Assembly: GCA_023129235.1 (NCBI GenBank)
Contig: JAGMCN010000046.1
Coordinates: forward strand, 1 to 51,860
Length of the DNA stretch: 51,860 nt
Reading direction: 5' to 3'
From: a candidate division WOR-3 bacterium
GTDB lineage: Bacteria > Hydrothermota > UBA3073 > JACQXS01
Shown: in pieces, positions 1-51,860 of the stretch
How positions within the stretch are numbered: position 1 is the first letter of the stretch
How the letters are laid out: the number at the start of each line of letters is the position of its first letter
Position numbers and translations under genes: made by a program
The notes under the pieces: generated by a model
Database searches by the model: none
What the model was told of the DNA's origin: nothing
The model's input: the letters and a program-made list of their open reading frames with translations, nothing else

Positions 1-3000
1 TTAGAAAAGGAACCTTACCAAGCATTTGCAGATCAGCTTGAGAATTATTTAATTGCAATACACAGACTTTCGGATAGGGGGAAATATTTAAAGTCAGCTA
101 TTCTAGAGTTATTAGCACATGGATATTTTGGAATTTATACGAATGGGAATCGTTATTGGTTTCTAACTGCTTATGATTTATACCCAGCAGATGTAAGTGT
201 AACAGATTCAGAAGCACAATCATTTTGGGTAAGGAAGACCGCTATAAAAAGAAGTGATCTTATAAAAATAAAAGGAATAAATCTAGGACTAGAGCCAGGA
301 GTGGCTGGTGAAGTTGTAGGAAGTTTAGACTATGTTCCATTATTTGATACTTGGTCTAAGTCTTTAGATTTAAATATTTGTTTCACAGAGGGCGGCCAAA
401 TTGTATATCAACAGAGATTCCCAAGCCCTAAGAAATACCCGTTCTTTATAGGAACGGATATTGAGCTTTTAAATTCTTTTTATCAAAAACCGTTGATAAG
501 TTTTTTAACTCCTTTGCTTAAAAAATATCAAAAGAGTATTCAGAATGTCGAAGATTCAGCTAAGAGTATTGCAAATCCAATTTTAACTTATGATGCAGAT
601 GCAGGAATCGATGTTAATGCTCTTGAGCGAGCTTTAAGAGAAGGATATAAACGAATCATAGTAGGAAAAAGTAGTGAAGGTAAAATAGGATTTATAGCTC
701 CAGGTCGTTTACCAGAGTATGCTTTAAGAATGTCTGATGTCGGGATTGAAGGTATGATGAAACATCTGGGAATTACAGGGACCTTTTTAGGAACAGTGAC
801 TAGAGGGCTTCGGGAACGAGGGGCTTTGAATACTTTAATGAAGACTACGTTTCGTAAGTTGGGTTCAACGGTTGCGATTCTTGAGAAAGCTTTCTCAAGT
901 TTAGATCAGTATCTAATAGACTATGCTCAGTCTCACCAAATGAAATTGTCAGAAAGATCGGATCTTAAAAATATAGAGCAGATCTTTCAAGGTAAGATTC
1001 ATTATGTTCCAGTTGAGAAGTTCAAAGGTTTTGGAACTGAAGATACTCAAGAAGCTAAAAATATGGCAGTGGTTAAATGGACTAAGAAATTAGTACCACA
1101 GAGCCAAGCGTTAAGAGAGCTCGGGCATTCTCAGCCTCGGAAGCTAATAGAAAAGCAAATGGCTGAGATGAAAAGTCAACAAGAATTTTTGATAGAGGCA
1201 AAACAAAAAGCAGAGCTTCCAGTTAAAGGATTCTTAGATGAAGTTTATGATCGTTTGAAAGGACGGCTTACTGATAAATTTGCCTTGGTTCCGTTAGCAG
1301 ATGATAAAGTTTTGGTAAAATGTTCAGAAGAAGATCAAAAGACAGCTGGTTTTCTTTTAGGAGATCTAAGTGAGAAGATTTTATTGGAGAGTGTAAAGAA
1401 AGAACTACCTCCTGTTGAACAAAGAGATCTCGAAGTTAAAGAAGAGAAACCTGTTCCTGCTGAGGTAGGAGTAGAAGAAAAAGAAGTAATTAAGGAAAAA
1501 ATTCCAGTTGGACCTCCTCCGGAAGAAACAAGGGGACGACCGAGAAAGACTCCGGAAGTTCAAGCTTTAGCTAAAGCAGTACAGAAGTTAGCTAAAGAAG
1601 GAGCAAGTCCGACTCCTCAAGAAGTCTCTTCGCATTCTTTTAGCGAAGAAGAACTTAAGAAATTGATAAGCAGAAGTTATAAAATAAAAAAGCCTGAAAA
1701 ATATTTTGATTTGCCTGGACTTTATTTGGTAGAGCCTCATGCCAGGTGGATTCATAGTGGACAAAAGACTTTAATTCTTAAAGCTGTTAAGTTTAATATT
1801 GTAGATAAACCGCATTTACTTTGTGGAAAGAATTTTGTTTACGGAGTTATTAATGTGAGGCGTATTGAAGAAGATTTTGATATAGAAAAGACTAGAAAGT
1901 TTCATCTAGTATCTCCAGCTCAGGCTAGAAAATGGTGGAAAGGAAAGAAATTATATTTATATTTATTTGAATTCCATCCTTTTGAAAATCCTATACCTTA
2001 TAAAAGACCTCAGGGAGTTCAGACTTTTATAACTAAAGTAGATGTTAGAAGAGAGATGGGTTTGCCTTACACTGGAGATTTAAAACCAATTGGGCTTAAA
2101 CCTTTTAAGCTTCCAGGTCCTCATAAACCTGAGAAAAAAGCCTTTCAACCACATGAATTTTTTAAGATAGAAAGACTTAAAGAAATGATTCCAGAAGCAA
2201 GTTATGATGTGTCAGCTAAGATAGATGGATTATTAGGATTTTTATGGGTTGCTGATGGTAAGGTTCAGATGTATTCAGACGTTGGAAATCGATGGTCAGA
2301 TGATAGATTAGTTCCTATTCTGGAGACTGCTAAGAAAATATTTAAACATGATGCTCTTTTACAAGGAGAATTAGTTATGAAAGGAATAGAACGTAAAGAT
2401 GTCGCCGGCTATATTCATGCTAAGACTATACCTACTCCTGAGGAGTTAGGAGCTTTGAGATATATAGTCTGGGATATCTTATACATTCGAGACAAATCTA
2501 TAGCTAATCTACCTTTTAATAAGAGAAGTGCTGTTTTAAATCTTTATCTGTCGTATAAACCATTCCAGAAAGGAGCGATTTTACGCGTCTATCATAAGAC
2601 AGCTAAGGATCGAGAACAAATACCTGGAGTTATTAAACAGGTTGCTTCAAATGAAGGGGCTGTTATTCGAGATAATAATGCATCCTATTGGGCGACGCAT
2701 TCAACTTATAAGTTAAAATACTTATATGATATCGATGCTAAAGTTATTATAGCTGAGAAGACGAAAGATGGATTACCTATCTTTCATTGTACTTTAAGAG
2801 ATGGAACTTACATTGGACAAACTTATGCGCAGAGTCAAGTGAAAGCTAAACCAGGAGATGTTATAAGAGTTAATGTAGAACATGTAACTATTCGTCCTGA
2901 TGGTTCTGTAAACTGGTATGCTCCCAGGCCTAAATCATTCAAGGAAGGAAAGATAACTCCTAAAAGAATATCAACAACTCAGGTAGGAACAGGTGGAGCT

Positions 3001-3168
3001 GATACTTTAGATTTGATAAAAGAAATCTATCTAGCGGGTGGAGGTTCAAAAGAGAAATGGACTCGCTGGTTACCAAAGTATCAAGTTTATAAAAAGGAAG
3101 TAATGGAAAAGAAAATAGAGATGCTTAAGAAAAAAGTAAAAGCGGGAGTGCCCGCGGCTAAAACATAA
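1..3168 (+). CDS. 5'-partial multidomain protein: podovirus (T7 gp8-like) portal region + acidic/AT-hook linker + ASCH-like segment + ATP-dependent DNA ligase domain
   Basis: Frame 1 has no stop from nt 1, so the track start at 301 is an internal GTG. The N-terminal blocks (AILELLAHGYFGIYTNG; YPFFIGTDIELLNSFYQKPLISFL...KSIANPILTYDADAGI) resemble T7-type portal blocks, and the gene sits upstream of scaffold and capsid. AT-hook RGRPRK lies at 1531..1548. Ligase motifs: I KIDG (2218..2229), III LLQGELVM, IV EGAVIRD, V YKLKYLYDIDAKV. Confidence 0.6.
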   Translation, partial: LEKEPYQAFADQLENYLIAIHRLSDRGKYLKSAILELLAHGYFGIYTNGNRYWFLTAYDLYPADVSVTDSEAQSFWVRKTAIKRSDLIKIKGINLGLEPGVAGEVVGSLDYVPLFDTWSKSLDLNICFTEGGQIVYQQRFPSPKKYPFFIGTDIELLNSFYQKPLISFLTPLLKKYQKSIQNVEDSAKSIANPILTYDADAGIDVNALERALREGYKRIIVGKSSEGKIGFIAPGRLPEYALRMSDVGIEGMMKHLGITGTFLGTVTRGLRERGALNTLMKTTFRKLGSTVAILEKAFSSLDQYLIDYAQSHQMKLSERSDLKNIEQIFQGKIHYVPVEKFKGFGTEDTQEAKNMAVVKWTKKLVPQSQALRELGHSQPRKLIEKQMAEMKSQQEFLIEAKQKAELPVKGFLDEVYDRLKGRLTDKFALVPLADDKVLVKCSEEDQKTAGFLLGDLSEKILLESVKKELPPVEQRDLEVKEEKPVPAEVGVEEKEVIKEKIPVGPPPEETRGRPRKTPEVQALAKAVQKLAKEGASPTPQEVSSHSFSEEELKKLISRSYKIKKPEKYFDLPGLYLVEPHARWIHSGQKTLILKAVKFNIVDKPHLLCGKNFVYGVINVRRIEEDFDIEKTRKFHLVSPAQARKWWKGKKLYLYLFEFHPFENPIPYKRPQGVQTFITKVDVRREMGLPYTGDLKPIGLKPFKLPGPHKPEKKAFQPHEFFKIERLKEMIPEASYDVSAKIDGLLGFLWVADGKVQMYSDVGNRWSDDRLVPILETAKKIFKHDALLQGELVMKGIERKDVAGYIHAKTIPTPEELGALRYIVWDILYIRDKSIANLPFNKRSAVLNLYLSYKPFQKGAILRVYHKTAKDREQIPGVIKQVASNEGAVIRDNNASYWATHSTYKLKYLYDIDAKVIIAEKTKDGLPIFHCTLRDGTYIGQTYAQSQVKAKPGDVIRVNVEHVTIRPDGSVNWYAPRPKSFKEGKITPKRISTTQVGTGGADTLDLIKEIYLAGGGSKEKWTRWLPKYQVYKKEVMEKKIEMLKKKVKAGVPAAKT

Positions 3169-3174
3169 AGGTCG
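3167..3174 (+). promoter_or_regulatory. AAAGGTCG intergenic motif, copy 1
   Basis: The 8-mer overlaps the stop codon of the portal-ligase CDS and lies 30 nt before the ATG at 3204. An A/T-rich -10-like TTTAAT follows at 3180..3185. Confidence 0.3.
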
Positions 3175-3203
3175 TGAGTTTTAATTAATCTGAATTTTTT
3201 ATT

Positions 3204-3413
3204 ATGTCTAATCCATGGTTAGCTCTTGTTAAAGTAAAACATGCAGAAGTTAAAAAAGAAGGGAGGCTTAAAGGATCAGCTGGTCTTAGAGAAGCAATTC
3301 AACGTGCAAAGAAAGTTTATAAAGGGAAAGGAGCAATGGTAAGATCTAAGGGTCAAGGAAAAGGACAGATGCGAGGAATGGGCCAGGGTCCTATAGGAAC
3401 TCCTAAAAAATAA
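3204..3413 (+). CDS. small lysine-rich basic protein (NPW..VK..A..A.K.YK motif)
   Basis: Track ORF packed between neighbouring genes. It shares a motif with the ORFs at 5448 and 5734. No enzymatic motif seen. Confidence 0.5.
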   Translation: MSNPWLALVKVKHAEVKKEGRLKGSAGLREAIQRAKKVYKGKGAMVRSKGQGKGQMRGMGQGPIGTPKK

Positions 3414-3776
3414 ATGTTAGAAGAACCTGAGGTAACATCAAGAAGAAGAGTAATTCAAAAGCTAACACCTGTAGCTTTAGGTTCGATTACAAGACTCTTA
3501 AGAACCGTTAGAGATCTTAAGGGTAAAGTTTATATTGTTGGCGGCTTAGTAACTGAAGGAAGAACAGTAAGAGATATAGATATTGTAGTGTCTAGTCCTA
3601 AAGATATTCCAGTTATAACTAAAGCGCTTGGAAAGTATGGAAGTCTAACACATTTTATTGTGCAAAAAGATGAACCTCCAGCAAGTCTTTTTGTAAAAGT
3701 AACTGGGAAAGAAGGAACAACCCCAGATAAATTTAAAGGAAAAGGTCGGATTCCTAAGAATGAATATGCTTCTTAA
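3414..3776 (+). CDS. minimal nucleotidyltransferase (Pol-beta-fold NTase)
   Basis: VYIVGGLVTEGRTVRDIDIVV matches the G[GS]-x(9-13)-DxD signature of minimal NTases. The start codon abuts the upstream stop (TAAATG). Confidence 0.55.
   Translation: MLEEPEVTSRRRVIQKLTPVALGSITRLLRTVRDLKGKVYIVGGLVTEGRTVRDIDIVVSSPKDIPVITKALGKYGSLTHFIVQKDEPPASLFVKVTGKEGTTPDKFKGKGRIPKNEYAS
3741..3748 (+). promoter_or_regulatory. AAAGGTCG motif, copy 2 (inside the 3' end of the NTase gene)
   Basis: Lies 32 nt upstream of the ATG at 3780. TAAGAAT follows at 3755..3761. Confidence 0.25.
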
Positions 3777-3779
3777 AAT

Positions 3780-3965
3780 ATGCCTTATACTTACTATGAA
3801 GAAAAACGAAACGGAAAAACTTTCTATTGTATAAAGAGCAAGAGGTCAGGTAAGACAGCTTGTTATCTCTCGAAAGACGCTCGACAAAAAGGAGAACGTT
3901 TAAGAGAGGCGGCTGCTCATCTTTCTAAGGCACAATTTAAAAAAGCTTTTAGAATAGCAAAATGA
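3780..3965 (+). CDS. small basic hypothetical protein
   Basis: Track ORF with tight spacing to both neighbours. No recognisable motif. Confidence 0.45.
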   Translation: MPYTYYEEKRNGKTFYCIKSKRSGKTACYLSKDARQKGERLREAAAHLSKAQFKKAFRIAK

Positions 3966-3966
3966 T

Positions 3967-4950
3967 ATGGTTCATATCCCGATTCGTCCGGCTAAGGGTA
4001 AGAAACATTACCGTGTTTATAAAGAAGCCAAAGGCGAAGTTAAAACTAAAGCGCGACTTTTGAAGGAAGCTTTAAGAATTGCGCATGAGAAAGATGAACA
4101 TGTAAAAGAGATTGATTTTATTCCTGGTAAATTTACATTACAGCTTCATGGTTGGTTTAATCCTGGAATCTGGAATAATATAGGAGAGTGTGAACGATTT
4201 TTAAAGAAGGTTTTAAAAGAAGGAAAAGATCCTGTGAAAGAGTTTGAAAAGAAAGGAGGTAAGTTTCATTATGATTTAAGAACTAAAAAGAAAACGGCAC
4301 CGTCCTGGTTCGGATTAACCCCTTTTCGTGCACCATGGACTGGAACTCCAGAAAATAAAGTAATGGGTACCGTTAAAGGATACCAAGTAATTACACCTGG
4401 AGGAAAAGTTCTTCAGAAGTTTTTAGCTGAAGTAGCTGAGAAGGCTATGGCTAAAGAAGGAATAGCGGAGCGCCGAGATAGAATTGAGTGGATGAAGATT
4501 AAAGCTCAATGGTTTAAACCTGATTCACCGGGAAATCCACAGAAAGATCAGCCAGCTATTATGATTGCTATTGAATTTTATAAACCAGCTTGTATTCATA
4601 GAAGAGAATTAGATTTCTTTGATATTACTTATTTTGGAGATTATCTTAAGGGCCGATACTATAATCGTTTAGTTGAAAGAAAGATTGCGACTGATGAGCT
4701 TACAGAGTGGCAAAAGCAAGATATTAAAAAGAAGAAGGCTGCTGCTTTTTATAATCTTTCTTTCTATTTTTGGAAGGCTAAAGATCAATGGGGTGATCCT
4801 GGAACTCCTTATACTATGAAAGAAGTTCATCAAGCTGCTTTAGGAACGAAGACTTTGGCTAAAGTTGCAGCTCCGAAAAAAAAGAAACCTAAAAAAGTAA
4901 AAGAGATAAAGGAGTTGAAGCCTCCTGAAGCTACTAAAGAATTTCATTAA
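3967..4950 (+). CDS. LigD-type 3'-phosphoesterase-like protein (with an insertion)
   Basis: FTLQLHG...(about 40 aa insert)...KFHYDLRTKK..SWFGLTPFRAPW resembles the LigD PE core (QKHxxxxLHYDFRLE..SWAVPKGPS). ITYFGDYLKGRYYNRLVER resembles the PE C-terminal block (L.GekLkGrw.LvR). Alignment by eye only. Confidence 0.45.
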   Translation: MVHIPIRPAKGKKHYRVYKEAKGEVKTKARLLKEALRIAHEKDEHVKEIDFIPGKFTLQLHGWFNPGIWNNIGECERFLKKVLKEGKDPVKEFEKKGGKFHYDLRTKKKTAPSWFGLTPFRAPWTGTPENKVMGTVKGYQVITPGGKVLQKFLAEVAEKAMAKEGIAERRDRIEWMKIKAQWFKPDSPGNPQKDQPAIMIAIEFYKPACIHRRELDFFDITYFGDYLKGRYYNRLVERKIATDELTEWQKQDIKKKKAAAFYNLSFYFWKAKDQWGDPGTPYTMKEVHQAALGTKTLAKVAAPKKKKPKKVKEIKELKPPEATKEFH

Positions 4951-4951
4951 T

Positions 4952-5308
4952 ATGGAATTAAAACCACCTTATAAAATTGATCACCTTCCTATAAAAGAAC
5001 TACCAATGCAGATTATTATTTCTCCACTTAAAGAGAAATATAAACCAACAGGAAGACCTACTCGAGAATTCAGTGCTTTGAAGGAAGATATTAAAAAAAA
5101 TGGTCTTAAGGTTCCTATTTTAGTTCGAAGGGTGGGAGATAAGGAAAGACAGTTTTTTAAGATTAAGGCAGGTTTTATCTCGATTATAGATGGAGGTCAT
5201 AGATTTACAGCTTGCGAAGAGCTGGGTAAGAATGTTATCCGGTGTCGAATGATGGATCGAGATTACTGGCATAAAATAAATAATCATCTAGATTTGAGTA
5301 AGTTTTAA
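4952..5308 (+). CDS. ParB N-terminal-like nuclease domain protein
   Basis: ISIIDGGHRFTACEELG matches the ParB/sulfiredoxin DGxHR box, preceded by a PILV block (KVPILVRRV). Confidence 0.6.
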   Translation: MELKPPYKIDHLPIKELPMQIIISPLKEKYKPTGRPTREFSALKEDIKKNGLKVPILVRRVGDKERQFFKIKAGFISIIDGGHRFTACEELGKNVIRCRMMDRDYWHKINNHLDLSKF

Positions 5309-5318
5309 CCTTAGAAAC

Positions 5319-5348
5319 TTGACAAACCTTTTGGTCTTATTGTATTTT
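5319..5348 (+). promoter_or_regulatory. sigma70-like promoter
   Basis: TTGACA (5319..5324), an 18-nt spacer, then TATTTT (5343..5348) preceded by TG. Lies in the 139-nt intergenic gap before the 5448 gene. Confidence 0.45.
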
Positions 5349-5400
5349 AAGAATAGAGATAGTTTATTTTAGAAAGAGGCATAGTTCTCTTTCAGTTCTA

Positions 5401-5408
5401 AAAGGTCG
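5401..5408 (+). promoter_or_regulatory. AAAGGTCG motif, copy 3
   Basis: Intergenic, 40 nt upstream of the ATG at 5448. Confidence 0.3.
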
Positions 5409-5447
5409 AAATCAAATATCACGGTCCTGAGAACCGGTGAAAATTTT

Positions 5448-5681
5448 ATGGCTAAATTACCAGAAGGCTACGGTGCTGCTGCTCCCGAAAAAGAAGGTGC
5501 CACCGTTTACGCCAAAAAAAAGACAAGAAGGAGAGCGGCACGTGTTCTTAGAAAAGCAAAAGGGAAAGCAAAACAGTCCTATCGCGAATTCGTAAAGGAA
5601 TATCTAAAAACACATAAAGGTGCTTCAATTGTCGATGCTGCTAAAGCCTGGAAAAAGGAGAAAGGAGGTGCAGAGGCTTAG
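5448..5681 (+). CDS. small Lys/Ala-rich basic protein (possible DNA-binding/internal head protein)
   Basis: Track ORF with its own promoter-like element and flanking hairpins. The YREFVKEYLKTHKGASIVDAAKAWKKEK block is related to the 3204 and 5734 ORFs. Confidence 0.5.
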   Translation: MAKLPEGYGAAAPEKEGATVYAKKKTRRRAARVLRKAKGKAKQSYREFVKEYLKTHKGASIVDAAKAWKKEKGGAEA

Positions 5682-5733
5682 TCTTTCCTTCTTATTGCTT
5701 CCCGTCTTTTGATTTCTCGGGAAGCTACAAGCT

Positions 5734-5877
5734 ATGACCGATAATAAAAAGTCTTCAGAATCTAAAGATTATTTATCTATGGCCCGTAAGAAATATAAAG
5801 AGGGCTTACGTCCCTCTGCTAGGGCTTTAGAAAAAGCGACCCAAGAGTGGAAGCGATCTAAGATTCCAAAGGCTTAG
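5734..5877 (+). CDS. possible small basic protein (47 aa), not in the track
   Basis: ATG at 5734 to TAG at 5875..5877. Translation: MTDNKKSSESKDYLSMARKKYKEGLRPSARALEKATQEWKRSKIPKA. It shows the same motif pattern as the 3204 and 5448 products. Confidence 0.3.
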   Translation: MTDNKKSSESKDYLSMARKKYKEGLRPSARALEKATQEWKRSKIPKA

Positions 5878-5883
5878 TACAAA

Positions 5884-6750
5884 ATGTGTCCTGTAAAGAA
5901 AACAGAAACTAAACCTGAAGAGGAAGTAAAGAAAACTCCTGAAGGAGAAATGGAAGAAGCTGCAAAGAAAGCAAAATTAGATTTAGGAAAGAAAGAAGGA
6001 GATGAACAAACAGTAGGATCTGAAGATCTTAAGAAAGCAATGGACGAAAAAGATATGCAGATAGAAGGTCTTGAGGGAAAGATTGATAGTCTTCAAGATT
6101 CTCTTGATTCAGCGTTAGAAGAGATGGCTCTAAAAGGAGGAGTTCCTCCTATTGAAGAAGAGCCTATATCACCGCTGATTAAGGAAGGTGCGGAAGATGA
6201 GGTAACAAAAACTGAAACCCCTCCGCTTAAAACTGAGACGGAGACAGTTAAGCCTGAGAAGGAAACGACTCCGTCTAAGGAATCTGGTTCAAATATAGAA
6301 TCTAAATTAGAAGAAGCTATCGAAGAAGACAGACAGTTTCGAGATGGTGTGCTTCTAAGAGAAGAAGTTCGAGATCTTAAAGATGAGATGAAGGATGTGC
6401 TTGAGTTATATCCTGAAGCAAATCGTGAAGAGATTCTTAGAGATGTAGAAGATGGAATCGAAGAAGACAATCCTAATCAGGTTGAAGTCTTAGCTAAGAC
6501 TTCTGCAGAAAGACGTCAGAAGTTAGTTGAAGATACTAAAACAAAGTACGAGGAGGAACTTAGGGCGAAGCTCACGAAAGAGCAAGAGGGCGGAATTTCG
6601 GTCCCTCAGTCCCCGGGTGCTCCAACAGCTCCTAAAGTTACACCTCAAACCGAAGGCCAAGAGACTCATTCCCCTATCCGCGAGGATGTTTTGTGGGGTG
6701 ATGCTCTTCATAAGGCCAAGGAAAAATTTGTCGAAGGTGGAGGAGTTTAA
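5884..6750 (+). CDS. putative scaffolding protein (acidic, coiled-coil-like)
   Basis: Very Glu/Lys-rich, low-complexity helical sequence immediately upstream of the capsid gene. Assignment is by position and composition only. Confidence 0.5.
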   Translation: MCPVKKTETKPEEEVKKTPEGEMEEAAKKAKLDLGKKEGDEQTVGSEDLKKAMDEKDMQIEGLEGKIDSLQDSLDSALEEMALKGGVPPIEEEPISPLIKEGAEDEVTKTETPPLKTETETVKPEKETTPSKESGSNIESKLEEAIEEDRQFRDGVLLREEVRDLKDEMKDVLELYPEANREEILRDVEDGIEEDNPNQVEVLAKTSAERRQKLVEDTKTKYEEELRAKLTKEQEGGISVPQSPGAPTAPKVTPQTEGQETHSPIREDVLWGDALHKAKEKFVEGGGV

Positions 6751-6783
6751 TCTGTATAGTACTTAGAACAATTTAATATAACA

Positions 6784-7800
6784 ATGGCCGCATTAACAGA
6801 GTTAGAGACCGCAACGCAGATGTATTTTATGCCCGTGGTCCAGAATCAAATCTGGACAGTTTCTCCTATTCTACATAGGATTTTCAAGATGGCTAAGGAA
6901 GGTCAGTGGGGTTTAGCCTCACCTTCTTATGACGGTCGAGAGATCGTGGAACCTCTTGATTATCAGACTGTAGTTTCGGCAGGAGCTCAACATGGAGCTT
7001 ATAATACTGGTACTACTTGGCAGTGGGGTGAACAAGCAAGTTTAGGAGGCGCTCATTATTCATGGAAGATGTACTTTGTTGGAATTGCTATTCATAACTT
7101 AAATGTTGCTTATCAGCAAGGAAAGTCTAAGTTATTTGATTTAGCAGCTCAACGTTTGAAAAGTGCAGCTCATGTATTGAGAGACGACCTTGCTACAGAT
7201 TTTTATGCTAATAATGATGGAACTGGTGATAACATGATGGGTATGGCATCCTTAACTTCTAATACCGCTACTATTGGTGGAATTGCTCAGGGAGCTACTG
7301 GTTGGTGGCAAGTCTATAAAGACGCCCCTGGAGCCCGAGATTTATCCTGGAATATTCTAAATGTAGGATGGTATGCAACTAAGAAGTATGGTGCTCAGGA
7401 TCCTCCCACTTTATTGGTAACTACCGAAGGAGCAATGCAAGTTTATGAAGAGAACTTAACTAAAGTAACTACCACTGGTGGTGGAGCTTTAGCAAGTCTT
7501 CCTTTAGTTGCTTTGATGGCAGGTACCAAAGGTCCAAGAGTAATTGATGGTGGTTTTGAAGCATTTTATTTCAAAAGAATTCCGATGGTTTCAGATCCTT
7601 ATTGTACTGCTGGTAAACTTTATATCATTAATGAAAGATATCTCCATTGGAGAGTTTTGAAGAATTTTGAAAGCACTGGTTGGATCCAGCAAAGAGTAAA
7701 TGGTTTGGATAAAGCAACTTGTACCATCTTCGGATACGGAGCAATGACTTCATCTGCAAATCGAAAGCACGGAATTTTAGCCGACTTAAACGAAAGCTAA
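6784..7800 (+). CDS. putative major capsid protein
   Basis: 338 aa with non-biased composition, sitting after the scaffold-like gene and followed by a strong terminator. Assigned by position and size. Fold not verified. Confidence 0.6.
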   Translation: MAALTELETATQMYFMPVVQNQIWTVSPILHRIFKMAKEGQWGLASPSYDGREIVEPLDYQTVVSAGAQHGAYNTGTTWQWGEQASLGGAHYSWKMYFVGIAIHNLNVAYQQGKSKLFDLAAQRLKSAAHVLRDDLATDFYANNDGTGDNMMGMASLTSNTATIGGIAQGATGWWQVYKDAPGARDLSWNILNVGWYATKKYGAQDPPTLLVTTEGAMQVYEENLTKVTTTGGGALASLPLVALMAGTKGPRVIDGGFEAFYFKRIPMVSDPYCTAGKLYIINERYLHWRVLKNFESTGWIQQRVNGLDKATCTIFGYGAMTSSANRKHGILADLNES

Positions 7801-7848
7801 TTGGTTTATATATTGTTCATTGTCCTTCCTTGTGAGGATAAGGAAAGG

Positions 7849-7877
7849 ATCTGTTATTTGACAGATTCTTTTTTATT
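7849..7877 (+). terminator. rho-independent terminator after the capsid gene
   Basis: ATCTGT (7849..7854), loop tatttg, ACAGAT (7861..7866), then TCTTTTTTATT. A second imperfect hairpin precedes it: TCCTTCCTT (7823..7831) pairing with AAGGAAAGGA (7840..7849). Confidence 0.6.
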
Positions 7878-7886
7878 GTTTACGAT
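7858..7886 (+). promoter_or_regulatory. possible weak sigma70-like promoter overlapping the terminator
   Basis: TTGACA (7858..7863), a 17-nt spacer, then TACGAT (7881..7886). It ends 9 nt before the ATG at 7896. Confidence 0.25.
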
Positions 7887-7895
7887 AAGATTGAT

Positions 7896-8333
7896 ATGAG
7901 TATTGGAGTTAGAGTTTTTCCATATAATAAAGAGCTGGAAGAATTTTTAGAAACAAAAGGGCTTAATACAAGAGAGTCGAATGTTCATGTTCTTCATTAT
8001 TCTGGAAATAAGATTAAAGAACTTAAACATCTTTTAAAAGAAGACAAGCCGGACTTATTAGTTAATCATTCAATTCCAAGCTTTAAAGAATTTAACGATC
8101 AGATTCAGGTTTACCATCCAATTCGAACATTTGCAGATGTAATAAGACAGAAGAAAATATGGACGAATAATTTTGATTTATGTCAGCATTATTATCAAAG
8201 GCTTGGTCTTCAAAAAGAGATTCTTATAATACCTAAAAGACAAAGCAAAAAACGAGAAGTTAATTTTCAACTTGCTAGGAAGAAGGTAATAAATCTTCTT
8301 GAGAAGTTTAAAAGATTTATGCTCTGGACCTAG
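7896..8333 (+). CDS. hypothetical protein
   Basis: Track ORF of 145 aa between the capsid terminator and the giant ORF. No motif recognised. Confidence 0.5.
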   Translation: MSIGVRVFPYNKELEEFLETKGLNTRESNVHVLHYSGNKIKELKHLLKEDKPDLLVNHSIPSFKEFNDQIQVYHPIRTFADVIRQKKIWTNNFDLCQHYYQRLGLQKEILIIPKRQSKKREVNFQLARKKVINLLEKFKRFMLWT

Positions 8334-8354
8334 TTCTGTTTCAAAATCAAATAT

Positions 8355-11300
8355 ATGGCAGAGGAATTTTTTGAAATTATAATACCAAGTGGAGCTACAG
8401 CTTCTGCCTTGGCTAAAAAGTACGGAACAGATCTTGATACTATCAAAAGATTAAATCCGCAGATTAAAGATATTGATAAGATCTATGCTGGCGATAAAAT
8501 GAAATTGCCAAAGTTTGAAGTTCCTAAGATTCCTGAGGTCCCAAAACTTCCTAAAAATTATAGCCTAGATCTTGAAACTTATTTAAAGAAATTATATTCG
8601 GGAGGCTATACCTTTGCTCCTTTTGCAAGAGAACGAATGGGAGAAGATTTGCAGAAGCTTTATCCTAGCATGGATGTATGGAAAGATGTTTATACTAGAG
8701 CGCCGGATGGATGGGAGAAAGAGGCTTATTGGAAGTTAGTAATTCCAACTCCAAAGCTGCCAAAAATAATCAAGACATCAACCTGGAAAGAGGTTGATTT
8801 TTCTGTTACTAGAGATATAGCAAAGCCAGTATATAAACAAGCAAAGAAAGTAGCTCTTGATATTATAACGAAAGTAAAGGAGACTCCGGTGGTTTCTGAT
8901 ATTATTAAGAAAACTAAAGATATTACGAGAGCTTATGTAATGAAACCTATTACTACTAAATTCCCAAAGCAGACAGAACGTTTGGGTCAACTCCCAGATT
9001 TTGTTGAGAAAGCTATTAGTACTCCTGAACCAGGACCGCTGACGCCTATAATTAAAAAGATATCTAGAGAATATTTAGGTCCAGCAATTGATAATTATAC
9101 AAGACAGATAAAAAAAGATTGGGAAAGAGATAGACCTTTGAGAGAAGAATTTATTAAAGATTGGCTTAAGTTAGTTAAGAAAATTCCTTGGATAGGTAGA
9201 AAGATAACAAAGTCTTCTCAAGAGAAAGAACTTCAGGATTTAATGGTGAAGAAGGGAATAAGAGCACTTGAAGAAAAAAAAGAACCCGAAGATTTACCTT
9301 TAGATGAATCTGTTATTTCTGGATACATAGGAAAGTTACGAGATGATCTTTTAGAATTTGTAACAAAGGCTAAGGATAGTGGTCATATTTTAAGAGTAGA
9401 TGAATCAGGATATGTTTATCAGGATGAAGAAGCTACAAATATTGCTCGTAAAAGAATTTTTGGAGAAGTTTCAGATTTATTAGAAGAACATTTTCCAGCT
9501 TCAGATCCTGTTTATAACGAAGCTATATATAAAGCACAGGAAGCAGGAGAAGCTCGGCAAACTCTGGTGAATTTATTAACTGTGAATTTTAATACCTTGT
9601 ATTATAGTTTAACAACTCCTGATGCGCAGAAAACTGAGAGTCTTCGAGAACTTTCTAAAAGTTTGAATAAGATTTTAGAAGTATCCTCGGCTCTCGAAGG
9701 TATTGATCCAACTCTCGAAAGTTTAAATAAGGAATTAGAGAAACATAATAGATCAGTAGCTAATATTGAAAAGTATTATGATGAAAATATTTCTAAATGG
9801 TGGGATGAATTAGAGAATATTCTGGGAGCTAAAGCAGCTAGTTATCTTCAAAAATCTAAAGAGTTAATAAATGAAGAGATTGATAATCTTAATAAAATAA
9901 TCGCTGATCTTCCTGAAACTAAAGTTAATAGAGTATTTGAATTATTAGGATTTATAGATCATTCTCAGACTTTCTGGAATATCCAGAATAATTTAAATGT
10001 TTTATTAGAGGATCCAAAGATAGCTGATACTCTAAGAAAATTATTCTTAGGAGATAAAAAAGTATTCTCAAAAGAATTAAAGGCATTAAATACATTAGTT
10101 AGAAACCAAGATTGGTATAAAGAAAATGAGAAGTATTTAAAAGAGGGATTTATTGGAAAAGTATTGGACTCAAGATCAGTAGAAGATTTTGAAAAATTAA
10201 GGAAAGAATTAGAAACTAATCCAGCGATTTCTGATCCACAGTTAAAAGCTGGGCTTAGAATCGTTGAGATTTTTGAGAATGATTTTAAAATATCAGATGA
10301 ATTATTTAAATTACTCCAGCGTCAAGCAAAAGCTACTAAGCTTTTTATGGATATTTCTCGAGAGAGTGCTCTTGAAAAAGAAAAGGCATGGGCTGGACAG
10401 GTAAATACTTATCTTGAAACTAAAGGATATAAAGTAATTCTAGGAGCGTTTATTCCAGGAGGATTGACCTGGCGAGATTCAATTACTGGACTTAAGTTTG
10501 CCTGGGAATCCGTAAAGGATAAAACAATTCATGTTAAGTTTCCTTATAATTTTACAAAGGAATATTATAATCTCTGGGATGGAACAAAGGTAGAATTTTG
10601 GGATTGGAAAGAGAAAAGTTATGAAGTGTCCCCATCTAAAGCTATATCAAAGGCTTGGAATTCTGTGGAATATATGTGGGATACTTTTATTTTTAGAGGT
10701 ACAGTTCCTGCTATTAATTCTGCGATGGCTCTACTCTATCAAGGCTATGCCCATTGGGGTCTTTTAGATGAGGAAGTTTTAAAAGATTGGAGGTTAGTTC
10801 AAGAAGAAGGTGGCATCAAGAATATGAAAGATTATAAATCTTGGAAATTAACTGCTTATGCAGACCCAGCCTTAAATGTCCCAGATGGATCTTACTTAAG
10901 AGAAGAAGGCTCTATTCAAAATATAGGTAAATATCTAGTAGAAGCTTGGAATTATTACAGGAGCCCAAAGGCCTATGATGAATTTGTTCCGTTAAAAGAT
11001 ACAAAAATAGAATGGATAGATGGAAAAATTAAGATAGGACCTTGGACATACGATACTCTTAACTCTCCTCAAGAACTTTGGGCTTATAATCCTCATCTTA
11101 AAGATGTTTATATAATCCCAGCTGGAACTAGAGTTTCAATTCCACGCTTCAGAAATACAGCTAGATTTACAGATTTATTTACTGATGATTTTAGATATCA
11201 ATTATACAAGGAGCATCCGGGTTTTTGGTATTTTTTCGATGAGTTTCTTCCTTTTATGATGCCGGATCCATCCACTATAGCAATTATGGCAGGAAAAACT

Positions 11301-14300
11301 ATAGGTTTAGGAATGGCAAGGACTTTTAAGTTCGATCCAAATCTAGGAATGAAACCTCTTTCTCAGGTTAAAACGCTTTTTTTCAGCACAAATTTAGCTT
11401 ATCGTTCTCAACGATTAGATTCTTTTGGACGAGAATTTATTAGACTAGCTACATTTAAGGGAGTGGATTGGAAAGTGTTTCCAAAACTTTTACATTATAA
11501 ACCAAAGATAAATGAATGGAGAGGAGCATTAGCAGATCTTACAGTATTAAAAAGCGCGCCTAGAGTGATTCAAGAAATGACATATGTTTGGCATACGAAT
11601 TTTAAAAGATTAATGGATCAAGCATTTCTTACTTATCAGTGGGAGGCTATTCTAAAAGGGATTGCAAAAGAAAAAAAGATGCCTTTGAAGGAACTAAATA
11701 AGTTAATTCAGATGGCTTTTTTTGATCCTGAGAAAATGCAGGCACCGGTGGTTCGAGAAGTTTTTCAGGCAATGAGTCTTCGAATATTTGATTTACAAAA
11801 GTGGATGGGTCAAAGACCATTCTTAGATGATGCATTAAAAGCATTATATCAGAAAGTAAAATCAACTGATTATTTAATTAGACAACAAGCTTTTAATCTT
11901 AGTTATCAAAAACTAGGAGTCTGGGGAAAAGATTTCTTTGATGATGTTACAGTAGATTATCTTCTTCCTCTAAAACAACGAAGAATTAAAAATGTAGAAA
12001 CTTATACCTATCAATTCTTAAGAAATGTAACTCCTGATAGTCAGATCCAAGCAAAAACTCAGATAGAATTAGCTAAGAAACTTTTAAAATCATGGGATGA
12101 AGATACTAAATATGCCTTTCGTGTAGCAGAAAGTGCAAAGATAGTAGTTCCTTTACCATCTGGAACTGTGTTAAAGATTGCTCCTATAGAACAACGAAGG
12201 AATATGAGGAATGCTTTTGAATGGATTGTAGAAAATAAGAAACCAACTTTAGTTATTAACCCTGATAAAGTAACACAGAGAGAGTTCGAGGCTCTTTGGA
12301 AATTAGTTGGAGATACAGTAGATCTTAGATTAACTAACTTTAATAAAATTCCAATAGCGAATGTTTATAATGTCTTTCCTCAGACTAGATATTTTAAAGG
12401 ATCTATTACTGAATATTTTAGAGTGACTCGGAGTATAAAGACTAAAAAAATTATAAGTACGGTAGGAATTGGTTCTATAGATGATGTAGCAAAGAAAATA
12501 AAGCAAGCTAAAGTAGGAAGAACACCGGCTGAAGCTCAAGAACTTTTTGGTTATTATCTTCAAAACTGGACTCCTTATGTTGAGAAAGGAGTTAGAAAAG
12601 AGTTTAAATATATAAGTTCGACTAAGGTTGGGAAAACAATAAAGGAAAAGATAGCTCTTCGAACTCAGATGCCAAGGTCTAGAAATGTTAAAGACGTAAT
12701 TGATCATTCTGCTTGGACTTTTCTGAAGAGAGAAGGAGATGAATATAGAGATTTAGTTCGATATCTTCAAAATATCTCAGTTCCTCCTAAAAAAATAAAA
12801 ACAAAAATCGGGATCACGTATGAGATAAAAGATATTAGAGATAGAATATCAGGAGATCTGACCAAGGCTCTAGATCGTCAGTTTACTAAAAAGACGGTGA
12901 CGATCTATTCAGATCGGAAACGAGAAATCTCGAAACGGGTTTTAGATATCTTTGAGAGAGAAGCAGCTGTTCAGGATTTCTTTAAACAGACTATAGAAGG
13001 GAAATCTTTTCTGAAGAGATGGAAAGATTTCATTCCAAGTATTACAGATGATCTTCTTGAAAGAAATACTACGGCTTTAAAGTCTGTGAGAACTAGAATA
13101 AAAAGAGGGAAAGCAGCAGGTAAATCAGAGTTATTTATTAAAGAACTCCAAAAAACAGAAGCGAATATTCAAGATAAAATTTGGACTCATAAGATTCAAA
13201 GATATCTTCTAGATAATTTTAGAGATAAATCTACCCTAGATCCTACTTCGTATTCACTTCTTTTGAAAGATACTTTAGGAAAGACAGAGACGACCAAAGT
13301 TTTAGAATCCATGGATGAGTTTGTCTCTTTTACTAGGAATCAATTCAATAGAACTATAAGTGATTATTGGAGAGCAGCAGGTAAAAAAGAGAAATTTATT
13401 ACTGAAGTGGAAAAACTTGATGGTATAGAAACCTTTATTAAGAAAATTCAAAAACAATATAGACTTGAACCTAGAAAGACTTCGATAAATACTATCGTGG
13501 GAAAATTAGATAAGTATTGGCCAAAGGTTAGAATTAAAGATCAGATTATTAGAGAACGAGTAATTCCATCAGCTCGAACTCTAGCTATTGAAAAGAATAA
13601 ATTAGCTCTTCAGAAAATAGGAAGAGGAAGTAAAGGAGATGCTGCTAAAGTAATAGATGATTTTGCTAAGTTTGAGATCAAAGGTGATAGAGGAATGTTT
13701 GCAACAACGATCGGTTATAAATTTAGCCAGCAAGATAGAGTCAATTTATTAGCTTTAGCTAAAGATAGCTCTAAAAGAGATACTTCTATTATTCTATATG
13801 TTTTTAATGAGACGCCGGTTGATAAACAAATTATAAAATGGATAAGAAGTCGTCCTGAGATGAAGAGTGTAAGATTGATTGTTTATGATCCTAAAACTGC
13901 TTTTATAAAAAATATTAAAGAGAAGACTGTTCCTTTACAAACTATGATAGATGAGCTTTTAGGAACTCGAGATGGCAAAGCTGTCTATGATCTTGCGAAT
14001 CCAATAGTGAGAAGAAAAGAAAGGGTCTTCACCGATCAAGAATTTTTTGACATTCTTTCTAAACTCCCAACTCAAATATCTCCTACCCTTAAAATTCCTA
14101 AAGGTCTTAGTAGGAAGTTACCAGATGGTTTATATGTTTATCCAGATGATTGGGAGAATTTTAGAATATTAATTGCCCAGAAGCTTTTAAAGAAGAATCC
14201 TAAATTGATTGAAAATACATTAGGTTTAACCCCAGATAAATTAATGAAACAAGTTTATGCTGATTTCAAGGAAATTCCCTGGGCAGATTATGTAAAGATG

Positions 14301-17300
14301 TGGCAAAAATGGGAACTTGATCCTAAGAAATTAACACAGGCATTAGGAAGAACAGAAGCTGATAGATTTCTAGAATTTCTTTATCATAATTCAAGATCAG
14401 TTTTAGATCAATTAAAAGCTCAGGGATTAGCAGTTAGTTTTGTTAAAGGAGAAATGAAAGTAAAGCGAATTCAATCTTTTAAATGGGGTTTAAGTTATAC
14501 TCAAGAACAAGCTGTGAGATTAGTAGGCCCAGGTGGATTTGTAATGGGAAGTCCTACTAGTAGAATAAGGGATCTCTTGGTAAAGAAAACATCCCCAATT
14601 ACTAAATCAATAGATGATTCTTTGAGAAGCTTTGGAAATTTCCTCCGGATGGATACCTTTAATAATTTTGATGACTGGGCGAAATATATAGATGATTTAG
14701 AAAGATTCTTAGAGAAACCAAAAGCAAGAGTGACAATTCTTAAGAATCAACTTGATATTCTGGATGATGAAATAAAGTTGTTAACTAGAGAAAAGAAATC
14801 ACCTCAAGATTTGATGGAATTAGTGCGTAAGAAAAGTGAATTAATGGGATCAGTACAAAAATCATTGAGAGCTGAGGGTAGAAATTATCAACGCTGGTTA
14901 ATTAAAATGAATAAGATGGATGATGCTTTAGAATTAGAAAGAAAGTTAAATGGATTAAGAGCAATTGTAATAGGCCCAGATGGAAATCCTATTACAGGTG
15001 TAGCGAAAGAATATTATACAGCTTATCTTTCAACAAGAAGTAAGTTTGCTAAGGAGGGATATGCAAAGCTTATTAAGAAAAATAGAAAATATACTACTAG
15101 ATGGAATAATTTAAGATTAAATGACGAATTAATAAAAGCAGCAAGTCAAGAATCTAAAAGAGTTCCTTTTATTTCTAAACAATTATCAGAGAAGGCAAAG
15201 ATTAGAAACATGTTTGAAGCTGAACTTGGGGTACTGGAGAAAAAAATAACAGGAGCTGAAAGAAAAATGGATGATCTTTTAAAAATAGTAGGGAATAAGA
15301 TATTTAAACCTACTTCTGCTCAGATTAATTTTAAGGGAATATTAAAAGCAAATTTAGTTCCTGATGATATTCTAGGAGAGGTTAATCGTAGGATGATTTC
15401 AGTTAAGAAATCACTTAAAAGTATAGAAGGTCAAATAGCAAAAACGATTAAACTTAAAGAATCAACATTTTCTTTACAGAAAGTGAAAGTAACTTTAGCC
15501 AAAGAAATAGATGATTTAGGTTCCCTTAAAAAACTTTTACCAGATTTGAAAAAATATGAGCTAGCAAAGGTTAAGATTCTACCTCGAGAACTTTGGGATC
15601 TAGTTCATGGACACCCATCTGCTACCTTTTTGAAGAAAAAAACTCAGATGGAGAAAGCTCTTTTAAGAAAGTTTTCTTCTGTTACTGGCGTTAAAGTTCC
15701 GCTTTCAAAAGAGAATGAGTCAATTCTTCGAGCGTTTAAAAATGTTCAAGCTACAGTAAAGAAACGAGCGTTTTTAGATACTGCTTCGAGAGGAAAATTA
15801 TATGATGATTTTCTTAGTAAGACTGCAGATCCTGGATATATTAAACCAGGAGCAAAAGCAGTTAGGGTTCCATATTCTCGATTAGATATTACTAAAAAAA
15901 TAGATGATTTACAAGAAGCAAGAATCCAGACTATTATTGTAACTCAAAGAGTAAATAATTTGGGTCCATATGTTGCGGGACGGCCAATTAGAGTGCTTCA
16001 TATTCCAGAACTAAGTACTAGTCAGGTTCCACAGTTAGCTGAGTTAGGAGGATTTATGACAGATATTGAATATAAAGGTTTCCAGAAAGTATGGAAAGCA
16101 ATGCTTCAGGATAAAAGTTTAATCTTTTGGGATTCTGATTTCACTCGAGCTACTGAAGTTGCTAATAAATTAAAGCAAATTCTAAAAGTAGAGAGCCCAT
16201 TACGATATCATTCAATGCAAGTAGGTTCAGATTTATTCTTTTCAGTAATTAAAAAGCGGGAAATTGCAAAGGGAAAACCATGGAGGTTTGCTCGAGGAAG
16301 AAAAGAATATCTAAAAGTTTGGGGAGACCCGAAAGGCCAGGCTATTATTACTACTAAAGCTTTAGAACCAAAGAAGATAATGCATCATGTATATAAAAGA
16401 CATGATATTGAGAAAGGTTATCTTGATTTAGTGGCGCGTTTAGATAAATCTTCTTTGACACCAGCAAAGTTATATATTCCTGGATCGATAGCTAATCCAA
16501 AAAAATATATCTTGGGTCATATTCAAGAACGGATTCCAACATTTGTTTTAGCACCAGAGGTAAAAACTATTAGAATTTCTTATTTAAGAAATGTAGCGAA
16601 GGCTCATAAAGAACAATATGCTCAGTTAATATTTCCAAAGAATCCTACAAGTGGAGAAAGGATTATAATGGAATATTTAAAATCGAAGGGAGTTACTTAT
16701 TCTCAAGCGAAGGTAGCTCTTAAAAGAGAATTATTTTTAAATCCCTCTCTTATTTATGGTAAGAACGTAAACTGGAATTATTCGATAAGTAAAGAATTTC
16801 CAACCTGGCTTTTTCCATATGGTACAAAGTTTGATCCAAAAAGACAGGCAGCTTTCGATGCGGCATTCATAAGTAAAAGAATATTTAAATCTAAAGCACG
16901 ATTACATCAAGAATTAAAATCAACATTTTTAAGAGATGTAAATGATTGGTTATCAGATGGTAGAATTTATATTCCTAAGTTTTTACAAGATGAACGTTAT
17001 GCATTAAGAGCAGATCCGAGAGATCTTTTAGCTCGGTTGAGTTTAACTTATAATCGAGAAACAGCTAAGAAGAGTTGGTTTAAGCTTAAGAAAATTCAAC
17101 TAGATACAGCTGAAGAAATGGAAATTCGTCGTCTAGTAGAAGCAGGAGGACGGAAGATTCTTTCAGATGCAGAAAAACTTTGGATTGTGAAGAAAGAAAA
17201 TCTAATTAAATCGATGCTTTCAAAATGGAATAGAAAGAAGCCGAACATTGCTCAACAGGAATGGGTAGCAAAAACAAGGAAGATGATAAATGATTTAGTA

Positions 17301-20300
17301 CTATCTAAGAAAAAATACCTAACAAAAAATCAGCTCTTAGTTTTGGAAAAGAATAGGAGACGTTGGGAGGATACTTTAGCTTTAGTAGATGTTGTATTTA
17401 AATGGGATCGAACCCCAGGATTCTGGGAAAAAATAGCTCAGAGACAAGCAGAAAAATTAGGTCTTAAATATGCCCGAGCTCAAAATTTATATTTATTAGC
17501 CGATTTTCCTTTGACTGGATTTGAAAAGATAGTAAATTCAACTGCTTATATTAAAACTTTAAGAGCGACTGCTCATATGTTGCCTCAGTTTTGGAGAGCT
17601 GGATTAACGGTTCATGGTTACATGAAAAGTATTTGGATTAAGATGATTCTATATTGGAGAATTGCTTGGTATTTGAGAAATACTTATGATGATGCGATTC
17701 GAGGAGCGATGGCTTCTCATTCAGTAGAATATTTCTTTGAATGTCAGTCAGCGTTTGGAGCAGCTTCAGCTTCTTTTCTACGCAAGTTTGCTAAGGATAT
17801 AATAGATTTTCCAAAGTTTATTTTCAAACCTGTTAAAGGTGAAGTTAAAGAATTAGCAAATACAATAGGAGGGAAGATTGGAAAAACAGTCTCAAGATAT
17901 TGGGATGATGCTTTGAGTAAAGCAAGAAAGACTCCATACCTACCCTGGGATCCTAAGACAGCAAATAAGATTAGGAAAAAAGGGTTTTGGCAAAGCTTAG
18001 AAAAGAAATTCTGGGATAAGCATTTGGCTCCCATAATGGCATGGGACGAGGCTTTAGAATATGGATCATATACTCCTAAAGGAGAATGGATTACAAAACA
18101 TACAATAGACTGGATATGTGAGGCTGGAATGTATCAGGTGACTTCAGATCCTGTACAGCTAAGAAAATTAATATCTATTTTAGATGAGACCACGATGTGG
18201 CGAAGATTAAAAAAACGAGCGTTTGTACTTAATGCAGATATAGAAGTCTTTGCTAATTTTACTGAGAATGTAAGACGTCAGTTTTTAGCTCATGAATTGT
18301 TATTTAAAAAAGCAATGTCGGTAACTGAGACTAAAGCAAAGGTCTGGAATTATATGTTTAATTACCGAGACCTGTCGATTGTTGGTAAGAATTTTCGATA
18401 TCTCTTTCCATTCTGGGCTTTTAATACTAAGAGCTTTACATTATGGACAAAGACAATTGCAAAGGGCGGACCGAGATATTGGCTAGCAGCTAGAGCTTTT
18501 ATGGATAGTTGGACCGAAGTTACTCAATCTTTGCCAGAATGGGCAAGAGGGAGGATCCCAATTGGAAATGATGTATATTGGTATCCATGGATTTCTTTAG
18601 CTCAAGTTTTAGAATTTTGGAAAGATCCTTGGAAACAGATTAAACAATTTGCTGAGAATCCACACCAAGTTCCTTTAGGCTTAGGATGGAATCCTTTCTG
18701 GACTAATGTTATTAATTATCAAACAGAGAAAAGATTCTTCGATATCTCTATTGATATCAAAAAGCAGACTGGATGGACGTCTGAAGAAATAGAAAGATTT
18801 ATAAGTGATCAGAAATTAAAGCGAGATATTTCCGGAGAACCATTTTGGATGGAAGCTCTTTTCACTTATGTTCCCTTTGCTAGAGCTATGAAATCTCTTT
18901 TTGAGGTAGATATGTATTCCTTAACAGATGGAACTTCAATTCTAAAATCTAGAAAGTTAAGAGAGTTAATGAAACAGTTCGGATTAAACATTCTAAAATG
19001 GGAAGACATAGATATTATGCAGAAGATTTATTTTGATATGCCACCTCGTCTTCGATCCTTGATGGAGAAAGAAATCTCTAAAGAAGATCCTGCAGCTTGG
19101 CAAGCACAAAAGAATTATTGGGGTAAAACTTTATGGATTAAGGCTTCAAGAATTGCAAAGAAAGATCCAGCGCTTGGAACATACTATTTACAGCTTTGGG
19201 GATGGAATCAAATTTATTGGGATATGAGAGAGAAGCAAGGAAGCGCTGCGGCTCAGCGCTGGTTAGAACGTCATCCAGATATTAGAAAAGAATTAGAAAC
19301 TATGTGGTCAGAGAATAAAGAAACTATTCCATGGCACATGTGGCAACAACGAGAATATAATATGGGTCAGTTAGAAACATTAAATAGAGCAATGGCAGAT
19401 CGAATTTATAAGAAAGAGATTTTCGATCGAGCTGAGATTCTCGGTCTAGAAATTCCTTTTGGAATCCCAGGGGATAAAGATGAGTTTCTTACTTTAACTC
19501 TAGATGCTCAAGGAAATCCTCGTTTTGTTAATCCTGAGGAGTGGACAACCATAGTGAGTCGAGAGTGGGTTGATAAACTTATAAATAAGACGCAGATGAG
19601 TTGGCAAGAATATATTAAGGATGTGGCTCGGATCAGATATCATGAGTGGTTAATGGAAGAAGGAAGGGAAAAACTTCCAGAGAATAAAGCTTTCGATAGA
19701 AAAATGAAAGAATGGCAACTGATTCTTCCTCATAATATTGATGAGCTGCCTGATAAAGAAGCGGATAAATATTTTACTACTTATTGGAAATTTTTTGAGC
19801 ATTATTTTTCAGATGCGCAAAAGTCAATGTATTTCACAATGTTGAAGGGACGTCATGGTGAATGGTTCGTAGAATATAGGAAGAAGTTGAAAGATTATTA
19901 TGATAGGTGGTCGGTCTTGATTGATAAATTTAGAGAGAAAGATTTCAACTTCTTTGAAGAATTTTATAAAGAACCAGAATGGTTTCAAAAATTATACTTT
20001 CTTAGATACCCTACTAAAGAAAAATGGTATCCTTTCGCTAGAGATTGGACAAAGTTACTTCATTCAATTGAGATAGAAGAAAAGAAAACTTATGGATTCC
20101 AGCATGAGAAACGTAAAGAAGCATCAGATTATTTCTGGGATCATGAAGATATCGTAAAAAATTATTGGGATAAAGATGAACCTGGATTCTATCAGTATAT
20201 GAAAGATTGGCAGAAAATTACATTGATTAGTGAATCCAATCCTGAGAAATACTTTGAGCTTTTCTTTAACCAATCACCAGAGTTTCAGAAACGGTTCTTC

Positions 20301-22736
20301 GATAGAAATCCAAAGAAGAAATTATATTATCCTTTTATCCGCCACTGGGTAAGTTTAATTCAAATAGATAAAGAAAATTGGGAGAAAAAAGGAATAAGAA
20401 CTAGAGAGGCAAAAGATTATTTCTGGTCTTCCGCTAAGAAAACACAGAGACAGGCTTATGCTAAAGATAAACTAATTGCTTCTGATAAAACTATTTTAGA
20501 TTATCTTAAGGTTTGGGATGAGATATTTATTAAAACAGAGGATAATGTTGAAGATTATTTTAAATTATTTTATGATCAACCGGATTGGTTTAGAAAACAT
20601 TTCTTTTTCTCTAATCCTGAGAAGAAGATTTATTATAGACCAGTTAGTGAATGGCTGAAACGAATTGCGAGCGATAAGATAGCTCAAAAGAAAACTGGAA
20701 TAAATCCAGGTAAGGCCAAAGAATATTATCTCAAGCATATTAAAGGAGTAAAAAAGGTGAGAGAAGCTTGGGATAAAGAAAATCCAGGAATTATAAATTA
20801 TCTTGATACCTGGGGCAAAATTATTAAAAGTACAGAAGAAAACCCGGAGGTTTATTTCAAAGAATTTTATAAACAAAGCAAAGATTTTCAGAATCGATTC
20901 TTCAAGAATAATCCTAATAAAGAATTATATTATCCTAAGGTAAGAGAATGGATTGAAGCAATTAGAATAGATAAGAAGAATTGGGAGGAAAAAGAAAAAA
21001 GAACCCATATCGCTCAAGATTTCTTTAATTCTTTTAAGAATACGAAAGAAGGTAGAGCTTATGGAAGAGATAATCCTATTACTGAAACTAAAAATATTAT
21101 TGATTATATCGAACTTTGGCAGGAAGTAATAAAAGAGACCGAAGAAAATCCAAGAGCATTCTTTGAAGTATTTGATAAACAACCAGACTGGTTTAAAAAT
21201 CATTATTATTTTAATCATCCTTTAAAAAAGATTTATTATTCTTTTGCTAGAGAGTTAGCCAAACTTGATAGTGAAGCTTGGGCTAAGGAATTTTGGAAGC
21301 CAAAGTATGAAATAGAACGTAAGGCTTGGGATGAAGATAAACCTGGCTTCTTAGATTATATGAGATTCTGGAAGAAGCTCTCGAGCTTAGCTGAAACTGG
21401 ATCTTGGGAGCTTTACTTTAATTATTATTATTCTTCTGAAAATAGAAAGAATCGGGAACGACATGAGCGTAATCATCCTGGGGTGGATAAGAAATTTAAA
21501 TTATATCGAGAATATCAGGAAATGCCATCAATAACTTGGGAAGACAGAAGAGCTAGAAGAGAATTTTTAAAAGCGCATCCGCTCTTGATAGAATGGTGGG
21601 CTGAGGATATTTCAGTAGATGAAGCTAAGACTCGAGAATTCGTAGAGAAATATTTTAGCTTTCAAGATAATATTCCAGTCACAGGCAAGGGGCGAGAGTA
21701 TTTCATAGAGGTTAGAAAATGGCAAGCAGCTGCTGATAAATTTCTTCAAGATCATCCAGAGGTACTTCTATTTTTGACAAGACGACCTAAACAATATATA
21801 GGAGAGAAGGCAGAATTACTGGCTCTTGCTGAAGAATATCGCTCTCTTGGAACTCAGATTGAGAAGAACACGTTTCTTGAAAATCATCCGGAGCTTAAAG
21901 AATATTTTCTAAATCAGAATCCACCTGGGATTAGAGATATTATTAAAATTCAGCAGGAATATTTTAGGAAGACGGATGAAGATAAACAAGCTTTTCTTGA
22001 AAGACATCCAGAACTTTTAGAGTACTGGGAAGCTAAGATTCTTCCTTGGTCATATTTCTTTGAACCAGGTATATTTAGGATATGGCAAGAGACTGTAAAT
22101 AAGATTGATCGTTGTTATGATAAATATCTGGTAGGAGATTGGACTATAGCTGAAACTATGAGAGAAGCACTTCCAGATCGTTATGAAAATCCAGGAGATA
22201 CTCCTGAAGCTGATTGGTTCAGGACAGTCATTTATCGAATGGCAATGAAAACCTGGATAGGACTTTTAGAGAAACATGAGTTTAAATCTATCTACTTTTT
22301 CAGACAGCTTCCTCGTTGGTTACGAGATATGTATTATAAGAAACATCCTGAGAAAAAAGATTTATCATATGAATCATTATCTCGATTCCTAGAAGAGCCC
22401 TTGAGGATTTGGGAATCAACAGATCCTAAGCTTGTGTGGGCTTTTAAGATGAGAACAAAATATGGGAAGGATATGCCTTTCGATGTTTATAGGAAAGTAA
22501 GAAAGATTTTAGTAGGACGTGGAGTCTGGGAAGATAGATCGAAATGGACTAGAGAACAATGGAATAATTATTGGATCAGAGAAACTATGAAAAGAAATGC
22601 TTTACGAGATCGAGATCTTCAGAATATTCCTTTACTCAAGAAATCTTTAGATGAGGTTAAGAGAATTTTTCCTATTCGATTACCAAAACCTTCTTTTGGT
22701 AAACCTAGAGTAGGTAGAATTGAACCTCTATTTTAA
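8355..22736 (+). CDS. giant virion-associated protein candidate (4793 aa) with N-terminal LysM domain and C-terminal tandem repeats
   Basis: Uninterrupted 14,382-nt frame. LysM signature IIIPSGATASALAKKYGTDLDTIKRLNPQIKDIDKIYAGDKMKLP lies at about 8376..8510. No catalytic motif recognised by eye. Sits between the capsid and tail genes, where podoviruses encode internal/ejected proteins. Confidence 0.85.
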   Translation: MAEEFFEIIIPSGATASALAKKYGTDLDTIKRLNPQIKDIDKIYAGDKMKLPKFEVPKIPEVPKLPKNYSLDLETYLKKLYSGGYTFAPFARERMGEDLQKLYPSMDVWKDVYTRAPDGWEKEAYWKLVIPTPKLPKIIKTSTWKEVDFSVTRDIAKPVYKQAKKVALDIITKVKETPVVSDIIKKTKDITRAYVMKPITTKFPKQTERLGQLPDFVEKAISTPEPGPLTPIIKKISREYLGPAIDNYTRQIKKDWERDRPLREEFIKDWLKLVKKIPWIGRKITKSSQEKELQDLMVKKGIRALEEKKEPEDLPLDESVISGYIGKLRDDLLEFVTKAKDSGHILRVDESGYVYQDEEATNIARKRIFGEVSDLLEEHFPASDPVYNEAIYKAQEAGEARQTLVNLLTVNFNTLYYSLTTPDAQKTESLRELSKSLNKILEVSSALEGIDPTLESLNKELEKHNRSVANIEKYYDENISKWWDELENILGAKAASYLQKSKELINEEIDNLNKIIADLPETKVNRVFELLGFIDHSQTFWNIQNNLNVLLEDPKIADTLRKLFLGDKKVFSKELKALNTLVRNQDWYKENEKYLKEGFIGKVLDSRSVEDFEKLRKELETNPAISDPQLKAGLRIVEIFENDFKISDELFKLLQRQAKATKLFMDISRESALEKEKAWAGQVNTYLETKGYKVILGAFIPGGLTWRDSITGLKFAWESVKDKTIHVKFPYNFTKEYYNLWDGTKVEFWDWKEKSYEVSPSKAISKAWNSVEYMWDTFIFRGTVPAINSAMALLYQGYAHWGLLDEEVLKDWRLVQEEGGIKNMKDYKSWKLTAYADPALNVPDGSYLREEGSIQNIGKYLVEAWNYYRSPKAYDEFVPLKDTKIEWIDGKIKIGPWTYDTLNSPQELWAYNPHLKDVYIIPAGTRVSIPRFRNTARFTDLFTDDFRYQLYKEHPGFWYFFDEFLPFMMPDPSTIAIMAGKTIGLGMARTFKFDPNLGMKPLSQVKTLFFSTNLAYRSQRLDSFGREFIRLATFKGVDWKVFPKLLHYKPKINEWRGALADLTVLKSAPRVIQEMTYVWHTNFKRLMDQAFLTYQWEAILKGIAKEKKMPLKELNKLIQMAFFDPEKMQAPVVREVFQAMSLRIFDLQKWMGQRPFLDDALKALYQKVKSTDYLIRQQAFNLSYQKLGVWGKDFFDDVTVDYLLPLKQRRIKNVETYTYQFLRNVTPDSQIQAKTQIELAKKLLKSWDEDTKYAFRVAESAKIVVPLPSGTVLKIAPIEQRRNMRNAFEWIVENKKPTLVINPDKVTQREFEALWKLVGDTVDLRLTNFNKIPIANVYNVFPQTRYFKGSITEYFRVTRSIKTKKIISTVGIGSIDDVAKKIKQAKVGRTPAEAQELFGYYLQNWTPYVEKGVRKEFKYISSTKVGKTIKEKIALRTQMPRSRNVKDVIDHSAWTFLKREGDEYRDLVRYLQNISVPPKKIKTKIGITYEIKDIRDRISGDLTKALDRQFTKKTVTIYSDRKREISKRVLDIFEREAAVQDFFKQTIEGKSFLKRWKDFIPSITDDLLERNTTALKSVRTRIKRGKAAGKSELFIKELQKTEANIQDKIWTHKIQRYLLDNFRDKSTLDPTSYSLLLKDTLGKTETTKVLESMDEFVSFTRNQFNRTISDYWRAAGKKEKFITEVEKLDGIETFIKKIQKQYRLEPRKTSINTIVGKLDKYWPKVRIKDQIIRERVIPSARTLAIEKNKLALQKIGRGSKGDAAKVIDDFAKFEIKGDRGMFATTIGYKFSQQDRVNLLALAKDSSKRDTSIILYVFNETPVDKQIIKWIRSRPEMKSVRLIVYDPKTAFIKNIKEKTVPLQTMIDELLGTRDGKAVYDLANPIVRRKERVFTDQEFFDILSKLPTQISPTLKIPKGLSRKLPDGLYVYPDDWENFRILIAQKLLKKNPKLIENTLGLTPDKLMKQVYADFKEIPWADYVKMWQKWELDPKKLTQALGRTEADRFLEFLYHNSRSVLDQLKAQGLAVSFVKGEMKVKRIQSFKWGLSYTQEQAVRLVGPGGFVMGSPTSRIRDLLVKKTSPITKSIDDSLRSFGNFLRMDTFNNFDDWAKYIDDLERFLEKPKARVTILKNQLDILDDEIKLLTREKKSPQDLMELVRKKSELMGSVQKSLRAEGRNYQRWLIKMNKMDDALELERKLNGLRAIVIGPDGNPITGVAKEYYTAYLSTRSKFAKEGYAKLIKKNRKYTTRWNNLRLNDELIKAASQESKRVPFISKQLSEKAKIRNMFEAELGVLEKKITGAERKMDDLLKIVGNKIFKPTSAQINFKGILKANLVPDDILGEVNRRMISVKKSLKSIEGQIAKTIKLKESTFSLQKVKVTLAKEIDDLGSLKKLLPDLKKYELAKVKILPRELWDLVHGHPSATFLKKKTQMEKALLRKFSSVTGVKVPLSKENESILRAFKNVQATVKKRAFLDTASRGKLYDDFLSKTADPGYIKPGAKAVRVPYSRLDITKKIDDLQEARIQTIIVTQRVNNLGPYVAGRPIRVLHIPELSTSQVPQLAELGGFMTDIEYKGFQKVWKAMLQDKSLIFWDSDFTRATEVANKLKQILKVESPLRYHSMQVGSDLFFSVIKKREIAKGKPWRFARGRKEYLKVWGDPKGQAIITTKALEPKKIMHHVYKRHDIEKGYLDLVARLDKSSLTPAKLYIPGSIANPKKYILGHIQERIPTFVLAPEVKTIRISYLRNVAKAHKEQYAQLIFPKNPTSGERIIMEYLKSKGVTYSQAKVALKRELFLNPSLIYGKNVNWNYSISKEFPTWLFPYGTKFDPKRQAAFDAAFISKRIFKSKARLHQELKSTFLRDVNDWLSDGRIYIPKFLQDERYALRADPRDLLARLSLTYNRETAKKSWFKLKKIQLDTAEEMEIRRLVEAGGRKILSDAEKLWIVKKENLIKSMLSKWNRKKPNIAQQEWVAKTRKMINDLVLSKKKYLTKNQLLVLEKNRRRWEDTLALVDVVFKWDRTPGFWEKIAQRQAEKLGLKYARAQNLYLLADFPLTGFEKIVNSTAYIKTLRATAHMLPQFWRAGLTVHGYMKSIWIKMILYWRIAWYLRNTYDDAIRGAMASHSVEYFFECQSAFGAASASFLRKFAKDIIDFPKFIFKPVKGEVKELANTIGGKIGKTVSRYWDDALSKARKTPYLPWDPKTANKIRKKGFWQSLEKKFWDKHLAPIMAWDEALEYGSYTPKGEWITKHTIDWICEAGMYQVTSDPVQLRKLISILDETTMWRRLKKRAFVLNADIEVFANFTENVRRQFLAHELLFKKAMSVTETKAKVWNYMFNYRDLSIVGKNFRYLFPFWAFNTKSFTLWTKTIAKGGPRYWLAARAFMDSWTEVTQSLPEWARGRIPIGNDVYWYPWISLAQVLEFWKDPWKQIKQFAENPHQVPLGLGWNPFWTNVINYQTEKRFFDISIDIKKQTGWTSEEIERFISDQKLKRDISGEPFWMEALFTYVPFARAMKSLFEVDMYSLTDGTSILKSRKLRELMKQFGLNILKWEDIDIMQKIYFDMPPRLRSLMEKEISKEDPAAWQAQKNYWGKTLWIKASRIAKKDPALGTYYLQLWGWNQIYWDMREKQGSAAAQRWLERHPDIRKELETMWSENKETIPWHMWQQREYNMGQLETLNRAMADRIYKKEIFDRAEILGLEIPFGIPGDKDEFLTLTLDAQGNPRFVNPEEWTTIVSREWVDKLINKTQMSWQEYIKDVARIRYHEWLMEEGREKLPENKAFDRKMKEWQLILPHNIDELPDKEADKYFTTYWKFFEHYFSDAQKSMYFTMLKGRHGEWFVEYRKKLKDYYDRWSVLIDKFREKDFNFFEEFYKEPEWFQKLYFLRYPTKEKWYPFARDWTKLLHSIEIEEKKTYGFQHEKRKEASDYFWDHEDIVKNYWDKDEPGFYQYMKDWQKITLISESNPEKYFELFFNQSPEFQKRFFDRNPKKKLYYPFIRHWVSLIQIDKENWEKKGIRTREAKDYFWSSAKKTQRQAYAKDKLIASDKTILDYLKVWDEIFIKTEDNVEDYFKLFYDQPDWFRKHFFFSNPEKKIYYRPVSEWLKRIASDKIAQKKTGINPGKAKEYYLKHIKGVKKVREAWDKENPGIINYLDTWGKIIKSTEENPEVYFKEFYKQSKDFQNRFFKNNPNKELYYPKVREWIEAIRIDKKNWEEKEKRTHIAQDFFNSFKNTKEGRAYGRDNPITETKNIIDYIELWQEVIKETEENPRAFFEVFDKQPDWFKNHYYFNHPLKKIYYSFARELAKLDSEAWAKEFWKPKYEIERKAWDEDKPGFLDYMRFWKKLSSLAETGSWELYFNYYYSSENRKNRERHERNHPGVDKKFKLYREYQEMPSITWEDRRARREFLKAHPLLIEWWAEDISVDEAKTREFVEKYFSFQDNIPVTGKGREYFIEVRKWQAAADKFLQDHPEVLLFLTRRPKQYIGEKAELLALAEEYRSLGTQIEKNTFLENHPELKEYFLNQNPPGIRDIIKIQQEYFRKTDEDKQAFLERHPELLEYWEAKILPWSYFFEPGIFRIWQETVNKIDRCYDKYLVGDWTIAETMREALPDRYENPGDTPEADWFRTVIYRMAMKTWIGLLEKHEFKSIYFFRQLPRWLRDMYYKKHPEKKDLSYESLSRFLEEPLRIWESTDPKLVWAFKMRTKYGKDMPFDVYRKVRKILVGRGVWEDRSKWTREQWNNYWIRETMKRNALRDRDLQNIPLLKKSLDEVKRIFPIRLPKPSFGKPRVGRIEPLF
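19750..22030 (+). repeat. in-frame tandem protein repeats inside the giant ORF
   Basis: At least 6 units of about 100 aa (period about 255-305 nt). Anchor pattern is NPExYFxxFYxQPxWFxxxFFxxNPxKKxYYP, with anchors near 19932, 20229, 20536, 20832, 21137 and 21391. Four shorter FLxxHPELxxYW-type units follow near 21552, 21735, 21870 and 21988. Confidence 0.75.
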
Positions 22737-22744
22737 AAAGGTCG
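22737..22744 (+). promoter_or_regulatory. AAAGGTCG motif, copy 4
   Basis: Starts immediately after the giant-ORF stop codon. Lies 2 nt before a TTGACT -35 box and 44 nt upstream of the ATG at 22788. Confidence 0.3.
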
Positions 22745-22746
22745 TC

Positions 22747-22776
22747 TTGACTAATATTTATATCTACTGTTAAAAT
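22747..22776 (+). promoter_or_regulatory. sigma70-like promoter with extended -10
   Basis: TTGACT (22747..22752), then TGtTAAAAT (22768..22776) with an 18-nt spacer. Confidence 0.45.
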
Positions 22777-22787
22777 AATATAAAGAC

Positions 22788-23420
22788 ATGAAAGTAGCTA
22801 ATTTTATTAAAGCTTGTTCTAGATCTATCTATGATCGAGATTGTAATGTGATCTCAGCTCAGGAGTGGATAGAGATTCTTAATTTTCAAGCAGGTGAACT
22901 CTATCCTGAGATTACTTATAGAGGAACTATTACAGGTACGATAACTTCTTTAGGAACTTCGTATCAATTAGATTTAAGCGGAAGTGAATATGATAATCTA
23001 GAACAAATTAAAGAGATTTATCTTGTAGATAGTAATGGTTTTAAATATCCCTATACTAACTGGGTCTTTGAGAAAGACATAAAGCTTCTATTTTTTGATC
23101 CAGAGACTGATTCTTCTTCAACAATATCTTTAACATCTTATACTTCGTATATAGTAGTTTGGATGGGTTATATTCCTGAGATAGATGAGACCCAAGATAC
23201 TATTGATTTAGATCTTCCAAAGTTGACTGTCTTTAAAAAGATCTGTATTAGAGAAGCTTTAAAACGAATTCTGTATGATCATGCAAAATTAGATAGGTAT
23301 CGAACTCTTGTTACTCGAATGAATGAATATGCATTGATGGGGATTCTTAGAGATCTAACGGCAGAAATTGAGCTTGGTAAAAGGAAACTCGCGGATTCTC
23401 GTAGAGTAATTTCTTTCTAA
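22788..23420 (+). CDS. hypothetical structural protein (size and position like a tail adaptor / tubular protein A)
   Basis: 210 aa, first gene after the promoter in the tail block. Assigned by position only. Confidence 0.45.
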   Translation: MKVANFIKACSRSIYDRDCNVISAQEWIEILNFQAGELYPEITYRGTITGTITSLGTSYQLDLSGSEYDNLEQIKEIYLVDSNGFKYPYTNWVFEKDIKLLFFDPETDSSSTISLTSYTSYIVVWMGYIPEIDETQDTIDLDLPKLTVFKKICIREALKRILYDHAKLDRYRTLVTRMNEYALMGILRDLTAEIELGKRKLADSRRVISF

Positions 23421-23445
23421 CTTCCTTCTTGGAAGTTAATTTCCT

Positions 23446-24015
23446 ATGTCTCAAAATGAGAATGGTTGGGAGTTTCGAGCAATGCTTCTAGGTATTCTCC
23501 TAATTTTAATAATAGTATTAGTGTTTATAGGAATAGTATGGACTCTAGAAAAAGAAACTCTTCAAGATAGAAGAATCCCTTTTAATGTTCCTACAATTAA
23601 TGATTGTTTTCTCAAGGTTAGGATACCATTACCAGAAGAGAATCCGGATCTAATATTAATAACTTCTAATTCATATAGAGCCGTATACCCTTCAGAGACT
23701 CGTAGCTTTAGAACTTATGGAGCTAGAATAGATATTCTTTTAGAAGAAATAAGTTCTAGAGAAAGCGGAGGGGATCCAAAGATTTGTAATCTAGAATTTG
23801 GGTGTGGATCAGGAGCAGGATTAACTGGAATAATTCCATCTACTCAAAAAGATTGTGAAGAAGCCTTGGGACGAAAATTAGATATATTTAATAAAGAAGA
23901 TAACTTAGCTTGTGCTAAGTGGTTATTAGAAACAAGAGGTATCTGGCCATGGGAACCTTGGTCAGGGTCTTATTATAAAATTTTAACATCATTAGATCTT
24001 TTAGATCTTTATTAA
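23446..24015 (+). CDS. membrane-anchored lytic transglycosylase-like protein (SLT family)
   Basis: N-terminal hydrophobic helix AMLLGILLILIIVLVFIGIVWTL. SLT-like catalytic block EISSRESGGDP...GSGAGLTGIIPST (compare ES..P...GLMQ). Confidence 0.55.
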   Translation: MSQNENGWEFRAMLLGILLILIIVLVFIGIVWTLEKETLQDRRIPFNVPTINDCFLKVRIPLPEENPDLILITSNSYRAVYPSETRSFRTYGARIDILLEEISSRESGGDPKICNLEFGCGSGAGLTGIIPSTQKDCEEALGRKLDIFNKEDNLACAKWLLETRGIWPWEPWSGSYYKILTSLDLLDLY

Positions 24016-24016
24016 T

Positions 24017-26314
24017 ATGGCGACTGTTGAACCTAAAAAATATCATGTATACCTAGATAATAAAGGATACATGATAGATCCAATATCCTATCGTGTTTTT
24101 CCCGCTCCGTTAATGGGAACTAAATTTGCTACGGGAAGAACAGCCTACTCTAATTTAGATTTTTGGCAAGTTGGAGCTATGACAGATTTTACAAAGGGAA
24201 TCAATCAGAAGTTTTTGGTTGATCCTTCTGCTTATTATTTATCTAATGGAATAGATATTTCAAAGGAGGGAGAATTTAAACTTGAAAGGGATTTAGAAAC
24301 TCAAGCATTGCCTGGAGGAACAACAGGTTATATAACTGCTCGTTATAGATCTATAAATACTTTGTGGTTGGGAACTTCAACCGGATTAATTCTGAAAAGT
24401 ACAGATGGTAATTCTTTCACGATTGATCAAAATACAACAGCGGGTCAGATATATAATTTCTATGAGATAAGTTCTAAATTATTTGCTACTAAAGGAGGAA
24501 ATAATAATTGGGTTCGAGCCTCAGATGATAATTGGTATGAGTGTGTTCAGACTTATAATACCGGAACTGCAACATTTATTAATGGATCGGTAATTGTTAC
24601 AGGGGTTGGTACATCTTGGAATAAAGGAATGCAAGGAAGAAGAATTAGATATGATGCAGACGGAACTTGGTATACAATAAGTGTAGTTGTTTCTACTACT
24701 AGTCTGACATTAACTGCAGCTTATGATGATGCAGGCGGTGGACCAGGGATTTATACTATAGGGTCAGAAAGTTTTTTAAATTTGTATTATGTAATGGTTG
24801 AATCTGATTATGCTAACGGAATTTTTAACGATGGAGTAAGACAGAGCTCAGATGGTTTTATCTGGCTCCCAGAACCCCCAGATCCTCTTTGGGAATTGCC
24901 AAGTTCAGAAGGAACTGCTTTAAATGCAATACCTATTCCTCGAGGATTTTTAATTGGTTCTAAACGAGGTTTATGGATTTTTGTTGGAGGAGGATCAGGA
25001 ATTAATATATGGTTATTTCCCGATTATGCTTCAGCTGATAATTTTAAGGGGATGGAAAAGTTTGGAGTTTACGGTGTATTTTCAATTGAGAATCAGGGGA
25101 TTTTCTATACAGATGGTTCAGGAGTATTTCCAACTAATTTAAACTGGAGAGGTGAGGGGGTTAAGATTACAACTTGTAAATCTATTCTGTCTTCAGGTTG
25201 GGAAATGTTAGCTTTAGTAGGAGATGGGACAGATTGGTATCTAGCCAGATGTTCTATGATAAATACAAGAGTCCCAAAGCATTGGTGGTTTGTTAAGACT
25301 TTAACGAAAACTCCAGCATATCTGTCTGCTTATTCTCGAGATAGAGTTTTCATACATTACGCAGATGGAACTTGTGAAAAATATAATAAAATAGATGGTC
25401 CTTATCAATCATCTGGATATTTGCAAACATCGTGGATTGATGAAAATCTAATCCTTCTCCAGAAATTATATAAAAGTTTAACATCGTTATTTGAAACATT
25501 TCCAACTGATACAGATATTACTTTGTATTTTAAGCTTAAAGAAGCAGGAAGCTGGACTTCAAAATCTTTTGTAGGAAAGACCACAGGTGCTAATTCAAAG
25601 GATTTTGATTTAGAAAATCCAACTCTAGGTCAGCGAATAATGATAAAGATTCAACTTGAAACTTCAGATACAACTAAGACTCCGATTGTTACTGACCTCT
25701 GTTGGAAATATATTCTCGAACGGCCTACAGATGATGTAGATAGAAAGAAAACTTGGCATTTTCAAATCTTTGCTGAGGATGAACTAGAGAAATTAGATTT
25801 CGATAAAGAAGAATTGGGTCTTAGTGAACCAAGAACACGACAGGATTTATTAAATAGCATTTGGGCATCAAGAAATAAGAAACAACTCTTAAATTATGTA
25901 GGTGCTGATAATGAAAATAAGAGAGCATTTACAATTCAATATACCGGATCTGGGGCCTCATGTTTATTAGAGATCGATAGAACTAACTATAGAATAACTT
26001 TGAAGGTAGACGGAGTAACAGATCAAATTCTAGATTATGAAGGACAGAAAATAAGAGATATAGTTCTAACAATAAATGGATGGGCAAATTATAAATGTTT
26101 TAAAGACAAAGGTGTTCCTCAAAATCAATTAGCAGATGATTTAGTTCCAACTAAAAATTTAGAGGTTAAAGGAAGAGCTATTATCTATTATGGGACTGAT
26201 GTACATGCAGTATTATTTAACCCGACTTCACCTGGCCAATATAAAATAACTTTTGGAGGAGAAGGAGGCGGTCGGGGTTCTGATCGTCTGAATATCTCAC
26301 TCCGAGAAGCTTAA
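24017..26314 (+). CDS. large tail structural protein (nozzle / tubular protein B-like by size and position)
   Basis: 765 aa, beta-rich composition, within the tail block. No motif recognised. Confidence 0.5.
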   Translation: MATVEPKKYHVYLDNKGYMIDPISYRVFPAPLMGTKFATGRTAYSNLDFWQVGAMTDFTKGINQKFLVDPSAYYLSNGIDISKEGEFKLERDLETQALPGGTTGYITARYRSINTLWLGTSTGLILKSTDGNSFTIDQNTTAGQIYNFYEISSKLFATKGGNNNWVRASDDNWYECVQTYNTGTATFINGSVIVTGVGTSWNKGMQGRRIRYDADGTWYTISVVVSTTSLTLTAAYDDAGGGPGIYTIGSESFLNLYYVMVESDYANGIFNDGVRQSSDGFIWLPEPPDPLWELPSSEGTALNAIPIPRGFLIGSKRGLWIFVGGGSGINIWLFPDYASADNFKGMEKFGVYGVFSIENQGIFYTDGSGVFPTNLNWRGEGVKITTCKSILSSGWEMLALVGDGTDWYLARCSMINTRVPKHWWFVKTLTKTPAYLSAYSRDRVFIHYADGTCEKYNKIDGPYQSSGYLQTSWIDENLILLQKLYKSLTSLFETFPTDTDITLYFKLKEAGSWTSKSFVGKTTGANSKDFDLENPTLGQRIMIKIQLETSDTTKTPIVTDLCWKYILERPTDDVDRKKTWHFQIFAEDELEKLDFDKEELGLSEPRTRQDLLNSIWASRNKKQLLNYVGADNENKRAFTIQYTGSGASCLLEIDRTNYRITLKVDGVTDQILDYEGQKIRDIVLTINGWANYKCFKDKGVPQNQLADDLVPTKNLEVKGRAIIYYGTDVHAVLFNPTSPGQYKITFGGEGGGRGSDRLNISLREA

Positions 26315-27024
26315 TGCCTAAAAGAAGTTTGAACTATAGAAAGCTGCTCGCATTAGAAGATGAGAGAAAATTAGAAGAGCTATCTGCTTTTGAAGATGCT
26401 GAGCTAGCGATGTATGATCCTTCTGGTTTAATTCCAGCAACTGGACCAGAGAAGATAGTTTATAATGCGCTTTTAAAATTAAGAGTTCGATTCCAATTTC
26501 AATATCATTTAGTTGATTTTCCTGAAACTGCTCTTAATGAAAGTATTTATATTCCAGATTTTACCTTGCCAGATTATGATATTGTTATTGAGGTTTATGG
26601 AACCTACTGGCATTCTCAACTTGGTAGACGCTCATCCGATGAGTATAAAATGGCTTTGGCTCTTTATAAAGGTCAAGAAGTAATAGAACATGGAATAGTT
26701 GCAAGGAGACCAGATGGAGGAGCTACAAGAGGTAGATATATAATCTGGTGGGATTATGAGATTTATCAGAATATAGATCATTTATTCACTAGAGATGTAC
26801 CAGAACTTTTTAGTGCTAATAGAATCTCAGGTAGACCAGATCAGTATCTTTTAGATCGAAAAGAAGAAGAAAAGCAATTAAGATCGCAAAGAGCTAGGCT
26901 TATAAAACAAAAATTAGTTCCAAGGGTTCATCCTTATACACGCAAACTTAGACGTCTAAGAAGAAAACAATGGGACTTAACTAAAACTTATCCATTTTTA
27001 AAAGGTTTATATGGCAGATACTAA
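26314..27024 (+). CDS. Vsr/DUF559-like PD-(D/E)xK endonuclease (homing-endonuclease-like)
   Basis: EKIVYNALLKLRVRFQFQYHL....YIPDFTLPDYDIVIEVYGTYWHS matches the Vsr/DUF559 core (PDf....IEvdG.yWH). The start overlaps the upstream stop (TAATG). The 3' end overlaps the next gene by 14 nt. Confidence 0.6.
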   Translation: MPKRSLNYRKLLALEDERKLEELSAFEDAELAMYDPSGLIPATGPEKIVYNALLKLRVRFQFQYHLVDFPETALNESIYIPDFTLPDYDIVIEVYGTYWHSQLGRRSSDEYKMALALYKGQEVIEHGIVARRPDGGATRGRYIIWWDYEIYQNIDHLFTRDVPELFSANRISGRPDQYLLDRKEEEKQLRSQRARLIKQKLVPRVHPYTRKLRRLRRKQWDLTKTYPFLKGLYGRY

Positions 27025-28681
27025 ATTTCCAAAAGAATATTTCAAAGATGATATCGGAGAACCAGATAAGATTTTTACTACCTACTATCAATTTGATTCT
27101 AGAGGAAGATTAATCCAACCTTGGAGTCCTTATCAGAAATTTATATTTACTACTTCACCTGGATCCAAAGATGTAAAAGCAGGAAGTGAGTCGCCAGCTT
27201 CAGAACCTTTAACAGATCCTGGCTCCATAAAAACTGGGTATCTTTATGCAGATACGGCTATAAAATGTGGTCCTCAAGATGGATGGATTGTAATTATCCA
27301 AGGAGGAAATGAGGAATACCCAATCATCTATATAAATGAAACTACAAATGTAGCAAATTTTTGGGTTGATAAGAATGGAAATGTTTATTTAAGCGGAGAG
27401 ATTCATGCATCTGCTGGGGTAATTGGTGGATGGACTATTACTACTACTTCTTTAGAGGCTTCTGATATTTATTTATATTCAACAGGAACCATTCAATTAA
27501 AAGGAGCAGCAGATGTAATTATTTGGGATGATACTACGGGTGGCGTATCACCTCCTACTGGAGAAGCTGCTGATATAATATTTCCTAGGACGGATGATAA
27601 TGATATGTATTTCAGGATTCGAAAGCGAGCAGGAATAAATGTAGATAGTGAAAATGTTTTAGAGATGTATTATTCAAAACCTTCTGCATCCCGAAATTAT
27701 GTTTTTATAGGACGAGATGGGACTGCGCTTGCATATTATACTGATGTGATTGCTGAATCAGTGGCTCAGCTTTGGCAAACAGGAACAGCAGGAATTATGA
27801 TCCCATTGGATTTTAATGAGATTCAGATTTATAACTCTTTAGCACCAGGGTCTATAATGGATGCAGGCGGTACTAGAGTTGTAATATTTCCTAAAGAATG
27901 CACAACTCCAGTTCCTTATTGTCCCTTAGATGGAAGTGGAGGATCTGTAATTGCTTTTGGATATTCAACAAATGCAGGAGCTACTGCACTTCAATTATGG
28001 ATTGATCATAATGGAATTTGTATAGCAAATGAACCAGTTTATCCTTATTCAGACCAAGGATGTGATTTAGGTTCATTAGGAATAGATGATGGCTGTGGAG
28101 CAGGATTAACTCCTAGATATTGGAAAGATCTATATATTAAAGGTCATTTTAGAGATGGAGTGAATAATAAAACTTTAGCTGATCTTGTAGCAGGAACTGG
28201 TTTATTATCTGGTTTAACTATTGATGTTGATAAGGATTGGCAAGCTAAACATATTACTAATATTGGGCGTTTAAGTTGTGCACTCTTAAATGTTAATTGT
28301 AGCTCGATGCAAAATACAATTGCAGGTGATCTTCATCTACAAGGAGATTTAATATTCAATGCTACTAGAGATATCAAAAGAATAGCAGATATTTGTTTTT
28401 CTTTTGAGGCTGCTAATATTAAAGCAGGAAAGAACTTAGTACCATCAGGAGCCTTTACTTTAGGATCTGTAGGAAGTCAATGGACTGATATTAGAGCAGT
28501 AGATGAAACTTTATCTGGTGACCTTCAGGTAGACGGAGCTACAAGAGTAAACGGCCAGATTTGGGGAGGTAGTTTAAAATTAGATACTCTAATGTTCGGA
28601 GGAGCAATAATTCCAGATTCTTGGTTCTCAGCTACAATAGGAGGAGCCAATATAAAAATTTGTTGTAGGACTGCTCCCTAA
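27011..28681 (+). CDS. tail fibre / tail spike-like protein
   Basis: 556 aa, Gly/Thr/Ile-rich beta composition. AGVIGGWTITTTSL is a motif common in phage tail fibre proteins. Last gene of the tail block. Confidence 0.55.
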   Translation: MADTKFPKEYFKDDIGEPDKIFTTYYQFDSRGRLIQPWSPYQKFIFTTSPGSKDVKAGSESPASEPLTDPGSIKTGYLYADTAIKCGPQDGWIVIIQGGNEEYPIIYINETTNVANFWVDKNGNVYLSGEIHASAGVIGGWTITTTSLEASDIYLYSTGTIQLKGAADVIIWDDTTGGVSPPTGEAADIIFPRTDDNDMYFRIRKRAGINVDSENVLEMYYSKPSASRNYVFIGRDGTALAYYTDVIAESVAQLWQTGTAGIMIPLDFNEIQIYNSLAPGSIMDAGGTRVVIFPKECTTPVPYCPLDGSGGSVIAFGYSTNAGATALQLWIDHNGICIANEPVYPYSDQGCDLGSLGIDDGCGAGLTPRYWKDLYIKGHFRDGVNNKTLADLVAGTGLLSGLTIDVDKDWQAKHITNIGRLSCALLNVNCSSMQNTIAGDLHLQGDLIFNATRDIKRIADICFSFEAANIKAGKNLVPSGAFTLGSVGSQWTDIRAVDETLSGDLQVDGATRVNGQIWGGSLKLDTLMFGGAIIPDSWFSATIGGANIKICCRTAP

Positions 28682-28686
28682 TCCTC

Positions 28687-28717
28687 TTGACAACATCTTG
28701 TAGTTTCATGTTATAAT
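28687..28717 (+). promoter_or_regulatory. sigma70-like promoter with perfect extended -10
   Basis: TTGACA (28687..28692) and TGtTATAAT (28709..28717). The spacer is 19 nt, which is long. Confidence 0.4.
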
Positions 28718-28726
28718 TAAAGAAAT

Positions 28727-29053
28727 ATGATAATCTTAACTAAATTAAACGATCCGATTCGGACTATCAAAGGAGGTTTTATAAAAGATCTAGCAGGAAC
28801 CGAAAATCTTTCTTATAAATCAGCTCTGATTTCTATATGTGAAATGTATCGTCCTCAACTCCCAGGTTCTGGTCAGCAATTGAAAGCCTATGATTTAGGA
28901 ATTAGAATTCAAAAGGCTAAGGATAATTTAGAATTATCAGAAGAAGAACTTCAGATTCTTAAAGATTTCGTTAAAAATTCTCAAATCTTCTTTGCAGTTA
29001 TTATAGGTCGATTAAATGAATATCTAGAAAAGTTTGAAACCAAAACAAAATAA
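28727..29053 (+). CDS. hypothetical protein
   Basis: Track ORF of 108 aa. No TM segment or motif recognised. Confidence 0.5.
   Translation: MIILTKLNDPIRTIKGGFIKDLAGTENLSYKSALISICEMYRPQLPGSGQQLKAYDLGIRIQKAKDNLELSEEELQILKDFVKNSQIFFAVIIGRLNEYLEKFETKTK
29003..29010 (+). promoter_or_regulatory. ATAGGTCG, variant copy of the AAAGGTCG motif
   Basis: One mismatch to the core. Lies 43 nt upstream of the ATG at 29053. Confidence 0.2.
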
Positions 29054-29163
29054 TGGCAATCAAAGGAAAGATCGCAATTTTTATTCAAGCGCCTCCCAAG
29101 AAAGAAAATAAGGTTAAAAAAAAGGAAATCCATAAATTAAAAAGGTCGACTCCTAAAAAATAA
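29053..29163 (+). CDS. possible small basic peptide (36 aa), not in the track
   Basis: Its ATG overlaps the upstream stop (TAATG). Translation: MAIKGKIAIFIQAPPKKENKVKKKEIHKLKRSTPKK. Confidence 0.25.
   Translation: MAIKGKIAIFIQAPPKKENKVKKKEIHKLKRSTPKK
29141..29148 (+). promoter_or_regulatory. AAAGGTCG motif, copy 5
   Basis: 59 nt upstream of the ATG at 29207. Followed by TAAAAAAT at 29154..29161. Confidence 0.25.
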
Positions 29164-29206
29164 ACCTAGGATAGTAGGGCTTGATCCCTATTCTCCTCAT
29201 CTAATC

Positions 29207-29335
29207 ATGTTATTTTATATCAAAAACCAAGAAGAAGAAGGTGAAGAAGCTGAGAAGAAAGAAGAAGAAGAAAAGAAAGAAGAAACTTCCGAAACTGAAA
29301 CTCCAGAAGAAGGGGACGAAAGTTCCGGGGAATAG
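29207..29335 (+). CDS. possible small highly acidic peptide (42 aa), not in the track
   Basis: ATG at 29207 to TAG at 29333..29335. Translation: MLFYIKNQEEEGEEAEKKEEEEKKEETSETETPEEGDESSGE. The low complexity makes coding status uncertain. Confidence 0.2.
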   Translation: MLFYIKNQEEEGEEAEKKEEEEKKEETSETETPEEGDESSGE

Positions 29336-29340
29336 ATTTA

Positions 29341-29408
29341 GGAGTCGGTCAGAAGAAGGTCTGTAATCATCTTGTTAAATAACGGGTTCGAATCCCGTTC
29401 CGACTCCA
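29341..29408 (+). ncRNA. tRNA-like element (non-canonical: no anticodon stem found)
   Basis: Acceptor-type helix GGAGTCGG (29341..29348) / CCGACTCC (29400..29407). D-like arm CAGA-AGAAGG-TCTG (29350..29363). Canonical T arm ACGGG-TTCGAAT-CCCGT (29382..29398). Region 29364..29381 forms no 5-bp anticodon stem by eye, and one extra nt (29399) separates the T stem from the acceptor helix. Confidence 0.35.
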
Positions 29409-30493
29409 TGTTTAATTTTATTTTTAATTTCTTTCGAAGGTCTAAAGTTCCTATGGATGCTTTAGGAGTTATAGAAGATCCAAGACCAAAGGAAGAAAAA
29501 AGAACAGATTATAATTCAAGTGAGATAGTAAGTTATACCCCTATAAAATGGCGGAAAGTTTTAGAACAAGATTGGAGACAGTATCCTATTTTTCATCAGG
29601 ATGGATCTTCATCATGTTTAGCTCAAGCTGTTTCAAAAACTCTAGGGATTGAGAACTATCTTGAAGAAAAGAAGTTCGTTCATTTCTCAGCACGGGATAT
29701 TTATTCACAACGAAAGAATTATCCTGATAAAGGAATGTGGTTTCAGGACGGGATGAGGATTGGGTATGAAAAAGGCGTAACCTTAGAACAGCTTATGCTT
29801 TCTCAAAACTTGTCAGAGTCTGAAATGAATAAAAGTAATGATAGAAAAGAAATAGACAAACAGATTGCATTAGTAGGTAAAGGAGGTAACTACCTAGCAG
29901 TTCCTCTTAATATCGAAGCAATAGCTCAGATAATAGAAGGATTAGGAAAACCAGTGGTTATTGGAGTAAAATTTGGTTCTTATGAATGGAATAAACCAGT
30001 ACCTCAGATTTTAGTAAGCCAGACAAAATATCATCATGCGATTGTTGCAACTAATGCAATCTTATATGATCATCAGAAATGTTTGGTCATTGAAGATTCA
30101 TGGGGTTTAGATTCAGGAATGAATGGTAGAAGAATTGTTTCCGAAGAATGGTTTAAGGAAAAGAGAATCAGTGCAGCTTGGTACTTTAAAGCTTTAAAGA
30201 ATACGTGGCGTGATAAAGAAATAAAACCTGCAAAACCTAAATGGCAGTTTAATAAAGATCTTATCTTTTGTCAGAGAAATTCAGATATTGAAATGCTCCA
30301 AAAGATTTTAAAGTATGAAGAAATGTTTCCTCAAGCAGTAGATATCACAGGTTTTTATGGTGCTATCACAGCTAGAGGAGTTCTGGAATTTCAAAGAAAA
30401 TATAAAGTAGCTTCGGAAGTAGAGCTCGACTTGGTCAAAGGTTTTCGAGTAGGACCTAAGACCAGAGTAGTTCTGAATCTGAAGTATATATAA
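29408..30493 (+). CDS. endolysin: papain-like (C1-type) cysteine peptidase + C-terminal PG_binding_1 domain
   Basis: Catalytic pattern Q-x5-C (HQDGSSSCLAQA), HHAIVATNA and IEDSWG (compare papain Q19/C25, H159, NSWG). C-terminal GFYGAITARGVLEFQRKYKV...GFRVGPKTRVVL is a peptidoglycan-binding repeat. ATG 29408 is preferred over the track TTG 29372, which lies inside the tRNA-like element. Confidence 0.7.
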   Translation: MFNFIFNFFRRSKVPMDALGVIEDPRPKEEKRTDYNSSEIVSYTPIKWRKVLEQDWRQYPIFHQDGSSSCLAQAVSKTLGIENYLEEKKFVHFSARDIYSQRKNYPDKGMWFQDGMRIGYEKGVTLEQLMLSQNLSESEMNKSNDRKEIDKQIALVGKGGNYLAVPLNIEAIAQIIEGLGKPVVIGVKFGSYEWNKPVPQILVSQTKYHHAIVATNAILYDHQKCLVIEDSWGLDSGMNGRRIVSEEWFKEKRISAAWYFKALKNTWRDKEIKPAKPKWQFNKDLIFCQRNSDIEMLQKILKYEEMFPQAVDITGFYGAITARGVLEFQRKYKVASEVELDLVKGFRVGPKTRVVLNLKYI

Positions 30494-30494
30494 T

Positions 30495-30502
30495 AAAGGT
30501 CG
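30495..30502 (+). promoter_or_regulatory. AAAGGTCG motif, copy 6
   Basis: Intergenic, 31 nt upstream of the ATG at 30533. TAATAAT follows at 30508..30514. Confidence 0.3.
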
Positions 30503-30532
30503 ATCTTTAATAATTTAACCCATTATCAATAG

Positions 30533-31180
30533 ATGGCTGTTCCGGCTAAAGTTACTGGTGGAGGCCCAAACGATGCGACTCAATGTTTTAAGATAAGCTT
30601 TTCAACAGCACTATCTCAAGCTCCTACTATAGAATCTTGGGATAATTCACAGGCATATCCTGCTACCGATGAATATGGTACCACAACCGCGAAGGAAATC
30701 TTTACGGGAACGACAGTAAATAGTAGTTACCCGATGTTAGCCGCTTGGTCAGGTGGAGCTGAATCTTCAGGAAATCTTCCTGGAAGCGCTACTTGGCATC
30801 CATCTTCACCTGTTGTAGGGAGTAATAATCCAAATCTTTTAATTGGTGTTACATCATATGTTACGTGTACAAATACTCCTGGCGCTGGTGGAGACACAGT
30901 CTTCAATCTTTCTTTAAAAGCACCTTCAGATGCAACTGTTCCATCGACTATTGGCATGGCCCATTTAGTTCAAGTGAGATTCTATTATACTGGAGCTGCT
31001 CCTGTCCTTGCTGTTACTTTTAACGAGGGTACAGAAGCAATTCCATCATGGACTATTCTTACTCCTGGGACTCATGGGATTCAATATTGTGAAGCAGATA
31101 CTCTAGTAGGAAATTATCAACTTACTTTGCCACAAGAAGGATTACAGAAGACAGCGCCTGAGGTCTGGGTAACAACATAG
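30533..31180 (+). CDS. hypothetical Thr/Ser/Gly/Ala-rich beta protein (possibly structural)
   Basis: Track ORF of 215 aa. Locally higher G+C and non-repetitive. No motif recognised. Confidence 0.5.
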   Translation: MAVPAKVTGGGPNDATQCFKISFSTALSQAPTIESWDNSQAYPATDEYGTTTAKEIFTGTTVNSSYPMLAAWSGGAESSGNLPGSATWHPSSPVVGSNNPNLLIGVTSYVTCTNTPGAGGDTVFNLSLKAPSDATVPSTIGMAHLVQVRFYYTGAAPVLAVTFNEGTEAIPSWTILTPGTHGIQYCEADTLVGNYQLTLPQEGLQKTAPEVWVTT

Positions 31181-31181
31181 T

Positions 31182-31391
31182 ATGCCTAAATGTTCAAAGT
31201 GCGGAAAAAGTTTTCCCGGAGGCAATCAAAAAGGCCAAAATCAAACCCTCTTCGTCTGTATGACTTGCCAGGATAAAATTAATCTTCCGGCTTGGAAAGA
31301 AGAGCTGACTAAGATGGAAAGAAGTGGAAGTCCTGGTTATAAGGAACGGATAAAGTTTCTTAGAAAAAAGATAAAAAGCGTAGAGGACTAG
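31182..31391 (+). CDS. small zinc-ribbon protein
   Basis: CSKCGK...(17 aa)...CMTCQ forms two CxxC pairs. Confidence 0.5.
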   Translation: MPKCSKCGKSFPGGNQKGQNQTLFVCMTCQDKINLPAWKEELTKMERSGSPGYKERIKFLRKKIKSVED

Positions 31392-31471
31392 GCTTATGGG
31401 TTTATCGGCCTACGACAAGCTAAAGCATTCTTTGTGGGCTTAGCAGTCGTAAGTTAATTCGATCCTAGCTC

Positions 31472-31927
31472 ATGTTTATAGTTACTACAGCTAACAATAA
31501 AATATATAAGGAAGGTTCGGGTGGTTCCGATCAAGCTTCATTTACTTGGGATAATATTCCTCATGATGTAGTTATCGCTCAGATACAATTGACCTATCCA
31601 TTCCGAGTTCAACTCAAAGGAAAAGCTGGGAAAGCCAAGAAAGATTTTGCTCCTTTATTAACTATCGGTAGGTATCACCGATATTATTTTTCTAACGAAT
31701 CAACAGTTCAGATGTTATATCAAGGTTCAGTCCCTCTCCAAGTCGGCAATACCCGGTTGGAGGCGAAAATTGTTGGTGGGATAGATGATGATAAGAAAAT
31801 TGTAGTAGAGGTTCGATTAGATAAATCTGGGAATTGTACAATTAACAGATTCCCTCTTAGTCTCCTAGAAGCTAGAATTAAACAAGGGACTTTTAGAGAA
31901 GATATAATTAGAAAAGGCGATATGTAA
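31472..31927 (+). CDS. hypothetical protein
   Basis: Track ORF of 151 aa, bracketed by inverted-repeat sequence (see findings). Confidence 0.5.
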   Translation: MFIVTTANNKIYKEGSGGSDQASFTWDNIPHDVVIAQIQLTYPFRVQLKGKAGKAKKDFAPLLTIGRYHRYYFSNESTVQMLYQGSVPLQVGNTRLEAKIVGGIDDDKKIVVEVRLDKSGNCTINRFPLSLLEARIKQGTFREDIIRKGDM

Positions 31928-32025
31928 CGCCTTTTTATTGTTGCCGCGTTAGCGGTTATCCGTAGGCATAAGCCTATTATGAAACAGTTCAAATAGTTGA
32001 ATTGCCTAGGGATAGGTAATTTTTT

Positions 32026-32967
32026 ATGGCTAAGATTAGATATAATTTGGACTACTGGGAAATTCTTTTAAAGCAGAATTCTAAGACAGCTCAAGAAATT
32101 TGTGAATTGAGGTGGAGTTTTGTAGCCTGTGTTGCTCCTCTTATTATTTTAGATTATGGCTGTGGTCCTGGTTGGTTTAGAGCTTTTCGGCCGACTGGAG
32201 TAGAGGTGGATACATATGATATTGCTCCTTGGCCCCAGACCGGAATTCTTCATGATCACTATGATTTGATTACATTCTGGGATGTGTTTGAGCATATTCG
32301 AGATTTAGATAGTTTGATTCCTTTATTTGGAAAGGCTAGAAATATCGCGATGACTATTCCTATTTTACCTAAAGGAAAAAAACTAAAAGAATGGAAACAT
32401 TATAAGCCAGGGGAACATTTCCATTACTTTTCAAAAGATTCGATTGTGAGTGTTATGGATCAATATGGCTTTAAAAAAGTTAAGGAGGGTTGGCCCGAGG
32501 TAGATTGTGGTATTCGTGAGAATATTTATTCTATTTTGTTTCAAGCTAAAAAAAAGACGGTTGTTTTTACAAACGGAGTATTTGATCTGATTCATCCTGG
32601 CCATCTCTATATTTTAGAGAAGGCAAAAGCTTTAGGAGATAAACTAATCGTAGGATTAGACTCAGATCGAAATGTTCAGAGGTTAGATAAGAAACCAAAA
32701 CGTCCAGTCAATAATCAAGAAATCAGAAAGAAAGTAGTGGAGGCTCTACAATGGGTAGATGAAGTAAGAGTCTTTGACGATCATAATGAATTAAAAACTA
32801 TGTTAAGAGAGATCCAACCAGATTTTATGGTGAAAGGTGGAGATTATAGAAAGGAGCAAATAGTTGGAGCTAAGATTGTAGAAGATCTTGGAGGTCAGAT
32901 TGTGATTATTCCTTATCTCGAAGGTAAATCAACAACTAGTTTAATTAATCAAATTCGTGGACTATGA
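32026..32967 (+). CDS. hldC: bifunctional protein: class I SAM methyltransferase-like N-domain + D-beta-D-heptose 1-phosphate adenylyltransferase (HldE domain II / HldC type)
   Basis: The N-terminal part has LDYGCGPGW (SAM motif I) and FWDVFEHI. The C-terminal part, VVFTNGVFDLIHPGHLYILEKAKALGDKLIVGLDSD...RPVNNQEIR...PDFMVKGGDY...GKSTTSLINQI, aligns block for block with E. coli HldE domain II (MTNGVFDILHAGHVSYL...RPVN...PDLLVKGGDY...STTNII). Confidence 0.85.
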   Translation: MAKIRYNLDYWEILLKQNSKTAQEICELRWSFVACVAPLIILDYGCGPGWFRAFRPTGVEVDTYDIAPWPQTGILHDHYDLITFWDVFEHIRDLDSLIPLFGKARNIAMTIPILPKGKKLKEWKHYKPGEHFHYFSKDSIVSVMDQYGFKKVKEGWPEVDCGIRENIYSILFQAKKKTVVFTNGVFDLIHPGHLYILEKAKALGDKLIVGLDSDRNVQRLDKKPKRPVNNQEIRKKVVEALQWVDEVRVFDDHNELKTMLREIQPDFMVKGGDYRKEQIVGAKIVEDLGGQIVIIPYLEGKSTTSLINQIRGL

Positions 32968-33137
32968 AAAATTGGTTTAAGAAATTAAAATTATTCTTCA
33001 CTTGGAAATGTCCATATCGAAAGATTTGCCCCCAATACGATAAAAAAGGAACGTGTAAGGAAGGACCTTGGGTGTATTGTGGAAAATATTGGGAATTAAA
33101 AAAGAAAGAGAATGATAAAAATAGCACTGGTAGGTGA
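32964..33137 (+). CDS. possible small Cys-rich protein (57 aa), not in the track
   Basis: Its ATG overlaps the upstream TGA (ATGA). Translation: MKNWFKKLKLFFTWKCPYRKICPQYDKKGTCKEGPWVYCGKYWELKKKENDKNSTGR, with four Cys. It overlaps the kinase start by 26 nt. Confidence 0.3.
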   Translation: MKNWFKKLKLFFTWKCPYRKICPQYDKKGTCKEGPWVYCGKYWELKKKENDKNSTGR

Positions 33138-34008
33138 TTCCTTTACAGATAAATATATCTTTGGTGAGGTTCATAGATTATCTCCAGAATCTCCAGTACC
33201 ATTATTAGACGTTTCACGTGAAGAAATAAGAGGTGGAGGAGCACTTGACGTTGCTAACTCTCTTCATGGACTTGGAATCAACTTTACTTTATTTACAATC
33301 ACAGAATTATTAGATCAGTCTTATGAAATAGTTTCTCCTAAAAGATCTGTTCCTTTAGTCAAGACTCGTTTTGTAACTGAGAACCATCATCTGCTAAGAG
33401 TTGATTCACCAAATGTTTATCAACAGAAGGATTTAAATAGAATGAGATATCCAAAGAAGGAAGACTGGGATATTATAGTGTTTATTGACTATCTTAAAGG
33501 TATAATTAAAGAAGGAGTAGCAACTCTTGTAGATACAAAAAAGCAAGACCTATCAGTTTTTAAAGGATCAAGATATCTTAAAGTAAATCAAAAGGAATGG
33601 GAGAACGCTTTTAATAAAGATTTTCCAGAGGCTTTTGTTACAAGGGGAAAATATGGAATTGATTATTATTCGAATGGCAAGTTCATGATGAATCTTCGGA
33701 ATACAGCTAAAGAAGTGATTGATGTGACAGGAGCTGGAGATGTAGTAATGGCAACAATAATTTATTGTCTTGCTCATAATATAAATAATCCAGGAGATAT
33801 GATGAGGTTAGCAAACACAGCTGCTGGGATATCTATAAGCAAGTTTGGAACACCCATCGTAACTCTTAAAGAATTAAATGCAGAACTTAAAAAGAGTCAT
33901 CAAAAAGTGGGGAACGGAGATATGGATCTCAAACAACCCAAATCTTCCGTATTGCGGAAAACTCCTGTTGTTGAAGAAAGGCTATCAAAGTTCAGTTCAT
34001 TATCATAA
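33112..34008 (+). CDS. hldA: D-beta-D-heptose 7-phosphate kinase (PfkB family; HldE domain I / HldA type)
   Basis: IALVGDSFTDKYIFGEVHRLSPESPVPLL...GGGALDVANSL and the PfkB signature DVTGAGDVVMATI align with HldE domain I. Homology ends near ...FGTPIVTLKELNAEL (about nt 33890). The last 40 or so codons look non-conserved and overlap the next ORF. Confidence 0.8.
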   Translation: MIKIALVGDSFTDKYIFGEVHRLSPESPVPLLDVSREEIRGGGALDVANSLHGLGINFTLFTITELLDQSYEIVSPKRSVPLVKTRFVTENHHLLRVDSPNVYQQKDLNRMRYPKKEDWDIIVFIDYLKGIIKEGVATLVDTKKQDLSVFKGSRYLKVNQKEWENAFNKDFPEAFVTRGKYGIDYYSNGKFMMNLRNTAKEVIDVTGAGDVVMATIIYCLAHNINNPGDMMRLANTAAGISISKFGTPIVTLKELNAELKKSHQKVGNGDMDLKQPKSSVLRKTPVVEERLSKFSSLS

Positions 34009-34561
34009 AATTAAAACCGAGACTTTCTATATTTATCGGGGGGTAGTTCTAATGCAATTAGGTAGAACTAATTTAAAGATATATAAGCTTCCAAGCGGAG
34101 GATGGATAGAGGATTCCATAGTATTACGTCAAGGAGATTCACAACATATAACTCCCGGAATGGCTCATCGGTTTATAGGCTATACAGATTCGGAAATAAT
34201 TGAATTTTCGACTCACCATCAAGATAGCGATAGTTTTCGAGATCCTAATGACCTATCGGGAAAAGCTTTTATAAAAGAAGGATATGATTGGGATGGGGTA
34301 GCAGATTCAGGGATGGCTCTTCAGGAAGCAGCACCTATAATAACAGGAAGAAGCTTTGAGGAAGCACACAAGATTCTAATTGAGAATCATGTTATCTATT
34401 ATAATCCAGTAACTTATTTTAAAAAGAACGATAGGAATTCAGCTGAGTGGAAAGCCGAAATGATTAAAAGACTTGATATCGAAATCTTTTATGAAGATAA
34501 TTGTGAGCAAGTTAAAATCCTGGAAAAATTATGCCCAAAATGTCTGATCGTAAAAGTATAA
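33878..34561 (+). CDS. cupin-fold sugar isomerase/epimerase-like domain fused to a short HAD-like (DxDGV) phosphatase-like domain
   Basis: Cupin blocks: KKWGTEIWI...GKLLLLKKGYQSSVHYHKIKTETFYI..G........GDSQHITPGMAHRF. The C-terminal part has GYDWDGVADSG (HAD motif I, DxDx[TV]) and FYEDN (motif IV-like). Confidence 0.5.
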   Translation: MQNLKRVIKKWGTEIWISNNPNLPYCGKLLLLKKGYQSSVHYHKIKTETFYIYRGVVLMQLGRTNLKIYKLPSGGWIEDSIVLRQGDSQHITPGMAHRFIGYTDSEIIEFSTHHQDSDSFRDPNDLSGKAFIKEGYDWDGVADSGMALQEAAPIITGRSFEEAHKILIENHVIYYNPVTYFKKNDRNSAEWKAEMIKRLDIEIFYEDNCEQVKILEKLCPKCLIVKV

Positions 34562-35346
34562 GAAAATATATCTTGGTAACTGGAGGAGATGGTTTTATTG
34601 GAACCAATCTTATAAATGAATTAATGAAGGATAAAAATAATTTAGTTATTAATTTCACTGAGGATATTTGTGAAGGAATTAAAATAGATTGTCAGGTAGA
34701 TCTTATTTACCATATGGCGGCTAATACTGATACCACTTTCTCTGACGATGTTGAGATGTATAGAAATAATCTGATAGGATTTTTAAAGGTTTTAGATTTT
34801 GCCATTAAACATAATTGTAGACTTATCTACGCTTCAAGTGGAGCAATTTATGGGAATGTTGGAGAACCATTAAATGTTTATGGTCATTCTAAATTATTAT
34901 GTGATAAAATTGCTGAAAGATTTATTAATCGAATTCCGTTAGTGGGACTTAGGTTCTTTAATGTTTATGGTCCTTATGAACAAAAAAAAGAAAGGATGGC
35001 AAGTATGATTACTCAATGGAGAGAACAAATAGCCAAGGGTAAAAAACCAGGAATTTTTATTGGGGAATTTAAACGAGATTTCGTTTATGTTAAGGATATT
35101 ATACGTGCTTTGCTTCAAGCACAGAATTTAAAAAGCGGATTTTATGATGTTGGAACGGGCAAGGCAATTGATTTCAGAGATGTATTAGATATAGTGATTG
35201 AGGTTTTGGGAGTAAAAGTAGAACCAAAAAAGATTCCAAATCCTTATCTAGGAAAATATCAAACATTTACAAAGGCCGATATTAGCTGGGGTTTTAAACC
35301 CAAGTACCCAATAAGAAAAGGAATCAAAGATTATTTTAAAAATTAA
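34531..35346 (+). CDS. hldD: ADP-L-glycero-D-manno-heptose 6-epimerase-like SDR
   Basis: ILVTGGDGFIGTNL (Rossmann fold), the YGHSK catalytic YxxxK, and FFNVYGPYEQKKERMASMITQ...FKRDFVYVKDI...YDVGTGKAIDF parallel E. coli HldD ([20 protein letters not shown]...FKRDFVYVGDV...NLGTGRAESF). Confidence 0.8.
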   Translation: MPKMSDRKSIRKYILVTGGDGFIGTNLINELMKDKNNLVINFTEDICEGIKIDCQVDLIYHMAANTDTTFSDDVEMYRNNLIGFLKVLDFAIKHNCRLIYASSGAIYGNVGEPLNVYGHSKLLCDKIAERFINRIPLVGLRFFNVYGPYEQKKERMASMITQWREQIAKGKKPGIFIGEFKRDFVYVKDIIRALLQAQNLKSGFYDVGTGKAIDFRDVLDIVIEVLGVKVEPKKIPNPYLGKYQTFTKADISWGFKPKYPIRKGIKDYFKN

Positions 35347-35352
35347 AATAAT

Positions 35353-35640
35353 ATGCCTATTCAAACTAGCGTAGCTTTCTTTTTAATAGTAGCTCATTTC
35401 ATAGGAGACTTTAGTTTTCAGCCTTCTTGGTTATCAGCCGAGAAGAGAAAAGCAAAGCATGTTCTTCTAGGACATTGTATTATCTGTGCAGGTATAGTGG
35501 GAATAGTTTTAATATGGGCAGGTTTATTTGCTCCATGGAAACTATTTGCCTTGACTGGGATCCATTATATAATCGATTGGAAAAAACATAAGATTATAGA
35601 TAAACATGGATATAGTCCCCGGATAGGATTGGGTGATTAA
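35353..35640 (+). CDS. small integral membrane protein (DUF3307-like HxxxDFxxQ motif)
   Basis: Three hydrophobic segments and AHFIGDFSFQPSW. It is the only clearly membrane-embedded product in the island. Confidence 0.4.
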   Translation: MPIQTSVAFFLIVAHFIGDFSFQPSWLSAEKRKAKHVLLGHCIICAGIVGIVLIWAGLFAPWKLFALTGIHYIIDWKKHKIIDKHGYSPRIGLGD

Positions 35641-35683
35641 TTAAGTCATATAATATCAATTTTAATAATCGCTATAATTTAAT

Positions 35684-36721
35684 ATGTATCCTATTCATCA
35701 TATCGATTTAAAAACAACGTGGGATCAGTGGGTAAAAGCTCATCCCGAAATAATTCTTAAGAAACGAAAAATTATCTTAAGACAAGGACAATCACCAGGT
35801 GATATTTTAACTTTCACTAGGGTAGTAGGAGATCTTAAAGAAAGCTATCCTAATTATCAAATAGATGTTCGAACTCCATGTGCTGAAATCTGGGAGAACA
35901 ATCCAAGACTTACCCCTTTAAAAGAAGAAGATAAAGAAGTAGAGATTTTTACTATAGGATATGATGAGATTAATCAATCTGGTTGGGAAGGTCTTCATTT
36001 CTCGGATGCTTTTAGACATGATGTAGAAAAAAGATTAGGAATTCCTATTAAGAAAACAGGAATTAGACCAGAACTTTTTATTTCAGAAGAGGAAAGATCC
36101 TGGTGGAATCAGGTTCATTGTGAGTTTAAATGGGATGGTCCATTCTGGATTTTAAATGCAGGAAGAAAACCTGATAATGAACTTAAACAATATCATAGAT
36201 GGCAAGAAGTAGTAGATTTATTCAATGAGCGTTTCCAGAATCGTGTTAAACTCGTTCAGGTGGGTCATAAGGATCATATTCATCCCAAACTTAAGGGTGT
36301 ACTCAACTTAGTAGGAAAAACAGATACTAGACAGTTTATACGTTTAATGTATTGGGCTCATGGTTCTGTTGGTCCTATTTCTTTTCAGATGGTTCTATCG
36401 GCTGCGTTTGAACAGCCATCAGTTTGTATTGCAGGAGGAAAAGAAGGAGTAAGATGGCATGTATATCCTCATATGAGATGGTTAGATACAAATGGATGTA
36501 TTGATTGCTGTAAGTGGGATGGTTGTTGGCTAGGAGGAGAAGGAAAGAAATGTAAACATTTAATAGATAAAGTACCACTCTGTTTTAGATTGATCTCTCC
36601 AGAGCAAATAGTAGATGCTATAGAAATGTATTATAAGGGCGGTGCTCTTAAGATAACTGATACTTCTCAAAAACCAGTTATCCCTGGAAAAGGTGGTTGG
36701 TTTAAGAGAAGATTTAAATAA
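35684..36721 (+). CDS. GT9-family heptosyltransferase-like protein with C-terminal Cys cluster
   Basis: IILRQGQSPGDILTFTRVVGDLKESYPNYQIDV (compare GT9 ilvir.s.lGDvvl..p.l..Lk..yP.a.i). LNLVGKTDTRQFIRLMYWAHGSVGPISFQMVLSAAFEQPSVCIAGG (compare nlaGktsL.el.ali..a.l.vg.DSGp.HlAaA.g.P.v.lfG). Cys cluster CIDCCKWDGCWLGGEGKKCKH lies at about 36490..36555. Confidence 0.6.
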   Translation: MYPIHHIDLKTTWDQWVKAHPEIILKKRKIILRQGQSPGDILTFTRVVGDLKESYPNYQIDVRTPCAEIWENNPRLTPLKEEDKEVEIFTIGYDEINQSGWEGLHFSDAFRHDVEKRLGIPIKKTGIRPELFISEEERSWWNQVHCEFKWDGPFWILNAGRKPDNELKQYHRWQEVVDLFNERFQNRVKLVQVGHKDHIHPKLKGVLNLVGKTDTRQFIRLMYWAHGSVGPISFQMVLSAAFEQPSVCIAGGKEGVRWHVYPHMRWLDTNGCIDCCKWDGCWLGGEGKKCKHLIDKVPLCFRLISPEQIVDAIEMYYKGGALKITDTSQKPVIPGKGGWFKRRFK

Positions 36722-36724
36722 AAT

Positions 36725-37405
36725 ATGAAGTCCTTAATTATAGGAGCTGGGCAGGTTGGCAAAGCTCTATTTTATATTTTGAGAGAATCGCATGAAGTTG
36801 TACTTATGGATCGGAAGTTAACTTCCGAAAAGTTTGAAATTATCCATATTTGTTTTCCCTACTCCAATAAATTTGTATCTGAGGTTAAAAGATATAAAAA
36901 ACATTTTAAACCAAAATATCTGGTTATACATTCAACAGTACCATTAGGAACTTCGAAGAAATGTAACGCTTTCTTTTCACCAGTGAGAGGAATTCATCCA
37001 AGATTGAATGCGAGCTTATTAATTTTTATAAAATATTTAGCTCCTTACAGTGATTTTCTAAAGAAATATTTCGAGAAGACTGGAATGAAAATAGCAGAGT
37101 CAGGGAATCAGGATGATTTGGAAGCTCTAAAATTATGGTCGACCACTCAATATGGCCTTTCTATTGTGGTAGAAAAAGAGATTTATAAATATTGTAAGAA
37201 ACATAGGTTATCTTTTGATCTTGTTTACAAAGATGGGAACAAAACTTATAACAAAGGATATTCAGATTTTAAGATGCCTAACGTACTTCGTCCAATCTTA
37301 GAAGAGATGGAAGGTAAAATAGGTGGCCATTGTGTAATTCCAAATTGTAAACTTTTAGATTCAACGATAGCAAGGCTTATTTCTAGATATAATAAGAAAT
37401 TATGA
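36725..37405 (+). CDS. NAD(P)-binding Rossmann protein, nucleotide-sugar dehydrogenase N-domain-like
   Basis: MKSLIIGAGQVGKAL (GxGxxG) and IHICFPYS...LVIHSTVPLGTSKK resemble the UDP-glucose/GDP-mannose dehydrogenase N-terminal domain (STVPpGT). Confidence 0.45.
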   Translation: MKSLIIGAGQVGKALFYILRESHEVVLMDRKLTSEKFEIIHICFPYSNKFVSEVKRYKKHFKPKYLVIHSTVPLGTSKKCNAFFSPVRGIHPRLNASLLIFIKYLAPYSDFLKKYFEKTGMKIAESGNQDDLEALKLWSTTQYGLSIVVEKEIYKYCKKHRLSFDLVYKDGNKTYNKGYSDFKMPNVLRPILEEMEGKIGGHCVIPNCKLLDSTIARLISRYNKKL

Positions 37406-38193
37406 AGTCTATCTTTCATATTATCCAAACAGGAATAACAGGAAAAGCTGGTGATTTTAAAAGAACTAGATTTGGAAAACCTTGGGTTAAAGAACGAATA
37501 GAGTTATTCAAGAAGTATAATCTTAATAGTCTATTAAATCAGGAGGATCGAAATTTTATTCACTGGATATCTTGGTGTGAAGCAGATCAGGAAAATGAAG
37601 ACGTAATTAAATTAGGTCAACATCTTAAAAAAATAGAATATCCTTATGTGTTCACTTTTAAAAGACTTCCTTATATTGATACTCATGGAAATAATAGAGA
37701 TCTAAAAGAACGAAGGGAGAGAATGTTACCGCTTATTAAGAAATTCTATAAAGATCAGGCTTATGTATATTTTACTGTATTAGATTCAGACGATCTATAT
37801 AGAAAAGATGCTATTAAGATAATTAAACAGACAGACCCGAATGATAAGAAAGCTATGTTTTTCCAGATAGGATATGGTTATAATTTTGATTCTAAAGACC
37901 TTTGTATATGGGTAGCAAAATGGAGCCCACCTTTCTTTACCTTTATTTTTCCTTCAGAAACTTTCTGGGATGTTGATAAACATAGCGAATGGATTAGACA
38001 TTATCATGTACATCATGATGTAGATCGGATTTTTAAAGGAGTAAAATTACCTAGAGACATGTTTATTCAAGGAATTCATGGAGGTAATGCTACGACTCGT
38101 TGGACAAATGCTTACCGACAACGTATTATTATAGATGAAGATCAAAAAGCCGGGATCTTAAAGGATTTCGGAATTCATTATGCCAAAGAATAA
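37402..38193 (+). CDS. GT-A fold glycosyltransferase (GT2 / rhamnosyltransferase-like)
   Basis: DxD motif in FTVLDSDDLYRKDAI. N-terminal RFGKPWVKERIELFKKYNLNSLLNQEDRNFIHWI resembles the R..LF..y.LPSl..Qt...F.w block of the GT2-related family. Confidence 0.5.
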   Translation: MKSIFHIIQTGITGKAGDFKRTRFGKPWVKERIELFKKYNLNSLLNQEDRNFIHWISWCEADQENEDVIKLGQHLKKIEYPYVFTFKRLPYIDTHGNNRDLKERRERMLPLIKKFYKDQAYVYFTVLDSDDLYRKDAIKIIKQTDPNDKKAMFFQIGYGYNFDSKDLCIWVAKWSPPFFTFIFPSETFWDVDKHSEWIRHYHVHHDVDRIFKGVKLPRDMFIQGIHGGNATTRWTNAYRQRIIIDEDQKAGILKDFGIHYAKE

Positions 38194-39100
38194 GTACGCT
38201 ATTATAATGACGTCTACAAGCGGACTCCTTCCAGGAGTCAACGCAGTTTTAAATGGATTAGATTACTATGATAACAAGGGATTTGATTTTTATCTTATAA
38301 ATGATTTTGAAAGAGCTGGGAAAAAAGATTATTTAGAGCAGACGAAATTGTTTAATTTTCCAGTAATAAGTCTTAAGCTTAGTGAGTTTGGACGGAAATT
38401 AACATTTCCGAAAAAGAAAAGAAGTGGTTGGCAAGTAAGATTTTATAGATGGGAATTAGCTAATCAATTAGCTGATTCTTATGATGCCATTTTAGTTATA
38501 GATGCTGATATGGCAGTCACCAATAATATAATGCAATATTTTAAAATTGCAGCTGATACTGGATATATTATAGGAGTAAATAATCCTGTTGGTTATTCCC
38601 TTGAAGGCTTAAAAGAAAAAGGATGTGATGTTTTAAGAGGAGCATCTACTCCTCCTATACATTGCATGCCTTTATTCTTTGATGGCAAAAAATGGAAAAA
38701 GTTATTAGATCTTTGTTGGAAGATAGGAGTAACTGAGGATTGGGGAGACATGTCAAGTCTAGTTAAAGCGATGTGTCAAATGGATATTTTTGATCAAGTT
38801 TATCGTCTTCCTAATTATCTTTGGATCCAGACATGGTTTTACCATGATGGAATAGAAATGAAACAAGCAGGTCCTAAAGAGTATCTCTTGTATGGAAAAG
38901 AGAGAATTAATATGGTGCATGGCAGATGGTGGATCCAGAGTGTTTGTGCAAAATGGGAAGGAATTAAAGAACCAGAACTTGTTAGATTTGGTAAAGGAAA
39001 TACCAGAGCGATTTGGGAAACATTTAAACGTTTAAATACTACTCATAAAATTAAATTAGATTGGGGTCCTTATTCCTGGTATAAGGATGAAAAGAAATGA
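38180..39100 (+). CDS. GT8-like nucleotide-diphospho-sugar transferase (paralog A)
   Basis: YAIIMTSTSGLLPGVNAVLNGL... and DxD in ILVIDADMAVTNN. Paralogous to the 39840 product. Confidence 0.45.
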   Translation: MPKNKYAIIMTSTSGLLPGVNAVLNGLDYYDNKGFDFYLINDFERAGKKDYLEQTKLFNFPVISLKLSEFGRKLTFPKKKRSGWQVRFYRWELANQLADSYDAILVIDADMAVTNNIMQYFKIAADTGYIIGVNNPVGYSLEGLKEKGCDVLRGASTPPIHCMPLFFDGKKWKKLLDLCWKIGVTEDWGDMSSLVKAMCQMDIFDQVYRLPNYLWIQTWFYHDGIEMKQAGPKEYLLYGKERINMVHGRWWIQSVCAKWEGIKEPELVRFGKGNTRAIWETFKRLNTTHKIKLDWGPYSWYKDEKK

Positions 39101-39867
39101 TTCAAGATTTTAAACAAAAGAAGCTAGTTGAATATTTAAAAGATGGCCAAAAGGTTTTAATTAGATTTGGTCATGGACTAGGTGATACAATTCTGTTTAT
39201 GCCTATCTTTGAAAAACTTAAATCATTATATCCAACGGTTCATTTCGATTTATATATTGAATCAGGTCAGGAAGAGATTTGGTCGTCAATTAAAAACAAA
39301 GATGCACCAGGATATGACTTAGTATTTTCACTTAACTTTCCAATGTCAGAAGGTGGAATACATACAAAACCTGAGAAGTGTTGTATAGATGAAATAGGAA
39401 TACAGCCGATAACTGATACAGCAAAATTACCTAAAAAAGATTCTCCTATTGTAGCTGTTCATTTTCAAGGCACAGCTTTACCAGGATCAGTTAGCTGTCC
39501 AGCTTTAATTGCTTATCAAATTTGGGAAGAAATTAAAGATTGCAATAAAATTCCAGTAGAGACTCATTATCAACATGTCTTTCATAATCCAGCCAATAGA
39601 AAATATAGCTTTATAAATGTAACTGCAAGAGATCTTAAGGCTAGTTTATCCAGCTTATTTGGTTTAATCCAGCATTCATGTGCTTTCATAGGGATTGCGT
39701 CAGGGCCTTTTGTAGTAGCACTCGCTTCAATTCCGGATAGGACTTTGTATTTAGAGAAGGCACATAAGCTTAAAACTTATTCTACAAAACAAATAGCGAC
39801 AGTCGATATTAATAATTATCAAAGCGGAGGAGTAAAAAAATGGCTTCAAAGTTTGCCTGGATCATAG
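39097..39867 (+). CDS. second GT9 heptosyltransferase-like protein (short)
   Basis: VLIRFGHGLGDTILFMPIFEKLKSLYPTVHFDLYI and SLFGLIQHSCAFIGIASGPFVVALAS match the GT9 N- and C-terminal signature blocks. Confidence 0.5.
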   Translation: MIQDFKQKKLVEYLKDGQKVLIRFGHGLGDTILFMPIFEKLKSLYPTVHFDLYIESGQEEIWSSIKNKDAPGYDLVFSLNFPMSEGGIHTKPEKCCIDEIGIQPITDTAKLPKKDSPIVAVHFQGTALPGSVSCPALIAYQIWEEIKDCNKIPVETHYQHVFHNPANRKYSFINVTARDLKASLSSLFGLIQHSCAFIGIASGPFVVALASIPDRTLYLEKAHKLKTYSTKQIATVDINNYQSGGVKKWLQSLPGS

Positions 39868-40766
39868 CAGGCTCTTCAAATTATATACCAGGAATAACAG
39901 CGTTTATGAATAGCGCTCGGGCTTTAGGACATAAGGAAGATATTATCTTACTTTCCTTTAGGTTGCCAGATGAGTTTCTTAAAGAAGTTCAAGAAAAGAT
40001 TGGAAATGTAAGGATAGTTAATATTCAGGGAGAAGATCAGGTAAGAGGAACTGCAATTGAAAGGTTTAGAGTAGCAGTAGAAATGGGAAAAGAATATAAA
40101 GCAATTTGTCTTTTAGATGCTGATATGTTTTTAACTGCTAACTGTGATTTATTTTTTAGAATTGCAGAGGCTGGCTTTATAGTCACTGGGTCAAATGGAA
40201 TGATTATTAATTTTAACAAAGCTTATCAGAAACAATATAATTGTTTTCTTGAGAAAGATGAATGGCCTTATCCAAAAGTTCATACATCAGCACCGATCTT
40301 TTTAGGACCTAAACATTTAGATTGGTTTGAACGTTTATATAATAGTAGACGGATTGATAGTTGGGATGACTTTCTCTATTTAAATCTATTAGGAATTAAG
40401 ATGGGTAAGTATAAAGATATGATTGTTTTACCTCCTTATGTCTTTACAGGAATCCATCATTTTGGAGTGAAGCCAGTTACGGGTTGGATGAATAAAAACG
40501 GAATGATTTTATCCCGGACAGAAGAAGTAATTTATATAGCACATGGTAAGTTCTGGGATAAAGGATGGTATACAGGATTAATGGAGCCTATGGAAAGATA
40601 TTATAAGGATGAACAGCTTGGTAAGAGACAGAAGGAAAGAGGATTATACTCAAGAAAAGTAATGATGGACTGTTTCTTAGAATACTTTAATGGTCCTTAT
40701 TTAAAAGGAGATCCAGAGCCTCTAGACTGGTATTTTAAAAAGAATAAAAAAAATGGCAAATCATAG
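39840..40766 (+). CDS. GT8-like nucleotide-diphospho-sugar transferase (paralog B)
   Basis: FAWIIAGSSNYIPGITAFMNSA... and DxD in ICLLDADMFLTAN. Same block order as the 38180 product. Confidence 0.45.
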   Translation: MASKFAWIIAGSSNYIPGITAFMNSARALGHKEDIILLSFRLPDEFLKEVQEKIGNVRIVNIQGEDQVRGTAIERFRVAVEMGKEYKAICLLDADMFLTANCDLFFRIAEAGFIVTGSNGMIINFNKAYQKQYNCFLEKDEWPYPKVHTSAPIFLGPKHLDWFERLYNSRRIDSWDDFLYLNLLGIKMGKYKDMIVLPPYVFTGIHHFGVKPVTGWMNKNGMILSRTEEVIYIAHGKFWDKGWYTGLMEPMERYYKDEQLGKRQKERGLYSRKVMMDCFLEYFNGPYLKGDPEPLDWYFKKNKKNGKS

Positions 40767-41874
40767 AGATCGACCGGTAGGTTATCAATACTTTAAAATT
40801 CTTAAGGATCATCTTGGATCCTTAGATAAAATATTTAATGGAAAGCTAATTTATCCACGGCAGATTGAAATTCATCTACCGGCAGATCATAAGAAATCTT
40901 GTAATTTTAATTGTTATTATTGCCAGGGTAGAATACTCAAACAACCTCTTGTCCCTTGGGAATTAGATGCATTAGATTTGATACGTGAGTTATCAGGAAA
41001 GATTCCGTATTATATCTACGGAGGTGCTTATTCTGAACCAATGCTAAATCCTTACATGATGACTTTCTTACATGTAACGAAACGTTATGGAGCAAATTTT
41101 GGTATCCATACGAATGGCTCATATCTTAAAATTCTAGAAAAAGCACAGGGCTGGATTACAGAACTATGTCGTATAGCTACAGACAAAAGAGATTATCTTT
41201 CAATCAGTTTAGATGCTGGAAATGTAGAAAGCCATAAGAAAACGAAAGGTCTTAGGAAGAATTGGTATGATGAAATTATTCAAGGAATTAGAATGGCTAT
41301 TAAAATTCGAGGGAATAAAGATTATCCTGCTATTCGGGTCTGTTATTTAATGAATGAATTTAATTCTTCTTTAGAGGAGATTAAAAATATTGTTGAATTA
41401 ATGAGAGATATTAAAGTGGATTCCTTAAGATTTTCTATTCCATACGATTTATATGGTAAAGATTTTAAGATAGTTAAACAATATAAAGAAAGAGTAGAAA
41501 TGAAAAGAAAAGATTCCTATCAAGAAAGATTAAAACCCTATCTCTCTTTAGACCTTAAAGAAAAGCCTTATATCTTTTTCATATCCCCGGAATCACAAGA
41601 TGTTGAAAAGATGTGTTTCAAACAATGTATATATAACTATTATCAGATTACGATAGGCGCCGATGGTAATATTTATCGTTGTTCAAGCACTGCTACTCCT
41701 TCTTTCCCAGCAAATTGCTTAGGAAAATTTACTGGGGATGTTGAGGAATTTCAAGAAATGATTCTTAGGAATCATAATAAAGATTGGAAACCAGAAACAT
41801 GTTTTAAAGCTGGGGCAAGATGTAATCGAATGGCTCTGGAAATTAATAAAGAATGGGAAAAAATTAATGAATAA
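40753..41874 (+). CDS. radical SAM enzyme with Cys-rich C-terminal (twitch/SPASM-like) region
   Basis: CxxxCxxC = CNFNCYYC (C50/C54/C57, nt 40900..40923). C-terminal CIYNYYQITIGADGNIYRC fits the Cx9-15Gx4C half-motif of SPASM/twitch domains. Further Cys lie in CLGKF...CFKAGARC. Confidence 0.7.
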   Translation: MANHRDRPVGYQYFKILKDHLGSLDKIFNGKLIYPRQIEIHLPADHKKSCNFNCYYCQGRILKQPLVPWELDALDLIRELSGKIPYYIYGGAYSEPMLNPYMMTFLHVTKRYGANFGIHTNGSYLKILEKAQGWITELCRIATDKRDYLSISLDAGNVESHKKTKGLRKNWYDEIIQGIRMAIKIRGNKDYPAIRVCYLMNEFNSSLEEIKNIVELMRDIKVDSLRFSIPYDLYGKDFKIVKQYKERVEMKRKDSYQERLKPYLSLDLKEKPYIFFISPESQDVEKMCFKQCIYNYYQITIGADGNIYRCSSTATPSFPANCLGKFTGDVEEFQEMILRNHNKDWKPETCFKAGARCNRMALEINKEWEKINE

Positions 41875-42754
41875 AATTACAATAGCTCAAATAGGATGTG
41901 GTTATTGGGGAAAGAGATTACTCCGCTATATTATAGAGAGTGATAAGTTTAATGTTAAATATGTTTGTACTAAAGGAGATGATCTGACTCAAATTTGGAA
42001 TGATAAGGAAGTAAAAGCAGTTGTGATCGCTACTCCAATTAAAACTCATTTTGCTATTGCAAGAAAAGCTATAAGAGCAAATAAAGATATCTTGTGTGAG
42101 AAACCTCTATGTCAACAATTAAACCAAGTTAGATGTCTTCAGCGTCAATTAACTCGTGCAGATAGAAAACTATTAACAGAATGGACATATACTTTTTCAA
42201 AAGGTTTGATAAAAGCTAAAGAAATTATAGATATTGGAAAGATAGGGGGACTTGAATCTATAGAAATGTCCTTGAAATATGCAGGTCGTTTTCTAGATTA
42301 TAATGTATATTGGCTTTTAGGATCACATCTCTTATCTATTCTTGATATGTTTGTTCCAATAGCTAGTTTAGAGTTTCGAAAAATAGATCTTATAAGACAT
42401 GGAAAACGAACAGAGACTGGAATGATTAGATTTTGGAATGAAAAATTAAAAGGGAATATTACAGTCAGTCTTAATTATCCATTAAAGGATATGAGTGTAA
42501 TTTTCTATGGATCAAGAGGAACCCTGGTATTTTCATCAATGAGAGAACCGACGATTCAATATAATTGTTATGTAAAAGACGAAGGAGTTTTAGGAGATCA
42601 ACTTATAACGGAAGAAAAATTCATGTCTTTTGATGAGAAGAATAATTTAAAGCATGCTGTAAATTATTTTTATGATTTTCTACAAGGAAAAGCAGAAGGC
42701 AATCTCGAGAGATCATTTCAAATAACTAAAGTTTTAAGTCAAATACATGAATGA
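41867..42754 (+). CDS. Gfo/Idh/MocA-family NAD(P)-dependent sugar oxidoreductase
   Basis: ITIAQIGCGYWGKR (Rossmann fold) and the family-diagnostic EKPL motif (ILCEKPLC). Confidence 0.65.
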   Translation: MNKITIAQIGCGYWGKRLLRYIIESDKFNVKYVCTKGDDLTQIWNDKEVKAVVIATPIKTHFAIARKAIRANKDILCEKPLCQQLNQVRCLQRQLTRADRKLLTEWTYTFSKGLIKAKEIIDIGKIGGLESIEMSLKYAGRFLDYNVYWLLGSHLLSILDMFVPIASLEFRKIDLIRHGKRTETGMIRFWNEKLKGNITVSLNYPLKDMSVIFYGSRGTLVFSSMREPTIQYNCYVKDEGVLGDQLITEEKFMSFDEKNNLKHAVNYFYDFLQGKAEGNLERSFQITKVLSQIHE

Positions 42755-43343
42755 TAATCATCTTCAAGAGACTATTAGATTAGCAAATGCAGTAGGAGAT
42801 CCTAAACATGCTGTAACTGCTAATGAAGGAATCTTCTTATATAATAGAGCAAAGGAATGTTCAAAAGGAGTTATAGTAGAAATAGGTTCTTGGAAAGGAA
42901 GATCAGCAGTTTGGTTGGGTAGAGGTTCTCAAGCTGGATTTAAAAGAGAAGTTTATGCTGTAGATCCTCACACTGGTTCTCCAGAACATCATAGACTTTA
43001 TGGTAAGATATGGACTCTTCCAGTCTTTCAAAAGAATATTGAAAGAGCTGGGCTTTCAAATATAGTAGTCTCTTTAGTAAAGACTTCTGAAGAAGCTTCT
43101 AAAGATTGGAAAGAACCTATTGAGTTATTATTTATAGACGGCCGTCATGATTATAAATATGTAAAACAAGATTATGATTTGTGGAGTCGATTCTTAATTC
43201 CAGGTGGAATAGTAGTTTTCCATGATTCTATTAGATGGCCAGGTCCTAAATTAGTAGTTGATGAAGTAATATATAAGACTAGAGATTTTATGAAGGTAGG
43301 TATTATTAATTCAATAACCTGGGCTGTGAAAAAAAAGACTTGA
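42747..43343 (+). CDS. class I SAM-dependent methyltransferase (Methyltransf_24 / sugar O-methyltransferase-like)
   Basis: VVEIGSWKGRSAVWLG (motif I), LLFIDGRHDY and VVFHD are typical of the CmcI/TylF-like O-methyltransferase group. Confidence 0.6.
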   Translation: MNDNHLQETIRLANAVGDPKHAVTANEGIFLYNRAKECSKGVIVEIGSWKGRSAVWLGRGSQAGFKREVYAVDPHTGSPEHHRLYGKIWTLPVFQKNIERAGLSNIVVSLVKTSEEASKDWKEPIELLFIDGRHDYKYVKQDYDLWSRFLIPGGIVVFHDSIRWPGPKLVVDEVIYKTRDFMKVGIINSITWAVKKKT

Positions 43344-43367
43344 CATTCTTTAAAATCTGATTATACT
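43340..43367 (+). promoter_or_regulatory. sigma70-like promoter for the homing endonuclease gene
   Basis: TTGACA (43340..43345, overlapping the methyltransferase stop codon), a 16-nt spacer, then TATACT (43362..43367). Confidence 0.45.
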
Positions 43368-43377
43368 GAGAGTAGAA

Positions 43378-43806
43378 ATGGAATCCAAACCAAACCAAAA
43401 AGAGATTATCTATTTAGCTGGTTTATTAGATGGAGAAGGATGTTTTACAATAGATCGATATAAGAATCCAAAATTACGTTATAATCCTAAAATAGTTCTT
43501 CAATGGACGGAGAACAAGTTATCAGGTCTTCTCAGAGAAAAATTTGGAGGAGACTTACACAAAGTTGCTCCAAGGAAAGATTTTCCCAATAGAAAACCTC
43601 AATATCGCTGGCAGATACAAAATAATACATTACGGCGTCTTCTTCCTTCATTGATTCCATTTTTGAAAGTAAAACATCGTCAGGCAAGAATTTTAGATTC
43701 CTTTTTTAGAGAAAAAAAGAGCGATGGATATGGGAAAGGTCTTCCTCTTAAAGAATTAGATAGAAGAGAGAGACTATATCAGAAAATCAGAACCTTAAAT
43801 TCTTAG
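43378..43806 (+). CDS. free-standing LAGLIDADG homing endonuclease (single-motif type)
   Basis: IIYLAGLLDGEGCFTI is a canonical LAGLIDADG motif. At 142 aa with one motif it fits a homodimeric I-CreI-like architecture. It has its own promoter and terminators. Confidence 0.75.
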   Translation: MESKPNQKEIIYLAGLLDGEGCFTIDRYKNPKLRYNPKIVLQWTENKLSGLLREKFGGDLHKVAPRKDFPNRKPQYRWQIQNNTLRRLLPSLIPFLKVKHRQARILDSFFREKKSDGYGKGLPLKELDRRERLYQKIRTLNS

Positions 43807-43828
43807 TAGAGAGTTAACTCTCTATTTG
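43807..43828 (+). terminator. hairpin terminator candidate
   Basis: Perfect palindrome TAGAGAG-TTAA-CTCTCTA (43807..43824) followed by TTTG, directly after the stop codon. Confidence 0.45.
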
Positions 43829-43833
43829 AAAAT

Positions 43834-43889
43834 AAAGCAAGCTTAAATCACGCACTAGCTGTGAGTGCTTTTGGCTTGCTTTTTTTGTT
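43834..43889 (+). terminator. second, T-tailed terminator candidate
   Basis: AAAGCAAGC (43834..43842) pairs with GCTTGCTTT (43874..43882) across a structured 31-nt loop, followed by TTTTGTTT. Confidence 0.5.
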
Positions 43890-43890
43890 T

Positions 43891-44319
43891 ATGAAAAAAC
43901 AACAGTTTCTAAACTTCTTTACTGTATTTATAATCTTTCTATTGATCATCGTAGTGATTTCTTTATGTTTCCTTCTATTAGATATAGAAGAGAAGCTTAA
44001 GGAAACTAAGACAGAGTTAGTATTTTTTTCAGAAAGATGGGGTGAATGTCAATCTGGATGGATAACTCAGAGTAAAGAATATCAAGAATATATCGAATTA
44101 GATCGAATCTTTAAAAAAGTAGCGGCTGGAGTTTATGATGAAGAGAATCATAATTGTATGGATTTCAGTAACGAACTCCATTTAGAATTAAATAAACTAA
44201 ATATTAAAAACGAAGTCATTATAGGAACTATCCCAGACGGTCCCCATGCTTGGATTTTAATCTGGGTGGAACCAGTAGATGGAAGCTTTATTAAAGTTAA
44301 CGCTCCATATAAGAGATAA
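43891..44319 (+). CDS. membrane-anchored transglutaminase-like (papain-fold Cys-His-Asp) protein
   Basis: ATG 43891 is preferred over the track GTG 43861, which lies inside the terminator hairpin. TM helix FLNFFTVFIIFLLIIVVISLCFLLL. HNCMDFSNELHLELNKLNIKNEVIIGTIPDGPHAWILIWVEPVDG matches the transglutaminase-core pattern G.C.dfa......lgi.ar.v.G......HaW.ev......D. Confidence 0.5.
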   Translation: MKKQQFLNFFTVFIIFLLIIVVISLCFLLLDIEEKLKETKTELVFFSERWGECQSGWITQSKEYQEYIELDRIFKKVAAGVYDEENHNCMDFSNELHLELNKLNIKNEVIIGTIPDGPHAWILIWVEPVDGSFIKVNAPYKR

Positions 44320-47300
44320 ATGTTTGAACATATATTAAAAAAATTAGAATCATGGAAGCCAATACATCTGTGTTGGTGGTTTGAGAAACACGGAAAGCCT
44401 ATTCCTAAATATTTTATTGGACAGTCTTCCTCGAGTTCTTCATCTTCTTCTTCTTTTTCAAGCTCCTCTTCCTTTTCAACAGGGGCTTGGCTTGATGGAT
44501 GGAGATATCGAATTAAGATAACTATCCCAGACAACCGAAAAGAAGCAGATTTATCTTATTTTCCAGTAACTATATTTTTAAACGATAATGCTGGAATAAA
44601 CAGTGATGATGTCACCGCTATTTTTGATGAGGTGGGAAGTTCTTCTCAAAAAATTGCTCTTACTAAAGCTGATGGAACAACTCAGCTTTACTGTGAGGTA
44701 GAAAGCTGGAATAGTGGAACTGAAAAAGCTGTAATCCATGTTAGTAAATCAGATTGGAATTTAATTGATAGTTGCGATACGGTTTTTTATTTATATTTTG
44801 ATAATAGACAAGCAGATAATACGACTTATATAGGCGATGATCCAGATGATGCCGCGACTCATGCCGTATGGAATAGTGGTTATAAATTTGTTTCTCACAT
44901 GAAGGATTCTGGATCCTCTGCAATTAAGGATTCTACAGATAATAATAATGATGGGACAAAGAAAGCGGCAAACCAACCTAATCAAGTTGCTGGTAAAATA
45001 GCTAGAGCTCAAGATTTTGATCTTGCGAATGAGGAATATATAGATATGGATTCAACCACCGCACCAATGACAGGATTATTAGTAGAGGGCTGGATAAATC
45101 CTGAGAGTGATGGATCGGCTATGACTATAGCTGCAGATATGTATGATACGGCTGCATGGGCAGATTGTTCCTGGTACGTAATGAGAAATACAGATGATAA
45201 AATTTTTACTATTTCTTATAAAGCTGGTGGAGCCTTATGGAGTCTCGTATCAACTACTGCAATTACGGCTGCAGATGGTTGGAAACATAGTGCTGTAAGA
45301 TGGAATGGAAGTAATGTTTATATTTATTTAAACGGAGTTCAGGATGAAACTGCAGTTGCTTCAGGAGTGATGAGTGCTCATGCTTCAAGAGAATTTACGA
45401 TAGGAAGACAAAAAGATGCTGCTACTTATAAACAATATTATGATGGAATAATAGATGAATTTAGAGTTTCAAATACTGGAAGAAGTGCAGCTTGGGTAAA
45501 AGCTTCTTACTATGAAGGAGCAGATGACTTTGTTTATTTTTCTGCTGCGGAGGGAAATCCTTCATCATCATCATCTTCAAGTTCTTCACAAGAATCTATT
45601 TCTTCTTGCTCATCTTCATTTAGTTCTAGCAGTTCTAGCAGTTCTTCTTCAAGTAAATCTTCTTCTTCATCACTTAGTGCTGTTTGTGGAACTGGACTTT
45701 ATGAAAAACAACAAGATCGAAGTGTTTTACTAGCTAGTCTGTATGGAGTAAATTGGTTATGTCAAACTTTTACTCCTCAAGAAGCTCATTTAATTAAATG
45801 TGTAAGACTTGTTTTTGACAGAGTCGGGGCGGGTGATTTTACGATTACAGCTAGTATTAAAGCAGTAGATGGTAATCATAAACCAACAGGACCAGTTTTA
45901 TGTAGTGGAACGATGAGCACTGATGATATATCTGGAAATGATTGGTATACGATTAATTTAGGAAATGGAACTAATTTATCAGCAGCTACTGAGTATGCAA
46001 TTGAATTTAAATGCCCGGATGCTGATAATGATAATCGCCCAAGAGCATATGGAAGAGATTCTGATGTTTATGCAGGAGGAAAATGTTTTGTATCTCCAGA
46101 TAGCGGAGGAACATGGAATATTCAAACCTGGGATTTTGCCTTTGAGGATTGGGGTCAGGAAACTTCCTCAAGTAGTTCTTCTAGTTGCTCTAGTTCTTTT
46201 AGTTCATCTAGCTCATGTTCTTGTTCTTCATCAGCGAGTTGTGTTCATGATACCCAGCATGATAATTGTGTTTTAGATGACAATGATGTCATATCAATAG
46301 CTGACACTAAATGGTTAGCACAATCGTTTACTCCATCAATTTCCTATCATATTTGTCGCGTAAAAGTTAAACTTGAAAAAAATGGAACACCGCCAACTAC
46401 CACTACTTTTGGCATTCGGAACACAGATGGTAATGGTCATCCAACTGGAGCTGATTTATGTTCAGGGGTCTTAGGACCTGGGCCTGCAGCTGGATGGATA
46501 GAGATTATTTTAGGAGCTGGTTATGATCTTATTCAAGGTACAAAATATGCAGTAGTTGGAAGAGCTCCGTCTGGAGTAGGTGGTGATTGTTGGCGATGGA
46601 GATTTGATAATACAGCCGGAAGTTATACCAGAGGAAATGCACTGGATTCAGATGATTCGGGAGGAACCTGGGGTGACTTAGCTCAGGGTGATGAAGATTG
46701 GATGTTTGATTTATATGGAGATACTGGATCTTCATCTTCATCAAGTTCGAATTCAAGTTGTTCTAGTTCTTTTAGTAGTTCTTCTAGTAATAGTTCATTT
46801 AGTTCTAGTTCATGCTCAAGCAGTTTTTCATCTAGTTCATCTTCTAGTTCATCTTTTAGCAGTAGCTCTTGTTCTTCTAGTTTTTCTTCCTCTAGTTGCT
46901 CGAGCTCATTTAGCAGTAGTAGTTCATGTTCTAGTAGCTTTAGTTTCTCAAGTTGCTCTTCTTCATTTAGTAGTAGCTCTTGTAGTTCATCATTTAGTTC
47001 CAGTAGCAGTTCTTTTAGTTCATCTTCAAGCTGTAGCTCATCCTTTAGTAGCAGCTCATGTTCAAGCAGTTTTTGTTCTTCTAGTAGCTCATTAAGTTTT
47101 TCATCAAGTTGTTCTTGTAGCTCATCTTTTAGCTCTAGCTCTTCCAGCTTTAGCTCTTCTAGTTGCTCAAGCTCTTTCTCTTCTAGCTCCTGTAGCAGTA
47201 GCTTCAGTAGCTCAAGCTCAAGTTTTAGTAGTTCTTCTTCTTCAAGCTTTAGTTCTAGTAGTAGTAGCTTCTCATCTAGTTCAAGTTTCAGTTCTAGCTC

Positions 47301-48930
47301 CTCAAGTTTCTCTTCTTCTAGTAGCTGTTTAAGTTCTTCTTCAAGCTCCTGTTCATCATCGTTTAGCTCATCCTCAAGCTGTAGTAGTTTTAGCAGTTCA
47401 TCCTGTAGCTCGTCTTTCAGTAGCTCTTCATGTAGTAGTTCATTTAGTTCTTCAAGTTCTTCAAGTTCATTTTCTTCTAGCTCCTACAGTAGTTGTAGTA
47501 GTTCTAGTAGTCTTAGTCTTTCATCCTCATCAAGTTCAAGTTGCTCATCATCTTTTAGCTCTTCTAGTTGTAGTTCCTCATTTAGTAGTAGCTCAAGCTC
47601 AAACTCTTTCAGTAGCAGCAGTTCAAGTTCATCTTTTAGCTCAAGCTCAAGTAGCTTTTCAAATTCAAGTAGCGAATCAAATAGTAGTTCAAGTTCATCA
47701 ATAAGTATAAGCTCATCAAGTAGTAGTGAATCAAAGAGCTCATCATCAAGTTCTAAATCAATATCAAGTAGCTCAAGCTCTCAATCAACAAGTATTTCCA
47801 GTTCCTCAAGTTGTTCAAGTTCTTTCAGTTCAAGTTCGGAATCAATTTCGACTTCAAGTAGTTCATCATCACAATCAATTTCCTCCAGTAGCAGTTCTGA
47901 ATCAACAAGTTTAAGCTCTAGTAGCTCAAGCCAAAGTTTAAGCAGTTCTAGTTCTTCGGAAAGTATTTCAACTTCAATTTCTTCTAGTAGTAGCTCGTTT
48001 AGCTTTAGCTCAAGCTCGAGTAGCTTTAGTTCTAGTTCAAGCTCCTCAAGTTTAAGTTCAAGCTCAAGTTCTGAAAGTACTTCATTAAGTAGCAGTTCTG
48101 AATCAATTTCAAGTTCTTCATCTTCTGAGAGCATTTCATCAAGTTCTAGTTCATCTTATAGTTCAGAGTCCATGAGCTTAAGTAGCTCTTCGGAATCCCA
48201 AAGCTCATCAAGCTCATCTGAATCTATAAGCTGTAGTTCATCAAGCGAATCGATATCAAATAGTTCAAGTTCTCAATCGATAAGTAATTCTAGTTCATCT
48301 AGTAGTTCTAGTTCTTTAAGCTCAAGCTCAGAATCAACCTCGATCTCTAGTAGTTCTTGTTCATCATCAATCTCATCTAGTAGTAACTCAGAGTCACTAA
48401 GTTCTAGTTCTAGTAGTCAAAGTGAGAGCTTCAGCAGTAGCTGTTCTTCAAGCTGTAGTTCAGAATCAATAAGTAAAAGTAGCTCCTCTAGCAGTTCCGA
48501 ATCCGAAAGCTTAAGTAGCTCTTCGAGTAGTTCTCAGTCAATTTCAAGTTGCTCTAGTAGTTCAGGATATCCTACTTCATGGTGCATAGCTTGGGGAGAA
48601 CAGAACCCAGGAGCGGGTCATACTCCCGAGGGATGGTCAACTTGGTCAGATGGAACAGGTGGAAATCCCACCATTTTAGGAGATCCAGATTGGGGACAAT
48701 TACAGTTAGTATTAAATGAAGTTGCTAATAGTCCAATACATCATTTTGGATCTTTAAATTCGTCGGTCACTGTAGTTTCAAATATTAATGTAGGATCTGT
48801 AGAAGTTTATTATCGTCAGTCAGCCACGGCATTTGGACAGGATGATTTGGCTCCAGCTTGGGTATTAAAAATTACAGGGACTATTCATTTAAATCAATCT
48901 TATCGGCAGATAAGATTAAAAGGAGCATAA
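44320..48930 (+). CDS. fibre/adhesin-like protein 1: N-terminal anchor, DUF2341-like and LamG (concanavalin-like lectin) domains, two ~155-aa beta modules, 612-aa Ser-rich tract, C-terminal domain
   Basis: DGWRYRIKITIPDN...LSYFPVTIFLND...FYLYFDN fits the DUF2341 pattern. KDSTDNNNDGT...LLVEGWINPE...WKHSAVRWNGSNVYIYLNG...YDGIIDEFRVSN fits LamG/Laminin_G_3. Ser linkers lie at about 44425..44480, 45560..45680 and 46161..46239. Confidence 0.8.
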   Translation: MFEHILKKLESWKPIHLCWWFEKHGKPIPKYFIGQSSSSSSSSSSFSSSSSFSTGAWLDGWRYRIKITIPDNRKEADLSYFPVTIFLNDNAGINSDDVTAIFDEVGSSSQKIALTKADGTTQLYCEVESWNSGTEKAVIHVSKSDWNLIDSCDTVFYLYFDNRQADNTTYIGDDPDDAATHAVWNSGYKFVSHMKDSGSSAIKDSTDNNNDGTKKAANQPNQVAGKIARAQDFDLANEEYIDMDSTTAPMTGLLVEGWINPESDGSAMTIAADMYDTAAWADCSWYVMRNTDDKIFTISYKAGGALWSLVSTTAITAADGWKHSAVRWNGSNVYIYLNGVQDETAVASGVMSAHASREFTIGRQKDAATYKQYYDGIIDEFRVSNTGRSAAWVKASYYEGADDFVYFSAAEGNPSSSSSSSSSQESISSCSSSFSSSSSSSSSSSKSSSSSLSAVCGTGLYEKQQDRSVLLASLYGVNWLCQTFTPQEAHLIKCVRLVFDRVGAGDFTITASIKAVDGNHKPTGPVLCSGTMSTDDISGNDWYTINLGNGTNLSAATEYAIEFKCPDADNDNRPRAYGRDSDVYAGGKCFVSPDSGGTWNIQTWDFAFEDWGQETSSSSSSSCSSSFSSSSSCSCSSSASCVHDTQHDNCVLDDNDVISIADTKWLAQSFTPSISYHICRVKVKLEKNGTPPTTTTFGIRNTDGNGHPTGADLCSGVLGPGPAAGWIEIILGAGYDLIQGTKYAVVGRAPSGVGGDCWRWRFDNTAGSYTRGNALDSDDSGGTWGDLAQGDEDWMFDLYGDTGSSSSSSSNSSCSSSFSSSSSNSSFSSSSCSSSFSSSSSSSSSFSSSSCSSSFSSSSCSSSFSSSSSCSSSFSFSSCSSSFSSSSCSSSFSSSSSSFSSSSSCSSSFSSSSCSSSFCSSSSSLSFSSSCSCSSSFSSSSSSFSSSSCSSSFSSSSCSSSFSSSSSSFSSSSSSSFSSSSSSFSSSSSFSSSSSSFSSSSSCLSSSSSSCSSSFSSSSSCSSFSSSSCSSSFSSSSCSSSFSSSSSSSSFSSSSYSSCSSSSSLSLSSSSSSSCSSSFSSSSCSSSFSSSSSSNSFSSSSSSSSFSSSSSSFSNSSSESNSSSSSSISISSSSSSESKSSSSSSKSISSSSSSQSTSISSSSSCSSSFSSSSESISTSSSSSSQSISSSSSSESTSLSSSSSSQSLSSSSSSESISTSISSSSSSFSFSSSSSSFSSSSSSSSLSSSSSSESTSLSSSSESISSSSSSESISSSSSSSYSSESMSLSSSSESQSSSSSSESISCSSSSESISNSSSSQSISNSSSSSSSSSLSSSSESTSISSSSCSSSISSSSNSESLSSSSSSQSESFSSSCSSSCSSESISKSSSSSSSESESLSSSSSSSQSISSCSSSSGYPTSWCIAWGEQNPGAGHTPEGWSTWSDGTGGNPTILGDPDWGQLQLVLNEVANSPIHHFGSLNSSVTVVSNINVGSVEVYYRQSATAFGQDDLAPAWVLKITGTIHLNQSYRQIRLKGA
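45685..46160 (+). repeat. fibre module copy A1 (~155 aa; ..W.CQTFTP....H...CVRL...R.G.G.FTIT.SIKAVDGNH.PTG..LCSG..)
   Basis: Aligns along its full length with 49063..49541 in the second fibre gene. Confidence 0.7.
46240..46722 (+). repeat. fibre module copy B1 (CVHDTQHDNC...WLAQSFTPS...IRNTDGNGHPTG...DLYGD)
   Basis: Aligns with 51378..51860 in the second fibre gene. The last 132 nt are identical. Confidence 0.8.
46591..46722 (+). repeat. 132-nt exact direct repeat, copy 1
   Basis: Identical by eye to 51729..51860. One T/C mismatch lies immediately upstream (46590 vs 51728). Further upstream the two copies are clearly diverged. Confidence 0.85.
46729..48564 (+). repeat. 612-codon serine-dominated low-complexity tract
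   Basis: In frame within fibre 1. The first ~310 codons use almost only S/C/F (SSCSSSFSSSS-type periodicity). After about nt 47660 the pattern switches to S/E/I/Q/T/L (SSSSSESISSSSSSQSTS type). Ser codons alternate between AGY and TCN. Confidence 0.9.
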
Positions 48931-48932
48931 AT

Positions 48933-51860
48933 ATGTTAGACAGATTTAGAAAATTTATAAGAGAGTGGAAACCAATACATCTCTGTTGGTGGTACCAAAA
49001 GAAGGGAAAGCAAATCCCAAGGTATTTTATTGGACAGTCTAGCTCATCTTCTTCAAGCGGTCCTTGTGGAGGAGCTACTCTTTATGAACATCAGAATACA
49101 GTTTGGAATGAAGTACTATCTAGCATTTGGGGATCTGCTTGGTGCTGTCAGACCTTCACTCCTTCGATAGCTCATACTGTTACTTGTGTAAGATTAGCTC
49201 TTGATAGAATAGGAATCGGTAATTTTACTATCACAGTTAGCATTAAAGCAGTGGATGGAAATCATCATCCGACTGGAGTTGCCTTATGTTCCGGAACTAT
49301 ATCTACAAATAATTTAGGAGACCAATGGGATGAAATTTCAATGGGAGCAGGGGCTAACTTATCTGCTTCTACCGAATATGCAATCGAAGTTAAATGCCCA
49401 GATGCTACTGATGGTAATCAAGCGAGAGGATATGGAGATTCAACAGGAGACTACGCTGGTGGTTATGGCCAGTGGTCAAATGATAGCGGTGATACATGGA
49501 ATGATACAGTTTGGGATTATGCTTTTGAAGAGTATGGTGATACGTCTTCGAGTTCAAGTTCATGTTCATCTTCTTTTTCTTCAAGTTCTTCCAGCTTTAG
49601 TAGTTCTTCTAGCTCAGAATCTAGTCAAAGTAGCAGTTCAAGTTCCGAACAGTGTTTTGATTATACAAAATTTGAAAATCATACGACGCCTGATAATTCT
49701 AACTTTACCATTGGAGGTAATATTCAAATTGCACAAACATTTACACCTTCAATAAGTCATGTAATAAACTGTGTAAATGTAAAGATTGGAACCGAAGGAA
49801 CTCCGGTTGGAAATTTAGATGTTCAGATTCAAGATACTGATGGAGCTGGTAAACCAAATGGGAATGTTTTAGCTTCTGCTTCTATTACTGTAGCTAGTAT
49901 AGTAGCACATGAGTGGCGAGGAATAGTTTTAAATAGCGGAAGTTTTTTATCAGCAGCTTCTAAATATGCATTAGTTTTGAAAGCACCAAATATGCCTGGA
50001 CAAATAGGAGATAGGGTGTTTTGGAAATCAGATAGTACAGAAGGTTATGCTGCAGGTCAAGCCTGTTTTACTAATGATGCAGGAGCCAATTGGGCTCTGG
50101 AATCTAGAGATTGTCTTTTTGAAGAATGGGGAAATCAGAGTTCTTCAAGTTCTTCAAGTTCTAGTTCAATCCTTAGTTGTTCATCTTCTTCATCTTCAGG
50201 AAGTTTTTCAAGCAGTTCATCATCGTCGGCAGTTCCTTGTCCTATTGATTGTGAACTTTGCTATGATTGTTACTTTGTTACAGTTCCCGAGTTCATTTGT
50301 GATTTTAATACATGTGGGGGTCAGGCTATTTTAGAAAGAAGCGGAAATTGTGAATGGGAAGATTTAGACGGAGGCGATCTTGGAAATATGATGGTCTTTC
50401 TATATTGTTCGGAAGGCTTTTGGATTTTAGAAATATGTTGTGACAGTATAATAAACACTTGTATTTATAAAAAGGCTCTAGTAGAAGAAGGGGAATGCCC
50501 CGAAGGTTGGTATGAATTTGATCTGGATGCTTCGAATTGTGGAGCAAATTGTCCAGCAGGTCCATTGCAATTAACAGGTGATGAATGTCCATCCTCTAGT
50601 TCAAGCTGTTCAAGTTTAAGCTACTCAAGCTCCAGTTCATGTAGTTCGTCATATTCATGGAGCTCGACATCTTCAAGTTTTTCTAGCTCTTCGAGTAGTC
50701 TGAGCAGCAGTAGTTCCTGCTCAAGTAGTATTAGTTCTAGCAGTTCTTCATCAGGTTGTATTTCATGTTCTTCATCTTCTTCAGCATCCTGTTGGACTTG
50801 TCCTTCAGTAGGTGCTTGTGAAGCTCAATGTAGCCCATGTTATAGTTTCGACTACCCTTTATCTTGGTGTGATGGAAATTATATTGGTGGAAATATAATT
50901 TTAGATAATCGTTATATAGGTTTTTGTTCTTGGTATGCTTGGGGAAAAGGAACTTATTGGAACACAGATGCAAGTATTATTTGTAATGCGAACTGGTGGA
51001 CTTTAACAGTTTCTCCAAGTATAAATCCAGATGCCAACTGTATTTATAAAAAATGTTGTGATGAAGAAGATGATTGCCCAGATGGAATTTATGCTTTAGA
51101 TCCTTGGCTTTCAACTTGTCCGGAAGGCTGCCCAAGTCAAACTATTGAAGTGAGTGAATCTTCATGTTTTTCCTCAAGCTCGAGTAGTAGTTCTTGTAGT
51201 TCTTCTTCCTATAGCTCGTCCAGCTCTTTTTCTAGCAGTTCTAATTCATCTTGTTCTTCATCTTCATACTCTAGTTCAAGCAGTCTCAGCCTGAGTAGCT
51301 CAAGCTCAATTTCACTTAGTAACAGTTTATCTAGTTCTAGTAGTGTTTCTTTCTCGTCTTCTAGCTCTTCGATAAGTTGTGTTTATGATACTCAACAGGA
51401 TCATTGTATTTTAGATGATAACGATGTGATTTCTATAGCAGGAACAAAATGGCTAGCTCAATCTTTTACACCGTCTGTTTCTTATAGAGTTTGTAGAGTA
51501 AAAGTAAAAGTTGATAAGAATGGAACTCCTCCAGCGGTTACTACTTTCGGAATTCGAAATACGGATGGGAATGGTCATCCTATAGGATCTGATTTATGTT
51601 CAGGAATTTTAGGTCCTGGACATGCAGCAGGCTGGATAGAAATTATTTTAGGCGCAGGCTATAGTCTTTCTCAAGATATAAAATATGCTTTAGTAGCTCG
51701 AGCTCCAAGTACAGATAGCGGTGATTGCTGGCGATGGAGATTTGATAATACAGCCGGAAGTTATACCAGAGGAAATGCACTGGATTCAGATGATTCGGGA
51801 GGAACCTGGGGTGACTTAGCTCAGGGTGATGAAGATTGGATGTTTGATTTATATGGAGAT
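48933..51860 (+). CDS. fibre/adhesin-like protein 2 (3'-partial; absent from the supplied ORF track)
   Basis: I translated ATG 48933 codon by codon to nt 51860: 976 codons with no stop. AGGAG lies 7 nt upstream. The N-terminus MLDRFRKFIREWKPIHLCWWYQKKGKQIPRYFIGQSSSSSSS is paralogous to the fibre 1 N-terminus. It contains three beta modules, Ser linkers and two Cys-rich modules. Confidence 0.85.
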   Translation, partial: MLDRFRKFIREWKPIHLCWWYQKKGKQIPRYFIGQSSSSSSSGPCGGATLYEHQNTVWNEVLSSIWGSAWCCQTFTPSIAHTVTCVRLALDRIGIGNFTITVSIKAVDGNHHPTGVALCSGTISTNNLGDQWDEISMGAGANLSASTEYAIEVKCPDATDGNQARGYGDSTGDYAGGYGQWSNDSGDTWNDTVWDYAFEEYGDTSSSSSSCSSSFSSSSSSFSSSSSSESSQSSSSSSEQCFDYTKFENHTTPDNSNFTIGGNIQIAQTFTPSISHVINCVNVKIGTEGTPVGNLDVQIQDTDGAGKPNGNVLASASITVASIVAHEWRGIVLNSGSFLSAASKYALVLKAPNMPGQIGDRVFWKSDSTEGYAAGQACFTNDAGANWALESRDCLFEEWGNQSSSSSSSSSSILSCSSSSSSGSFSSSSSSSAVPCPIDCELCYDCYFVTVPEFICDFNTCGGQAILERSGNCEWEDLDGGDLGNMMVFLYCSEGFWILEICCDSIINTCIYKKALVEEGECPEGWYEFDLDASNCGANCPAGPLQLTGDECPSSSSSCSSLSYSSSSSCSSSYSWSSTSSSFSSSSSSLSSSSSCSSSISSSSSSSGCISCSSSSSASCWTCPSVGACEAQCSPCYSFDYPLSWCDGNYIGGNIILDNRYIGFCSWYAWGKGTYWNTDASIICNANWWTLTVSPSINPDANCIYKKCCDEEDDCPDGIYALDPWLSTCPEGCPSQTIEVSESSCFSSSSSSSSCSSSSYSSSSSFSSSSNSSCSSSSYSSSSSLSLSSSSSISLSNSLSSSSSVSFSSSSSSISCVYDTQQDHCILDDNDVISIAGTKWLAQSFTPSVSYRVCRVKVKVDKNGTPPAVTTFGIRNTDGNGHPIGSDLCSGILGPGHAAGWIEIILGAGYSLSQDIKYALVARAPSTDSGDCWRWRFDNTAGSYTRGNALDSDDSGGTWGDLAQGDEDWMFDLYGD
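49063..49541 (+). repeat. fibre module copy A2
   Basis: ..AWCCQTFTPSIAHTVTCVRLALDRIGIGNFTITVSIKAVDGNHHPTGVALCSG...WDYAFEEYGD parallels copy A1. Confidence 0.7.
49653..50138 (+). repeat. fibre module copy B-variant
   Basis: CFDYTKFENH...IQIAQTFTPSISHVINCVNVKIG...IQDTDGAGKPNG...CLFEEWGNQ has the same block order as the A and B modules but is more diverged. Confidence 0.6.
50235..50591 (+). repeat. Cys-rich module copy 1 (~119 aa)
   Basis: PCPIDCELCYDC...CDFNTCGG...NCEWED...YCSEGFWILEICCDSIINTCIYKKALVEEGECPEGWYEFD...NCGANCPAGP...DECP. Confidence 0.65.
50790..51167 (+). repeat. Cys-rich module copy 2 (~126 aa)
   Basis: CWTCPSVGACEAQCSPCYSFD...WCDG...FCSWYAWG...IICNANWWTL...ANCIYKKCCDEEDDCPDGIYALD...TCPEGCPSQ...SSC. 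It shares the CIYKK...E..CP.G.Y..D...C..CP backbone with copy 1. Confidence 0.65.
51378..51860 (+). repeat. fibre module copy B2 (runs to the window edge)
   Basis: CVYDTQQDHCILDDNDVISIAGTKWLAQSFTPSVSYRVCRVKVKV...IRNTDGNGHPIG...DLYGD. Positions 51729..51860 are identical to 46591..46722. Confidence 0.8.

What the first reader, a model, noticed from the sequence alone, without database searches (positions are those of the whole stretch)
1..3168. Portal-like protein fused in frame to an AT-hook, an ASCH-like segment and a complete ATP-dependent DNA ligase
One uninterrupted frame, open from the window edge, joins four parts. The first is a region with podovirus-portal-like blocks. The second is an acidic/Pro-rich linker carrying a canonical AT-hook, RGRPRK (1531..1548). 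The third is a PUA/ASCH-like stretch (EPHARWIHSGQKTLILKA). The fourth is a ligase nucleotidyltransferase domain with motifs I (KIDG, 2218..2229), III, IV and V plus a C-terminal OB-sized tail. Portal C-termini project into the capsid, so such a fusion would place up to 12 ligase domains next to the packaged DNA end. I do not know of a described portal-ligase fusion. Possible roles include sealing nicks or cohesive ends on entry, or genome circularisation.
Basis: partly seen in the sequence, partly recalled or inferred. Interest (0 to 1): 0.7.

Follow-up and report, generated by a model that had tools for sequence, protein, structure and literature searches.

The report
Phage portal protein fused to DNA ligase
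In an uncultivated ~90-kb phage, the portal protein (the ring through which DNA enters and leaves the capsid) carries a nucleic-acid-binding ASCH-like domain and a complete ATP-dependent DNA ligase on its C-terminus, so each virion should hold about twelve ligases at the DNA gate; this architecture recurs in many related phages and I found no description of it.

Summary
Frame 1 is open from base 1 to the stop at 3166-3168 (1055 codons, N-terminus cut by the window edge). An AlphaFold model of the N-terminal part matches only phage portals (Pan3, LME-1, SU10, N4, T7; E down to 1e-13). In relatives the gene directly follows the large terminase and precedes the major capsid protein. The C-terminal part models as an ATP-dependent DNA ligase (nucleotidyltransferase + OB). 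Between them lie a Pro/Glu/Lys-rich linker with a conserved (E)TRGRP motif and an ASCH-like domain (hhalign 80% to ASCH protein TTHA0113).

The fusion is not an artefact. About 24 diverged clusters from independent metagenomes keep it, and the ligase part is more conserved than the portal part. Three members carry an intein inside ligase motif V. A sister clade has portal + ASCH without ligase, and a different portal family (P0071) carries the same ligase subtype. The same ASCH and ligase modules occur in giant phage multidomain ("polyvalent") proteins.

This window's copy lacks the motif I arginine (KIDGLL) and the motif III aspartate (LLQGELV), so its activity is uncertain. Best reading: a portal-anchored, virion-borne DNA-sealing module. 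It is a new variant of the known portal-enzyme fusions.

The parts
1..1395 (+). Portal domain (aa 1-465 of the window ORF; about 97 N-terminal residues lie upstream of the window)
   Evidence: AF2 model of the homologous region (pLDDT 71.9). Foldseek against PDB: top 50 hits are all phage portals (Pan3 9vyf 1.4e-13, LME-1 9efk, SU10 7z44, N4 9yf8, T7 6qx5). Gene order in relatives is TerL-gene-...-MCP.
1396..1632 (+). Low-complexity Pro/Glu/Lys/Val-rich linker (aa 466-544), variable in length and sequence between homologs
   Evidence: Composition; alignment.
1525..1548 (+). ETRGRPRK: conserved (E)TRGRP short motif with an AT-hook-like RGRP core
   Evidence: Position verified. GRP is conserved in 15 of 18 fused homologs and in 3 unfused ones, while the rest of the linker is not alignable.
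1633..2046 (+). ASCH-like (PUA-fold) domain with a short N-terminal helix (aa 545-682; core aa 573-677)
   Evidence: PDB profile search hits only TTHA0113 (E 0.016-0.022, whole domain). hhalign 80% probability, E 1.4e-5. Pfam ASCH hits 3 of 28 members. AF2 pLDDT is 85-95 with a beta-barrel plus helices pattern. Present in all fused and unfused family members.
2047..2199 (+). Conserved connector preceding the ligase (GLPxTGDLKP...P.HKPEKKAF...RLKE.IPE), predicted mostly disordered
   Evidence: Invariant residues; low pLDDT at C-part residues 141-175. The same KPEKKA segment precedes the ligase in the unrelated-portal fusions P0071, P0074 and P0079.
2200..2721 (+). ATP-dependent DNA ligase nucleotidyltransferase domain. 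Motif I is KIDGLL (2218-2235, catalytic Lys740), III is LLQGELVM (2356-2379), IIIa is YIVWDILY (2461-2484), IV is EGAVIRD (2653-2673), V is TYKLK (2704-2718).
   Evidence: Pfam PF01068 E 1.6e-9; phrog_114; Foldseek hits to DNA ligases at 4e-13; motif table.
2722..2955 (+). OB-fold domain of the ligase (aa about 908-985)
   Evidence: AF2 beta strands at C-part residues 365-429. Foldseek alignments of 300-400 columns to NTase+OB ligase cores.
2956..3168 (+). Highly conserved C-terminal tail (Q.GIGG.D..DLIKEIYL..GG...W..W followed by a long Lys-rich helix) and the stop codon at 3166-3168
   Evidence: Invariant columns. AF2 shows one strand plus helices at aa 1003-1012 and 1017-1047. OB+tail is the most conserved region, at 68.6% mean pairwise identity. 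Function unassigned.
6784..7800 (+). Major capsid protein (context: places ORF1 in the head module)
   Evidence: phrog_9953 major head protein, E 6e-24. The relatives' orthologs hit PF17236 SU10_MCP.

Best explanation
ORF1 is the phage's portal protein, extended at its C-terminus by a flexible linker, an ASCH-like nucleic-acid-binding domain and an ATP-dependent DNA ligase. It is a portal-anchored version of the multidomain 'polyvalent' proteins that phages package into their heads.

Shown: it is one polypeptide. The N-part has the portal fold and occupies the portal's genomic slot. The C-part has the ligase NTase+OB fold with the catalytic lysine. The fusion is conserved and under stronger constraint than the portal part.

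Inferred from the topology of all solved portals (the C-terminal crown faces the capsid interior): assembly of the dodecameric portal puts up to 12 ASCH-ligase units inside the head, around the inner mouth of the DNA channel. The ~80-residue linker lets them reach the DNA that passes or rests there.

Inferred from general ligase biochemistry: they are charged with AMP in the producer cell, so each can perform at least one sealing event without external ATP.

Proposed function: sealing the phage genome. This could mean nicks, or cohesive ends made by the lambda-GpA-type terminase seen in relatives. It could happen while DNA is threaded through the portal, or at the start of infection after the linker is cut and the module leaves with the DNA. 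The result would be that the incoming genome does not depend on host ligase and is repaired after host nuclease attack. The ASCH domain, which is older than the ligase in this lineage, probably holds the DNA or the DNA end. In this particular window the ligase has lost the motif I Arg and the motif III Asp, so its catalytic efficiency is uncertain.
For: Single open frame. Portal fold. TerL-portal-MCP synteny in relatives. Ligase fold and family. About 24 fused clusters at 46-57% identity, with contigs up to 93.9 kb from four data sources, plus IMG/VR loci. Mean pairwise identity among fused members rises from portal 49.6% to ASCH 54%, NTase 60.7% and OB+tail 68.6%. Catalytic motifs I, III, IIIa, IV and V are intact in 20 of 25 members. 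Inteins are inserted exactly in motif V in P0005, L006 and probably L007. No conserved internal start codon or SD precedes the ligase. The same ligase subtype (KPEKKA connector, AAYWATH motif) is fused to a PHROG- and Pfam-recognisable SPP1-type portal in P0071, P0074 and P0079, again next to a TerL-sized ORF and an SU10-type MCP. The ASCH and ligase modules recur in 1000-1800-aa proteins with MBL hydrolase, LigD 3'-phosphoesterase, Dam-type methyltransferase and XkdF head-protease domains. This is the architecture type that PMC5512222 interprets as head-packaged, injected proteins, and that paper and PMC9503650 describe portal/MuF-enzyme fusions. Relatives' terminase is of the GpA family, PF05876 +/- GpA_nuclease.
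Against: No experiment or virion data exist, and the phage is uncultivated. No head protease was found in the head module that could release the module. A folded ~50-kDa ligase tethered to the portal cannot leave through the channel. A ligase on the inner side of the portal has no obvious substrate in a normally packaged linear genome. The window's own copy lacks the motif I Arg and motif III Asp, as do P0015 and P0023. P0023 and P0025 have lost catalytic residues and the OB domain, so catalysis is dispensable in some lineages. A whole sister clade manages with portal + ASCH only. Terminase type and genome ends could not be examined for this contig because the window starts inside the portal gene.
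Confidence: 0.55

Rival explanations
1. The ligase works in the cytoplasm, not in the virion. The fusion would only couple late expression of a replication or maturation ligase (sealing nicks in concatemers before packaging) to the portal gene. The C-terminal part would be cleaved off or be functionally irrelevant once the portal is assembled.
For: Many phages need a ligase late in infection (established for T4; my own knowledge). The long, flexible, low-complexity linker is a plausible processing site. The portal + ASCH sister clade shows the portal works without the ligase.
Against: Fusion to the portal has been kept across deep divergence and arose on two unrelated-looking portals. That is hard to explain if location were irrelevant. 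The related modules sit in head-associated polyvalent proteins with an XkdF protease. No free-standing expression signal for the ligase was found.
Confidence: 0.15
2. The ASCH-ligase part is mainly structural. It would act as a DNA-end or DNA-duplex clamp that organises or retains the genome end at the inner portal mouth (analogous in role to the P22 portal barrel or T7 core), with catalysis secondary or lost.
For: The window copy, P0015 and P0023 lack the motif I Arg and motif III Asp. P0023 and P0025 lost the nucleophile or Asp and the OB domain yet stay in frame with the portal. The ASCH domain alone is retained in the sister clade. The Lys-rich C-terminal helix and the GRP motif suggest non-specific DNA contacts.
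Against: 20 of 25 members keep every catalytic motif. The NTase and OB regions are the most conserved parts of the protein. Inteins target motif V, which is typical of functionally essential active sites.
Confidence: 0.15
3. The nucleotidyltransferase acts on RNA (as an RNA ligase or capping-like enzyme) rather than on DNA. For example it could repair host or phage RNAs cut by defence nucleases, or modify early transcripts.
For: Weak secondary Pfam hits to mRNA_cap_enzyme (E 0.0019, below threshold). These are precomputed for many homologs. Relatives P0123 and P0131 show weak RNA_ligase hits. ASCH domains were originally predicted to be RNA-binding (cited in PMC12704722).
Against: DNA ligase families score far better in Pfam (38 against 18 bits), in the PDB profile search and in Foldseek, where the top 50 in PDB are all DNA ligases. 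Association with LigD 3'-phosphoesterase, MBL and Dam methyltransferase domains points to DNA.
Confidence: 0.07
4. Assembly or sequencing artefact: portal and ligase are really two genes joined by a missed stop or frameshift.
For: None beyond the general possibility in a metagenome-assembled contig.
Against: The uninterrupted fusion is present in about 24 independent clusters and in IMG/VR contigs with different linker sequences and lengths. There is no conserved Met at the junction.
Confidence: 0.01

Closest known systems
Portal- or MuF-fused effector domains / phage 'polyvalent proteins' (Iyer, Burroughs, Anand, de Souza, Aravind 2017, PMC5512222; Iyer et al. 2022, PMC9503650)
   Same: A head-anchoring module (portal) carries C-terminal enzymatic domains and is encoded in the head and packaging module. 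The ASCH and ligase modules here are shared with giant multidomain proteins that also carry MBL, Dam methyltransferase, LigD phosphoesterase and XkdF protease domains.
   Different: The described portal/MuF cargoes are PBECR RNases, 2H phosphoesterases, InPase, Nudix and ADP-ribosyltransferases. An ATP-dependent DNA ligase or an ASCH domain on a portal is not mentioned in the texts I could search. Here the cargo seals nucleic acid rather than attacking host components.
Podovirus portal proteins (T7 gp8, N4 gp59, SU10, cyanophage Pan3, LME-1)
   Same: Full-length portal fold match (E 1e-13 to 1e-10, 450-650 aligned columns). The gene lies next to TerL, and the MCP is of the SU10 type.
   Different: Sequence identity is only 10-14%. 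There is no hit to any Pfam or PHROG portal family. It carries a ~590-residue C-terminal extension with two extra folded domains.
Compact ATP-dependent DNA ligases (archaeal/eukaryotic catalytic cores, T4 and ASFV ligases, Lig E Pmar-Lig, LigD ligase domain)
   Same: NTase + OB architecture with motifs I, III, IIIa, IV and V. The best target coverage is to the LigD ligase domain 6nhx (TMt 0.53).
   Different: 14-19% identity. Motif IV ends in Arg (EGxVIRD). There is no clear RxDK motif VI. There is a family-specific KPEKKA connector and a conserved ~70-aa C-terminal tail. In this window motif I is KIDGLL and motif III is LLQGELV.
ASCH domain proteins (Pfam PF04266; Thermus thermophilus TTHA0113, PDB 2dp9/1wk2)
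   Same: Alignment over the whole ~105-residue domain, 26% identity, hhalign probability 80%. It shares the EP.A..I..G.K N-terminal signature.
   Different: The window copy is below Pfam detection. It is embedded in a portal protein, and its ligand is unknown.
C-terminal portal extensions that project into the capsid (P22 gp1 barrel; engineered T4 gp20-GFP fusions). Cited from my own knowledge, not checked here.
   Same: The portal C-terminus tolerates additions, and these end up inside the head next to the DNA.
   Different: Those extensions are a coiled-coil barrel or an artificial reporter, not enzymes.

Membership tests
Phage portal protein | Portal fold (clip/stem/wing/crown) detectable by structure comparison | tested here: met
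   AF2 model, then Foldseek against PDB: 179 hits at E<=1e-3, and the top 50 are all portals.
Phage portal protein | Match to an existing portal sequence family (Pfam or PHROG HMM) | tested here: not met
   No portal hit in Pfam, PHROGs, PDB phmmer/hmmsearch or tblastn against INPHARED. It therefore belongs to no curated sequence family, although it has the fold.
Phage portal protein | Gene located beside the large terminase and upstream of scaffold and MCP; sole portal candidate | tested here: met
   In relatives L001, L003 and L005 the gene starts 2-10 nt after TerL. In the window the MCP lies downstream at 6784-7800. The upstream side of the window itself is cut off.
Phage portal protein | Assembles as a dodecameric ring at one capsid vertex | not testable with these tools
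   Needs cryo-EM or a multimer prediction.
ATP-dependent DNA ligase (PF01068 + OB) | NTase domain above the Pfam gathering score | tested here: met
   PF01068 at 38.2 bits against a 26.2 cut-off, aa 734-900.
ATP-dependent DNA ligase (PF01068 + OB) | Motif I KxDGxR with the nucleophilic lysine | tested here: inconclusive
   K740, D742 and G743 are present but the Arg is Leu (KIDGLL). 21 of 24 homologs have KxDGxR.
ATP-dependent DNA ligase (PF01068 + OB) | Motifs III, IIIa, IV and V | tested here: met
   The motifs are LLQGELVM (Glu kept, Asp replaced by Gln), YIVWDILY, EGAVIRD and TYKLK.
ATP-dependent DNA ligase (PF01068 + OB) | C-terminal OB-fold domain | tested here: met
   Foldseek alignments of 300-400 columns span NTase+OB of solved ligases. 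AF2 shows a strand pattern at aa 909-973.
ATP-dependent DNA ligase (PF01068 + OB) | Self-adenylylation and nick sealing on DNA | not testable with these tools
   Biochemical assay needed.
ASCH domain (PF04266, PUA-like) | Significant match to the ASCH profile or to ASCH structures | tested here: inconclusive
   The window copy has no Pfam hit, and 3 of 28 family members hit ASCH (best E 0.0045). The family profile hits only the ASCH protein TTHA0113 in PDB (E 0.016). hhalign gives 80% probability, E 1.4e-5. This is supportive but below curated thresholds.
AT-hook (PF02178) | R-G-R-P core flanked by basic residues | tested here: met
   TRGRPRK in the window. Across homologs, though, only the GRP/RGRP core is conserved and the flanks are often E/T/A.
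AT-hook (PF02178) | Binds the minor groove of AT-rich DNA | not testable with these tools
   Needs DNA-binding assays.
Polyvalent / head-anchored effector proteins (PMC5512222) | Head-anchoring domain (portal or MuF) fused to enzymatic domains that also occur in other multidomain phage/MGE proteins; encoded in the head module | tested here: met
   The architecture is portal + ASCH + ligase. Homologous ASCH and ligase modules occur in proteins with MBL, D12 methyltransferase, LigD_N and XkdF protease domains. Head-module context is shown.
Polyvalent / head-anchored effector proteins (PMC5512222) | Packaged in the virion and delivered to the host | not testable with these tools
   Needs virion proteomics or infection assays.

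The most novel reading that the evidence does not exclude
The portal of this phage group is itself a DNA-repair machine. Twelve pre-adenylylated ligases, positioned by ASCH domains at the inner mouth of the channel, would seal the genome as it passes. This could be nicks, or the cohesive ends at the moment of ejection. Alternatively the ligases are released from the linker and injected, to circularise and repair the genome independently of host ligase. Either way this would be the first DNA ligase that is a stoichiometric structural component of a virion, and it has been recruited onto at least two different portal lineages.
Probability: 0.3. Interest if true: 0.8.

Novelty: new variant of a known kind. 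Interest (0 to 1): 0.62.

Why it matters
Portal proteins are regarded as passive or sensor-like DNA gates, and DNA ligases as soluble replication and repair enzymes. A conserved covalent union of the two implies that a group of abundant uncultivated phages carries its own DNA-sealing activity in a fixed copy number at the point where the genome enters and leaves the capsid. That bears on several questions: how linear phage genomes are protected and circularised at entry, how phages counter host nucleases that nick or cut incoming DNA, and what cargo a portal C-terminus can bring into a head. The last point is useful for engineering phages that deliver enzymes. It also adds DNA ligase and ASCH to the repertoire of head-packaged 'polyvalent' modules. 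Finally, it defines a portal family that current sequence profiles miss: NCBI annotates this protein only as 'ATP-dependent DNA ligase, partial' in a WOR-3 bacterial bin.

Tried and rejected
Sequence-only detection of the portal failed everywhere. Pfam, PHROGs and PDB phmmer on the whole ORF gave nothing. A PDB hmmsearch with the portal-only profile gave one spurious hit. tblastn of either half against 50,697 GenBank phage records gave no match. One search was a frame error.

A single-sequence scan of IMG/VR with the ligase part found nothing; the alignment-based scan was needed.

Promoter and terminator scans of 1-4000 gave counts at shuffle level. A search for in-frame start codons with SD motifs before the ASCH or ligase parts found nothing conserved. 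I therefore rejected separate translation of the ligase.

hhalign of this portal family against the P0071 portal gave only 5.6% probability. I treat the two portal-ligase fusions as involving different portal families, but I cannot exclude very deep common ancestry, since both phage groups have SU10-type MCPs.

PHROG and Pfam scans of the 327-aa and 288-aa ORFs between portal and MCP found no head protease or named scaffold.

The idea that the three Arg-to-Leu / Asp-to-X variants form one decaying sublineage is not supported by nearest-neighbour identities.

A helix-hairpin-helix reading of the GIGG motif in the C-terminal tail was considered but not tested, so it is not claimed.


Full report
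OBSERVATION. Frame 1 of the + strand is open from nt 1 to nt 3165, with the stop at 3166-3168 (1055 codons). The other two frames are broken by dozens of stops. The ORF runs off the 5' edge of the window. Full-length homologs are 1140-1166 aa, and the window copy aligns from about residue 98 of them, so about 97 residues are missing.

CONTEXT. All sizeable ORFs of the window are on the + strand, and GC is 32-40%. Downstream of ORF1 come the following:
- small ORFs and a 327-aa ORF of unknown function;
- a 118-aa ParB-N-like ORF and a 288-aa ORF;
- a major capsid protein at 6784-7800 (phrog_9953, E 6e-24);
- a 145-aa ORF, then a giant 4793-aa ORF (8355-22736) whose only recognisable feature is an N-terminal LysM/transglycosylase-like segment;
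- tail-fibre-like genes.
The exact protein is in NCBI as 'ATP-dependent DNA ligase, partial [candidate division WOR-3 bacterium]' on a 51,860-bp contig. So the window is a whole MAG contig that is evidently viral.

THE N-TERMINAL PART IS A PORTAL. No sequence method recognises it:
- Pfam, PHROGs and PDB phmmer on the whole ORF gave nothing.
- A PDB search with a 22-sequence profile of the region gave nothing meaningful.
- tblastn against 50,697 phage records gave no match.
I therefore modelled residues 1-570 of the full-length homolog P0004 with an alignment of 22 family members (AF2, mean pLDDT 71.9, pTM 0.61). Foldseek against the PDB returned 179 hits at E<=1e-3. The top 50 are all phage portal proteins, aligned over 450-650 columns: cyanopodophage Pan3 (1.4e-13), LME-1, SU10, N4, T7, Kp9, GP4 and others.

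Synteny agrees. In the 93.9-kb contig carrying P0004 and the 92.5-kb contig carrying the unfused relative P0026, the gene starts 5-10 nt after a large terminase (PF05876 GpA_ATPase, with a weak GpA_nuclease hit). It is followed by small ORFs, a ~270-aa ORF, an MCP (weak PF17236 SU10_MCP), a ~145-aa ORF and a 4674-5044-aa giant ORF. This matches the order in the window.

THE C-TERMINAL PART IS AN ATP-DEPENDENT DNA LIGASE. Pfam PF01068 matches aa 734-900 above threshold, and phrog_114 matches as well. A family profile hits archaeal ligases, Lig E, LigIV and LigIII in the PDB. The AF2 model of window aa 545-1055 (16-sequence alignment, mean pLDDT 83) hits only DNA ligases at the top of the PDB list: T. 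sibiricus 4eq5 at 4e-13, Pmar-Lig, T4, ASFV, P. furiosus, LigIV, Lig1, and LigD 6nhx with TMt 0.53. The alignments span 280-400 columns and cover NTase + OB. In BFVD the top 50 are almost all viral DNA ligases or unnamed proteins.

The motifs in the window copy are as follows:
- Motif I: KIDGLL (K740 is the presumed nucleophile).
- Motif III: LLQGELVM.
- Motif IIIa: YIVWDILY.
- Motif IV: EGAVIRD.
- Motif V: TYKLK.
- After these come the OB fold (aa ~908-975) and a ~70-residue tail that is the most conserved stretch of the whole protein.
Two canonical residues are missing in this copy, the Arg of KxDGxR and the Asp of motif III. The same pair of changes occurs in P0015 and P0023, which are not the window's nearest relatives, suggesting the two positions are coupled. 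Whether the window's enzyme is fully active cannot be decided from sequence.

THE MIDDLE. Aa 466-544 form a Pro/Glu/Lys/Val-rich linker that varies in length and cannot be aligned between homologs, except for one island, (E)TRGRP. GRP is kept in 15 of 18 fused homologs and in three unfused ones. The basic flank that makes it a textbook AT-hook (RGRPRK) is found in only a few members. The motif is certainly functional, but 'AT-hook' is one reading among others, such as a processing or docking site.

Aa 545-682 form a well-predicted domain (pLDDT 85-95). Evidence that it is ASCH-like:
- A 28-sequence profile of it hits only the two entries of T. thermophilus TTHA0113 in the PDB, over the entire domain (E 0.016-0.022).
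- TTHA0113 is itself a Pfam ASCH protein (E 1.6e-9).
- hhalign gives 80% probability, E 1.4e-5, over 104 columns at 26% identity.
- Pfam ASCH is hit by 3 of 28 members.
I accept 'ASCH-like, PUA-fold' with moderate confidence. ASCH domains are nucleic-acid binders, and some are predicted to read modified bases or DNA (bioRxiv 10.1101/2020.08.06.240630).

THE FUSION IS REAL AND SELECTED.
- The word-indexed search of 5.8 billion clusters found 24 other fused clusters (46-57% identity, 86-100% coverage, contigs up to 93.9 kb, from ENA, JGI, Logan and NCBI). It also found about 25 clusters of a sister clade of 806-860 aa that end shortly after the ASCH domain.
- IMG/VR adds three fused loci, each directly behind a TerL-sized ORF where checked.
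- No Met is conserved at the portal/ASCH or ASCH/ligase junctions, and no SD-preceded start exists there in the window.
- Among full-length fused members, mean pairwise identity rises along the protein: portal 49.6%, ASCH 54.0%, NTase 60.7%, OB+tail 68.6%. The ligase is under stronger constraint than the portal.
- P0005 and L006, and by match truncation L007, carry an intein inserted between the two lysines of motif V: TYK|C...HN|CK. This kind of site is typical of inteins in essential active sites.
- Conversely, P0023 (KTNGLL) and P0025 (RMNGLR) have lost catalytic residues and end before motif V/OB. So the activity has decayed in some lineages.

BEYOND THE FAMILY. An exhaustive HMMER search of 1.84 billion representatives with the full-length profile gave 1521 hits at E<=1e-3 and 58 at E<=1e-30. 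Apart from family members, the ASCH segment (profile ~657-790) and the ligase segment (~792-1140) match many large proteins. Pfam shows what these are:
- MBL hydrolase + ASCH + ligase (P0113, P0053).
- MBL + Dam-type D12 methyltransferase + ASCH + ligase + HTH (P0084).
- ASCH + D12 methyltransferase + ligase + MBL (P0086).
- Ligase + MBL + ASCH + XkdF head protease (P0076).
- A series with ligase + LigD 3'-phosphoesterase (P0102, P0123, P0131, P0133, P0142, P0149).
These are architectures of the 'polyvalent protein' type, which Iyer et al. (PMC5512222) interpret as proteins packaged into heads and injected with the DNA. That paper and PMC9503650 explicitly describe portal and MuF fusions to PBECR, 2H, InPase, Nudix and ART domains. 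In PMC5512222 the word 'ligase' refers only to RNA ligases. Four literature searches found no portal-DNA-ligase or portal-ASCH description.

P0071, P0074 and P0079 (948-972 aa) are portals that Pfam and PHROGs do recognise (SPP1_portal E 3.6e-6; phrog_64 E 5e-16 over aa 21-495). They are not detectably related in sequence to this family's portal (hhalign 5.6%). They carry a different middle domain and then the same ligase subtype, including the KPEKKA connector and the AAYWATH motif. They too follow a ~510-aa ORF and lie upstream of an SU10-type MCP. So the same ligase is attached to two very different portals.

MECHANISM.
Shown:
- It is one polypeptide with a portal fold, a linker, an ASCH-like domain and a ligase fold.
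- The fusion is conserved.
- Its modules are shared with head-associated multidomain proteins.

Inferred from the architecture of all solved portals (C-terminal crown towards the capsid interior; my knowledge of P22, T7, SPP1, phi29 and T4 structures):
- Twelve ASCH-ligase units sit inside the head around the channel mouth.

Inferred from general ligase chemistry:
- The ligases are pre-adenylylated in the producer cell and can each seal once without ATP.

Proposed:
- They seal the phage genome, either in transit through the portal or after release and co-ejection. The substrate would be nicks or the cohesive ends expected from a GpA-type terminase.
- The effect would be a ligase-independent, damage-tolerant start of infection.
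- The ASCH domain, which predates the ligase in this lineage, would hold the DNA.

Weak points:
- No releasing protease was found.
- The tether prevents exit unless it is cut.
- Some lineages have lost catalysis.
- The window copy itself is atypical at two catalytic-motif positions.

Rivals (cytoplasmic late ligase merely co-expressed with the portal; purely structural DNA clamp; RNA-directed NTase; artefact) are listed with their evidence in the Rival explanations section. The artefact reading is effectively excluded.

VERDICT. The finding is confirmed and its interpretation supported. It is not categorically new, because portal-enzyme fusions are a described class. However, a DNA ligase (with ASCH) as the portal's cargo, conserved across a large uncultivated phage group and present on two portal lineages, appears undescribed and is experimentally tractable. 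I rate it a new variant of a known kind, with interest 0.62.

Noticed in passing
window 32026-43343 (+ strand): A run of sugar or nucleotide-sugar genes lies inside the phage contig. It comprises a methyltransferase + cytidylyltransferase-like gene (32026-32964), a PfkB kinase (33112-34005), an NAD epimerase/dehydratase (34531-35343), a GT8 glycosyltransferase (38180-39097) and a radical SAM gene (40753-41871). It could be a surface-polysaccharide auxiliary pathway or a DNA hypermodification pathway. The latter would be interesting given the portal's ASCH domain, since ASCH and other PUA-like domains can read modified bases.
   Followed up: no
window 8355-22736 (+ strand): A giant 4793-aa ORF directly follows the MCP and a 145-aa ORF. 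Its only hits are an N-terminal LysM/transglycosylase-like segment and a weak baseplate-hub-like stretch. Orthologs of 4674-5044 aa occur in relatives, with LysM or PG_binding_1. It is probably an ejected internal virion or cell-wall-penetrating protein. No RNA polymerase signature was seen.
   Followed up: partly
P0005 (aa ~1000-1340), L006 4700-6430, L007: Inteins of ~330-340 aa are inserted at an identical position inside ligase motif V (TYK|C...HN|CK) in at least two, and probably three, family members.
   Followed up: partly
window nt 2233-2235 and 2362-2364 (aa L745, Q788); also P0015 and P0023: Loss of the motif I Arg (to Leu) always co-occurs with loss of the motif III Asp (to Q, C or V) in three members that are not each other's closest relatives. 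This suggests a coupled residue pair.
   Followed up: partly
window 4952-5308 (+ strand): A 118-aa ParB N-terminal-like protein is encoded inside the head module, between portal and MCP (PHROG ParB-like families at E ~1e-6; Pfam ParB_N below threshold). ParB-like nuclease/NTPase domains are common in head-packaged phage proteins.
   Followed up: no
window 29372-30493 (+ strand): A 373-aa ORF has weak papain-like C1 peptidase and PG_binding_1 hits and is a candidate endolysin. The 1536-aa ORF at 44320-48930 has a ConA-like Laminin_G_3 domain and is probably a receptor-binding protein. GC skew changes sign around 46-48 kb.
   Followed up: no
P0071, P0074, P0079 (L008-L011): In the second type of portal-ligase fusion, the ASCH domain is replaced by a small domain with a GG.VTEG.TDRD[IV]D[IV] signature, reminiscent of minimal Pol-beta-type nucleotidyltransferases. 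This was not tested. One of these contigs also encodes a UDG next to the head genes.
   Followed up: no
P0102, P0123, P0131, P0142, P0149: A separate widespread architecture combines an N-terminal domain of unknown function (phrog_16951), a ligase of the same subtype and a LigD 3'-phosphoesterase. It is a possible phage-borne end-healing and sealing enzyme.
   Followed up: partly

Follow-up and report, generated by a model that had tools for sequence, protein, structure and literature searches.

A previously unnamed family of giant, putatively cell-wall-binding proteins in the structural module of podovirus-type phages: candidate ejection proteins

Results

The window analyzed here, a 51,860-nt stretch of contig JAGMCN010000046.1, carries an open reading frame of 4,793 residues that lies, as originally predicted, between a capsid gene upstream and conserved tail genes downstream (Table 1). 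This giant ORF is a real gene and not an assembly artefact. The frame is uninterrupted, with no internal stop codon against ~405 expected from base composition (probability of none ~1e-184), and the remaining five frames contain between 233 and 561 stops over the same span. The order GC1>GC2>GC3 holds uniformly along the entire ORF, which gives no hint of a frame change concealed within it. The concern that the gene might be a chimera of the assembly, raised with the original prediction, is resolved by collinear homologues on independent contigs: six are full-length, and ~20 further giants share the C-terminal third.

Table 1. Features of the giant gene and its surroundings, in window coordinates.
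Feature	Residues	Position (nt)	Strand	Basis and remarks
Major capsid protein, HK97 fold, SU10/Kuravirus-like lineage		6784..7800	+	phrog_9953, E 6e-24
145-aa gene		7896..8333	+	Directly before the giant gene in 8 of 10 contexts; separated from it by one more gene in L005 and L049
Giant ORF	4,793 aa	8355..22736	+	567 kDa, pI 9.5, 3 Cys, ATG start
LysM domain 1, predicted peptidoglycan-binding	15–52	8397..8510	+	Pfam PF01476
Pro/Lys-rich linker PKFEVPKIPEVPKLPK after LysM 1		8511..8564	+	Read from translation
Second, degenerate LysM-like module, ...LWAYNPHLKDVYIIPAGTRVSIP	~885–930	11007..11144	+	Position conserved across the family
Conserved block A	~3060–3165	17532..17849	+	W-I-x-x-V-L-x-x-R-P-A-W-x-x-x-N-x-x-D-D motif
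Conserved block B, universal core, all-α as modeled	~3240–3840	18072..19874	+	HMMER family search, phmmer envelopes, alignment
Family signature F/Y-D/N-Y-x-D-(8 residues)-R-x-x-F-P-F-x-x-F	3335–3360	18357..18434	+	Invariant Y, R, P and F columns
Five tandem repeats, ~100 aa each	3841–4330	19875..21344	+	Self-BLAST, repeat HMM
Conserved block C, C-terminal domain	4331–4793	21345..22733	+	Ends in conserved ...G-x-I-x-P-F/L-F
210-aa gene, candidate adaptor by position only		22788..23420	+	Always after the giant gene
765-aa nozzle-like (tail hub) protein, β-propeller as modeled		24017..26314	+	AF2 and Foldseek
Fibre-like genes		27011–28681 and 44320–48930		Variable C-termini and lectin domains
Candidate lysin, encoded separately		29372–30493

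The N-terminal LysM domain, expected from the outset to bind murein, scores 35.7 bits with Pfam PF01476, for which the cut-off is 20.9 (E 8e-9). The full-length family profile likewise matched solved LysM domains (4uz2, E 5e-7; range E 5e-7 to 6e-5). An N-terminal LysM was found in most relatives; in number, relatives bear one to four LysM domains or PG_binding_1. The second, degenerate LysM-like module near residue 900 is usual in the family. Its copy in the window reached only E 0.013, to the LysM-like Phage_tail_X, and a PHROG baseplate-hub match was obtained at residues 906–935. The orthologous segment of one relative (P0005) passes LysM with 24.2 bits against 20.9, and further relatives gave weak LysM, LysM_OapA or Phage_tail_X matches at this position. 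Searches of Pfam, PHROGs and PDB sequences detected no peptidoglycan hydrolase (transglycosylase, lysozyme or peptidase) in the giant protein, only binding modules, nor any other recognizable catalytic domain, in agreement with the original reading.

A C-terminal core of ~1,750 residues is common to all family members. The sequence FRYLFPFWAFN lies within it and overlaps the family signature. The segment FRYLFPFWAFNTKS... (residues 3347–3376), first noticed as a conserved-looking hydrophobic stretch, is the most conserved motif of the family, with R3348, P3352 and F3353 invariant, but it is not of transmembrane type. Hydropathy analysis over the full chain found no transmembrane helix; such segments are ruled out by a maximal 19-residue Kyte-Doolittle average of 1.16 for the whole protein. 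A DNA pattern made from the signature motif recovered ~25 true family members from three collections. The tandem repeats follow the consensus ...NPxxYFxxFYxQPxWFxxxFFxxNPxKxxYYP... and occur in one to five copies in relatives. Richness in aromatic residues, also part of the original prediction, was seen in the C-terminal third, where W+F+Y amount to 15–19%. An AF2 model of 731 of the 4,793 residues (3230–3960) is all-α and built of short packed helices, at intermediate confidence (pLDDT 69, pTM 0.43). Foldseek comparison of this model with PDB and BFVD gave only matches with E > 0.1 and TM-scores of ~0.1.

An exhaustive HMMER search yielded 29 cluster representatives, mostly of 4,300–5,943 aa, encoded on independent contigs of 30–100 kb, several of them near 92–100 kb. 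A word-index homology search with residues 2951–3750, residues 561–1300 and the core alignment had retrieved nothing beyond a fragment of this protein. In 22 full-length relatives the gene is likewise kept as a single giant frame. No family member was found among 50,697 GenBank phages, where the lineage has no isolate, and L001, the IMG/VR relative closest by capsid, lacks a giant gene within 10 kb. Beyond LysM, and apart from the baseplate-hub match, Pfam and PHROGs gave no matches to the giant protein. Against PDB sequences the single protein and the core profile matched nothing, and the full-length family profile matched LysM only. Together with the absence of a PDB or BFVD fold match, this upholds the expectation that most of the protein is unannotated sequence space. 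We conclude that it is a member of a family of giant proteins that had no name before and that, judged by their domains, bind the cell wall.

The middle of the chain is variable. An RNase_T/DnaQ-type exonuclease is inserted there in three of ten relatives, and P0015 contains an HExxH-like motif within an additional insertion, ~2 kb of amino-acid sequence in size. Pfam searches of this insertion and of the HExxH region of P0013 gave no match. MuF, LPD or further hallmark domains of polyvalent proteins were found neither in the ten relatives nor in the P0015 insert.

Comparison of ten gene contexts showed a shared order of 145-aa gene, giant gene, 210-aa gene, nozzle-like gene, 236-aa gene and fibre-like gene, usually downstream of TerL, a portal-sized gene and the capsid gene. 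The giant gene is thus a conserved part of a virion structural module, as its position had suggested. In L009, L051 and L052 the module lies apart from the capsid genes, and even there the giant, 210-aa and nozzle-like genes stay syntenic. Orthologues of the 145-aa gene were identified by phmmer against related loci, and its product matched no family. Orthologues of the 210-aa gene are present in 15 loci (E 1e-12 to 1e-80); its product had no match among PDB sequences, and profiles of the neighbor genes likewise found nothing there. No protease gene was recognizable in the module.

The 765-aa neighbor was modeled as a β-propeller (pLDDT 66). The top Foldseek matches of this model were the podovirus nozzles of LME-1, VP1, Pan3, P22 (gp10), Kp7, Pa223, Sf6 (gp8) and SU10 (gp17), with E-values of 7e-11 to 7e-8 and TM-scores of 0.24–0.48, generic WD40 propellers being only ~1,000-fold worse in E-value. 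The fold was also likened to T7-like gp12. A homologue of the window's capsid protein (L050, E 1.9e-105) passes Pfam SU10_MCP with 28.2 bits against 24.1. Because the conserved neighbor is predicted to fold like a nozzle and the capsid of a relative passes SU10_MCP, we assign the virion to the short-tailed, podovirus type, in keeping with the tail type first proposed.

Discussion

We favor the view that the giant ORF belongs to an uncultivated short-tailed phage with a ~95-kb genome and that its product is an internal virion (ejection) protein, and assign this a probability of roughly 0.6. Packaging into the head, ejection and formation of a conduit are what we infer from gene position, tail type, LysM and predicted all-α character, and the case for an ejectosome role consists of these. 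The giant ejectosome of the original prediction has thus kept its putative murein-binding N-terminus, its structural module and its podovirus tail, but not any similarity to T7 gp14–16 or to solved ejection proteins. Comparison with known ejection and internal virion proteins in PHROGs and PDB sequences, and by Foldseek of residues 3230–3960, gave none, and no homology was found to T7 gp14–16, P22 gp7/16/20, SU10 gp20–24 or N4 gp51/52.

Under this reading, a few copies of the giant protein would be incorporated into the head at assembly. On infection, the largely α-helical chain would thread out through the channel of portal, adaptor and nozzle before the DNA. Both the N-terminal LysM and the LysM-like module near residue 900 could then hold peptidoglycan, and the C-terminal α-helical core and ~100-aa tandem repeats would refold to extend the short tail across the cell envelope. 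The poorly conserved middle may serve as a spacer and also accommodate optional cargo, such as the DnaQ-type exonuclease of three relatives; an inserted exonuclease would suit a protein destined for the host cell. Only three cysteines and no transmembrane helix are as expected if the chain must unfold and refold. One polypeptide would in this way do the work that is split among T7 gp14, gp15 and gp16 or SU10 gp20–24. A bolder version, which we hold to be possible but doubtful, is that of a self-contained 'virtual tail': a head-stored chain whose two LysM modules clamp peptidoglycan and which refolds to a long α-solenoid conduit, its length tuned by the repeats and its middle open to swap-in cargo. 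The family would then be a new and widespread class of entry machine in an uncultivated lineage of podoviruses with genomes of ~90–100 kb.

The ejectosome systems available for comparison include T7 gp14, gp15 and gp16 (Autographiviridae), PhiM1 and cyanophage A4 (PMC11440229, PMC12002296). Like the T7 proteins, the giant protein comes from the structural gene module of a phage with a short tail, is α-helical as far as modeled and has an N-terminus that appears to be murein-directed; the presumed role of extending a short tail across the envelope would also be shared. In contrast to T7, where three proteins total ~2,260 aa, there is a single chain of 4,793 aa with no sequence or fold similarity to them, and its gene precedes the adaptor and nozzle genes instead of following them. 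T7 gp16 carries a murein-directed lytic transglycosylase domain at its N-terminus. The LysM of the giant protein parallels this domain in position, although it is predicted to bind murein and no hydrolase was detected.

Podovirus SU10 carries five ejection proteins in its head, one of them a transglycosylase (PMC9509320). The window phage resembles Kuravirus SU10 (KM044272) in its related capsid lineage, seen through the SU10_MCP match of a relative, and in its modeled β-propeller nozzle. However, gp20–gp24 of SU10 are five proteins of 260–1,473 aa (2,956 aa in total) encoded after the needle gene, and no SU10 protein was matched by any family profile, direct comparison giving noise only. The giant virion RNA polymerases of N4 (Schitoviridae; ~3,500 aa) and of crAss-like phages (PMC13434306) are single polypeptides that podovirus heads store and release into the host, so proteins of ~400 kDa can pass a tail. 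At 567 kDa, the giant protein is ~1.5 times the size of the N4 polymerase, which weighs against its ejection. A virion RNA polymerase of the N4 or crAss type was itself rejected as an identity for the giant protein, which has no DxDGD, DxDxD or DGD motif, no polymerase match in Pfam or PDB, and no match to the solved N4 vRNAP. To our knowledge, neither N4 vRNAP nor the crAss-like polymerases have a LysM domain.

Several other roles were weighed against ejection. The exonuclease inserts and the HExxH-like motif of P0015 would suit a head-packaged carrier of effectors that delivers nucleases or anti-defence functions rather than building a channel, with LysM aiding entry through the wall. Such a carrier would be functionally similar to polyvalent proteins, which are very large, virion-associated and often equipped with peptidoglycan-directed domains (PMC5512222); the giant protein shares the size, the wall-directed domain, the nuclease in some relatives and, presumably, the link to the virion. 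The window protein, however, has no recognizable enzymatic domain, and the hallmark domains of this class are missing from the relatives and insert described above. What is conserved family-wide is the non-enzymatic, predicted α-helical C-terminal core. This points to a mainly structural function and leaves effector delivery unlikely. A still lower likelihood attaches to a non-virion product of the late operon (an intracellular scaffold, a wall-remodelling or lysis factor) or a polyprotein cut to smaller products. Since 99% of the sequence is without assigned function and the size would suffice for a precursor, there is room for either, but strict synteny with the adaptor-position and nozzle-like genes persists even away from the capsid genes, the module has no recognizable protease gene, and a candidate lysin is encoded elsewhere.

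An external part of the virion that tethers the particle to exposed peptidoglycan, for example a long fibre, a whisker or an appendage of the tail tip, would make use of LysM modules as binders of cell-surface glycans. The structural operon and the tandem repeats agree with it, and the conserved extreme C-terminus (...PFF) could dock to the particle. Fibres are, however, usually β-rich trimers attached by the N-terminus, with a variable C-terminus that binds the receptor. The giant protein is the reverse, its binding module being N-terminal and its C-terminus most conserved; separate fibre-like genes exist, and an exonuclease insert would make no sense outside the cell. We regard this role as very unlikely.

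The least probable of the alternatives, at odds with the tail type, is that the giant protein acts as the tape measure of a siphovirus with a very long tail. A chain of 4,793 aa, counted at 1.5 Å per residue, would specify a tail of ~720 nm, comparable to the tails of Thermus phages P23-45 and P74-26. The likeness to tape measures such as T5 Pb2 and those of mycobacteriophages is one of general character: great size, helical and basic composition, a murein-directed module, a repeat number that differs among relatives, and a gene placed between head genes and distal tail genes. Foldseek also matched tape measures in BFVD, but weakly and without significance, with TM-scores ≤ 0.1. Against it stands the large conserved downstream gene, whose product models as a podovirus-type β-propeller nozzle and not as a Dit or Tal hub. 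The capsid and giant genes have no more than one to three small genes between them (one, of 145 aa, in the window), and neither a tail tube gene nor a chaperone pair is recognizable among these small genes. Furthermore, no tape-measure family was matched in Pfam or PHROGs, no 11-residue aromatic periodicity occurs outside the repeats, and the modeled core consists of short packed helices with no long coiled coils.

Short-tailed phages depend on head-stored proteins to make a channel through the cell envelope. The passage of such proteins through a narrow portal, and their refolding, has been studied in only a handful of systems. If the giant protein is ejected, the family, with single chains of 4,300–5,900 aa, would put protein translocation through a phage tail to an extreme test, the giant protein exceeding the N4 polymerase in size, and would offer a modular scaffold in which cargo slots occur naturally. 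Putative murein-binding modules are present in its members, but no lytic domain was detected and RNA polymerase is absent; each member adds ~4,700 residues of uncharted fold space. Signature motif, alignment and gene module together define the family and permit annotation of metagenome proteins that are now unnamed or labeled "hypothetical protein". The contig of one family member was binned with a Candidatus Saccharibacteria genome, and hosts may therefore have unusual or thick envelopes.

A giant reading frame and its family

The uninterrupted 4,793-codon frame claimed in the original prediction held up. No stop was observed in it against ~405 expected from base composition (P ~1e-184), and the five alternative frames of the region contained 233–561 stop codons. 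GC1>GC2>GC3 in all 600-codon slices, giving no sign of a compensated frameshift. An ENA contig (ERZ23498683, scaffold_64; 94,673 bp), identical to the window across 32.7 kb, encodes the identical protein. The window seems to be an entire 51,860-bp NCBI record in its own right. The product (hereafter the giant) has a mass of 567 kDa, a pI of 9.5 and three cysteines only; no membrane-helix-grade hydrophobic segment was found in it. Pfam also confirmed the N-terminal LysM domain (35.7 bits, cut-off 20.9) as the one domain detected, and a PHROGs search returned nothing further.

Exhaustive HMMER searching of 1.84 billion cluster representatives with residues 2950–4149 retrieved 29 proteins at E<1e-10. 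Giants made up 22 of these (3,032–5,943 aa), 20 of them above 4,300 aa. Word-indexed searching with three different family queries returned no relatives; aromatic/Lys-rich, repeat-like sequence seems to use up the 8,000 candidates that the word filter allows. Six relatives (P0002–P0005, P0007 and P0009) are collinear with the giant from first to last residue, at 22–30% identity in the N-terminal two thirds and 36–49% in the C-terminal third; the remaining members share only the C-terminal ~1,750 residues. The giant is thus a family member, neither a one-off nor a chimera, which answers the earlier worry about chimeric assembly. A degenerate DNA pattern designed on the family signature motif yielded ~25 more true members (2 from IMG/VR, 22 from JGI/GenBank metagenomes and 1 MAG contig). 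Member contigs range from 28% to 50% GC, and several are 83–100 kb long. One 47.5-kb member contig (L011, CAZJYT010000001.1; 28% identity across residues 3090–4717) is binned into a 'Candidatus Saccharibacteria' MAG, which either hints at the host of part of the lineage or reflects faulty binning.

Features of the window (nt), the giant protein (aa) and the conserved gene module
Feature	Location	Strand	Remarks
Portal-position gene	nt 1-3168	+	1,147 aa; complete in L002, 1371-4814
ParB-like N-terminal domain protein	nt 4952-5308	+	118 aa
Hairpin	nt 7841-7874	+	15 pairs, then T-run
Giant ORF	nt 8355-22736	+	ATG start, single frame
LysM	aa 15-52		Then Pro/Lys-rich linker
Weakly conserved region	aa 60-2950		K/R-rich, no match to anything known
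Degenerate LysM-like module	aa ~885-930		Inside 60-2950 region
Block A	aa ~3060-3165
Block B	aa ~3240-3840
Five tandem repeats	aa 3841-4330		~100 aa each
Block C	aa 4331-4793		Best conserved part; ends ...P-F/L-F, conserved carboxy-terminus
Candidate endolysin ORF	nt 29372-30493	+	Public gene call starts later, 346 aa
Sugar-modification gene run	nt 32026-43343	+	~11 kb
LAGLIDADG homing-endonuclease-like ORF	nt 43378-43806	+	PF00961, E 1.9e-5
Lectin-domain ORF	nt 44320-48930	+	1,536 aa
Module gene 1			~135-165 aa
Module gene 2			Giant
Module gene 3			~210 aa
Module position 4			One or two small genes, sometimes
Module gene 5			695-1,131 aa
Module gene 6			~236 aa
Module gene 7			550-940 aa; N-terminus conserved, C-terminus variable; Laminin_G_3 in one case

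The family's invariant columns lie in blocks A and B. The block B signature, F/Y-D/N-Y-x-D-(8 residues)-R-x-x-F-P-F-x-x-F, overlaps the FRYLFPFWAFN segment flagged in the original prediction. Relatives carry one to five copies of the ~100-aa repeat, and their N-termini either bear between one and four LysM domains or combine PG_binding_1 with LysM; one clade is without recognisable LysM. The internal LysM-like module exceeds the LysM cut-off in the P0005 orthologue and matches LysM, LysM_OapA or LysM-like Phage_tail_X weakly in other relatives. Three members with three N-terminal LysM domains (P0016, P0018 and P0023) carry an RNase_T/DnaQ-type 3'-5' exonuclease in the variable middle (for example residues 1775–1941 of P0016; L008). 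The ~2,000-residue middle insertion of P0015 had no Pfam match.

Known relatives of the non-LysM part were also sought. PDB sequences gave no match to the single protein or to the core profile, and only LysM structures and coiled-coil noise with a full-length seven-sequence profile. tblastn against 50,697 GenBank phages found no relative of this part. An AlphaFold2 model of residues 3230–3960 (17-sequence alignment) was all-alpha, with ~35 mostly short helices (pLDDT 68.9, pTM 0.43); Foldseek against PDB and BFVD returned nothing better than E 0.1, with TM-scores of ~0.1.

Gene neighbourhood

Gene maps and phmmer placed the giant in a fixed module in all ten contexts fetched. Lambda-type TerL, portal-sized, scaffold-sized and capsid proteins directly precede the module in most; in 3/10 it lies apart from the head genes yet is intact. 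Source names for a neighbouring module gene were few, being "hypothetical protein" or blank. The neighbouring 765-aa protein (24017–26314) is conserved far above the giant. Its AlphaFold2 model (10-sequence alignment) was all-beta (pLDDT 65.6, pTM 0.52), and the top structural matches were podovirus nozzle (tail hub) proteins: LME-1, VP1, Pan3, P22 gp10, Kp7 (T7-like gp12), Pa223, Sf6 gp8 and SU10 gp17. These scored E 7e-11 to 7e-8 over 540–920 alignment columns, generic WD40 propellers scoring ~1e-7. The window capsid protein is homologous (E 1.9e-105) to that of related locus L050, which passes the Pfam SU10_MCP model. The Kuravirus podovirus SU10 carries five ejection proteins in its head, gp20–24, one of them (gp20) a transglycosylase (PMC9509320); together they total 2,956 aa.

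The hairpin just 3' of the capsid gene is likely an attenuating terminator, which would keep expression of the 145-aa gene and the giant below that of the capsid gene; in SU10, too, a terminator is annotated at a comparable position. The ParB-like protein is encoded among the head-assembly genes.

Role of the giant

Given the nozzle-like model and the SU10-like capsid, the particle is most likely short-tailed, so that no tape measure is needed. A tape-measure role is now unlikely, the context also being without a recognisable tube gene, an evident chaperone pair or a Dit/Tal hub. Virion RNA polymerase motifs are absent from the giant. By elimination and gene position, we consider the giant an internal virion (ejection) protein with a confidence of about 0.6, and we infer its packaging, ejection and a conduit function. 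Rival explanations are a polyvalent-like effector carrier, an external appendage, and a non-virion protein or polyprotein.

As an ejection protein, the giant would anchor to murein through its N-terminus, with the conserved C-terminus as a structural, all-alpha part and the variable middle as a spacer or cargo region. It would by analogy be a functional one-chain counterpart of T7 gp14–16 or SU10 gp20–24. It is not a member of either family, as tests for homology to them came out negative. The podovirus internal-protein reading of the original prediction is favoured by position and short-tail context, but not by homology to T7 gp14–16.

Precedents exist for ejection proteins and for giant ejected polymerases. 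No description of a conserved 4,300–5,900-aa LysM family without polymerase or detectable lytic domain, beside an uncultivated-podovirus nozzle gene, was found in the literature searched or in the annotation libraries.

Other genes of the phage

The portal-position gene directly follows a lambda-type large terminase. Its product has a portal-sized N-terminal part, is homologous (E 3e-205) to an 842-aa L050 protein without the extra domain, and ends in an ATP-dependent DNA ligase/mRNA-capping-enzyme-like nucleotidyltransferase (PF01068, E 1.8e-9). This fusion, an unusual one for a portal-position protein, recurs in related loci L005, L049, L053 and L054.

The sugar-modification run encodes a methyltransferase plus cytidylyltransferase-like gene, a cupin, an NAD-dependent epimerase/dehydratase, rhamnosyl- and GT8-type glycosyltransferases, a radical SAM enzyme, a GFO/IDH/MocA oxidoreductase and a Methyltransf_24 protein. 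It may serve modification of DNA, virion or host-surface glycan. The homing-endonuclease-like ORF separates it from the 1,536-aa gene, whose product carries a concanavalin-A-like lectin domain (Laminin_G_3, E 7e-18) and probably serves as a fibre or in host binding. Within this gene, at 46–48 kb, GC skew moves from ~+0.2 to −0.01 and AT skew falls to −0.19, which suggests a recently acquired segment. The putative endolysin was recognized by weak Peptidase_C1 (papain-like) and PG_binding_1 matches (E ~1e-3).

Follow-up and report, generated by a model that had tools for sequence, protein, structure and literature searches.

A phage gene island with heptose-donor genes and GT9-fold transferases as a candidate O-glycosylation system for poly-serine virion-surface proteins

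The window (the whole stretch of 51,860 nucleotides analysed here) was found to contain an island which rather probably represents a self-contained cytoplasmic O-glycosylation system for the poly-Ser tracts of modular virion-surface proteins encoded downstream, the sugar on these tracts probably being a methylated heptose. The island occupies 11.3 kb (32026-43343) and comprises 14 ORFs, as a sequence-only reading of the window had claimed; all are on the plus strand and packed tightly or overlapping. It is located in the late region, 3' of the head, tail and lysis genes and 5' of the fibres; at locus L235 an SU10-type adaptor gene lies directly upstream. The genome measures 94.7 kb, with roughly 43 kb outside the window, of which ~6 kb was fetched as L135. 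ORFs were assigned with Pfam, NCBIfam and PHROGs, and the features of the region are as follows.

32026..32967, plus strand: ORF1, fusion of Methyltransf_23 and an HldC/HldE-II-like domain (Pfam; TIGR02199; phrog_7878)
33112..34008, plus strand: ORF2, heptose-7-P kinase-like protein, HldA/HldE-I, PfkB fold (TIGR02198; Pfam PfkB)
33878..34561, plus strand: ORF3, cupin protein, C-terminal half possibly HAD-like (Cupin_2, Lyx_isomer; phrog_7851; weak phrog_415)
34531..35346, plus strand: ORF4, ADP-heptose 6-epimerase-like SDR, HldD (TIGR02197; Pfam Epimerase 1e-34)
35353..35640, plus strand: ORF5, DUF3307 membrane protein, 95 aa (PF11750; phrog_2470 'membrane protein')
35684..36721, plus strand: GT9a, GT9-fold (GT-B) glycosyltransferase (AlphaFold2 model; Foldseek/PDB)
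36725..37405, plus strand: ORF7, 226 aa, Rossmann signature at the N terminus (weak 31-residue TrkA-N-type matches)
37402..38193, plus strand: possible GT-A-type transferase, weak (Rhamno_transf 3.5e-5 over 35 residues)
38180..39100, plus strand: GT8-type (retaining GT-A) glycosyltransferase (Glyco_transf_8 3.7e-6)
39097..39867, plus strand: GT9b, second GT9-fold transferase, 256 aa (AlphaFold2 model; Foldseek/PDB; hhalign)
39840..40766, plus strand: GT8-type paralogue with DADM motif (BLASTP against the 38180-39100 product, E 4e-12)
40753..41874, plus strand: ORF12, radical SAM enzyme (Pfam Radical_SAM; TIGR04317, TIGR04084, StsB)
41867..42754, plus strand: ORF13, Gfo/Idh/MocA-type NAD(P) sugar oxidoreductase (Pfam; NCBIfam)
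42747..43343, plus strand: ORF14, Methyltransf_24 SAM methyltransferase (Pfam 4.9e-25)
43378..43806, plus strand: LAGLIDADG homing endonuclease (Pfam LAGLIDADG_1 1.9e-5)
44320..48930, plus strand: Ser-tract protein 1, 1536 aa, 39% Ser (ORF calls; Ser-tract scan; Laminin_G_3)
48933..51860, plus strand: Ser-tract protein 2, at least 976 aa, 23% Ser, four tracts, cut by the window end, which is also the contig end

The gene content proposed by the sequence-only reading was confirmed, with some corrections. Domain searches of the island ORFs detected no Wzx/Wzy/Wzz, priming transferase, ABC exporter or ligase domains, in agreement with that reading, and Pfam identified its radical SAM enzyme, Gfo/Idh/MocA oxidoreductase and two methyltransferase domains. 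Its 95-aa membrane protein proved to be the DUF3307 protein; L002 and L003 keep its gene at the same place, flanked by HldD and GT9a. Two of its three GT-A transferases are GT8-type paralogues with the DADM motif, the third having only the weak Rhamno_transf match (a homologue is present in L007), and its 'dehydrogenase-like' ORF7 possesses the Rossmann signature and nothing beyond it, with no match in Pfam or PHROGs. Most close relatives retain the first GT8-type gene (38180..39100), a proposed elongating enzyme, in their cassettes, and its paralogue is kept at the cassette 3' end in relatives. The best family matches of ORF12 in NCBIfam are SPASM-type maturases, and a search of the other viral GT9a loci, L002-L052, gave no radical SAM match. 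ORF13 matches inositol and sugar 3-dehydrogenases in NCBIfam; a GFO_IDH_MocA gene is located 3' of GT9a in the relative L233 as well. Methyltransf_24 genes occur in cassettes elsewhere (three in L235, one in L038 and one in Caballeronia L151), in addition to fusions with GT9b. The LAGLIDADG gene between the island and the fibre genes is likely a selfish insertion outside the pathway.

The HldE-I-, HldE-II- and HldD-like enzymes of the earlier reading were confirmed by their best family matches, which are to the correct families but fall below the curated NCBIfam cut-offs, indicating that HldA, HldC and HldD are divergent here: 158.8 bits against 345 for TIGR02198 (rfaE_dom_I; residues 2-259 of ORF2), 161.6 against 181.5 for TIGR02199 (rfaE_dom_II; ORF1) and 210.6 against 274.6 for TIGR02197 (ORF4). 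ORF1 consists of a SAM methyltransferase domain (Methyltransf_23, residues 35-153) and a heptose-1-P adenylyltransferase-like domain (residues 173-311); at least 15 other viral loci have a stand-alone Methyltransf_23 gene directly 5' of GT9a, and L024 has the domain fused to GT9a itself. ORF3, which was absent from the earlier reading, shares 131 nt with the 3' end of ORF2, matches phrog_7851 over residues 2-121 and, weakly, phrog_415 over residues 154-226, and carries a DWDGV motif, as read from its sequence. Of 17 unrelated viral heptose loci, 14 have a cupin homologue (~127 aa) together with HldA, HldC and HldD, and the ORF3 homologue in L233 has a weak MannoseP_isomer match. The cupin is a candidate substitute for GmhA (sedoheptulose-7-P isomerase), and perhaps for GmhB too.

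Transaldolase and transketolase yield sedoheptulose-7-P, and in L233 the genes for HldA, HldD, the cupin and GT9a have a transaldolase gene and a split transketolase gene as immediate neighbours. Hld genes also flank GT9a in L002-L010, L038, L054 and L058, with HldE and HldD next to GT9a in the distant phage L038. The heptose part of the reading is strengthened by these genes in distant phages and by the gene set of L233. At least 15 viral loci hold the heptose cassette without GT9a or Ser tracts, so the cassette serves other purposes too. Many GT9a loci (L011-L027) are without Hld kinase or epimerase, which means that they either need host ADP-heptose or use another donor.

A Pfam search gave no significant match for GT9a or GT9b, and the earlier claim of two GT9-like proteins is upheld through structure prediction only, with a GT9 fold in both. 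The AlphaFold2 model of GT9a (pLDDT 87.9) had top Foldseek/PDB matches that were all GT9 enzymes (3TOV, TibC, WaaF and WaaC), with TibC (TM 0.62, rmsd 4.7-5 A) and the uncharacterised 3TOV equalling or outscoring WaaF (TM 0.53) and WaaC (TM 0.47-0.54). For GT9b (pLDDT 94.3) the first 21 matches were all TibC chains, followed by WaaC, WaaF and 3TOV. TibC is a protein O-heptosyltransferase; TibC and Aah heptosylate serines of autotransporters. GT9a and GT9b are related by hhalign (E 7e-5), GLGD30 of GT9b aligning with SPGD40 of GT9a; the GD motif of this catalytic loop does not vary in either, and in GT9a it aligns to the GD motif of WaaF. The GT9a family (355 homologues; at least 905 sequence clusters at E<=1e-30) has invariant Cys281, Cys290 and Cys300 and a near-invariant Cys275, and 290 GT9b homologues, some of them fused to Methyltransf_24, share contigs with GT9a. 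The donor sugar of GT9a is most likely heptose. In a weak alignment with WaaF, GT9a has G-P-I-S in place of WaaF's N-D-S-G, a sugar-binding motif conserved among GT9 enzymes, so that its donor is not necessarily ADP-heptose.

Two other functions of the island appear less likely. One is DNA modification, for which all but ~37 kb of the 94.7-kb genome was within the inspection for DNA-modification genes. The other is LPS remodelling; by structure matches neither GT9a nor GT9b nests among the LPS-core enzymes; sequence identity to the matched GT9 structures is only 9-19%, at which a tree of GT9-like proteins would carry little weight.

Glycosylation of the phage's own proteins would have its proposed substrates in the two Ser-tract proteins, which lie downstream of the island as earlier claimed. 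Ser-tract protein 1 has tracts at residues 30-58, 412-458, 611-643 and 800-1420, the last being 621 aa by the criterion used here; the earlier reading had noted this long tract at 612 aa. The protein begins with a conserved N-terminal 35 aa, a Ser tract, a ConA-like lectin domain (Laminin_G_3, residues 246-393) and a second tract, and continues with two ~150-aa modules separated by a tract, the 621-aa tract and a C-terminal domain. Ser-tract protein 2 shares the N-terminal motif (22/36 residues identical) and has three copies of the ~150-aa module, which matches phrog_5986, and two Cys-rich modules, all linked by Ser tracts. In L224, the ~150-aa module makes up the N terminus of a tail protein encoded after the tape measure protein. 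A PHROGs search gave no tail-fibre match for either protein, and from their position we infer that both are virion fibres. The Ser-tract scan found no tract in any other protein of the window. All six Ser codons are mixed in the tracts and Tandem Repeats Finder detected short weak repeats only, so the tracts are not a DNA-repeat artefact; their sequence indicates selection at the protein level.

The association between GT9a and Ser tracts was assessed in 51 viral loci, fetched with a GT9a profile, and, as controls, in 80 viral loci around HldD-like epimerases, with Ser-tract ORFs counted within 10 kb. Tracts of at least 100 aa were found at 20/51 GT9a loci against 0/80 controls (Fisher p = 4e-10), and tracts of at least 50 aa at 27/51 against 1/80 (p = 7e-13), both p-values overstating the significance since the loci are phylogenetically non-independent. 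The largest case has 1,669 tract residues within a 3,070-aa ORF. In most cases the closest Ser-tract ORF lies 30-800 bp away from GT9a and shares its strand, typically with one methyltransferase gene only between them. Six of eight GT9a clades (50% identity) have Ser-tract ORFs, including clades with 460-kb and 84-kb contigs, where the globular modules of the Ser-tract proteins are unrelated. Within 10 kb, roughly half of the GT9a loci from viruses lack a Ser-tract ORF; some of these loci are short or break off inside the island. As a reverse control, none of 16 viral loci with homologues of this window's fibre module and without GT9a/GT9b has Ser tracts.

Bacterial GT9a homologues (36-42% identity) also adjoin Ser-tract proteins; of 31 Ser-tract ORFs, 13 lie within 500 bp of GT9a and 27 within 3 kb. 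One such locus, in Paraburkholderia phymatum, is eCIS-like: a DUF6519 beta-helix protein that carries a Ser tract is followed by GT9a, then by a GT9-methyltransferase fusion and an eCIS core protein. GT9a is the invariant member of the cassette; partner transferases differ between loci (GT8, GT4, GT2, Mannosyl_trans3) and methyltransferases recur as neighbours or fusions, a modular logic similar to that of SRRP islands. The earlier reading had named two computational checks, and neither the structural placement of the two GT9 proteins nor the co-occurrence in viral loci, clades and bacterial chromosomes, together with the reverse control, refutes the earlier interpretation that the phage glycosylates its own Ser-rich fibres via a heptose donor, which is supported by the gene content, the GT9 folds and the GT9a/Ser-tract association.

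From the gene content, predicted protein folds and genomic association shown above, we infer the acceptor, the donor, the step order and the virion location in the following pathway. The cupin protein may isomerise sedoheptulose-7-P, after which the HldA-like kinase would phosphorylate the product, the HAD-like tail of ORF3 or a host enzyme may remove a phosphate, the HldC-like domain would adenylylate and the HldD-like enzyme would epimerise. Soluble GT9a, the proposed initiating transferase on poly-Ser tracts, would then place the first sugar, most likely heptose, onto serine hydroxyls; this is the reaction of TibC/Aah on autotransporters. GT9b and the two GT8-type enzymes would extend the glycan, with tailoring by the methyltransferases, the oxidoreductase and the radical SAM enzyme. 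The whole pathway would precede virion assembly, so that no flippase, polymerase, ligase or exporter would be needed. The expected product is mucin-like, with stiff, protease-resistant, glycan-covered stalks that hold the fibres' lectin-like binding modules apart. The occurrence of GT9a beside Ser-run proteins across many phages and bacteria points to an undescribed sugar-coating of virus particles.

The window comes from the genome of a tailed phage, in which the following features were identified:

6784-7800, major head protein (phrog_9953)
24-29 kb, tail-like genes
29372-30493, lysin candidate, peptidase/PG-binding
32026-32967, HldC-like protein, first ORF of the sugar island
33112-34008, HldA-like protein
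33878-34561, cupin protein
34531-35346, HldD-like protein
35684-36721, GT9a, GT9-like transferase
39097-39867, GT9b, GT9-like transferase
44320-48930 and 48933-51860, two serine-tract proteins ("fibres")

A protein identical to GT9a is recorded on a metagenomic contig of 94,673 bp (ENA ERZ23498683 scaffold_64), which NCBI bins as "candidate division WOR-3 bacterium". The window starts inside the gene after the large terminase and stops at the very end of this 94,673-bp contig. By coordinate mapping, its last base lies ~77 bases past the start of the ENA record, with the second fibre gene cut at this point; this excess may mean that the window stems from a contig copy with slight differences or that the genome is circularly permuted. 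No DNA matches to the island were found by megablast among 50,697 GenBank phage records. The gene next to the large terminase (301-3168, + strand; complete as L135:5759-9202 in a fetched locus, 1147 aa) occupies the position expected for a portal; Pfam (1.3e-9) and phrog_114 identify in its product the adenylation domain of an ATP-dependent DNA ligase, and a sequence search of the PDB gave no match. Right behind the head genes, 8355-22736 (+ strand) is a single ORF of 4793 aa, very large for a phage of ~95 kb, with a weak LysM match and no serine (Ser) tracts.

The sequence-only reading had described a block of sugar genes directly ahead of giant serine-rich fibre genes, and this observation was confirmed when the full window was checked. 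The island consists of 14 co-oriented, tightly packed ORFs (32026-43343) in the late structural region of the genome. Co-transcription of these genes would be expected from their packing and shared strand; a scan for promoters and terminators over 29.5-49.4 kb scored no better than shuffled sequence. Domains for a polymerase, flippase, ligase or exporter are absent from the island ORFs (Pfam), as had been stated, and its sole membrane protein is a 95-aa DUF3307 product. Of the three GT-A transferases claimed, two are GT8-type paralogues with a DxD motif, but the evidence for the third is weak, as it is for the ORF called dehydrogenase-like. A defence-system reading of the island was dropped, as PADLOC returned just generic viperin-type radical SAM matches. 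Between the island and the fibre genes lies a LAGLIDADG homing endonuclease gene (43378-43806, + strand); two short contigs of the same study, separate from this one, also encode the identical protein, and a similar gene is present in L218, another fetched locus.

The two proteins named GT9-like have a GT9 fold by predicted structure, but Pfam does not detect them, with no match to PF01075 in either and just a 22-bit N-terminal RfaQ match. AlphaFold2 models built from 30-sequence alignments had a pLDDT of 87.9 (GT9a) and 94.3 (GT9b). When GT9a was compared with the PDB by Foldseek, the top 31 matches were all 3TOV (E 2e-11), TibC, WaaF and WaaC, while the top 29 for GT9b were TibC, WaaC, WaaF and 3TOV, the first 21 all being TibC chains. 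The match of GT9a to TibC (E 6e-11, TM 0.62, rmsd 4.7-5 A) is better than those to WaaF (TM 0.53) and WaaC (TM 0.47-0.54) and equal to that of the uncharacterised 3TOV, a structural ranking which is only suggestive at a sequence identity of 9-19% between GT9a/GT9b and the reference GT9 structures. Searching PDB chains by sequence with GT9a and GT9b gave nothing useful, and the best hit of a GT9a profile was WaaF (1PSW) at E ~1, so the classification rests on predicted structures. PF01075 was matched by 49 of 65 long GT9a-family representatives and by two close homologues, in some cases perhaps through a fused second GT9 domain.

The motif SPGD40 is invariant in 30 GT9a homologues and aligns with "VGD" of WaaF (1PSW), while GLGD30, invariant in GT9b, is paired with SPGD40 by hhalign. 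This N-terminal Gly-Asp motif lies at the place of the GT9 catalytic loop (WaaC Asp13, TibC Asp110), its equivalence to the catalytic Asp being one of position only. The C-terminal donor-binding motif D-S/T-G-x-x-H is not matched: GT9a has G-P-I-S where WaaF has N-D-S-G (in a weak alignment, E ~1), and the same site reads C-P-V-T in bacterial relatives and A-S-G-P in GT9b. We take the N-D-S-G stretch of WaaF to be the conserved, defining sugar-binding motif of GT9 enzymes.

The heptose kinase, adenylyltransferase and epimerase genes reported in the sequence-only reading were recovered in divergent form. Their best NCBIfam matches are to the right families, namely TIGR02198 (rfaE domain I) for the HldA-like protein (158.8 bits, E 1.7e-46), TIGR02199 (rfaE domain II) for the HldC-like (161.6 bits, E 9.8e-48) and TIGR02197 (ADP-heptose 6-epimerase) for the HldD-like (210.6 bits, E 3e-62), all below the equivalog cut-offs. 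No SIS domain (GmhA) and no confident HAD domain (GmhB) was found in the island with Pfam and NCBIfam. It also contains a cupin ORF that had gone unmentioned, for which a PDB sequence search gave nothing. This cupin is proposed as a candidate non-orthologous stand-in for GmhA, because cupins akin to mannose-6-P isomerases are chemically suited to converting sedoheptulose-7-P to manno-heptose. Among 17 viral heptose loci that are unrelated, 14 combine HldA, HldC and HldD with a ~127-aa cupin, which supports such a role. The HldA-like and cupin ORFs share 131 nt in different frames (33878-34008); the overlap looks real, as the match to the family profile of the cupin begins at residue 2, although it could alternatively stem from a frameshift or assembly error, and the public gene call places the cupin start 58 codons further on.

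The content of the island is highly variable between relatives. In L233, a relative of 92.7 kb, the order is Methyltransf_23, PfkB kinase, epimerase, transaldolase, split transketolase, cupin (with a weak mannose-6-P isomerase match, MannoseP_isomer) and GT9a. Transaldolase together with split transketolase (L233:7485-9284; L234:881-2680) thus lies within the glycosylation island of a relative. These two enzymes yield sedoheptulose-7-P, from which the heptose pathway starts, and they are apparently auxiliary pentose-phosphate genes recruited to feed it into heptose synthesis. In L235, another relative (1176-2108 and neighbours), the genes upstream of the cassette, beside an SU10-type adaptor gene, include one of the sulfatase family and those of an ABC ATPase, a CobW-like GTPase and an FeS protein. 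Among the control loci L053-L092, a four-gene heptose cassette (HldA, HldC, the ~127-aa cupin, HldD) occurs in 14-17 unrelated viral contigs; these have no Ser tracts and, except in L054 and L058, no GT9a within 10 kb.

GT9 enzymes use ADP-heptose as donor. The Hld genes are contiguous with GT9a in the window and in L002-L010, L038, L054 and L058, an HldC-like gene stands alone beside GT9a in several further loci, and the kinase and epimerase are missing from many GT9a loci. Heptose is the likely, not an established, donor sugar; it is graded no higher because of G-P-I-S in place of the N-D-S-G of WaaF and because so many GT9a loci are without kinase and epimerase.

The first Ser-tract protein (44320-48930) has 1536 aa, of which 39% are Ser, and the second, which starts at 48933 and is cut by the end of the window, at least 976 aa. 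They have a 35-aa N-terminus in common (22/36 residues identical), and a module of ~150 aa is present in five copies in all across the two, with a ConA-like lectin domain in the first. The modules are joined by Ser tracts, the longest being 621 aa. All six Ser codons are used (AGT 145, TCA 122, TCT 91, AGC 79, TCC 22, TCG 14), the longest TCN run is 5 codons, and tandem repeats are only short and weak. The tracts have therefore been selected as protein and did not arise from DNA slippage. The tracts at 46.7-48.6 kb also contain regularly spaced Cys and Phe (SSSSCSSSF); the 621-aa tract has 28 codons for Cys and 38 for Phe. The best family matches of the radical SAM enzyme (40753-41874), which has no counterpart in the viral GT9a loci L002-L052, are SPASM-type peptide/protein maturases; that it acts on the Ser tract itself (thioether or formylglycine chemistry) and not on a sugar is pure speculation.

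Close homologues of GT9a (355) and GT9b (290) are numerous, many of them on contigs of ~65-140 kb and several contigs having both. A profile scan of IMG/VR with GT9a yielded 51 viral loci, in which the usual order is a stand-alone Methyltransf_23 gene, GT9a, GT9b and two GT8-type genes; the Methyltransf_23 domain is fused to HldC in the window and to GT9a in L024. The co-occurrence of GT9a and Ser tracts could be followed across these loci: a tract of at least 50 residues was found in 27/51 and of at least 100 residues in 20/51, with up to 1,669 Ser-tract residues per ORF and mostly less than 1 kb between GT9a and the Ser-tract ORF. In a control set of 80 viral loci centred on genes for HldD-like epimerases (1.29 Mb in all), there was one tract of 54 residues and none of the 80 reached 100 (Fisher p = 4e-10, a value which overstates independence since the loci are related to each other). 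When GT9a was grouped into clades at 50% identity, 6/8 were positive for Ser tracts, including clades whose GT9a is 33-42% identical to that of the window and whose contigs (460 kb, 84 kb and 71 kb) are unrelated. The globular parts of those Ser-tract proteins differ (beta-helix, NHL-like repeats, BNR-like repeats). One of these loci, L038, has a collagen-repeat protein, a Ser-tract protein, GT9a, GT4, GT2, Methyltransf_24, an FkbM-type methyltransferase, HldD and a bifunctional HldE in that order. Across loci, the Ser tract is the only feature that the very different neighbours of GT9a share. In L029 and L052, a short C-terminal Ser tail is found on a small protein encoded among head genes, so the target class is not limited to fibres.

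As a reverse control, viral sequences were scanned with the fibre module of the window, giving 16 loci with modules 32-45% identical. None of the 16 had a Ser tract and none had GT9a or GT9b (HMM, BLAST). Together with the forward association, this indicates that Ser tracts and GT9a are present together and absent together. One of the 16 loci encodes, behind the tape measure protein, a tail protein that has the module as its N-terminal part, which supports a virion location for such modules.

The association extends beyond phages. When a single genome of each GTDB species was scanned, at least 157 bacterial loci came up, of which 80 were kept; a cluster with kinase-like neighbours ("c2") was left out of the evidence, as low-complexity Ser matches may have chained it. 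The bacterial homologues are full-length, 36-42% identical and often on megabase contigs, from Acidobacteriota, Gemmatimonadota, Verrucomicrobiota, Planctomycetota, Paraburkholderia, Caballeronia, Pseudomonas japonica and Chthoniobacter flavus. Ser-tract ORFs lie within 500 bp of GT9a in 13/31 cases and within 3 kb in 27/31, and their third-position GC is consistent with real genes. GT9a of Paraburkholderia phymatum (L174) has as its neighbours a Ser-tract protein of the DUF6519/beta-helix type, a fusion of GT9 with a methyltransferase, and an eCIS core protein; in Caballeronia telluris (L151) GT9a comes after a Methyltransf_24 protein. The GT9a loci of both and of Pseudomonas japonica (L175) were seen to contain DUF6519, beta-helix and eCIS_core proteins, and near them lie proteins in which Ser tracts are joined to repeats of the PPYPPF type. 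Fibres with glycosylated Ser tracts may be a part of extracellular contractile injection systems.

The GT9a family comprises at least 905 representative clusters at E<=1e-30 in an exhaustive HMM search. Fusion partners in 65 long members are Mannosyl_trans3, GT2, GT4 and many SAM methyltransferases. No GT9a homologue was found by tblastn among 50,697 GenBank phages, and the UniProt viral proteins with this fold are nearly all from uncultured phages, under automatic names such as "RfaF" and "Aah/TibC". Among representatives P0252-P0378, Erv1/Alr sulfhydryl oxidase fusions (6/65), a PLOD-type collagen glycosyltransferase fusion (1/65) and inteins (2/65) were noted, and the structural neighbours of the GT9a fold include Bodo saltans virus and Klosneuvirus proteins. 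Erv1/Alr and PLOD-type GT domains are presumably associated with giant viruses, into which the family may reach.

The predicted glycosylation of the fibres, put forward in the sequence-only reading, is therefore supported by independent comparative evidence that reaches well past a single phage. We lean towards the view that GT9a represents a large uncharacterised family of cytoplasmic glycosyltransferases for homopolymeric Ser tracts, common to tailed phages, eCIS-like loci and ordinary bacterial chromosomes in many phyla. Aided by a varying set of extending transferases and methyltransferases, particles that form in the cytoplasm would build mucin-like glycoprotein stalks on their receptor-binding proteins, and some phages would encode the whole supply, from pentose-phosphate enzymes to ADP-heptose.

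It is improbable, in our judgement, that the phage instead rebuilds or extends the host LPS core, blocking superinfection or the sticking of progeny to debris, with the Ser tracts as flexible linkers. The LPS inner and outer core (waa locus) is built by WaaC/F/Q and WaaO/R/J-type GT8 enzymes, which the mix of GT9 and GT8 in the island resembles. The GT9 fold, whose structural matches include WaaF and WaaC, the small DUF3307 membrane protein and the NCBI/JGI automatic name of the homologues ("ADP-heptose--LPS heptosyltransferase") point the same way. However, WaaC and WaaF are no better than TibC as structural matches, and the island is without lipid-linked or export functions and sits among late structural genes. 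Core modification also leaves unexplained why GT9a lies beside Ser-tract proteins in unrelated phages and bacteria and why homologous fibre modules lack Ser tracts where GT9a is absent.

Full-text literature searches gave no paper tying poly-serine phage proteins to GT9-type enzymes or heptose, but fibre glycosylation can be set against several known systems. Bacterial autotransporter heptosyltransferases (BAHT) of the TibC/Aah/BimC type are soluble cytoplasmic GT9-related GT-B enzymes which transfer heptose from ADP-heptose to many serines of a surface adhesin encoded by the adjacent gene (PMC4358343), and TibC ranks with the best structural matches for GT9a as well as for GT9b. TibC (406 aa) has a four-Cys iron finger near its C-terminus (Cys339, 342, 358 and 370; residues 339-370) and an N-terminal flattened beta-barrel domain (residues 1-97) (PMC4358343). 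A Cys cluster is also present near the C-terminus of GT9a, directly before the last helix (Cys281, Cys290 and Cys300 invariant, Cys275 in at least 90% of sequences), with a spacing of C-x5-C-x8-C-x9-C compared with C-x2-C-x15-C-x11-C in TibC; model confidence is low around it (residues 284-287 below pLDDT 50), and GT9b has no such cluster. The cluster may not discriminate BAHT enzymes, since C-terminal Cys motifs occur in other GT9 enzymes too. The beta-barrel is missing from both models, in which the first Rossmann strand begins at residue 29 (GT9a, preceded by short helices only) and residue 19 (GT9b), and sequence identity to TibC is just 15-19%. TibC/Aah enzymes form a dodecameric ring. 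Their acceptors are serines on the folded beta-helix of autotransporters, whereas here a disordered homopolymeric Ser tract on phage or eCIS-type particle proteins is predicted, and the glycan is probably extended and methylated, unlike the mono-heptose of BAHT.

Islands for serine-rich-repeat proteins (SRRP; Fap1, GspB, PsrP, SraP) likewise place a giant Ser-rich protein beside dedicated cytoplasmic glycosyltransferases, with a constant initiating enzyme, variable elongating enzymes including GT8, and glycosylation preceding export. The initiator there is a GtfA/GtfB GT4 pair adding GlcNAc, while a GT9-fold enzyme is predicted here; GtfA structures gave only marginal Foldseek matches (E 0.05-0.07), and the island ORFs had no GT4, DUF1975 or Sec matches in Pfam. 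Accessory SecA2/SecY2 are absent, the tracts are near-homopolymeric Ser and not SASASAST-type dipeptide repeats, and the carrier is a virus. The system would thus work like BAHT and be organised like an SRRP island, and is predicted to be a member of neither family. BAHT membership is not assigned because the Cys spacing differs, the beta-barrel is missing and the Cys motifs may be shared with other GT9 enzymes.

For mycobacteriophage glycosylation, we know of no heptose nucleotide-sugar pathway, GT9 enzyme or kilobase-long Ser tracts. The likeness is that phage-encoded glycosyltransferases decorate virion structural proteins; the modified sites in those phages are short C-terminal regions of capsid and tail-tube subunits (as summarised in PMC12619734). 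This precedent, together with the Ser tails among head genes in L029 and L052, would fit glycosylation of other virion proteins (capsid, tail tube or the 4793-aa protein), or a free or otherwise anchored glycan, the Ser tracts being unmodified co-inherited spacers. Such an arrangement is nevertheless unlikely, as the Ser tract is the one feature common to diverse GT9a neighbours, regions obviously rich in acceptor residues are lacking in the other proteins of the window, and co-inheritance alone fails to explain six of eight clades as well as the bacteria. Giant viruses (Mimivirus, chloroviruses) also encode nucleotide-sugar synthesis and transferases that coat their own particle independently of the host (PMC9614988), but they are eukaryotic viruses with other sugars and enzymes.

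Lastly, phage clusters are known in which a HAD/APH enzyme, a cytidylyltransferase and a GT-B transferase produce mono- and di-heptosyl-5hmC (bioRxiv 10.1101/2023.12.21.572611), so that nucleotidyltransferase, GT-B transferase and heptose are shared features. Yet hypermodification of the phage genome against restriction is very improbable here, even with the PHROGs label "DNA methyltransferase" for the MT24 family, since the acceptor in those clusters is DNA, they adjoin cytosine methyltransferase and 5mYOX genes and use T4 beta-GT-like enzymes, none of which were seen here; no cytosine methyltransferase, TET/JBP-type dioxygenase, hydroxymethylase or TarP/JGT-like transferase was found by Pfam in the window, the annotated flanks of the contig (~6 kb upstream of the window) and two relatives (~37 kb of the genome, which leaves the idea some room, lies outside this region); the best structural matches are GT9, with T4 beta-glucosyltransferase not among the 50 matches listed; and neither the late structural position of the island nor the Ser-tract association is accounted for.

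To our knowledge, phage-encoded virion glycosylation has so far been documented for a few mycobacteriophages. If the glycosylation of Ser tracts by GT9a holds true, it would represent a widespread modular system in environmental phages with a mechanistic twin in bacterial injection-particle loci, and a new acceptor class for GT9/BAHT-type enzymes. It would explain the puzzling kilobase-long serine runs of phage fibre genes, and a poly-Ser tract beside a GT9a gene would be a simple sequence rule for predicting glycosylated proteins. Donor synthesis, initiating transferase and a genetically encodable tag would together form a compact toolbox for producing dense mucin-like glycopolypeptides in the bacterial cytoplasm. 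The role of the many other phage-encoded ADP-heptose cassettes would become a new question, and for the phages themselves the system would bear on host range and on shielding from immune factors and proteases.

What the first reader, a model, noticed from the sequence alone, without database searches (positions are those of the whole stretch)
35684..36721. GT9-like transferase with a C-terminal multi-Cys cluster reminiscent of protein-heptosyltransferase metal fingers
Beyond the GT9 signature blocks, this 345-aa protein carries CIDCCKWDGCWLGGEGKKCKH (five Cys within 21 residues) near its C-terminus. As I recall the literature, LPS heptosyltransferases (WaaC, WaaF) lack such a cluster, while the autotransporter heptosyltransferase TibC was reported to have an iron-finger Cys motif. 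If the two are homologous, this would point to a protein acceptor rather than a lipid A-Kdo acceptor.
Basis: partly seen in the sequence, partly recalled or inferred. Interest (0 to 1): 0.6.

Follow-up and report, generated by a model that had tools for sequence, protein, structure and literature searches.

The report
Phage sugar transferase beside polyserine fibres

Summary
The ORF (35684-36721, +, 345 aa) and its Cys cluster are real. Across 62 non-redundant relatives, four Cys are fixed: C275 (60/62) and C281, C290, C300 (62/62). C272 and C276 vary more.

The AlphaFold model (pLDDT 88.5) is a GT-B fold. Its best PDB neighbours are all GT9 enzymes: a Veillonella GT9, TibC, WaaF and WaaC.

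The Cys4 site does align with TibC's iron finger. It aligns just as well with a CxxC...C...C motif in 17 of 18 ordinary cellular GT9 enzymes, one of which passes the WaaF equivalog cut-off. E. coli WaaC, WaaF and WaaQ happen to lack it. So the motif is ancestral to GT9 and says nothing about the acceptor.

The protein is not a TibC-family member. It has no TIGR04414 hit and no N-terminal barrel, and profile comparison gives 2.8% against BAHTs versus 98.8% against generic GT9.

A protein acceptor is still supported independently. 24 of 57 family clusters have a polyserine ORF within 10 kb, against 1 of 80 random viral loci (p = 4e-10), often directly upstream. Heptose-pathway genes are also enriched.

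Best reading: this enzyme glycosylates polySer fibre stalks, probably with ADP-heptose. Direct transfer to Ser is inferred, not shown.

The parts
35684..36721 (+). Divergent GT9-fold glycosyltransferase (P0001, 345 aa), the subject of the finding
   Evidence: ORF. AF2 model pLDDT 88.5, pTM 0.87. Foldseek top hits are GT9 3tov, TibC, WaaF and WaaC. hhalign gives 98.8% against cellular GT9. The family has 890 clusters at 50% identity with E<=1e-30.
36506..36583 (+). Conserved Cys4 site C275-x5-C281-x8-C290-x9-C300, a predicted structural metal (Zn or Fe) knuckle between the last C-lobe strand and the C-terminal helix
   Evidence: Conservation is 60/62, 62/62, 62/62 and 62/62. The four Cys align to L009 C303/C306/C319/C324 and to TibC C339/C342/C358/C370. 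The site lies after strand 265-268 and before helices 299-302 and 306-318.
35801..35803 (+). D40 of the invariant P-G-D motif, candidate catalytic base (equivalent to TibC D110 and WaaC D13)
   Evidence: G39 and D40 are 62/62. The motif sits after strand 1 as in GT9. The role of TibC D110 is taken from PMC4358343.
36185..36187 (+). K168, candidate beta-phosphate-binding lysine (equivalent to TibC K230 and the generic GT9 K-r-W lysine)
   Evidence: K168 is 62/62. It aligns to L009 K190, which aligns to TibC K230. The role of K230 is taken from PMC4358343.
32026..32967 (+). Fusion of a Methyltransf_23 domain with a heptose-1-P adenylyltransferase-like domain (HldE domain II type)
   Evidence: PF13489 at 1.9e-16 and PF01467 at 5.7e-19; phrog_7878 at 2.4e-32. 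An MT23 gene is adjacent to, or fused with, the GT9-like gene in about 31 related loci.
33112..34008 (+). Heptose-7-phosphate kinase (HldE domain I type)
   Evidence: TIGR02198 at 1.7e-46.
33878..34561 (+). Cupin-domain protein with an extra C-terminal part; possible isomerase or phosphatase substitute in the heptose pathway
   Evidence: Cupin_2 and Lyx_isomer weak hits. The role is not tested.
34531..35346 (+). ADP-glyceromanno-heptose 6-epimerase (HldD type)
   Evidence: TIGR02197 at 3e-62.
35353..35640 (+). DUF3307 small hydrophobic protein, directly upstream
   Evidence: PF11750 at 5.9e-11.
36725..37405 (+). Unknown protein with an N-terminal Rossmann-type GxGxxG motif
   Evidence: Only weak TrkA N-terminal hits. 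No relative was found in related loci.
37402..38193 (+). Putative GT-A type transferase (weak Rhamno_transf match)
   Evidence: PF11316 at 3.5e-5.
38180..39100 (+). GT8-like glycosyltransferase, which co-travels with the family
   Evidence: PF01501 at 3.7e-6. Present in 25-29 related loci.
39097..39867 (+). Second, compact GT9-like protein (256 aa) without the Cys4 motif
   Evidence: hhalign of its 26-member family against cellular GT9 gives 97.1% over the N-lobe, and 56% against A1. Present in 25-26 related loci.
39840..40766 (+). Paralogue of the GT8-like gene
   Evidence: It falls in the same cluster as 38180-39100 in the all-vs-all BLAST.
40753..43343 (+). Radical SAM enzyme, GFO/IDH/MocA oxidoreductase and Methyltransf_24: likely sugar-tailoring genes at the end of the island
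   Evidence: PF04055, PF01408 and PF13578.
44320..48930 (+). Fibre-like protein (1536 aa) with a Laminin_G_3 domain and four polySer tracts, the largest at residues 797-1423 (nt 46708-48588, 70-82% Ser); the candidate acceptor
48858..51860 (+). Second fibre-like gene (runs off the window) with at least four polySer linkers (50-59% Ser per 100 aa); the second candidate acceptor

Best explanation
P0001 is a phage-encoded, divergent GT9-fold (GT-B) glycosyltransferase with three recognisable features. (1) It has a reduced acceptor-side N-lobe. (2) It keeps the GT9 catalytic Asp (D40) and phosphate-binding Lys (K168). (3) It has a C-terminal Cys4 knuckle (C275, C281, C290, C300) that most likely binds one structural metal ion (Zn or Fe) and braces the loop between the last C-lobe strand and the C-terminal helix. 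This knuckle is the ancestral GT9 motif. It is shared with ordinary LPS-type heptosyltransferases and with TibC, so it is not a mark of protein substrates. The enzyme most likely works in the infected cell's cytoplasm. It would take ADP-heptose, made by the phage's own HldE- and HldD-type genes just upstream, and transfer heptose onto serine hydroxyls of the polyserine stalks of the two fibre proteins encoded just downstream. The neighbouring GT8-like, small GT9-like and tailoring enzymes would then extend and decorate the sugar into a mucin-like coat. What is shown: the ORF, the conservation, the fold, the homology of the Cys4 site to both generic GT9 and TibC, non-membership of the BAHT family, and the statistical linkage to polySer proteins and heptose genes. 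What is inferred: metal binding, ADP-heptose as donor, and direct transfer to Ser.
For: Fold and family: AF2 pLDDT 88.5. The Foldseek top hits are only GT9 enzymes, and TibC gives the best superposition (TM 0.62-0.63, rmsd 4.3-4.8 A). hhalign against cellular GT9 gives 98.8%, E 4.9e-17, over residues 27-315. Distant family members pass PF01075 (27-72 bits).

Active site: G39, D40, K162, K168, R216, E254 and W258 are invariant in 62 sequences. K168 aligns to TibC K230, and D40 lies in the P-G-D motif equivalent to TibC D110.

Cys4: conservation. Exact alignment to the generic GT9 CxxC..C..C motif and to TibC's iron ligands. TibC's four Cys bind Fe and are needed for activity (PMC4358343).

Donor: heptose kinase, adenylyltransferase and epimerase genes sit directly upstream. 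Heptose genes occur in 10-13 of 71 family loci against 1-2 of 80 controls, including next to relatives at 34-38% identity and in Planctomycetota copies.

Acceptor: polySer tracts in the window occur only in the two genes downstream of the island. A polySer ORF lies within 10 kb in 32/71 loci (24/57 clusters at 90% identity) against 1/80 random viral loci, Fisher p = 6e-12 and 3.7e-10. It is often directly upstream of MT23 and the GT9-like gene. The linkage also holds for a Gemmataceae genome copy. The polySer partners carry lectin-like, TIG or Gly-rich surface modules. About 65 residues of the LPS-type N-lobe are absent.
Against: There is no biochemical evidence. P0001 itself has no Pfam or NCBIfam hit above threshold. 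Several GT9 donor-site consensus residues differ: NDSG becomes GP[IL]S and GPT becomes GKEG, so the donor could be another nucleotide sugar. Most family loci (about 58 of 71) show no heptose genes within 10 kb. Other GTs are always nearby: GT8-like and small GT9 in close relatives, GT2- and GT4-like in distant ones, and fusions to further GTs. Any of these could be the Ser-priming enzyme, with P0001 acting on a sugar instead. The co-occurrence test was not corrected for phylogeny, and the control loci are shorter (0.71 Mb against 1.23 Mb in total). I could not read the model coordinates, so the spatial clustering of the four Cys was not measured.
Confidence: 0.5

Rival explanations
1. The pathway is the same but the step differs. 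P0001 belongs to the polySer-fibre glycosylation system but adds heptose (or another sugar) to a sugar already attached by another enzyme. The Ser-priming transferase would be one of the neighbouring GTs: GT8-like, small GT9, or GT2/GT4 in distant relatives.
For: Other GTs always accompany the family, and many members are fused to further GT domains. Classical GT9 enzymes transfer onto sugars (Kdo or heptose). By sequence profile, the phage family is far closer to generic GT9 than to BAHTs.
Against: P0001's family is the only enzyme family detected in all the polySer-linked neighbourhoods, while the partner GTs change between close and distant relatives. That pattern fits the conserved first step on a conserved acceptor chemistry (Ser-OH). 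The N-lobe is reduced relative to sugar-acceptor GT9s, and superposition is best with TibC, the only GT9 known to act on Ser.
Confidence: 0.25
2. Host-envelope modification. P0001 is a phage auxiliary LPS or oligosaccharide-core heptosyltransferase that remodels the host surface, for example to block superinfection, and its proximity to fibre genes is incidental.
For: Profile homology is strongest to LPS-type GT9s (98.8%). Some sources label relatives 'ADP-heptose:LPS heptosyltransferase'. The MAG that holds the contig and its relatives have their own GT9 genes, and thus probably heptose-containing glycans.
Against: About 65 residues of the LPS-type acceptor lobe are missing. The enrichment of polySer ORFs next to the family (p about 4e-10) has no explanation under this model. 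The island sits inside the structural and fibre gene block. The source labels are automatic COG names, not tests.
Confidence: 0.1
3. The strict first-reader reading. P0001 is a TibC/Aah-type autotransporter heptosyltransferase relative whose Cys cluster is a TibC-specific iron finger that mediates dodecamer assembly and substrate gripping.
For: TibC gives the best rigid superposition. C281, C290 and C300 align with TibC's iron ligands, and the flanking motifs (GCW, C-x-R-L-I-[ST]) are similar.
Against: There is no TIGR04414 hit, whereas TibC scores 613 bits. The PF21129 N-terminal barrel, present in all 120 listed BAHTs, is absent here. hhalign against BAHTs gives only 2.8%, for the C-lobe alone. 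The knuckle loops are shorter, and the thumb hairpin region is shortened by a 6-residue gap. The Cys4 motif is generic to GT9. No autotransporter is present in the window.
Confidence: 0.05

Closest known systems
LPS-core heptosyltransferases of CAZy family GT9 (WaaC, WaaF, WaaQ; PF01075; TIGR02193/02195/02201)
   Same: The GT-B fold, the N-terminal G-D catalytic motif, the K-x-W/Y phosphate lysine, and the C-terminal Cys4 motif followed by C-[FLM]-x-x-I (in most non-enterobacterial members) are shared. So is the link to ADP-heptose biosynthesis genes. Profile-profile probability is 98.8%.
   Different: P0001 scores below every curated threshold. About 65 residues of the acceptor-binding N-lobe are missing. 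NDSG is replaced by GP[IL]S and GPT by GKEG. The gene is phage-encoded and linked to polySer proteins rather than to lipid A-Kdo genes.
Bacterial autotransporter heptosyltransferases (BAHT: TibC, Aah; TIGR04414; PDB 4RAP/4RB4; PMC4358343)
   Same: Both are GT9-type catalytic domains with a reduced N-lobe, and TibC is the best structural superposition (TM 0.62, rmsd about 4.4 A). The Cys4 metal site sits at the homologous position. The catalytic Asp and phosphate Lys are conserved. Under the best explanation the acceptor would likewise be Ser in a secreted or surface protein.
   Different: P0001 has no N-terminal beta-barrel (PF21129) and no long thumb hairpin. The knuckle loops are shorter (C-x5-C-x8-C-x9-C against C-x2-C-x15-C-x11-C). 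There is no HMM hit, and hhalign gives 2.8%. The candidate acceptor is a disordered polySer stalk of a phage fibre, not a beta-helical autotransporter passenger.
Serine-rich-repeat adhesin glycosylation in Gram-positive bacteria (GtfA/GtfB with SRRPs such as GspB, Fap1, PsrP) - from established knowledge, not tested here
   Same: A dedicated cytoplasmic GT-B glycosyltransferase is encoded next to a giant Ser-rich surface protein, and additional GTs extend the glycan.
   Different: GtfA is a GT4 enzyme that uses UDP-GlcNAc and has an accessory Sec export system. Here the enzyme is GT9-type, the likely donor is ADP-heptose, and the carrier is a phage.
Mycobacteriophage virion glycosylation (Freeman et al. 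2023, Cell Host Microbe, cited in PMC12582341)
   Same: Phage-encoded glycosyltransferases modify the phage's own virion proteins.
   Different: Those systems use different GT families and modify capsid and tail-tube C-terminal extensions in Actinobacteria phages. No heptose pathway or polySer stalks have been reported for them.

Membership tests
BAHT (TibC/Aah autotransporter O-heptosyltransferases, TIGR04414) | Scores above the curated TIGR04414 cut-off (200 bits) | tested here: not met
   P0001 has no TIGR04414 hit at E<=0.01. TibC scores 613.5 bits.
BAHT (TibC/Aah autotransporter O-heptosyltransferases, TIGR04414) | N-terminal flattened beta-barrel domain (PF21129; TibC residues 1-97) | tested here: not met
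   All 120 listed BAHTs carry PF21129. P0001 has no Pfam hit, and only 27 residues precede strand 1 of the Rossmann lobe.
BAHT (TibC/Aah autotransporter O-heptosyltransferases, TIGR04414) | Cys4 (iron-finger) insertion in the C-lobe before the C-terminal helix | tested here: met
   C281, C290 and C300 align with TibC C342, C358 and C370, and C275 aligns with C339 through the GT9 alignment. The feature is not exclusive to BAHTs, however. The identity of the metal is not testable here.
BAHT (TibC/Aah autotransporter O-heptosyltransferases, TIGR04414) | Beta-hairpin thumb and ring dodecamer assembly | tested here: inconclusive
   The hhalign alignment shows a 6-residue deletion at the thumb region, and the model has only one- or two-residue strands there. 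The oligomeric state cannot be tested with these tools.
BAHT (TibC/Aah autotransporter O-heptosyltransferases, TIGR04414) | Profile-level sequence homology over the whole catalytic domain | tested here: not met
   hhalign of A1 against the BAHT alignment gives probability 2.8%, E 0.016, for the C-lobe only.
GT9 (PF01075, ADP-heptose-dependent GT-B transferases) | Pfam PF01075 hit above the gathering score | tested here: not met
   P0001 has no hit, and the genome scan of G000 did not detect the window. Relatives do pass, however: P0090 and P0111 and distant fusion proteins at 27-72 bits.
GT9 (PF01075, ADP-heptose-dependent GT-B transferases) | Profile-profile homology and GT-B fold with GT9 enzymes as nearest structures | tested here: met
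   hhalign gives 98.8%, E 4.9e-17, over residues 27-315. Foldseek ranks 1-30 are all GT9 entries: 3tov, TibC, WaaF and WaaC.
GT9 (PF01075, ADP-heptose-dependent GT-B transferases) | Catalytic Asp after strand 1 and phosphate-binding Lys at the start of the C-lobe | tested here: met
   D40 and K168 are invariant in 62 sequences. K168 aligns to L009 K190 and TibC K230.
GT9 (PF01075, ADP-heptose-dependent GT-B transferases) | Uses ADP-heptose as donor | not testable with these tools
   Only context bears on this. HldE- and HldD-type genes are adjacent and enriched across the family. Some donor-site consensus residues differ.
LPS-core heptosyltransferase (WaaC/WaaF/WaaQ equivalogs) | Equivalog-level score (TIGR02193/02195/02201) and a full-size N-lobe for a lipid A-Kdo/heptose acceptor | tested here: not met
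   The best hits are RfaQ at 22 bits against a cut-off of 467, and TIGR02201 at 15.5 bits against 170. About 65 N-lobe residues are absent, and the N-lobe has only three strands.
Dedicated glycosylation system of a Ser-rich surface protein (SRRP-like logic) | Glycosyltransferase gene genetically linked to a giant Ser-rich protein gene | tested here: met
   24/57 family clusters against 1/80 control loci, p = 3.7e-10. Direct adjacency is seen in L041, L044-L051, L079 and L227. In the window the fibre genes lie downstream.
Dedicated glycosylation system of a Ser-rich surface protein (SRRP-like logic) | Ser residues of the tract actually carry the sugar | not testable with these tools
   This needs mass spectrometry of virions or of co-expressed proteins.

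The most novel reading that the evidence does not exclude
A widespread, so far undescribed protein O-heptosylation system. It has 890 or more 50%-identity clusters in uncultivated phages, with relatives in Planctomycetota chromosomes and in long multi-GT fusion proteins. A stripped-down GT9 enzyme would prime serine hydroxyls of giant polyserine stalks on virion fibres, and variable partner transferases would build a mucin-like sugar brush on them. The ancestral GT9 Cys4 metal knuckle would serve, as in TibC, as part of the protein-substrate grip.
Probability: 0.35. Interest if true: 0.75.

Novelty: new variant of a known kind. Interest (0 to 1): 0.55.

Why it matters
There are two points.

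First, a correction of general use. The 'unique iron finger' of TibC is the retained form of a Cys4 motif that most GT9 enzymes outside the Enterobacteriaceae carry. It looks unique only because every other solved GT9 structure (E. coli WaaC and WaaF, Veillonella 3tov) has lost it. It should not be used to predict protein acceptors, and many LPS heptosyltransferases are probably metalloproteins.

Second, a large unannotated phage protein family now has a testable function. It has no match among 50,697 deposited phage genomes but at least 890 clusters in metagenomes. The proposal is glycosylation of polyserine fibre stalks, probably with heptose. If confirmed, this would be the second known class of protein O-heptosyltransferase. 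It would also be a new kind of virion glycosylation, with consequences for how these phages stick to hosts or surfaces and resist proteases.

Tried and rejected
- Sequence and profile searches of P0001 and of alignment A1 against PDB sequences found nothing useful.
- PHROGs had no family for P0001.
- tblastn against 50,697 deposited phage genomes gave no match, so no cultured phage carries the gene.
I replaced this with profile-profile residue mapping.
- A control set anchored on the major capsid protein returned only one locus. I replaced it with 80 loci drawn by an arbitrary 15-mer.
- Single-linkage clustering of neighbourhood ORFs first merged all GT families into one component and had to be tightened.
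- Literature searches for phage polyserine or heptose glycosylation found nothing relevant.
- Strict TibC-family membership was rejected (see the membership tests).
- A disulfide or redox role for the Cys cluster was rejected as unlikely for a cytoplasmic enzyme, given the TibC Fe-Cys4 precedent.
- DNA glycosylation was considered because of the methyltransferases and radical SAM enzyme in the island. It was not pursued: nothing links the family to DNA-modification genes, and the polySer linkage is strong.
Full report
**Observation.** The string CIDCCKWDGCWLGGEGKKCKH is residues 272-292 and holds five Cys. A sixth Cys, C300, follows. The window is a phage contig. It has a major head protein (phrog_9953) at 6784-7800, tail-fibre-like genes, all long ORFs on one strand, and strong GC skew. 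The contig is binned into a 1.7-Mb, 62%-complete MAG.

**Is the Cys cluster more than chance?** Yes. A word-indexed search found at least 355 homologues at 60-77% identity, almost all unannotated. A full HMM search of 1.84 billion representatives found 890 clusters at E<=1e-30 and 2205 at E<=1e-3. In 35 close homologues and in 62 non-redundant members spanning 30-100% identity, C281, C290 and C300 are invariant. C275 is present in 60/62 and C276 in 56/62, while C272 is variable. The conserved unit is C275-x5-C281-x8-C290-x9-C300. G39, D40, K162, K168, R216, E254 and W258 are also invariant.

**Fold and family.** P0001 has no Pfam, PHROG or PDB-sequence hit, and only a 22-bit N-terminal match to RfaQ. 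An AlphaFold2 model built from the alignment is confident (pLDDT 88.5, pTM 0.87) and is a GT-B fold. The Foldseek PDB hits at ranks 1-30 are all GT9 enzymes:
- Veillonella GT9 3tov: E 5e-12.
- TibC 4rb4/4rap: E 3e-11, with the best superposition (TM 0.62-0.63, rmsd 4.3-4.8 A).
- WaaF 1psw: E 1e-10.
- WaaC: E about 1e-7.

The best viral matches are uncharacterised GT9-like proteins of about 300 aa from uncultured phages. The N-lobe of the model has only three strands (29-33, 59-63, 86-90). The Cys region lies between the last C-lobe strand (265-268) and the C-terminal helices (299-302, 306-318).

**Is the Cys cluster TibC's iron finger?** TibC's ferric ion is held by C339, C342, C358 and C370, in an insertion in the C-lobe. 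All four Cys are needed for colour, dodecamer integrity and activity (PMC4358343). I took TibC from the ETEC H10407 chromosome and built a BAHT alignment. hhalign pairs P0001 C281, C290 and C300 with TibC C342, C358 and C370, and the flanking motifs are alike (GCW; C-x-R-L-I-[ST]). The overall probability is only 2.8-7%, however, and only the C-lobe aligns.

The decisive control was ordinary GT9 enzymes. Of 18 PF01075 proteins (80-137 bits) from 20 relatives of the MAG, including the MAG's own, 17 carry C-S-P-C-x8-14-C-x4-C-[LM]-x-x-I-[ST]-V-[DE]-[DE]-V at the same place. One (L010) passes the curated WaaF equivalog cut-off (TIGR02195, 150.9 against 134.6 bits, matched end to end). The others score best to the LPS heptosyltransferase II and III models.

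hhalign of the phage family against these cellular GT9s gives 98.8%, E 4.9e-17, over residues 27-315. P0001 C275, C281, C290 and C300 fall exactly on L009 C303, C306, C319 and C324. BAHTs align to the same cellular set at 97%, with TibC C339, C342 and C370 on C303, C306 and C324, and C358 three columns off in a gapped loop. The three Cys4 sites are therefore one homologous, ancestral GT9 feature.

E. coli WaaF, WaaC and WaaQ have 0-1 Cys in their last 90 residues. The solved LPS-type structures (3tov, 1psw, 2gt1/2h1f/6dfe) lack the motif in the aligned stretch. That is why TibC's finger looked unique. The Cys cluster consequently carries no information about the acceptor.

**Not a BAHT.** P0001 has no TIGR04414 hit, whereas TibC scores 613 bits. 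It lacks the PF21129 barrel that all 120 listed BAHTs carry. Its thumb region is shortened and its knuckle loops are shorter. By sequence it is a peripheral GT9: distant family members pass PF01075 at 27-72 bits. The acceptor lobe is cut down, with about 65 residues missing relative to LPS-type GT9s.

**Active site and donor.** D40 (in the P-G-D motif) corresponds to the catalytic base (TibC D110). K168 aligns with TibC K230 and the generic GT9 K-r-W lysine, which binds the beta-phosphate. S233 aligns with TibC S301. I232 occupies the position of TibC P300, Aah S294 and the generic Asp of NDSG.

Directly upstream lie four heptose-related genes: an MT23/heptose-1-P adenylyltransferase fusion, a heptose-7-P kinase, a cupin protein, and an ADP-heptose 6-epimerase. 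Heptose-pathway genes occur in 10-13 of 71 related viral loci, against 1-2 of 80 control loci. They also occur next to homologues at 34-38% identity and next to Planctomycetota copies. ADP-heptose is therefore the likely donor, but this is inferred. Several GT9 donor-site consensus residues differ, and most loci would have to rely on host ADP-heptose.

**Acceptor: an independent line of evidence.** Earlier notes of this scan, treated as leads only, pointed to a polyserine tract downstream. I verified it. ORF 44320-48930 (1536 aa, with a Laminin_G_3 domain) has a tract of about 627 residues at 70-82% Ser (residues 797-1423) plus three shorter tracts. The next fibre gene has four Ser-rich linkers. 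No other ORF of the window has any.

I then fetched 71 IMG/VR loci encoding family members at 30-73% identity and, as a control, 80 viral loci drawn with an arbitrary 15-mer. I counted loci with an ORF of at least 150 aa holding a 60-residue window of at least 60% Ser:
- Family loci: 32/71, or 24/57 after clustering the enzyme at 90% identity.
- Control loci: 1/80, and that one is a giant-virus bin.
- Fisher's exact test: p = 6e-12 and 3.7e-10 respectively.

In many loci a giant same-strand polySer ORF (700-3083 aa, 80-90% Ser windows) ends just upstream of the MT23 and GT9-like gene pair. In the small phage contig L041 the order is polySer fibre, then MT23, then the GT9-like gene, then an MT/GT8 fusion.

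The link holds in both the close (at least 52% identity) and distant (30-46%) halves of the family. It also holds for a Gemmataceae genome copy, where a 581-aa, 68%-Ser, TIG-domain protein lies directly upstream. The window's closest relatives are undercounted, because their fibre genes lie more than 10 kb from the enzyme, as in the window itself.

Partner enzymes vary. Close relatives have two GT8-like paralogues, a small GT9-like protein and MT23. Distant relatives have GT2-like and GT4-like enzymes. Long fusion proteins carry Mannosyl_trans3, GT2, GT34, PLOD-GT, GT4 and methyltransferase domains. The GT9-like enzyme is the only enzyme family detected in every neighbourhood; this is partly by construction, since the loci were chosen for carrying it.

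**Best explanation (confidence about 0.5).** P0001 is a phage GT9-fold transferase with an ancestral structural Cys4 metal knuckle. It glycosylates the polySer stalks of the phage's own fibre proteins, probably with ADP-heptose made by the adjacent genes, and probably as the priming step on Ser. Other island enzymes then extend and tailor the glycan.

**Rivals.**
- It acts on a sugar rather than on Ser within the same pathway (0.25).
- It modifies host LPS (0.1).
- It is a true TibC-type enzyme (0.05).

None of the transfer chemistry has been shown. The co-occurrence statistic is not corrected for phylogeny, and the Cys geometry in the model could not be measured.

**Novelty and verdict.** The conclusion it pointed to, a protein Ser-tract acceptor, is supported by different and stronger evidence. 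No cultured phage carries the gene, and I found no paper describing such a system. The nearest precedents are BAHTs (PMC4358343), Gram-positive SRRP/GtfAB systems (from established knowledge) and mycobacteriophage virion glycosylation (cited in PMC12582341). I rate it a new variant of a known kind, of moderate to good interest, and directly testable by co-expression in laboratory E. coli and mass spectrometry.

Noticed in passing
window 39097-39867 (+): A second, compact GT9-like protein (256 aa) with the G-D motif but no Cys4 knuckle. Its N-lobe matches cellular GT9 at 97% by hhalign, and it co-occurs with P0001 relatives in about 26 loci. The island therefore has two candidate heptosyltransferases.
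   Followed up: partly
window 32026-32967 (+): Methyltransf_23 is fused here to the heptose-1-P adenylyltransferase domain. In other phages the MT23 is a separate gene immediately upstream of the GT9-like gene, or is fused to it (P0091, P0119). Its substrate, whether sugar O-methylation or something else, is unknown.
   Followed up: partly
window 33878-34561 (+): A cupin-domain protein overlaps the kinase gene by 131 nt. No SIS-type GmhA or HAD-type GmhB was recognised in the window, so the isomerase and phosphatase steps of the heptose pathway are unaccounted for, or are supplied by the host or by this ORF.
   Followed up: no
window 43378-43806 (+): A LAGLIDADG homing-endonuclease-like ORF sits between the sugar island and the first fibre gene.
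   Followed up: no
window 46708-48588 (within ORF 44320-48930): The polySer tract has a periodic S4-C-S3-F pattern in its first half and S-x-S-E/Q/I-S patterns in its second half. The regular Cys and Phe are unexplained.
   Followed up: no
L033:6572-7072 and 8 similar loci: A small protein of about 167 aa from the virion-gene region of related phages ends in a polySer tail (…SWSSSSSSFSSSSFSSSSESA). PolySer tags may therefore mark several virion proteins for glycosylation, not only fibres.
   Followed up: no
L223, L227, L228 (Planctomycetota genome contigs of 0.4-6.9 Mb); L221 (Anoxychlamydiales-labelled bin): Distant family members (35-42% identity) lie on large Planctomycetota contigs, one next to a TIG-domain polySer protein. 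The closest relatives sit on small phage-like contigs binned into PVC or 'Deltaproteobacteria' MAGs. This hints at PVC-group hosts or at a cellular origin of the system.
   Followed up: partly
P0339, P0363 (1053 and 1142 aa), P0269, P0305: Some family members are N-terminal domains of proteins over 1000 aa, fused to Erv1/Alr sulfhydryl oxidase or to chains of eukaryote- or giant-virus-like GT domains (Mannosyl_trans3, GT34, PLOD-GT). Foldseek also hit giant-virus proteins (Bodo saltans virus, Klosneuvirus).
   Followed up: no
P0088, P0099; P0077, P0110, P0120: A few relatives carry a C-terminal PF20274 domain, or an N-terminal extension of 60-100 residues with a shared motif (…G[LM]KF.DGH.H.H…) of unknown role.
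   Followed up: no
G000 contig C23:13762-14496 (L020) and relatives L009-L028: The MAG's own GT9 genes and those of its relatives nearly all have the CSPC…C-x4-C motif. No solved LPS-type GT9 structure contains it, so a metal site in LPS heptosyltransferases appears to be unstudied.
   Followed up: partly
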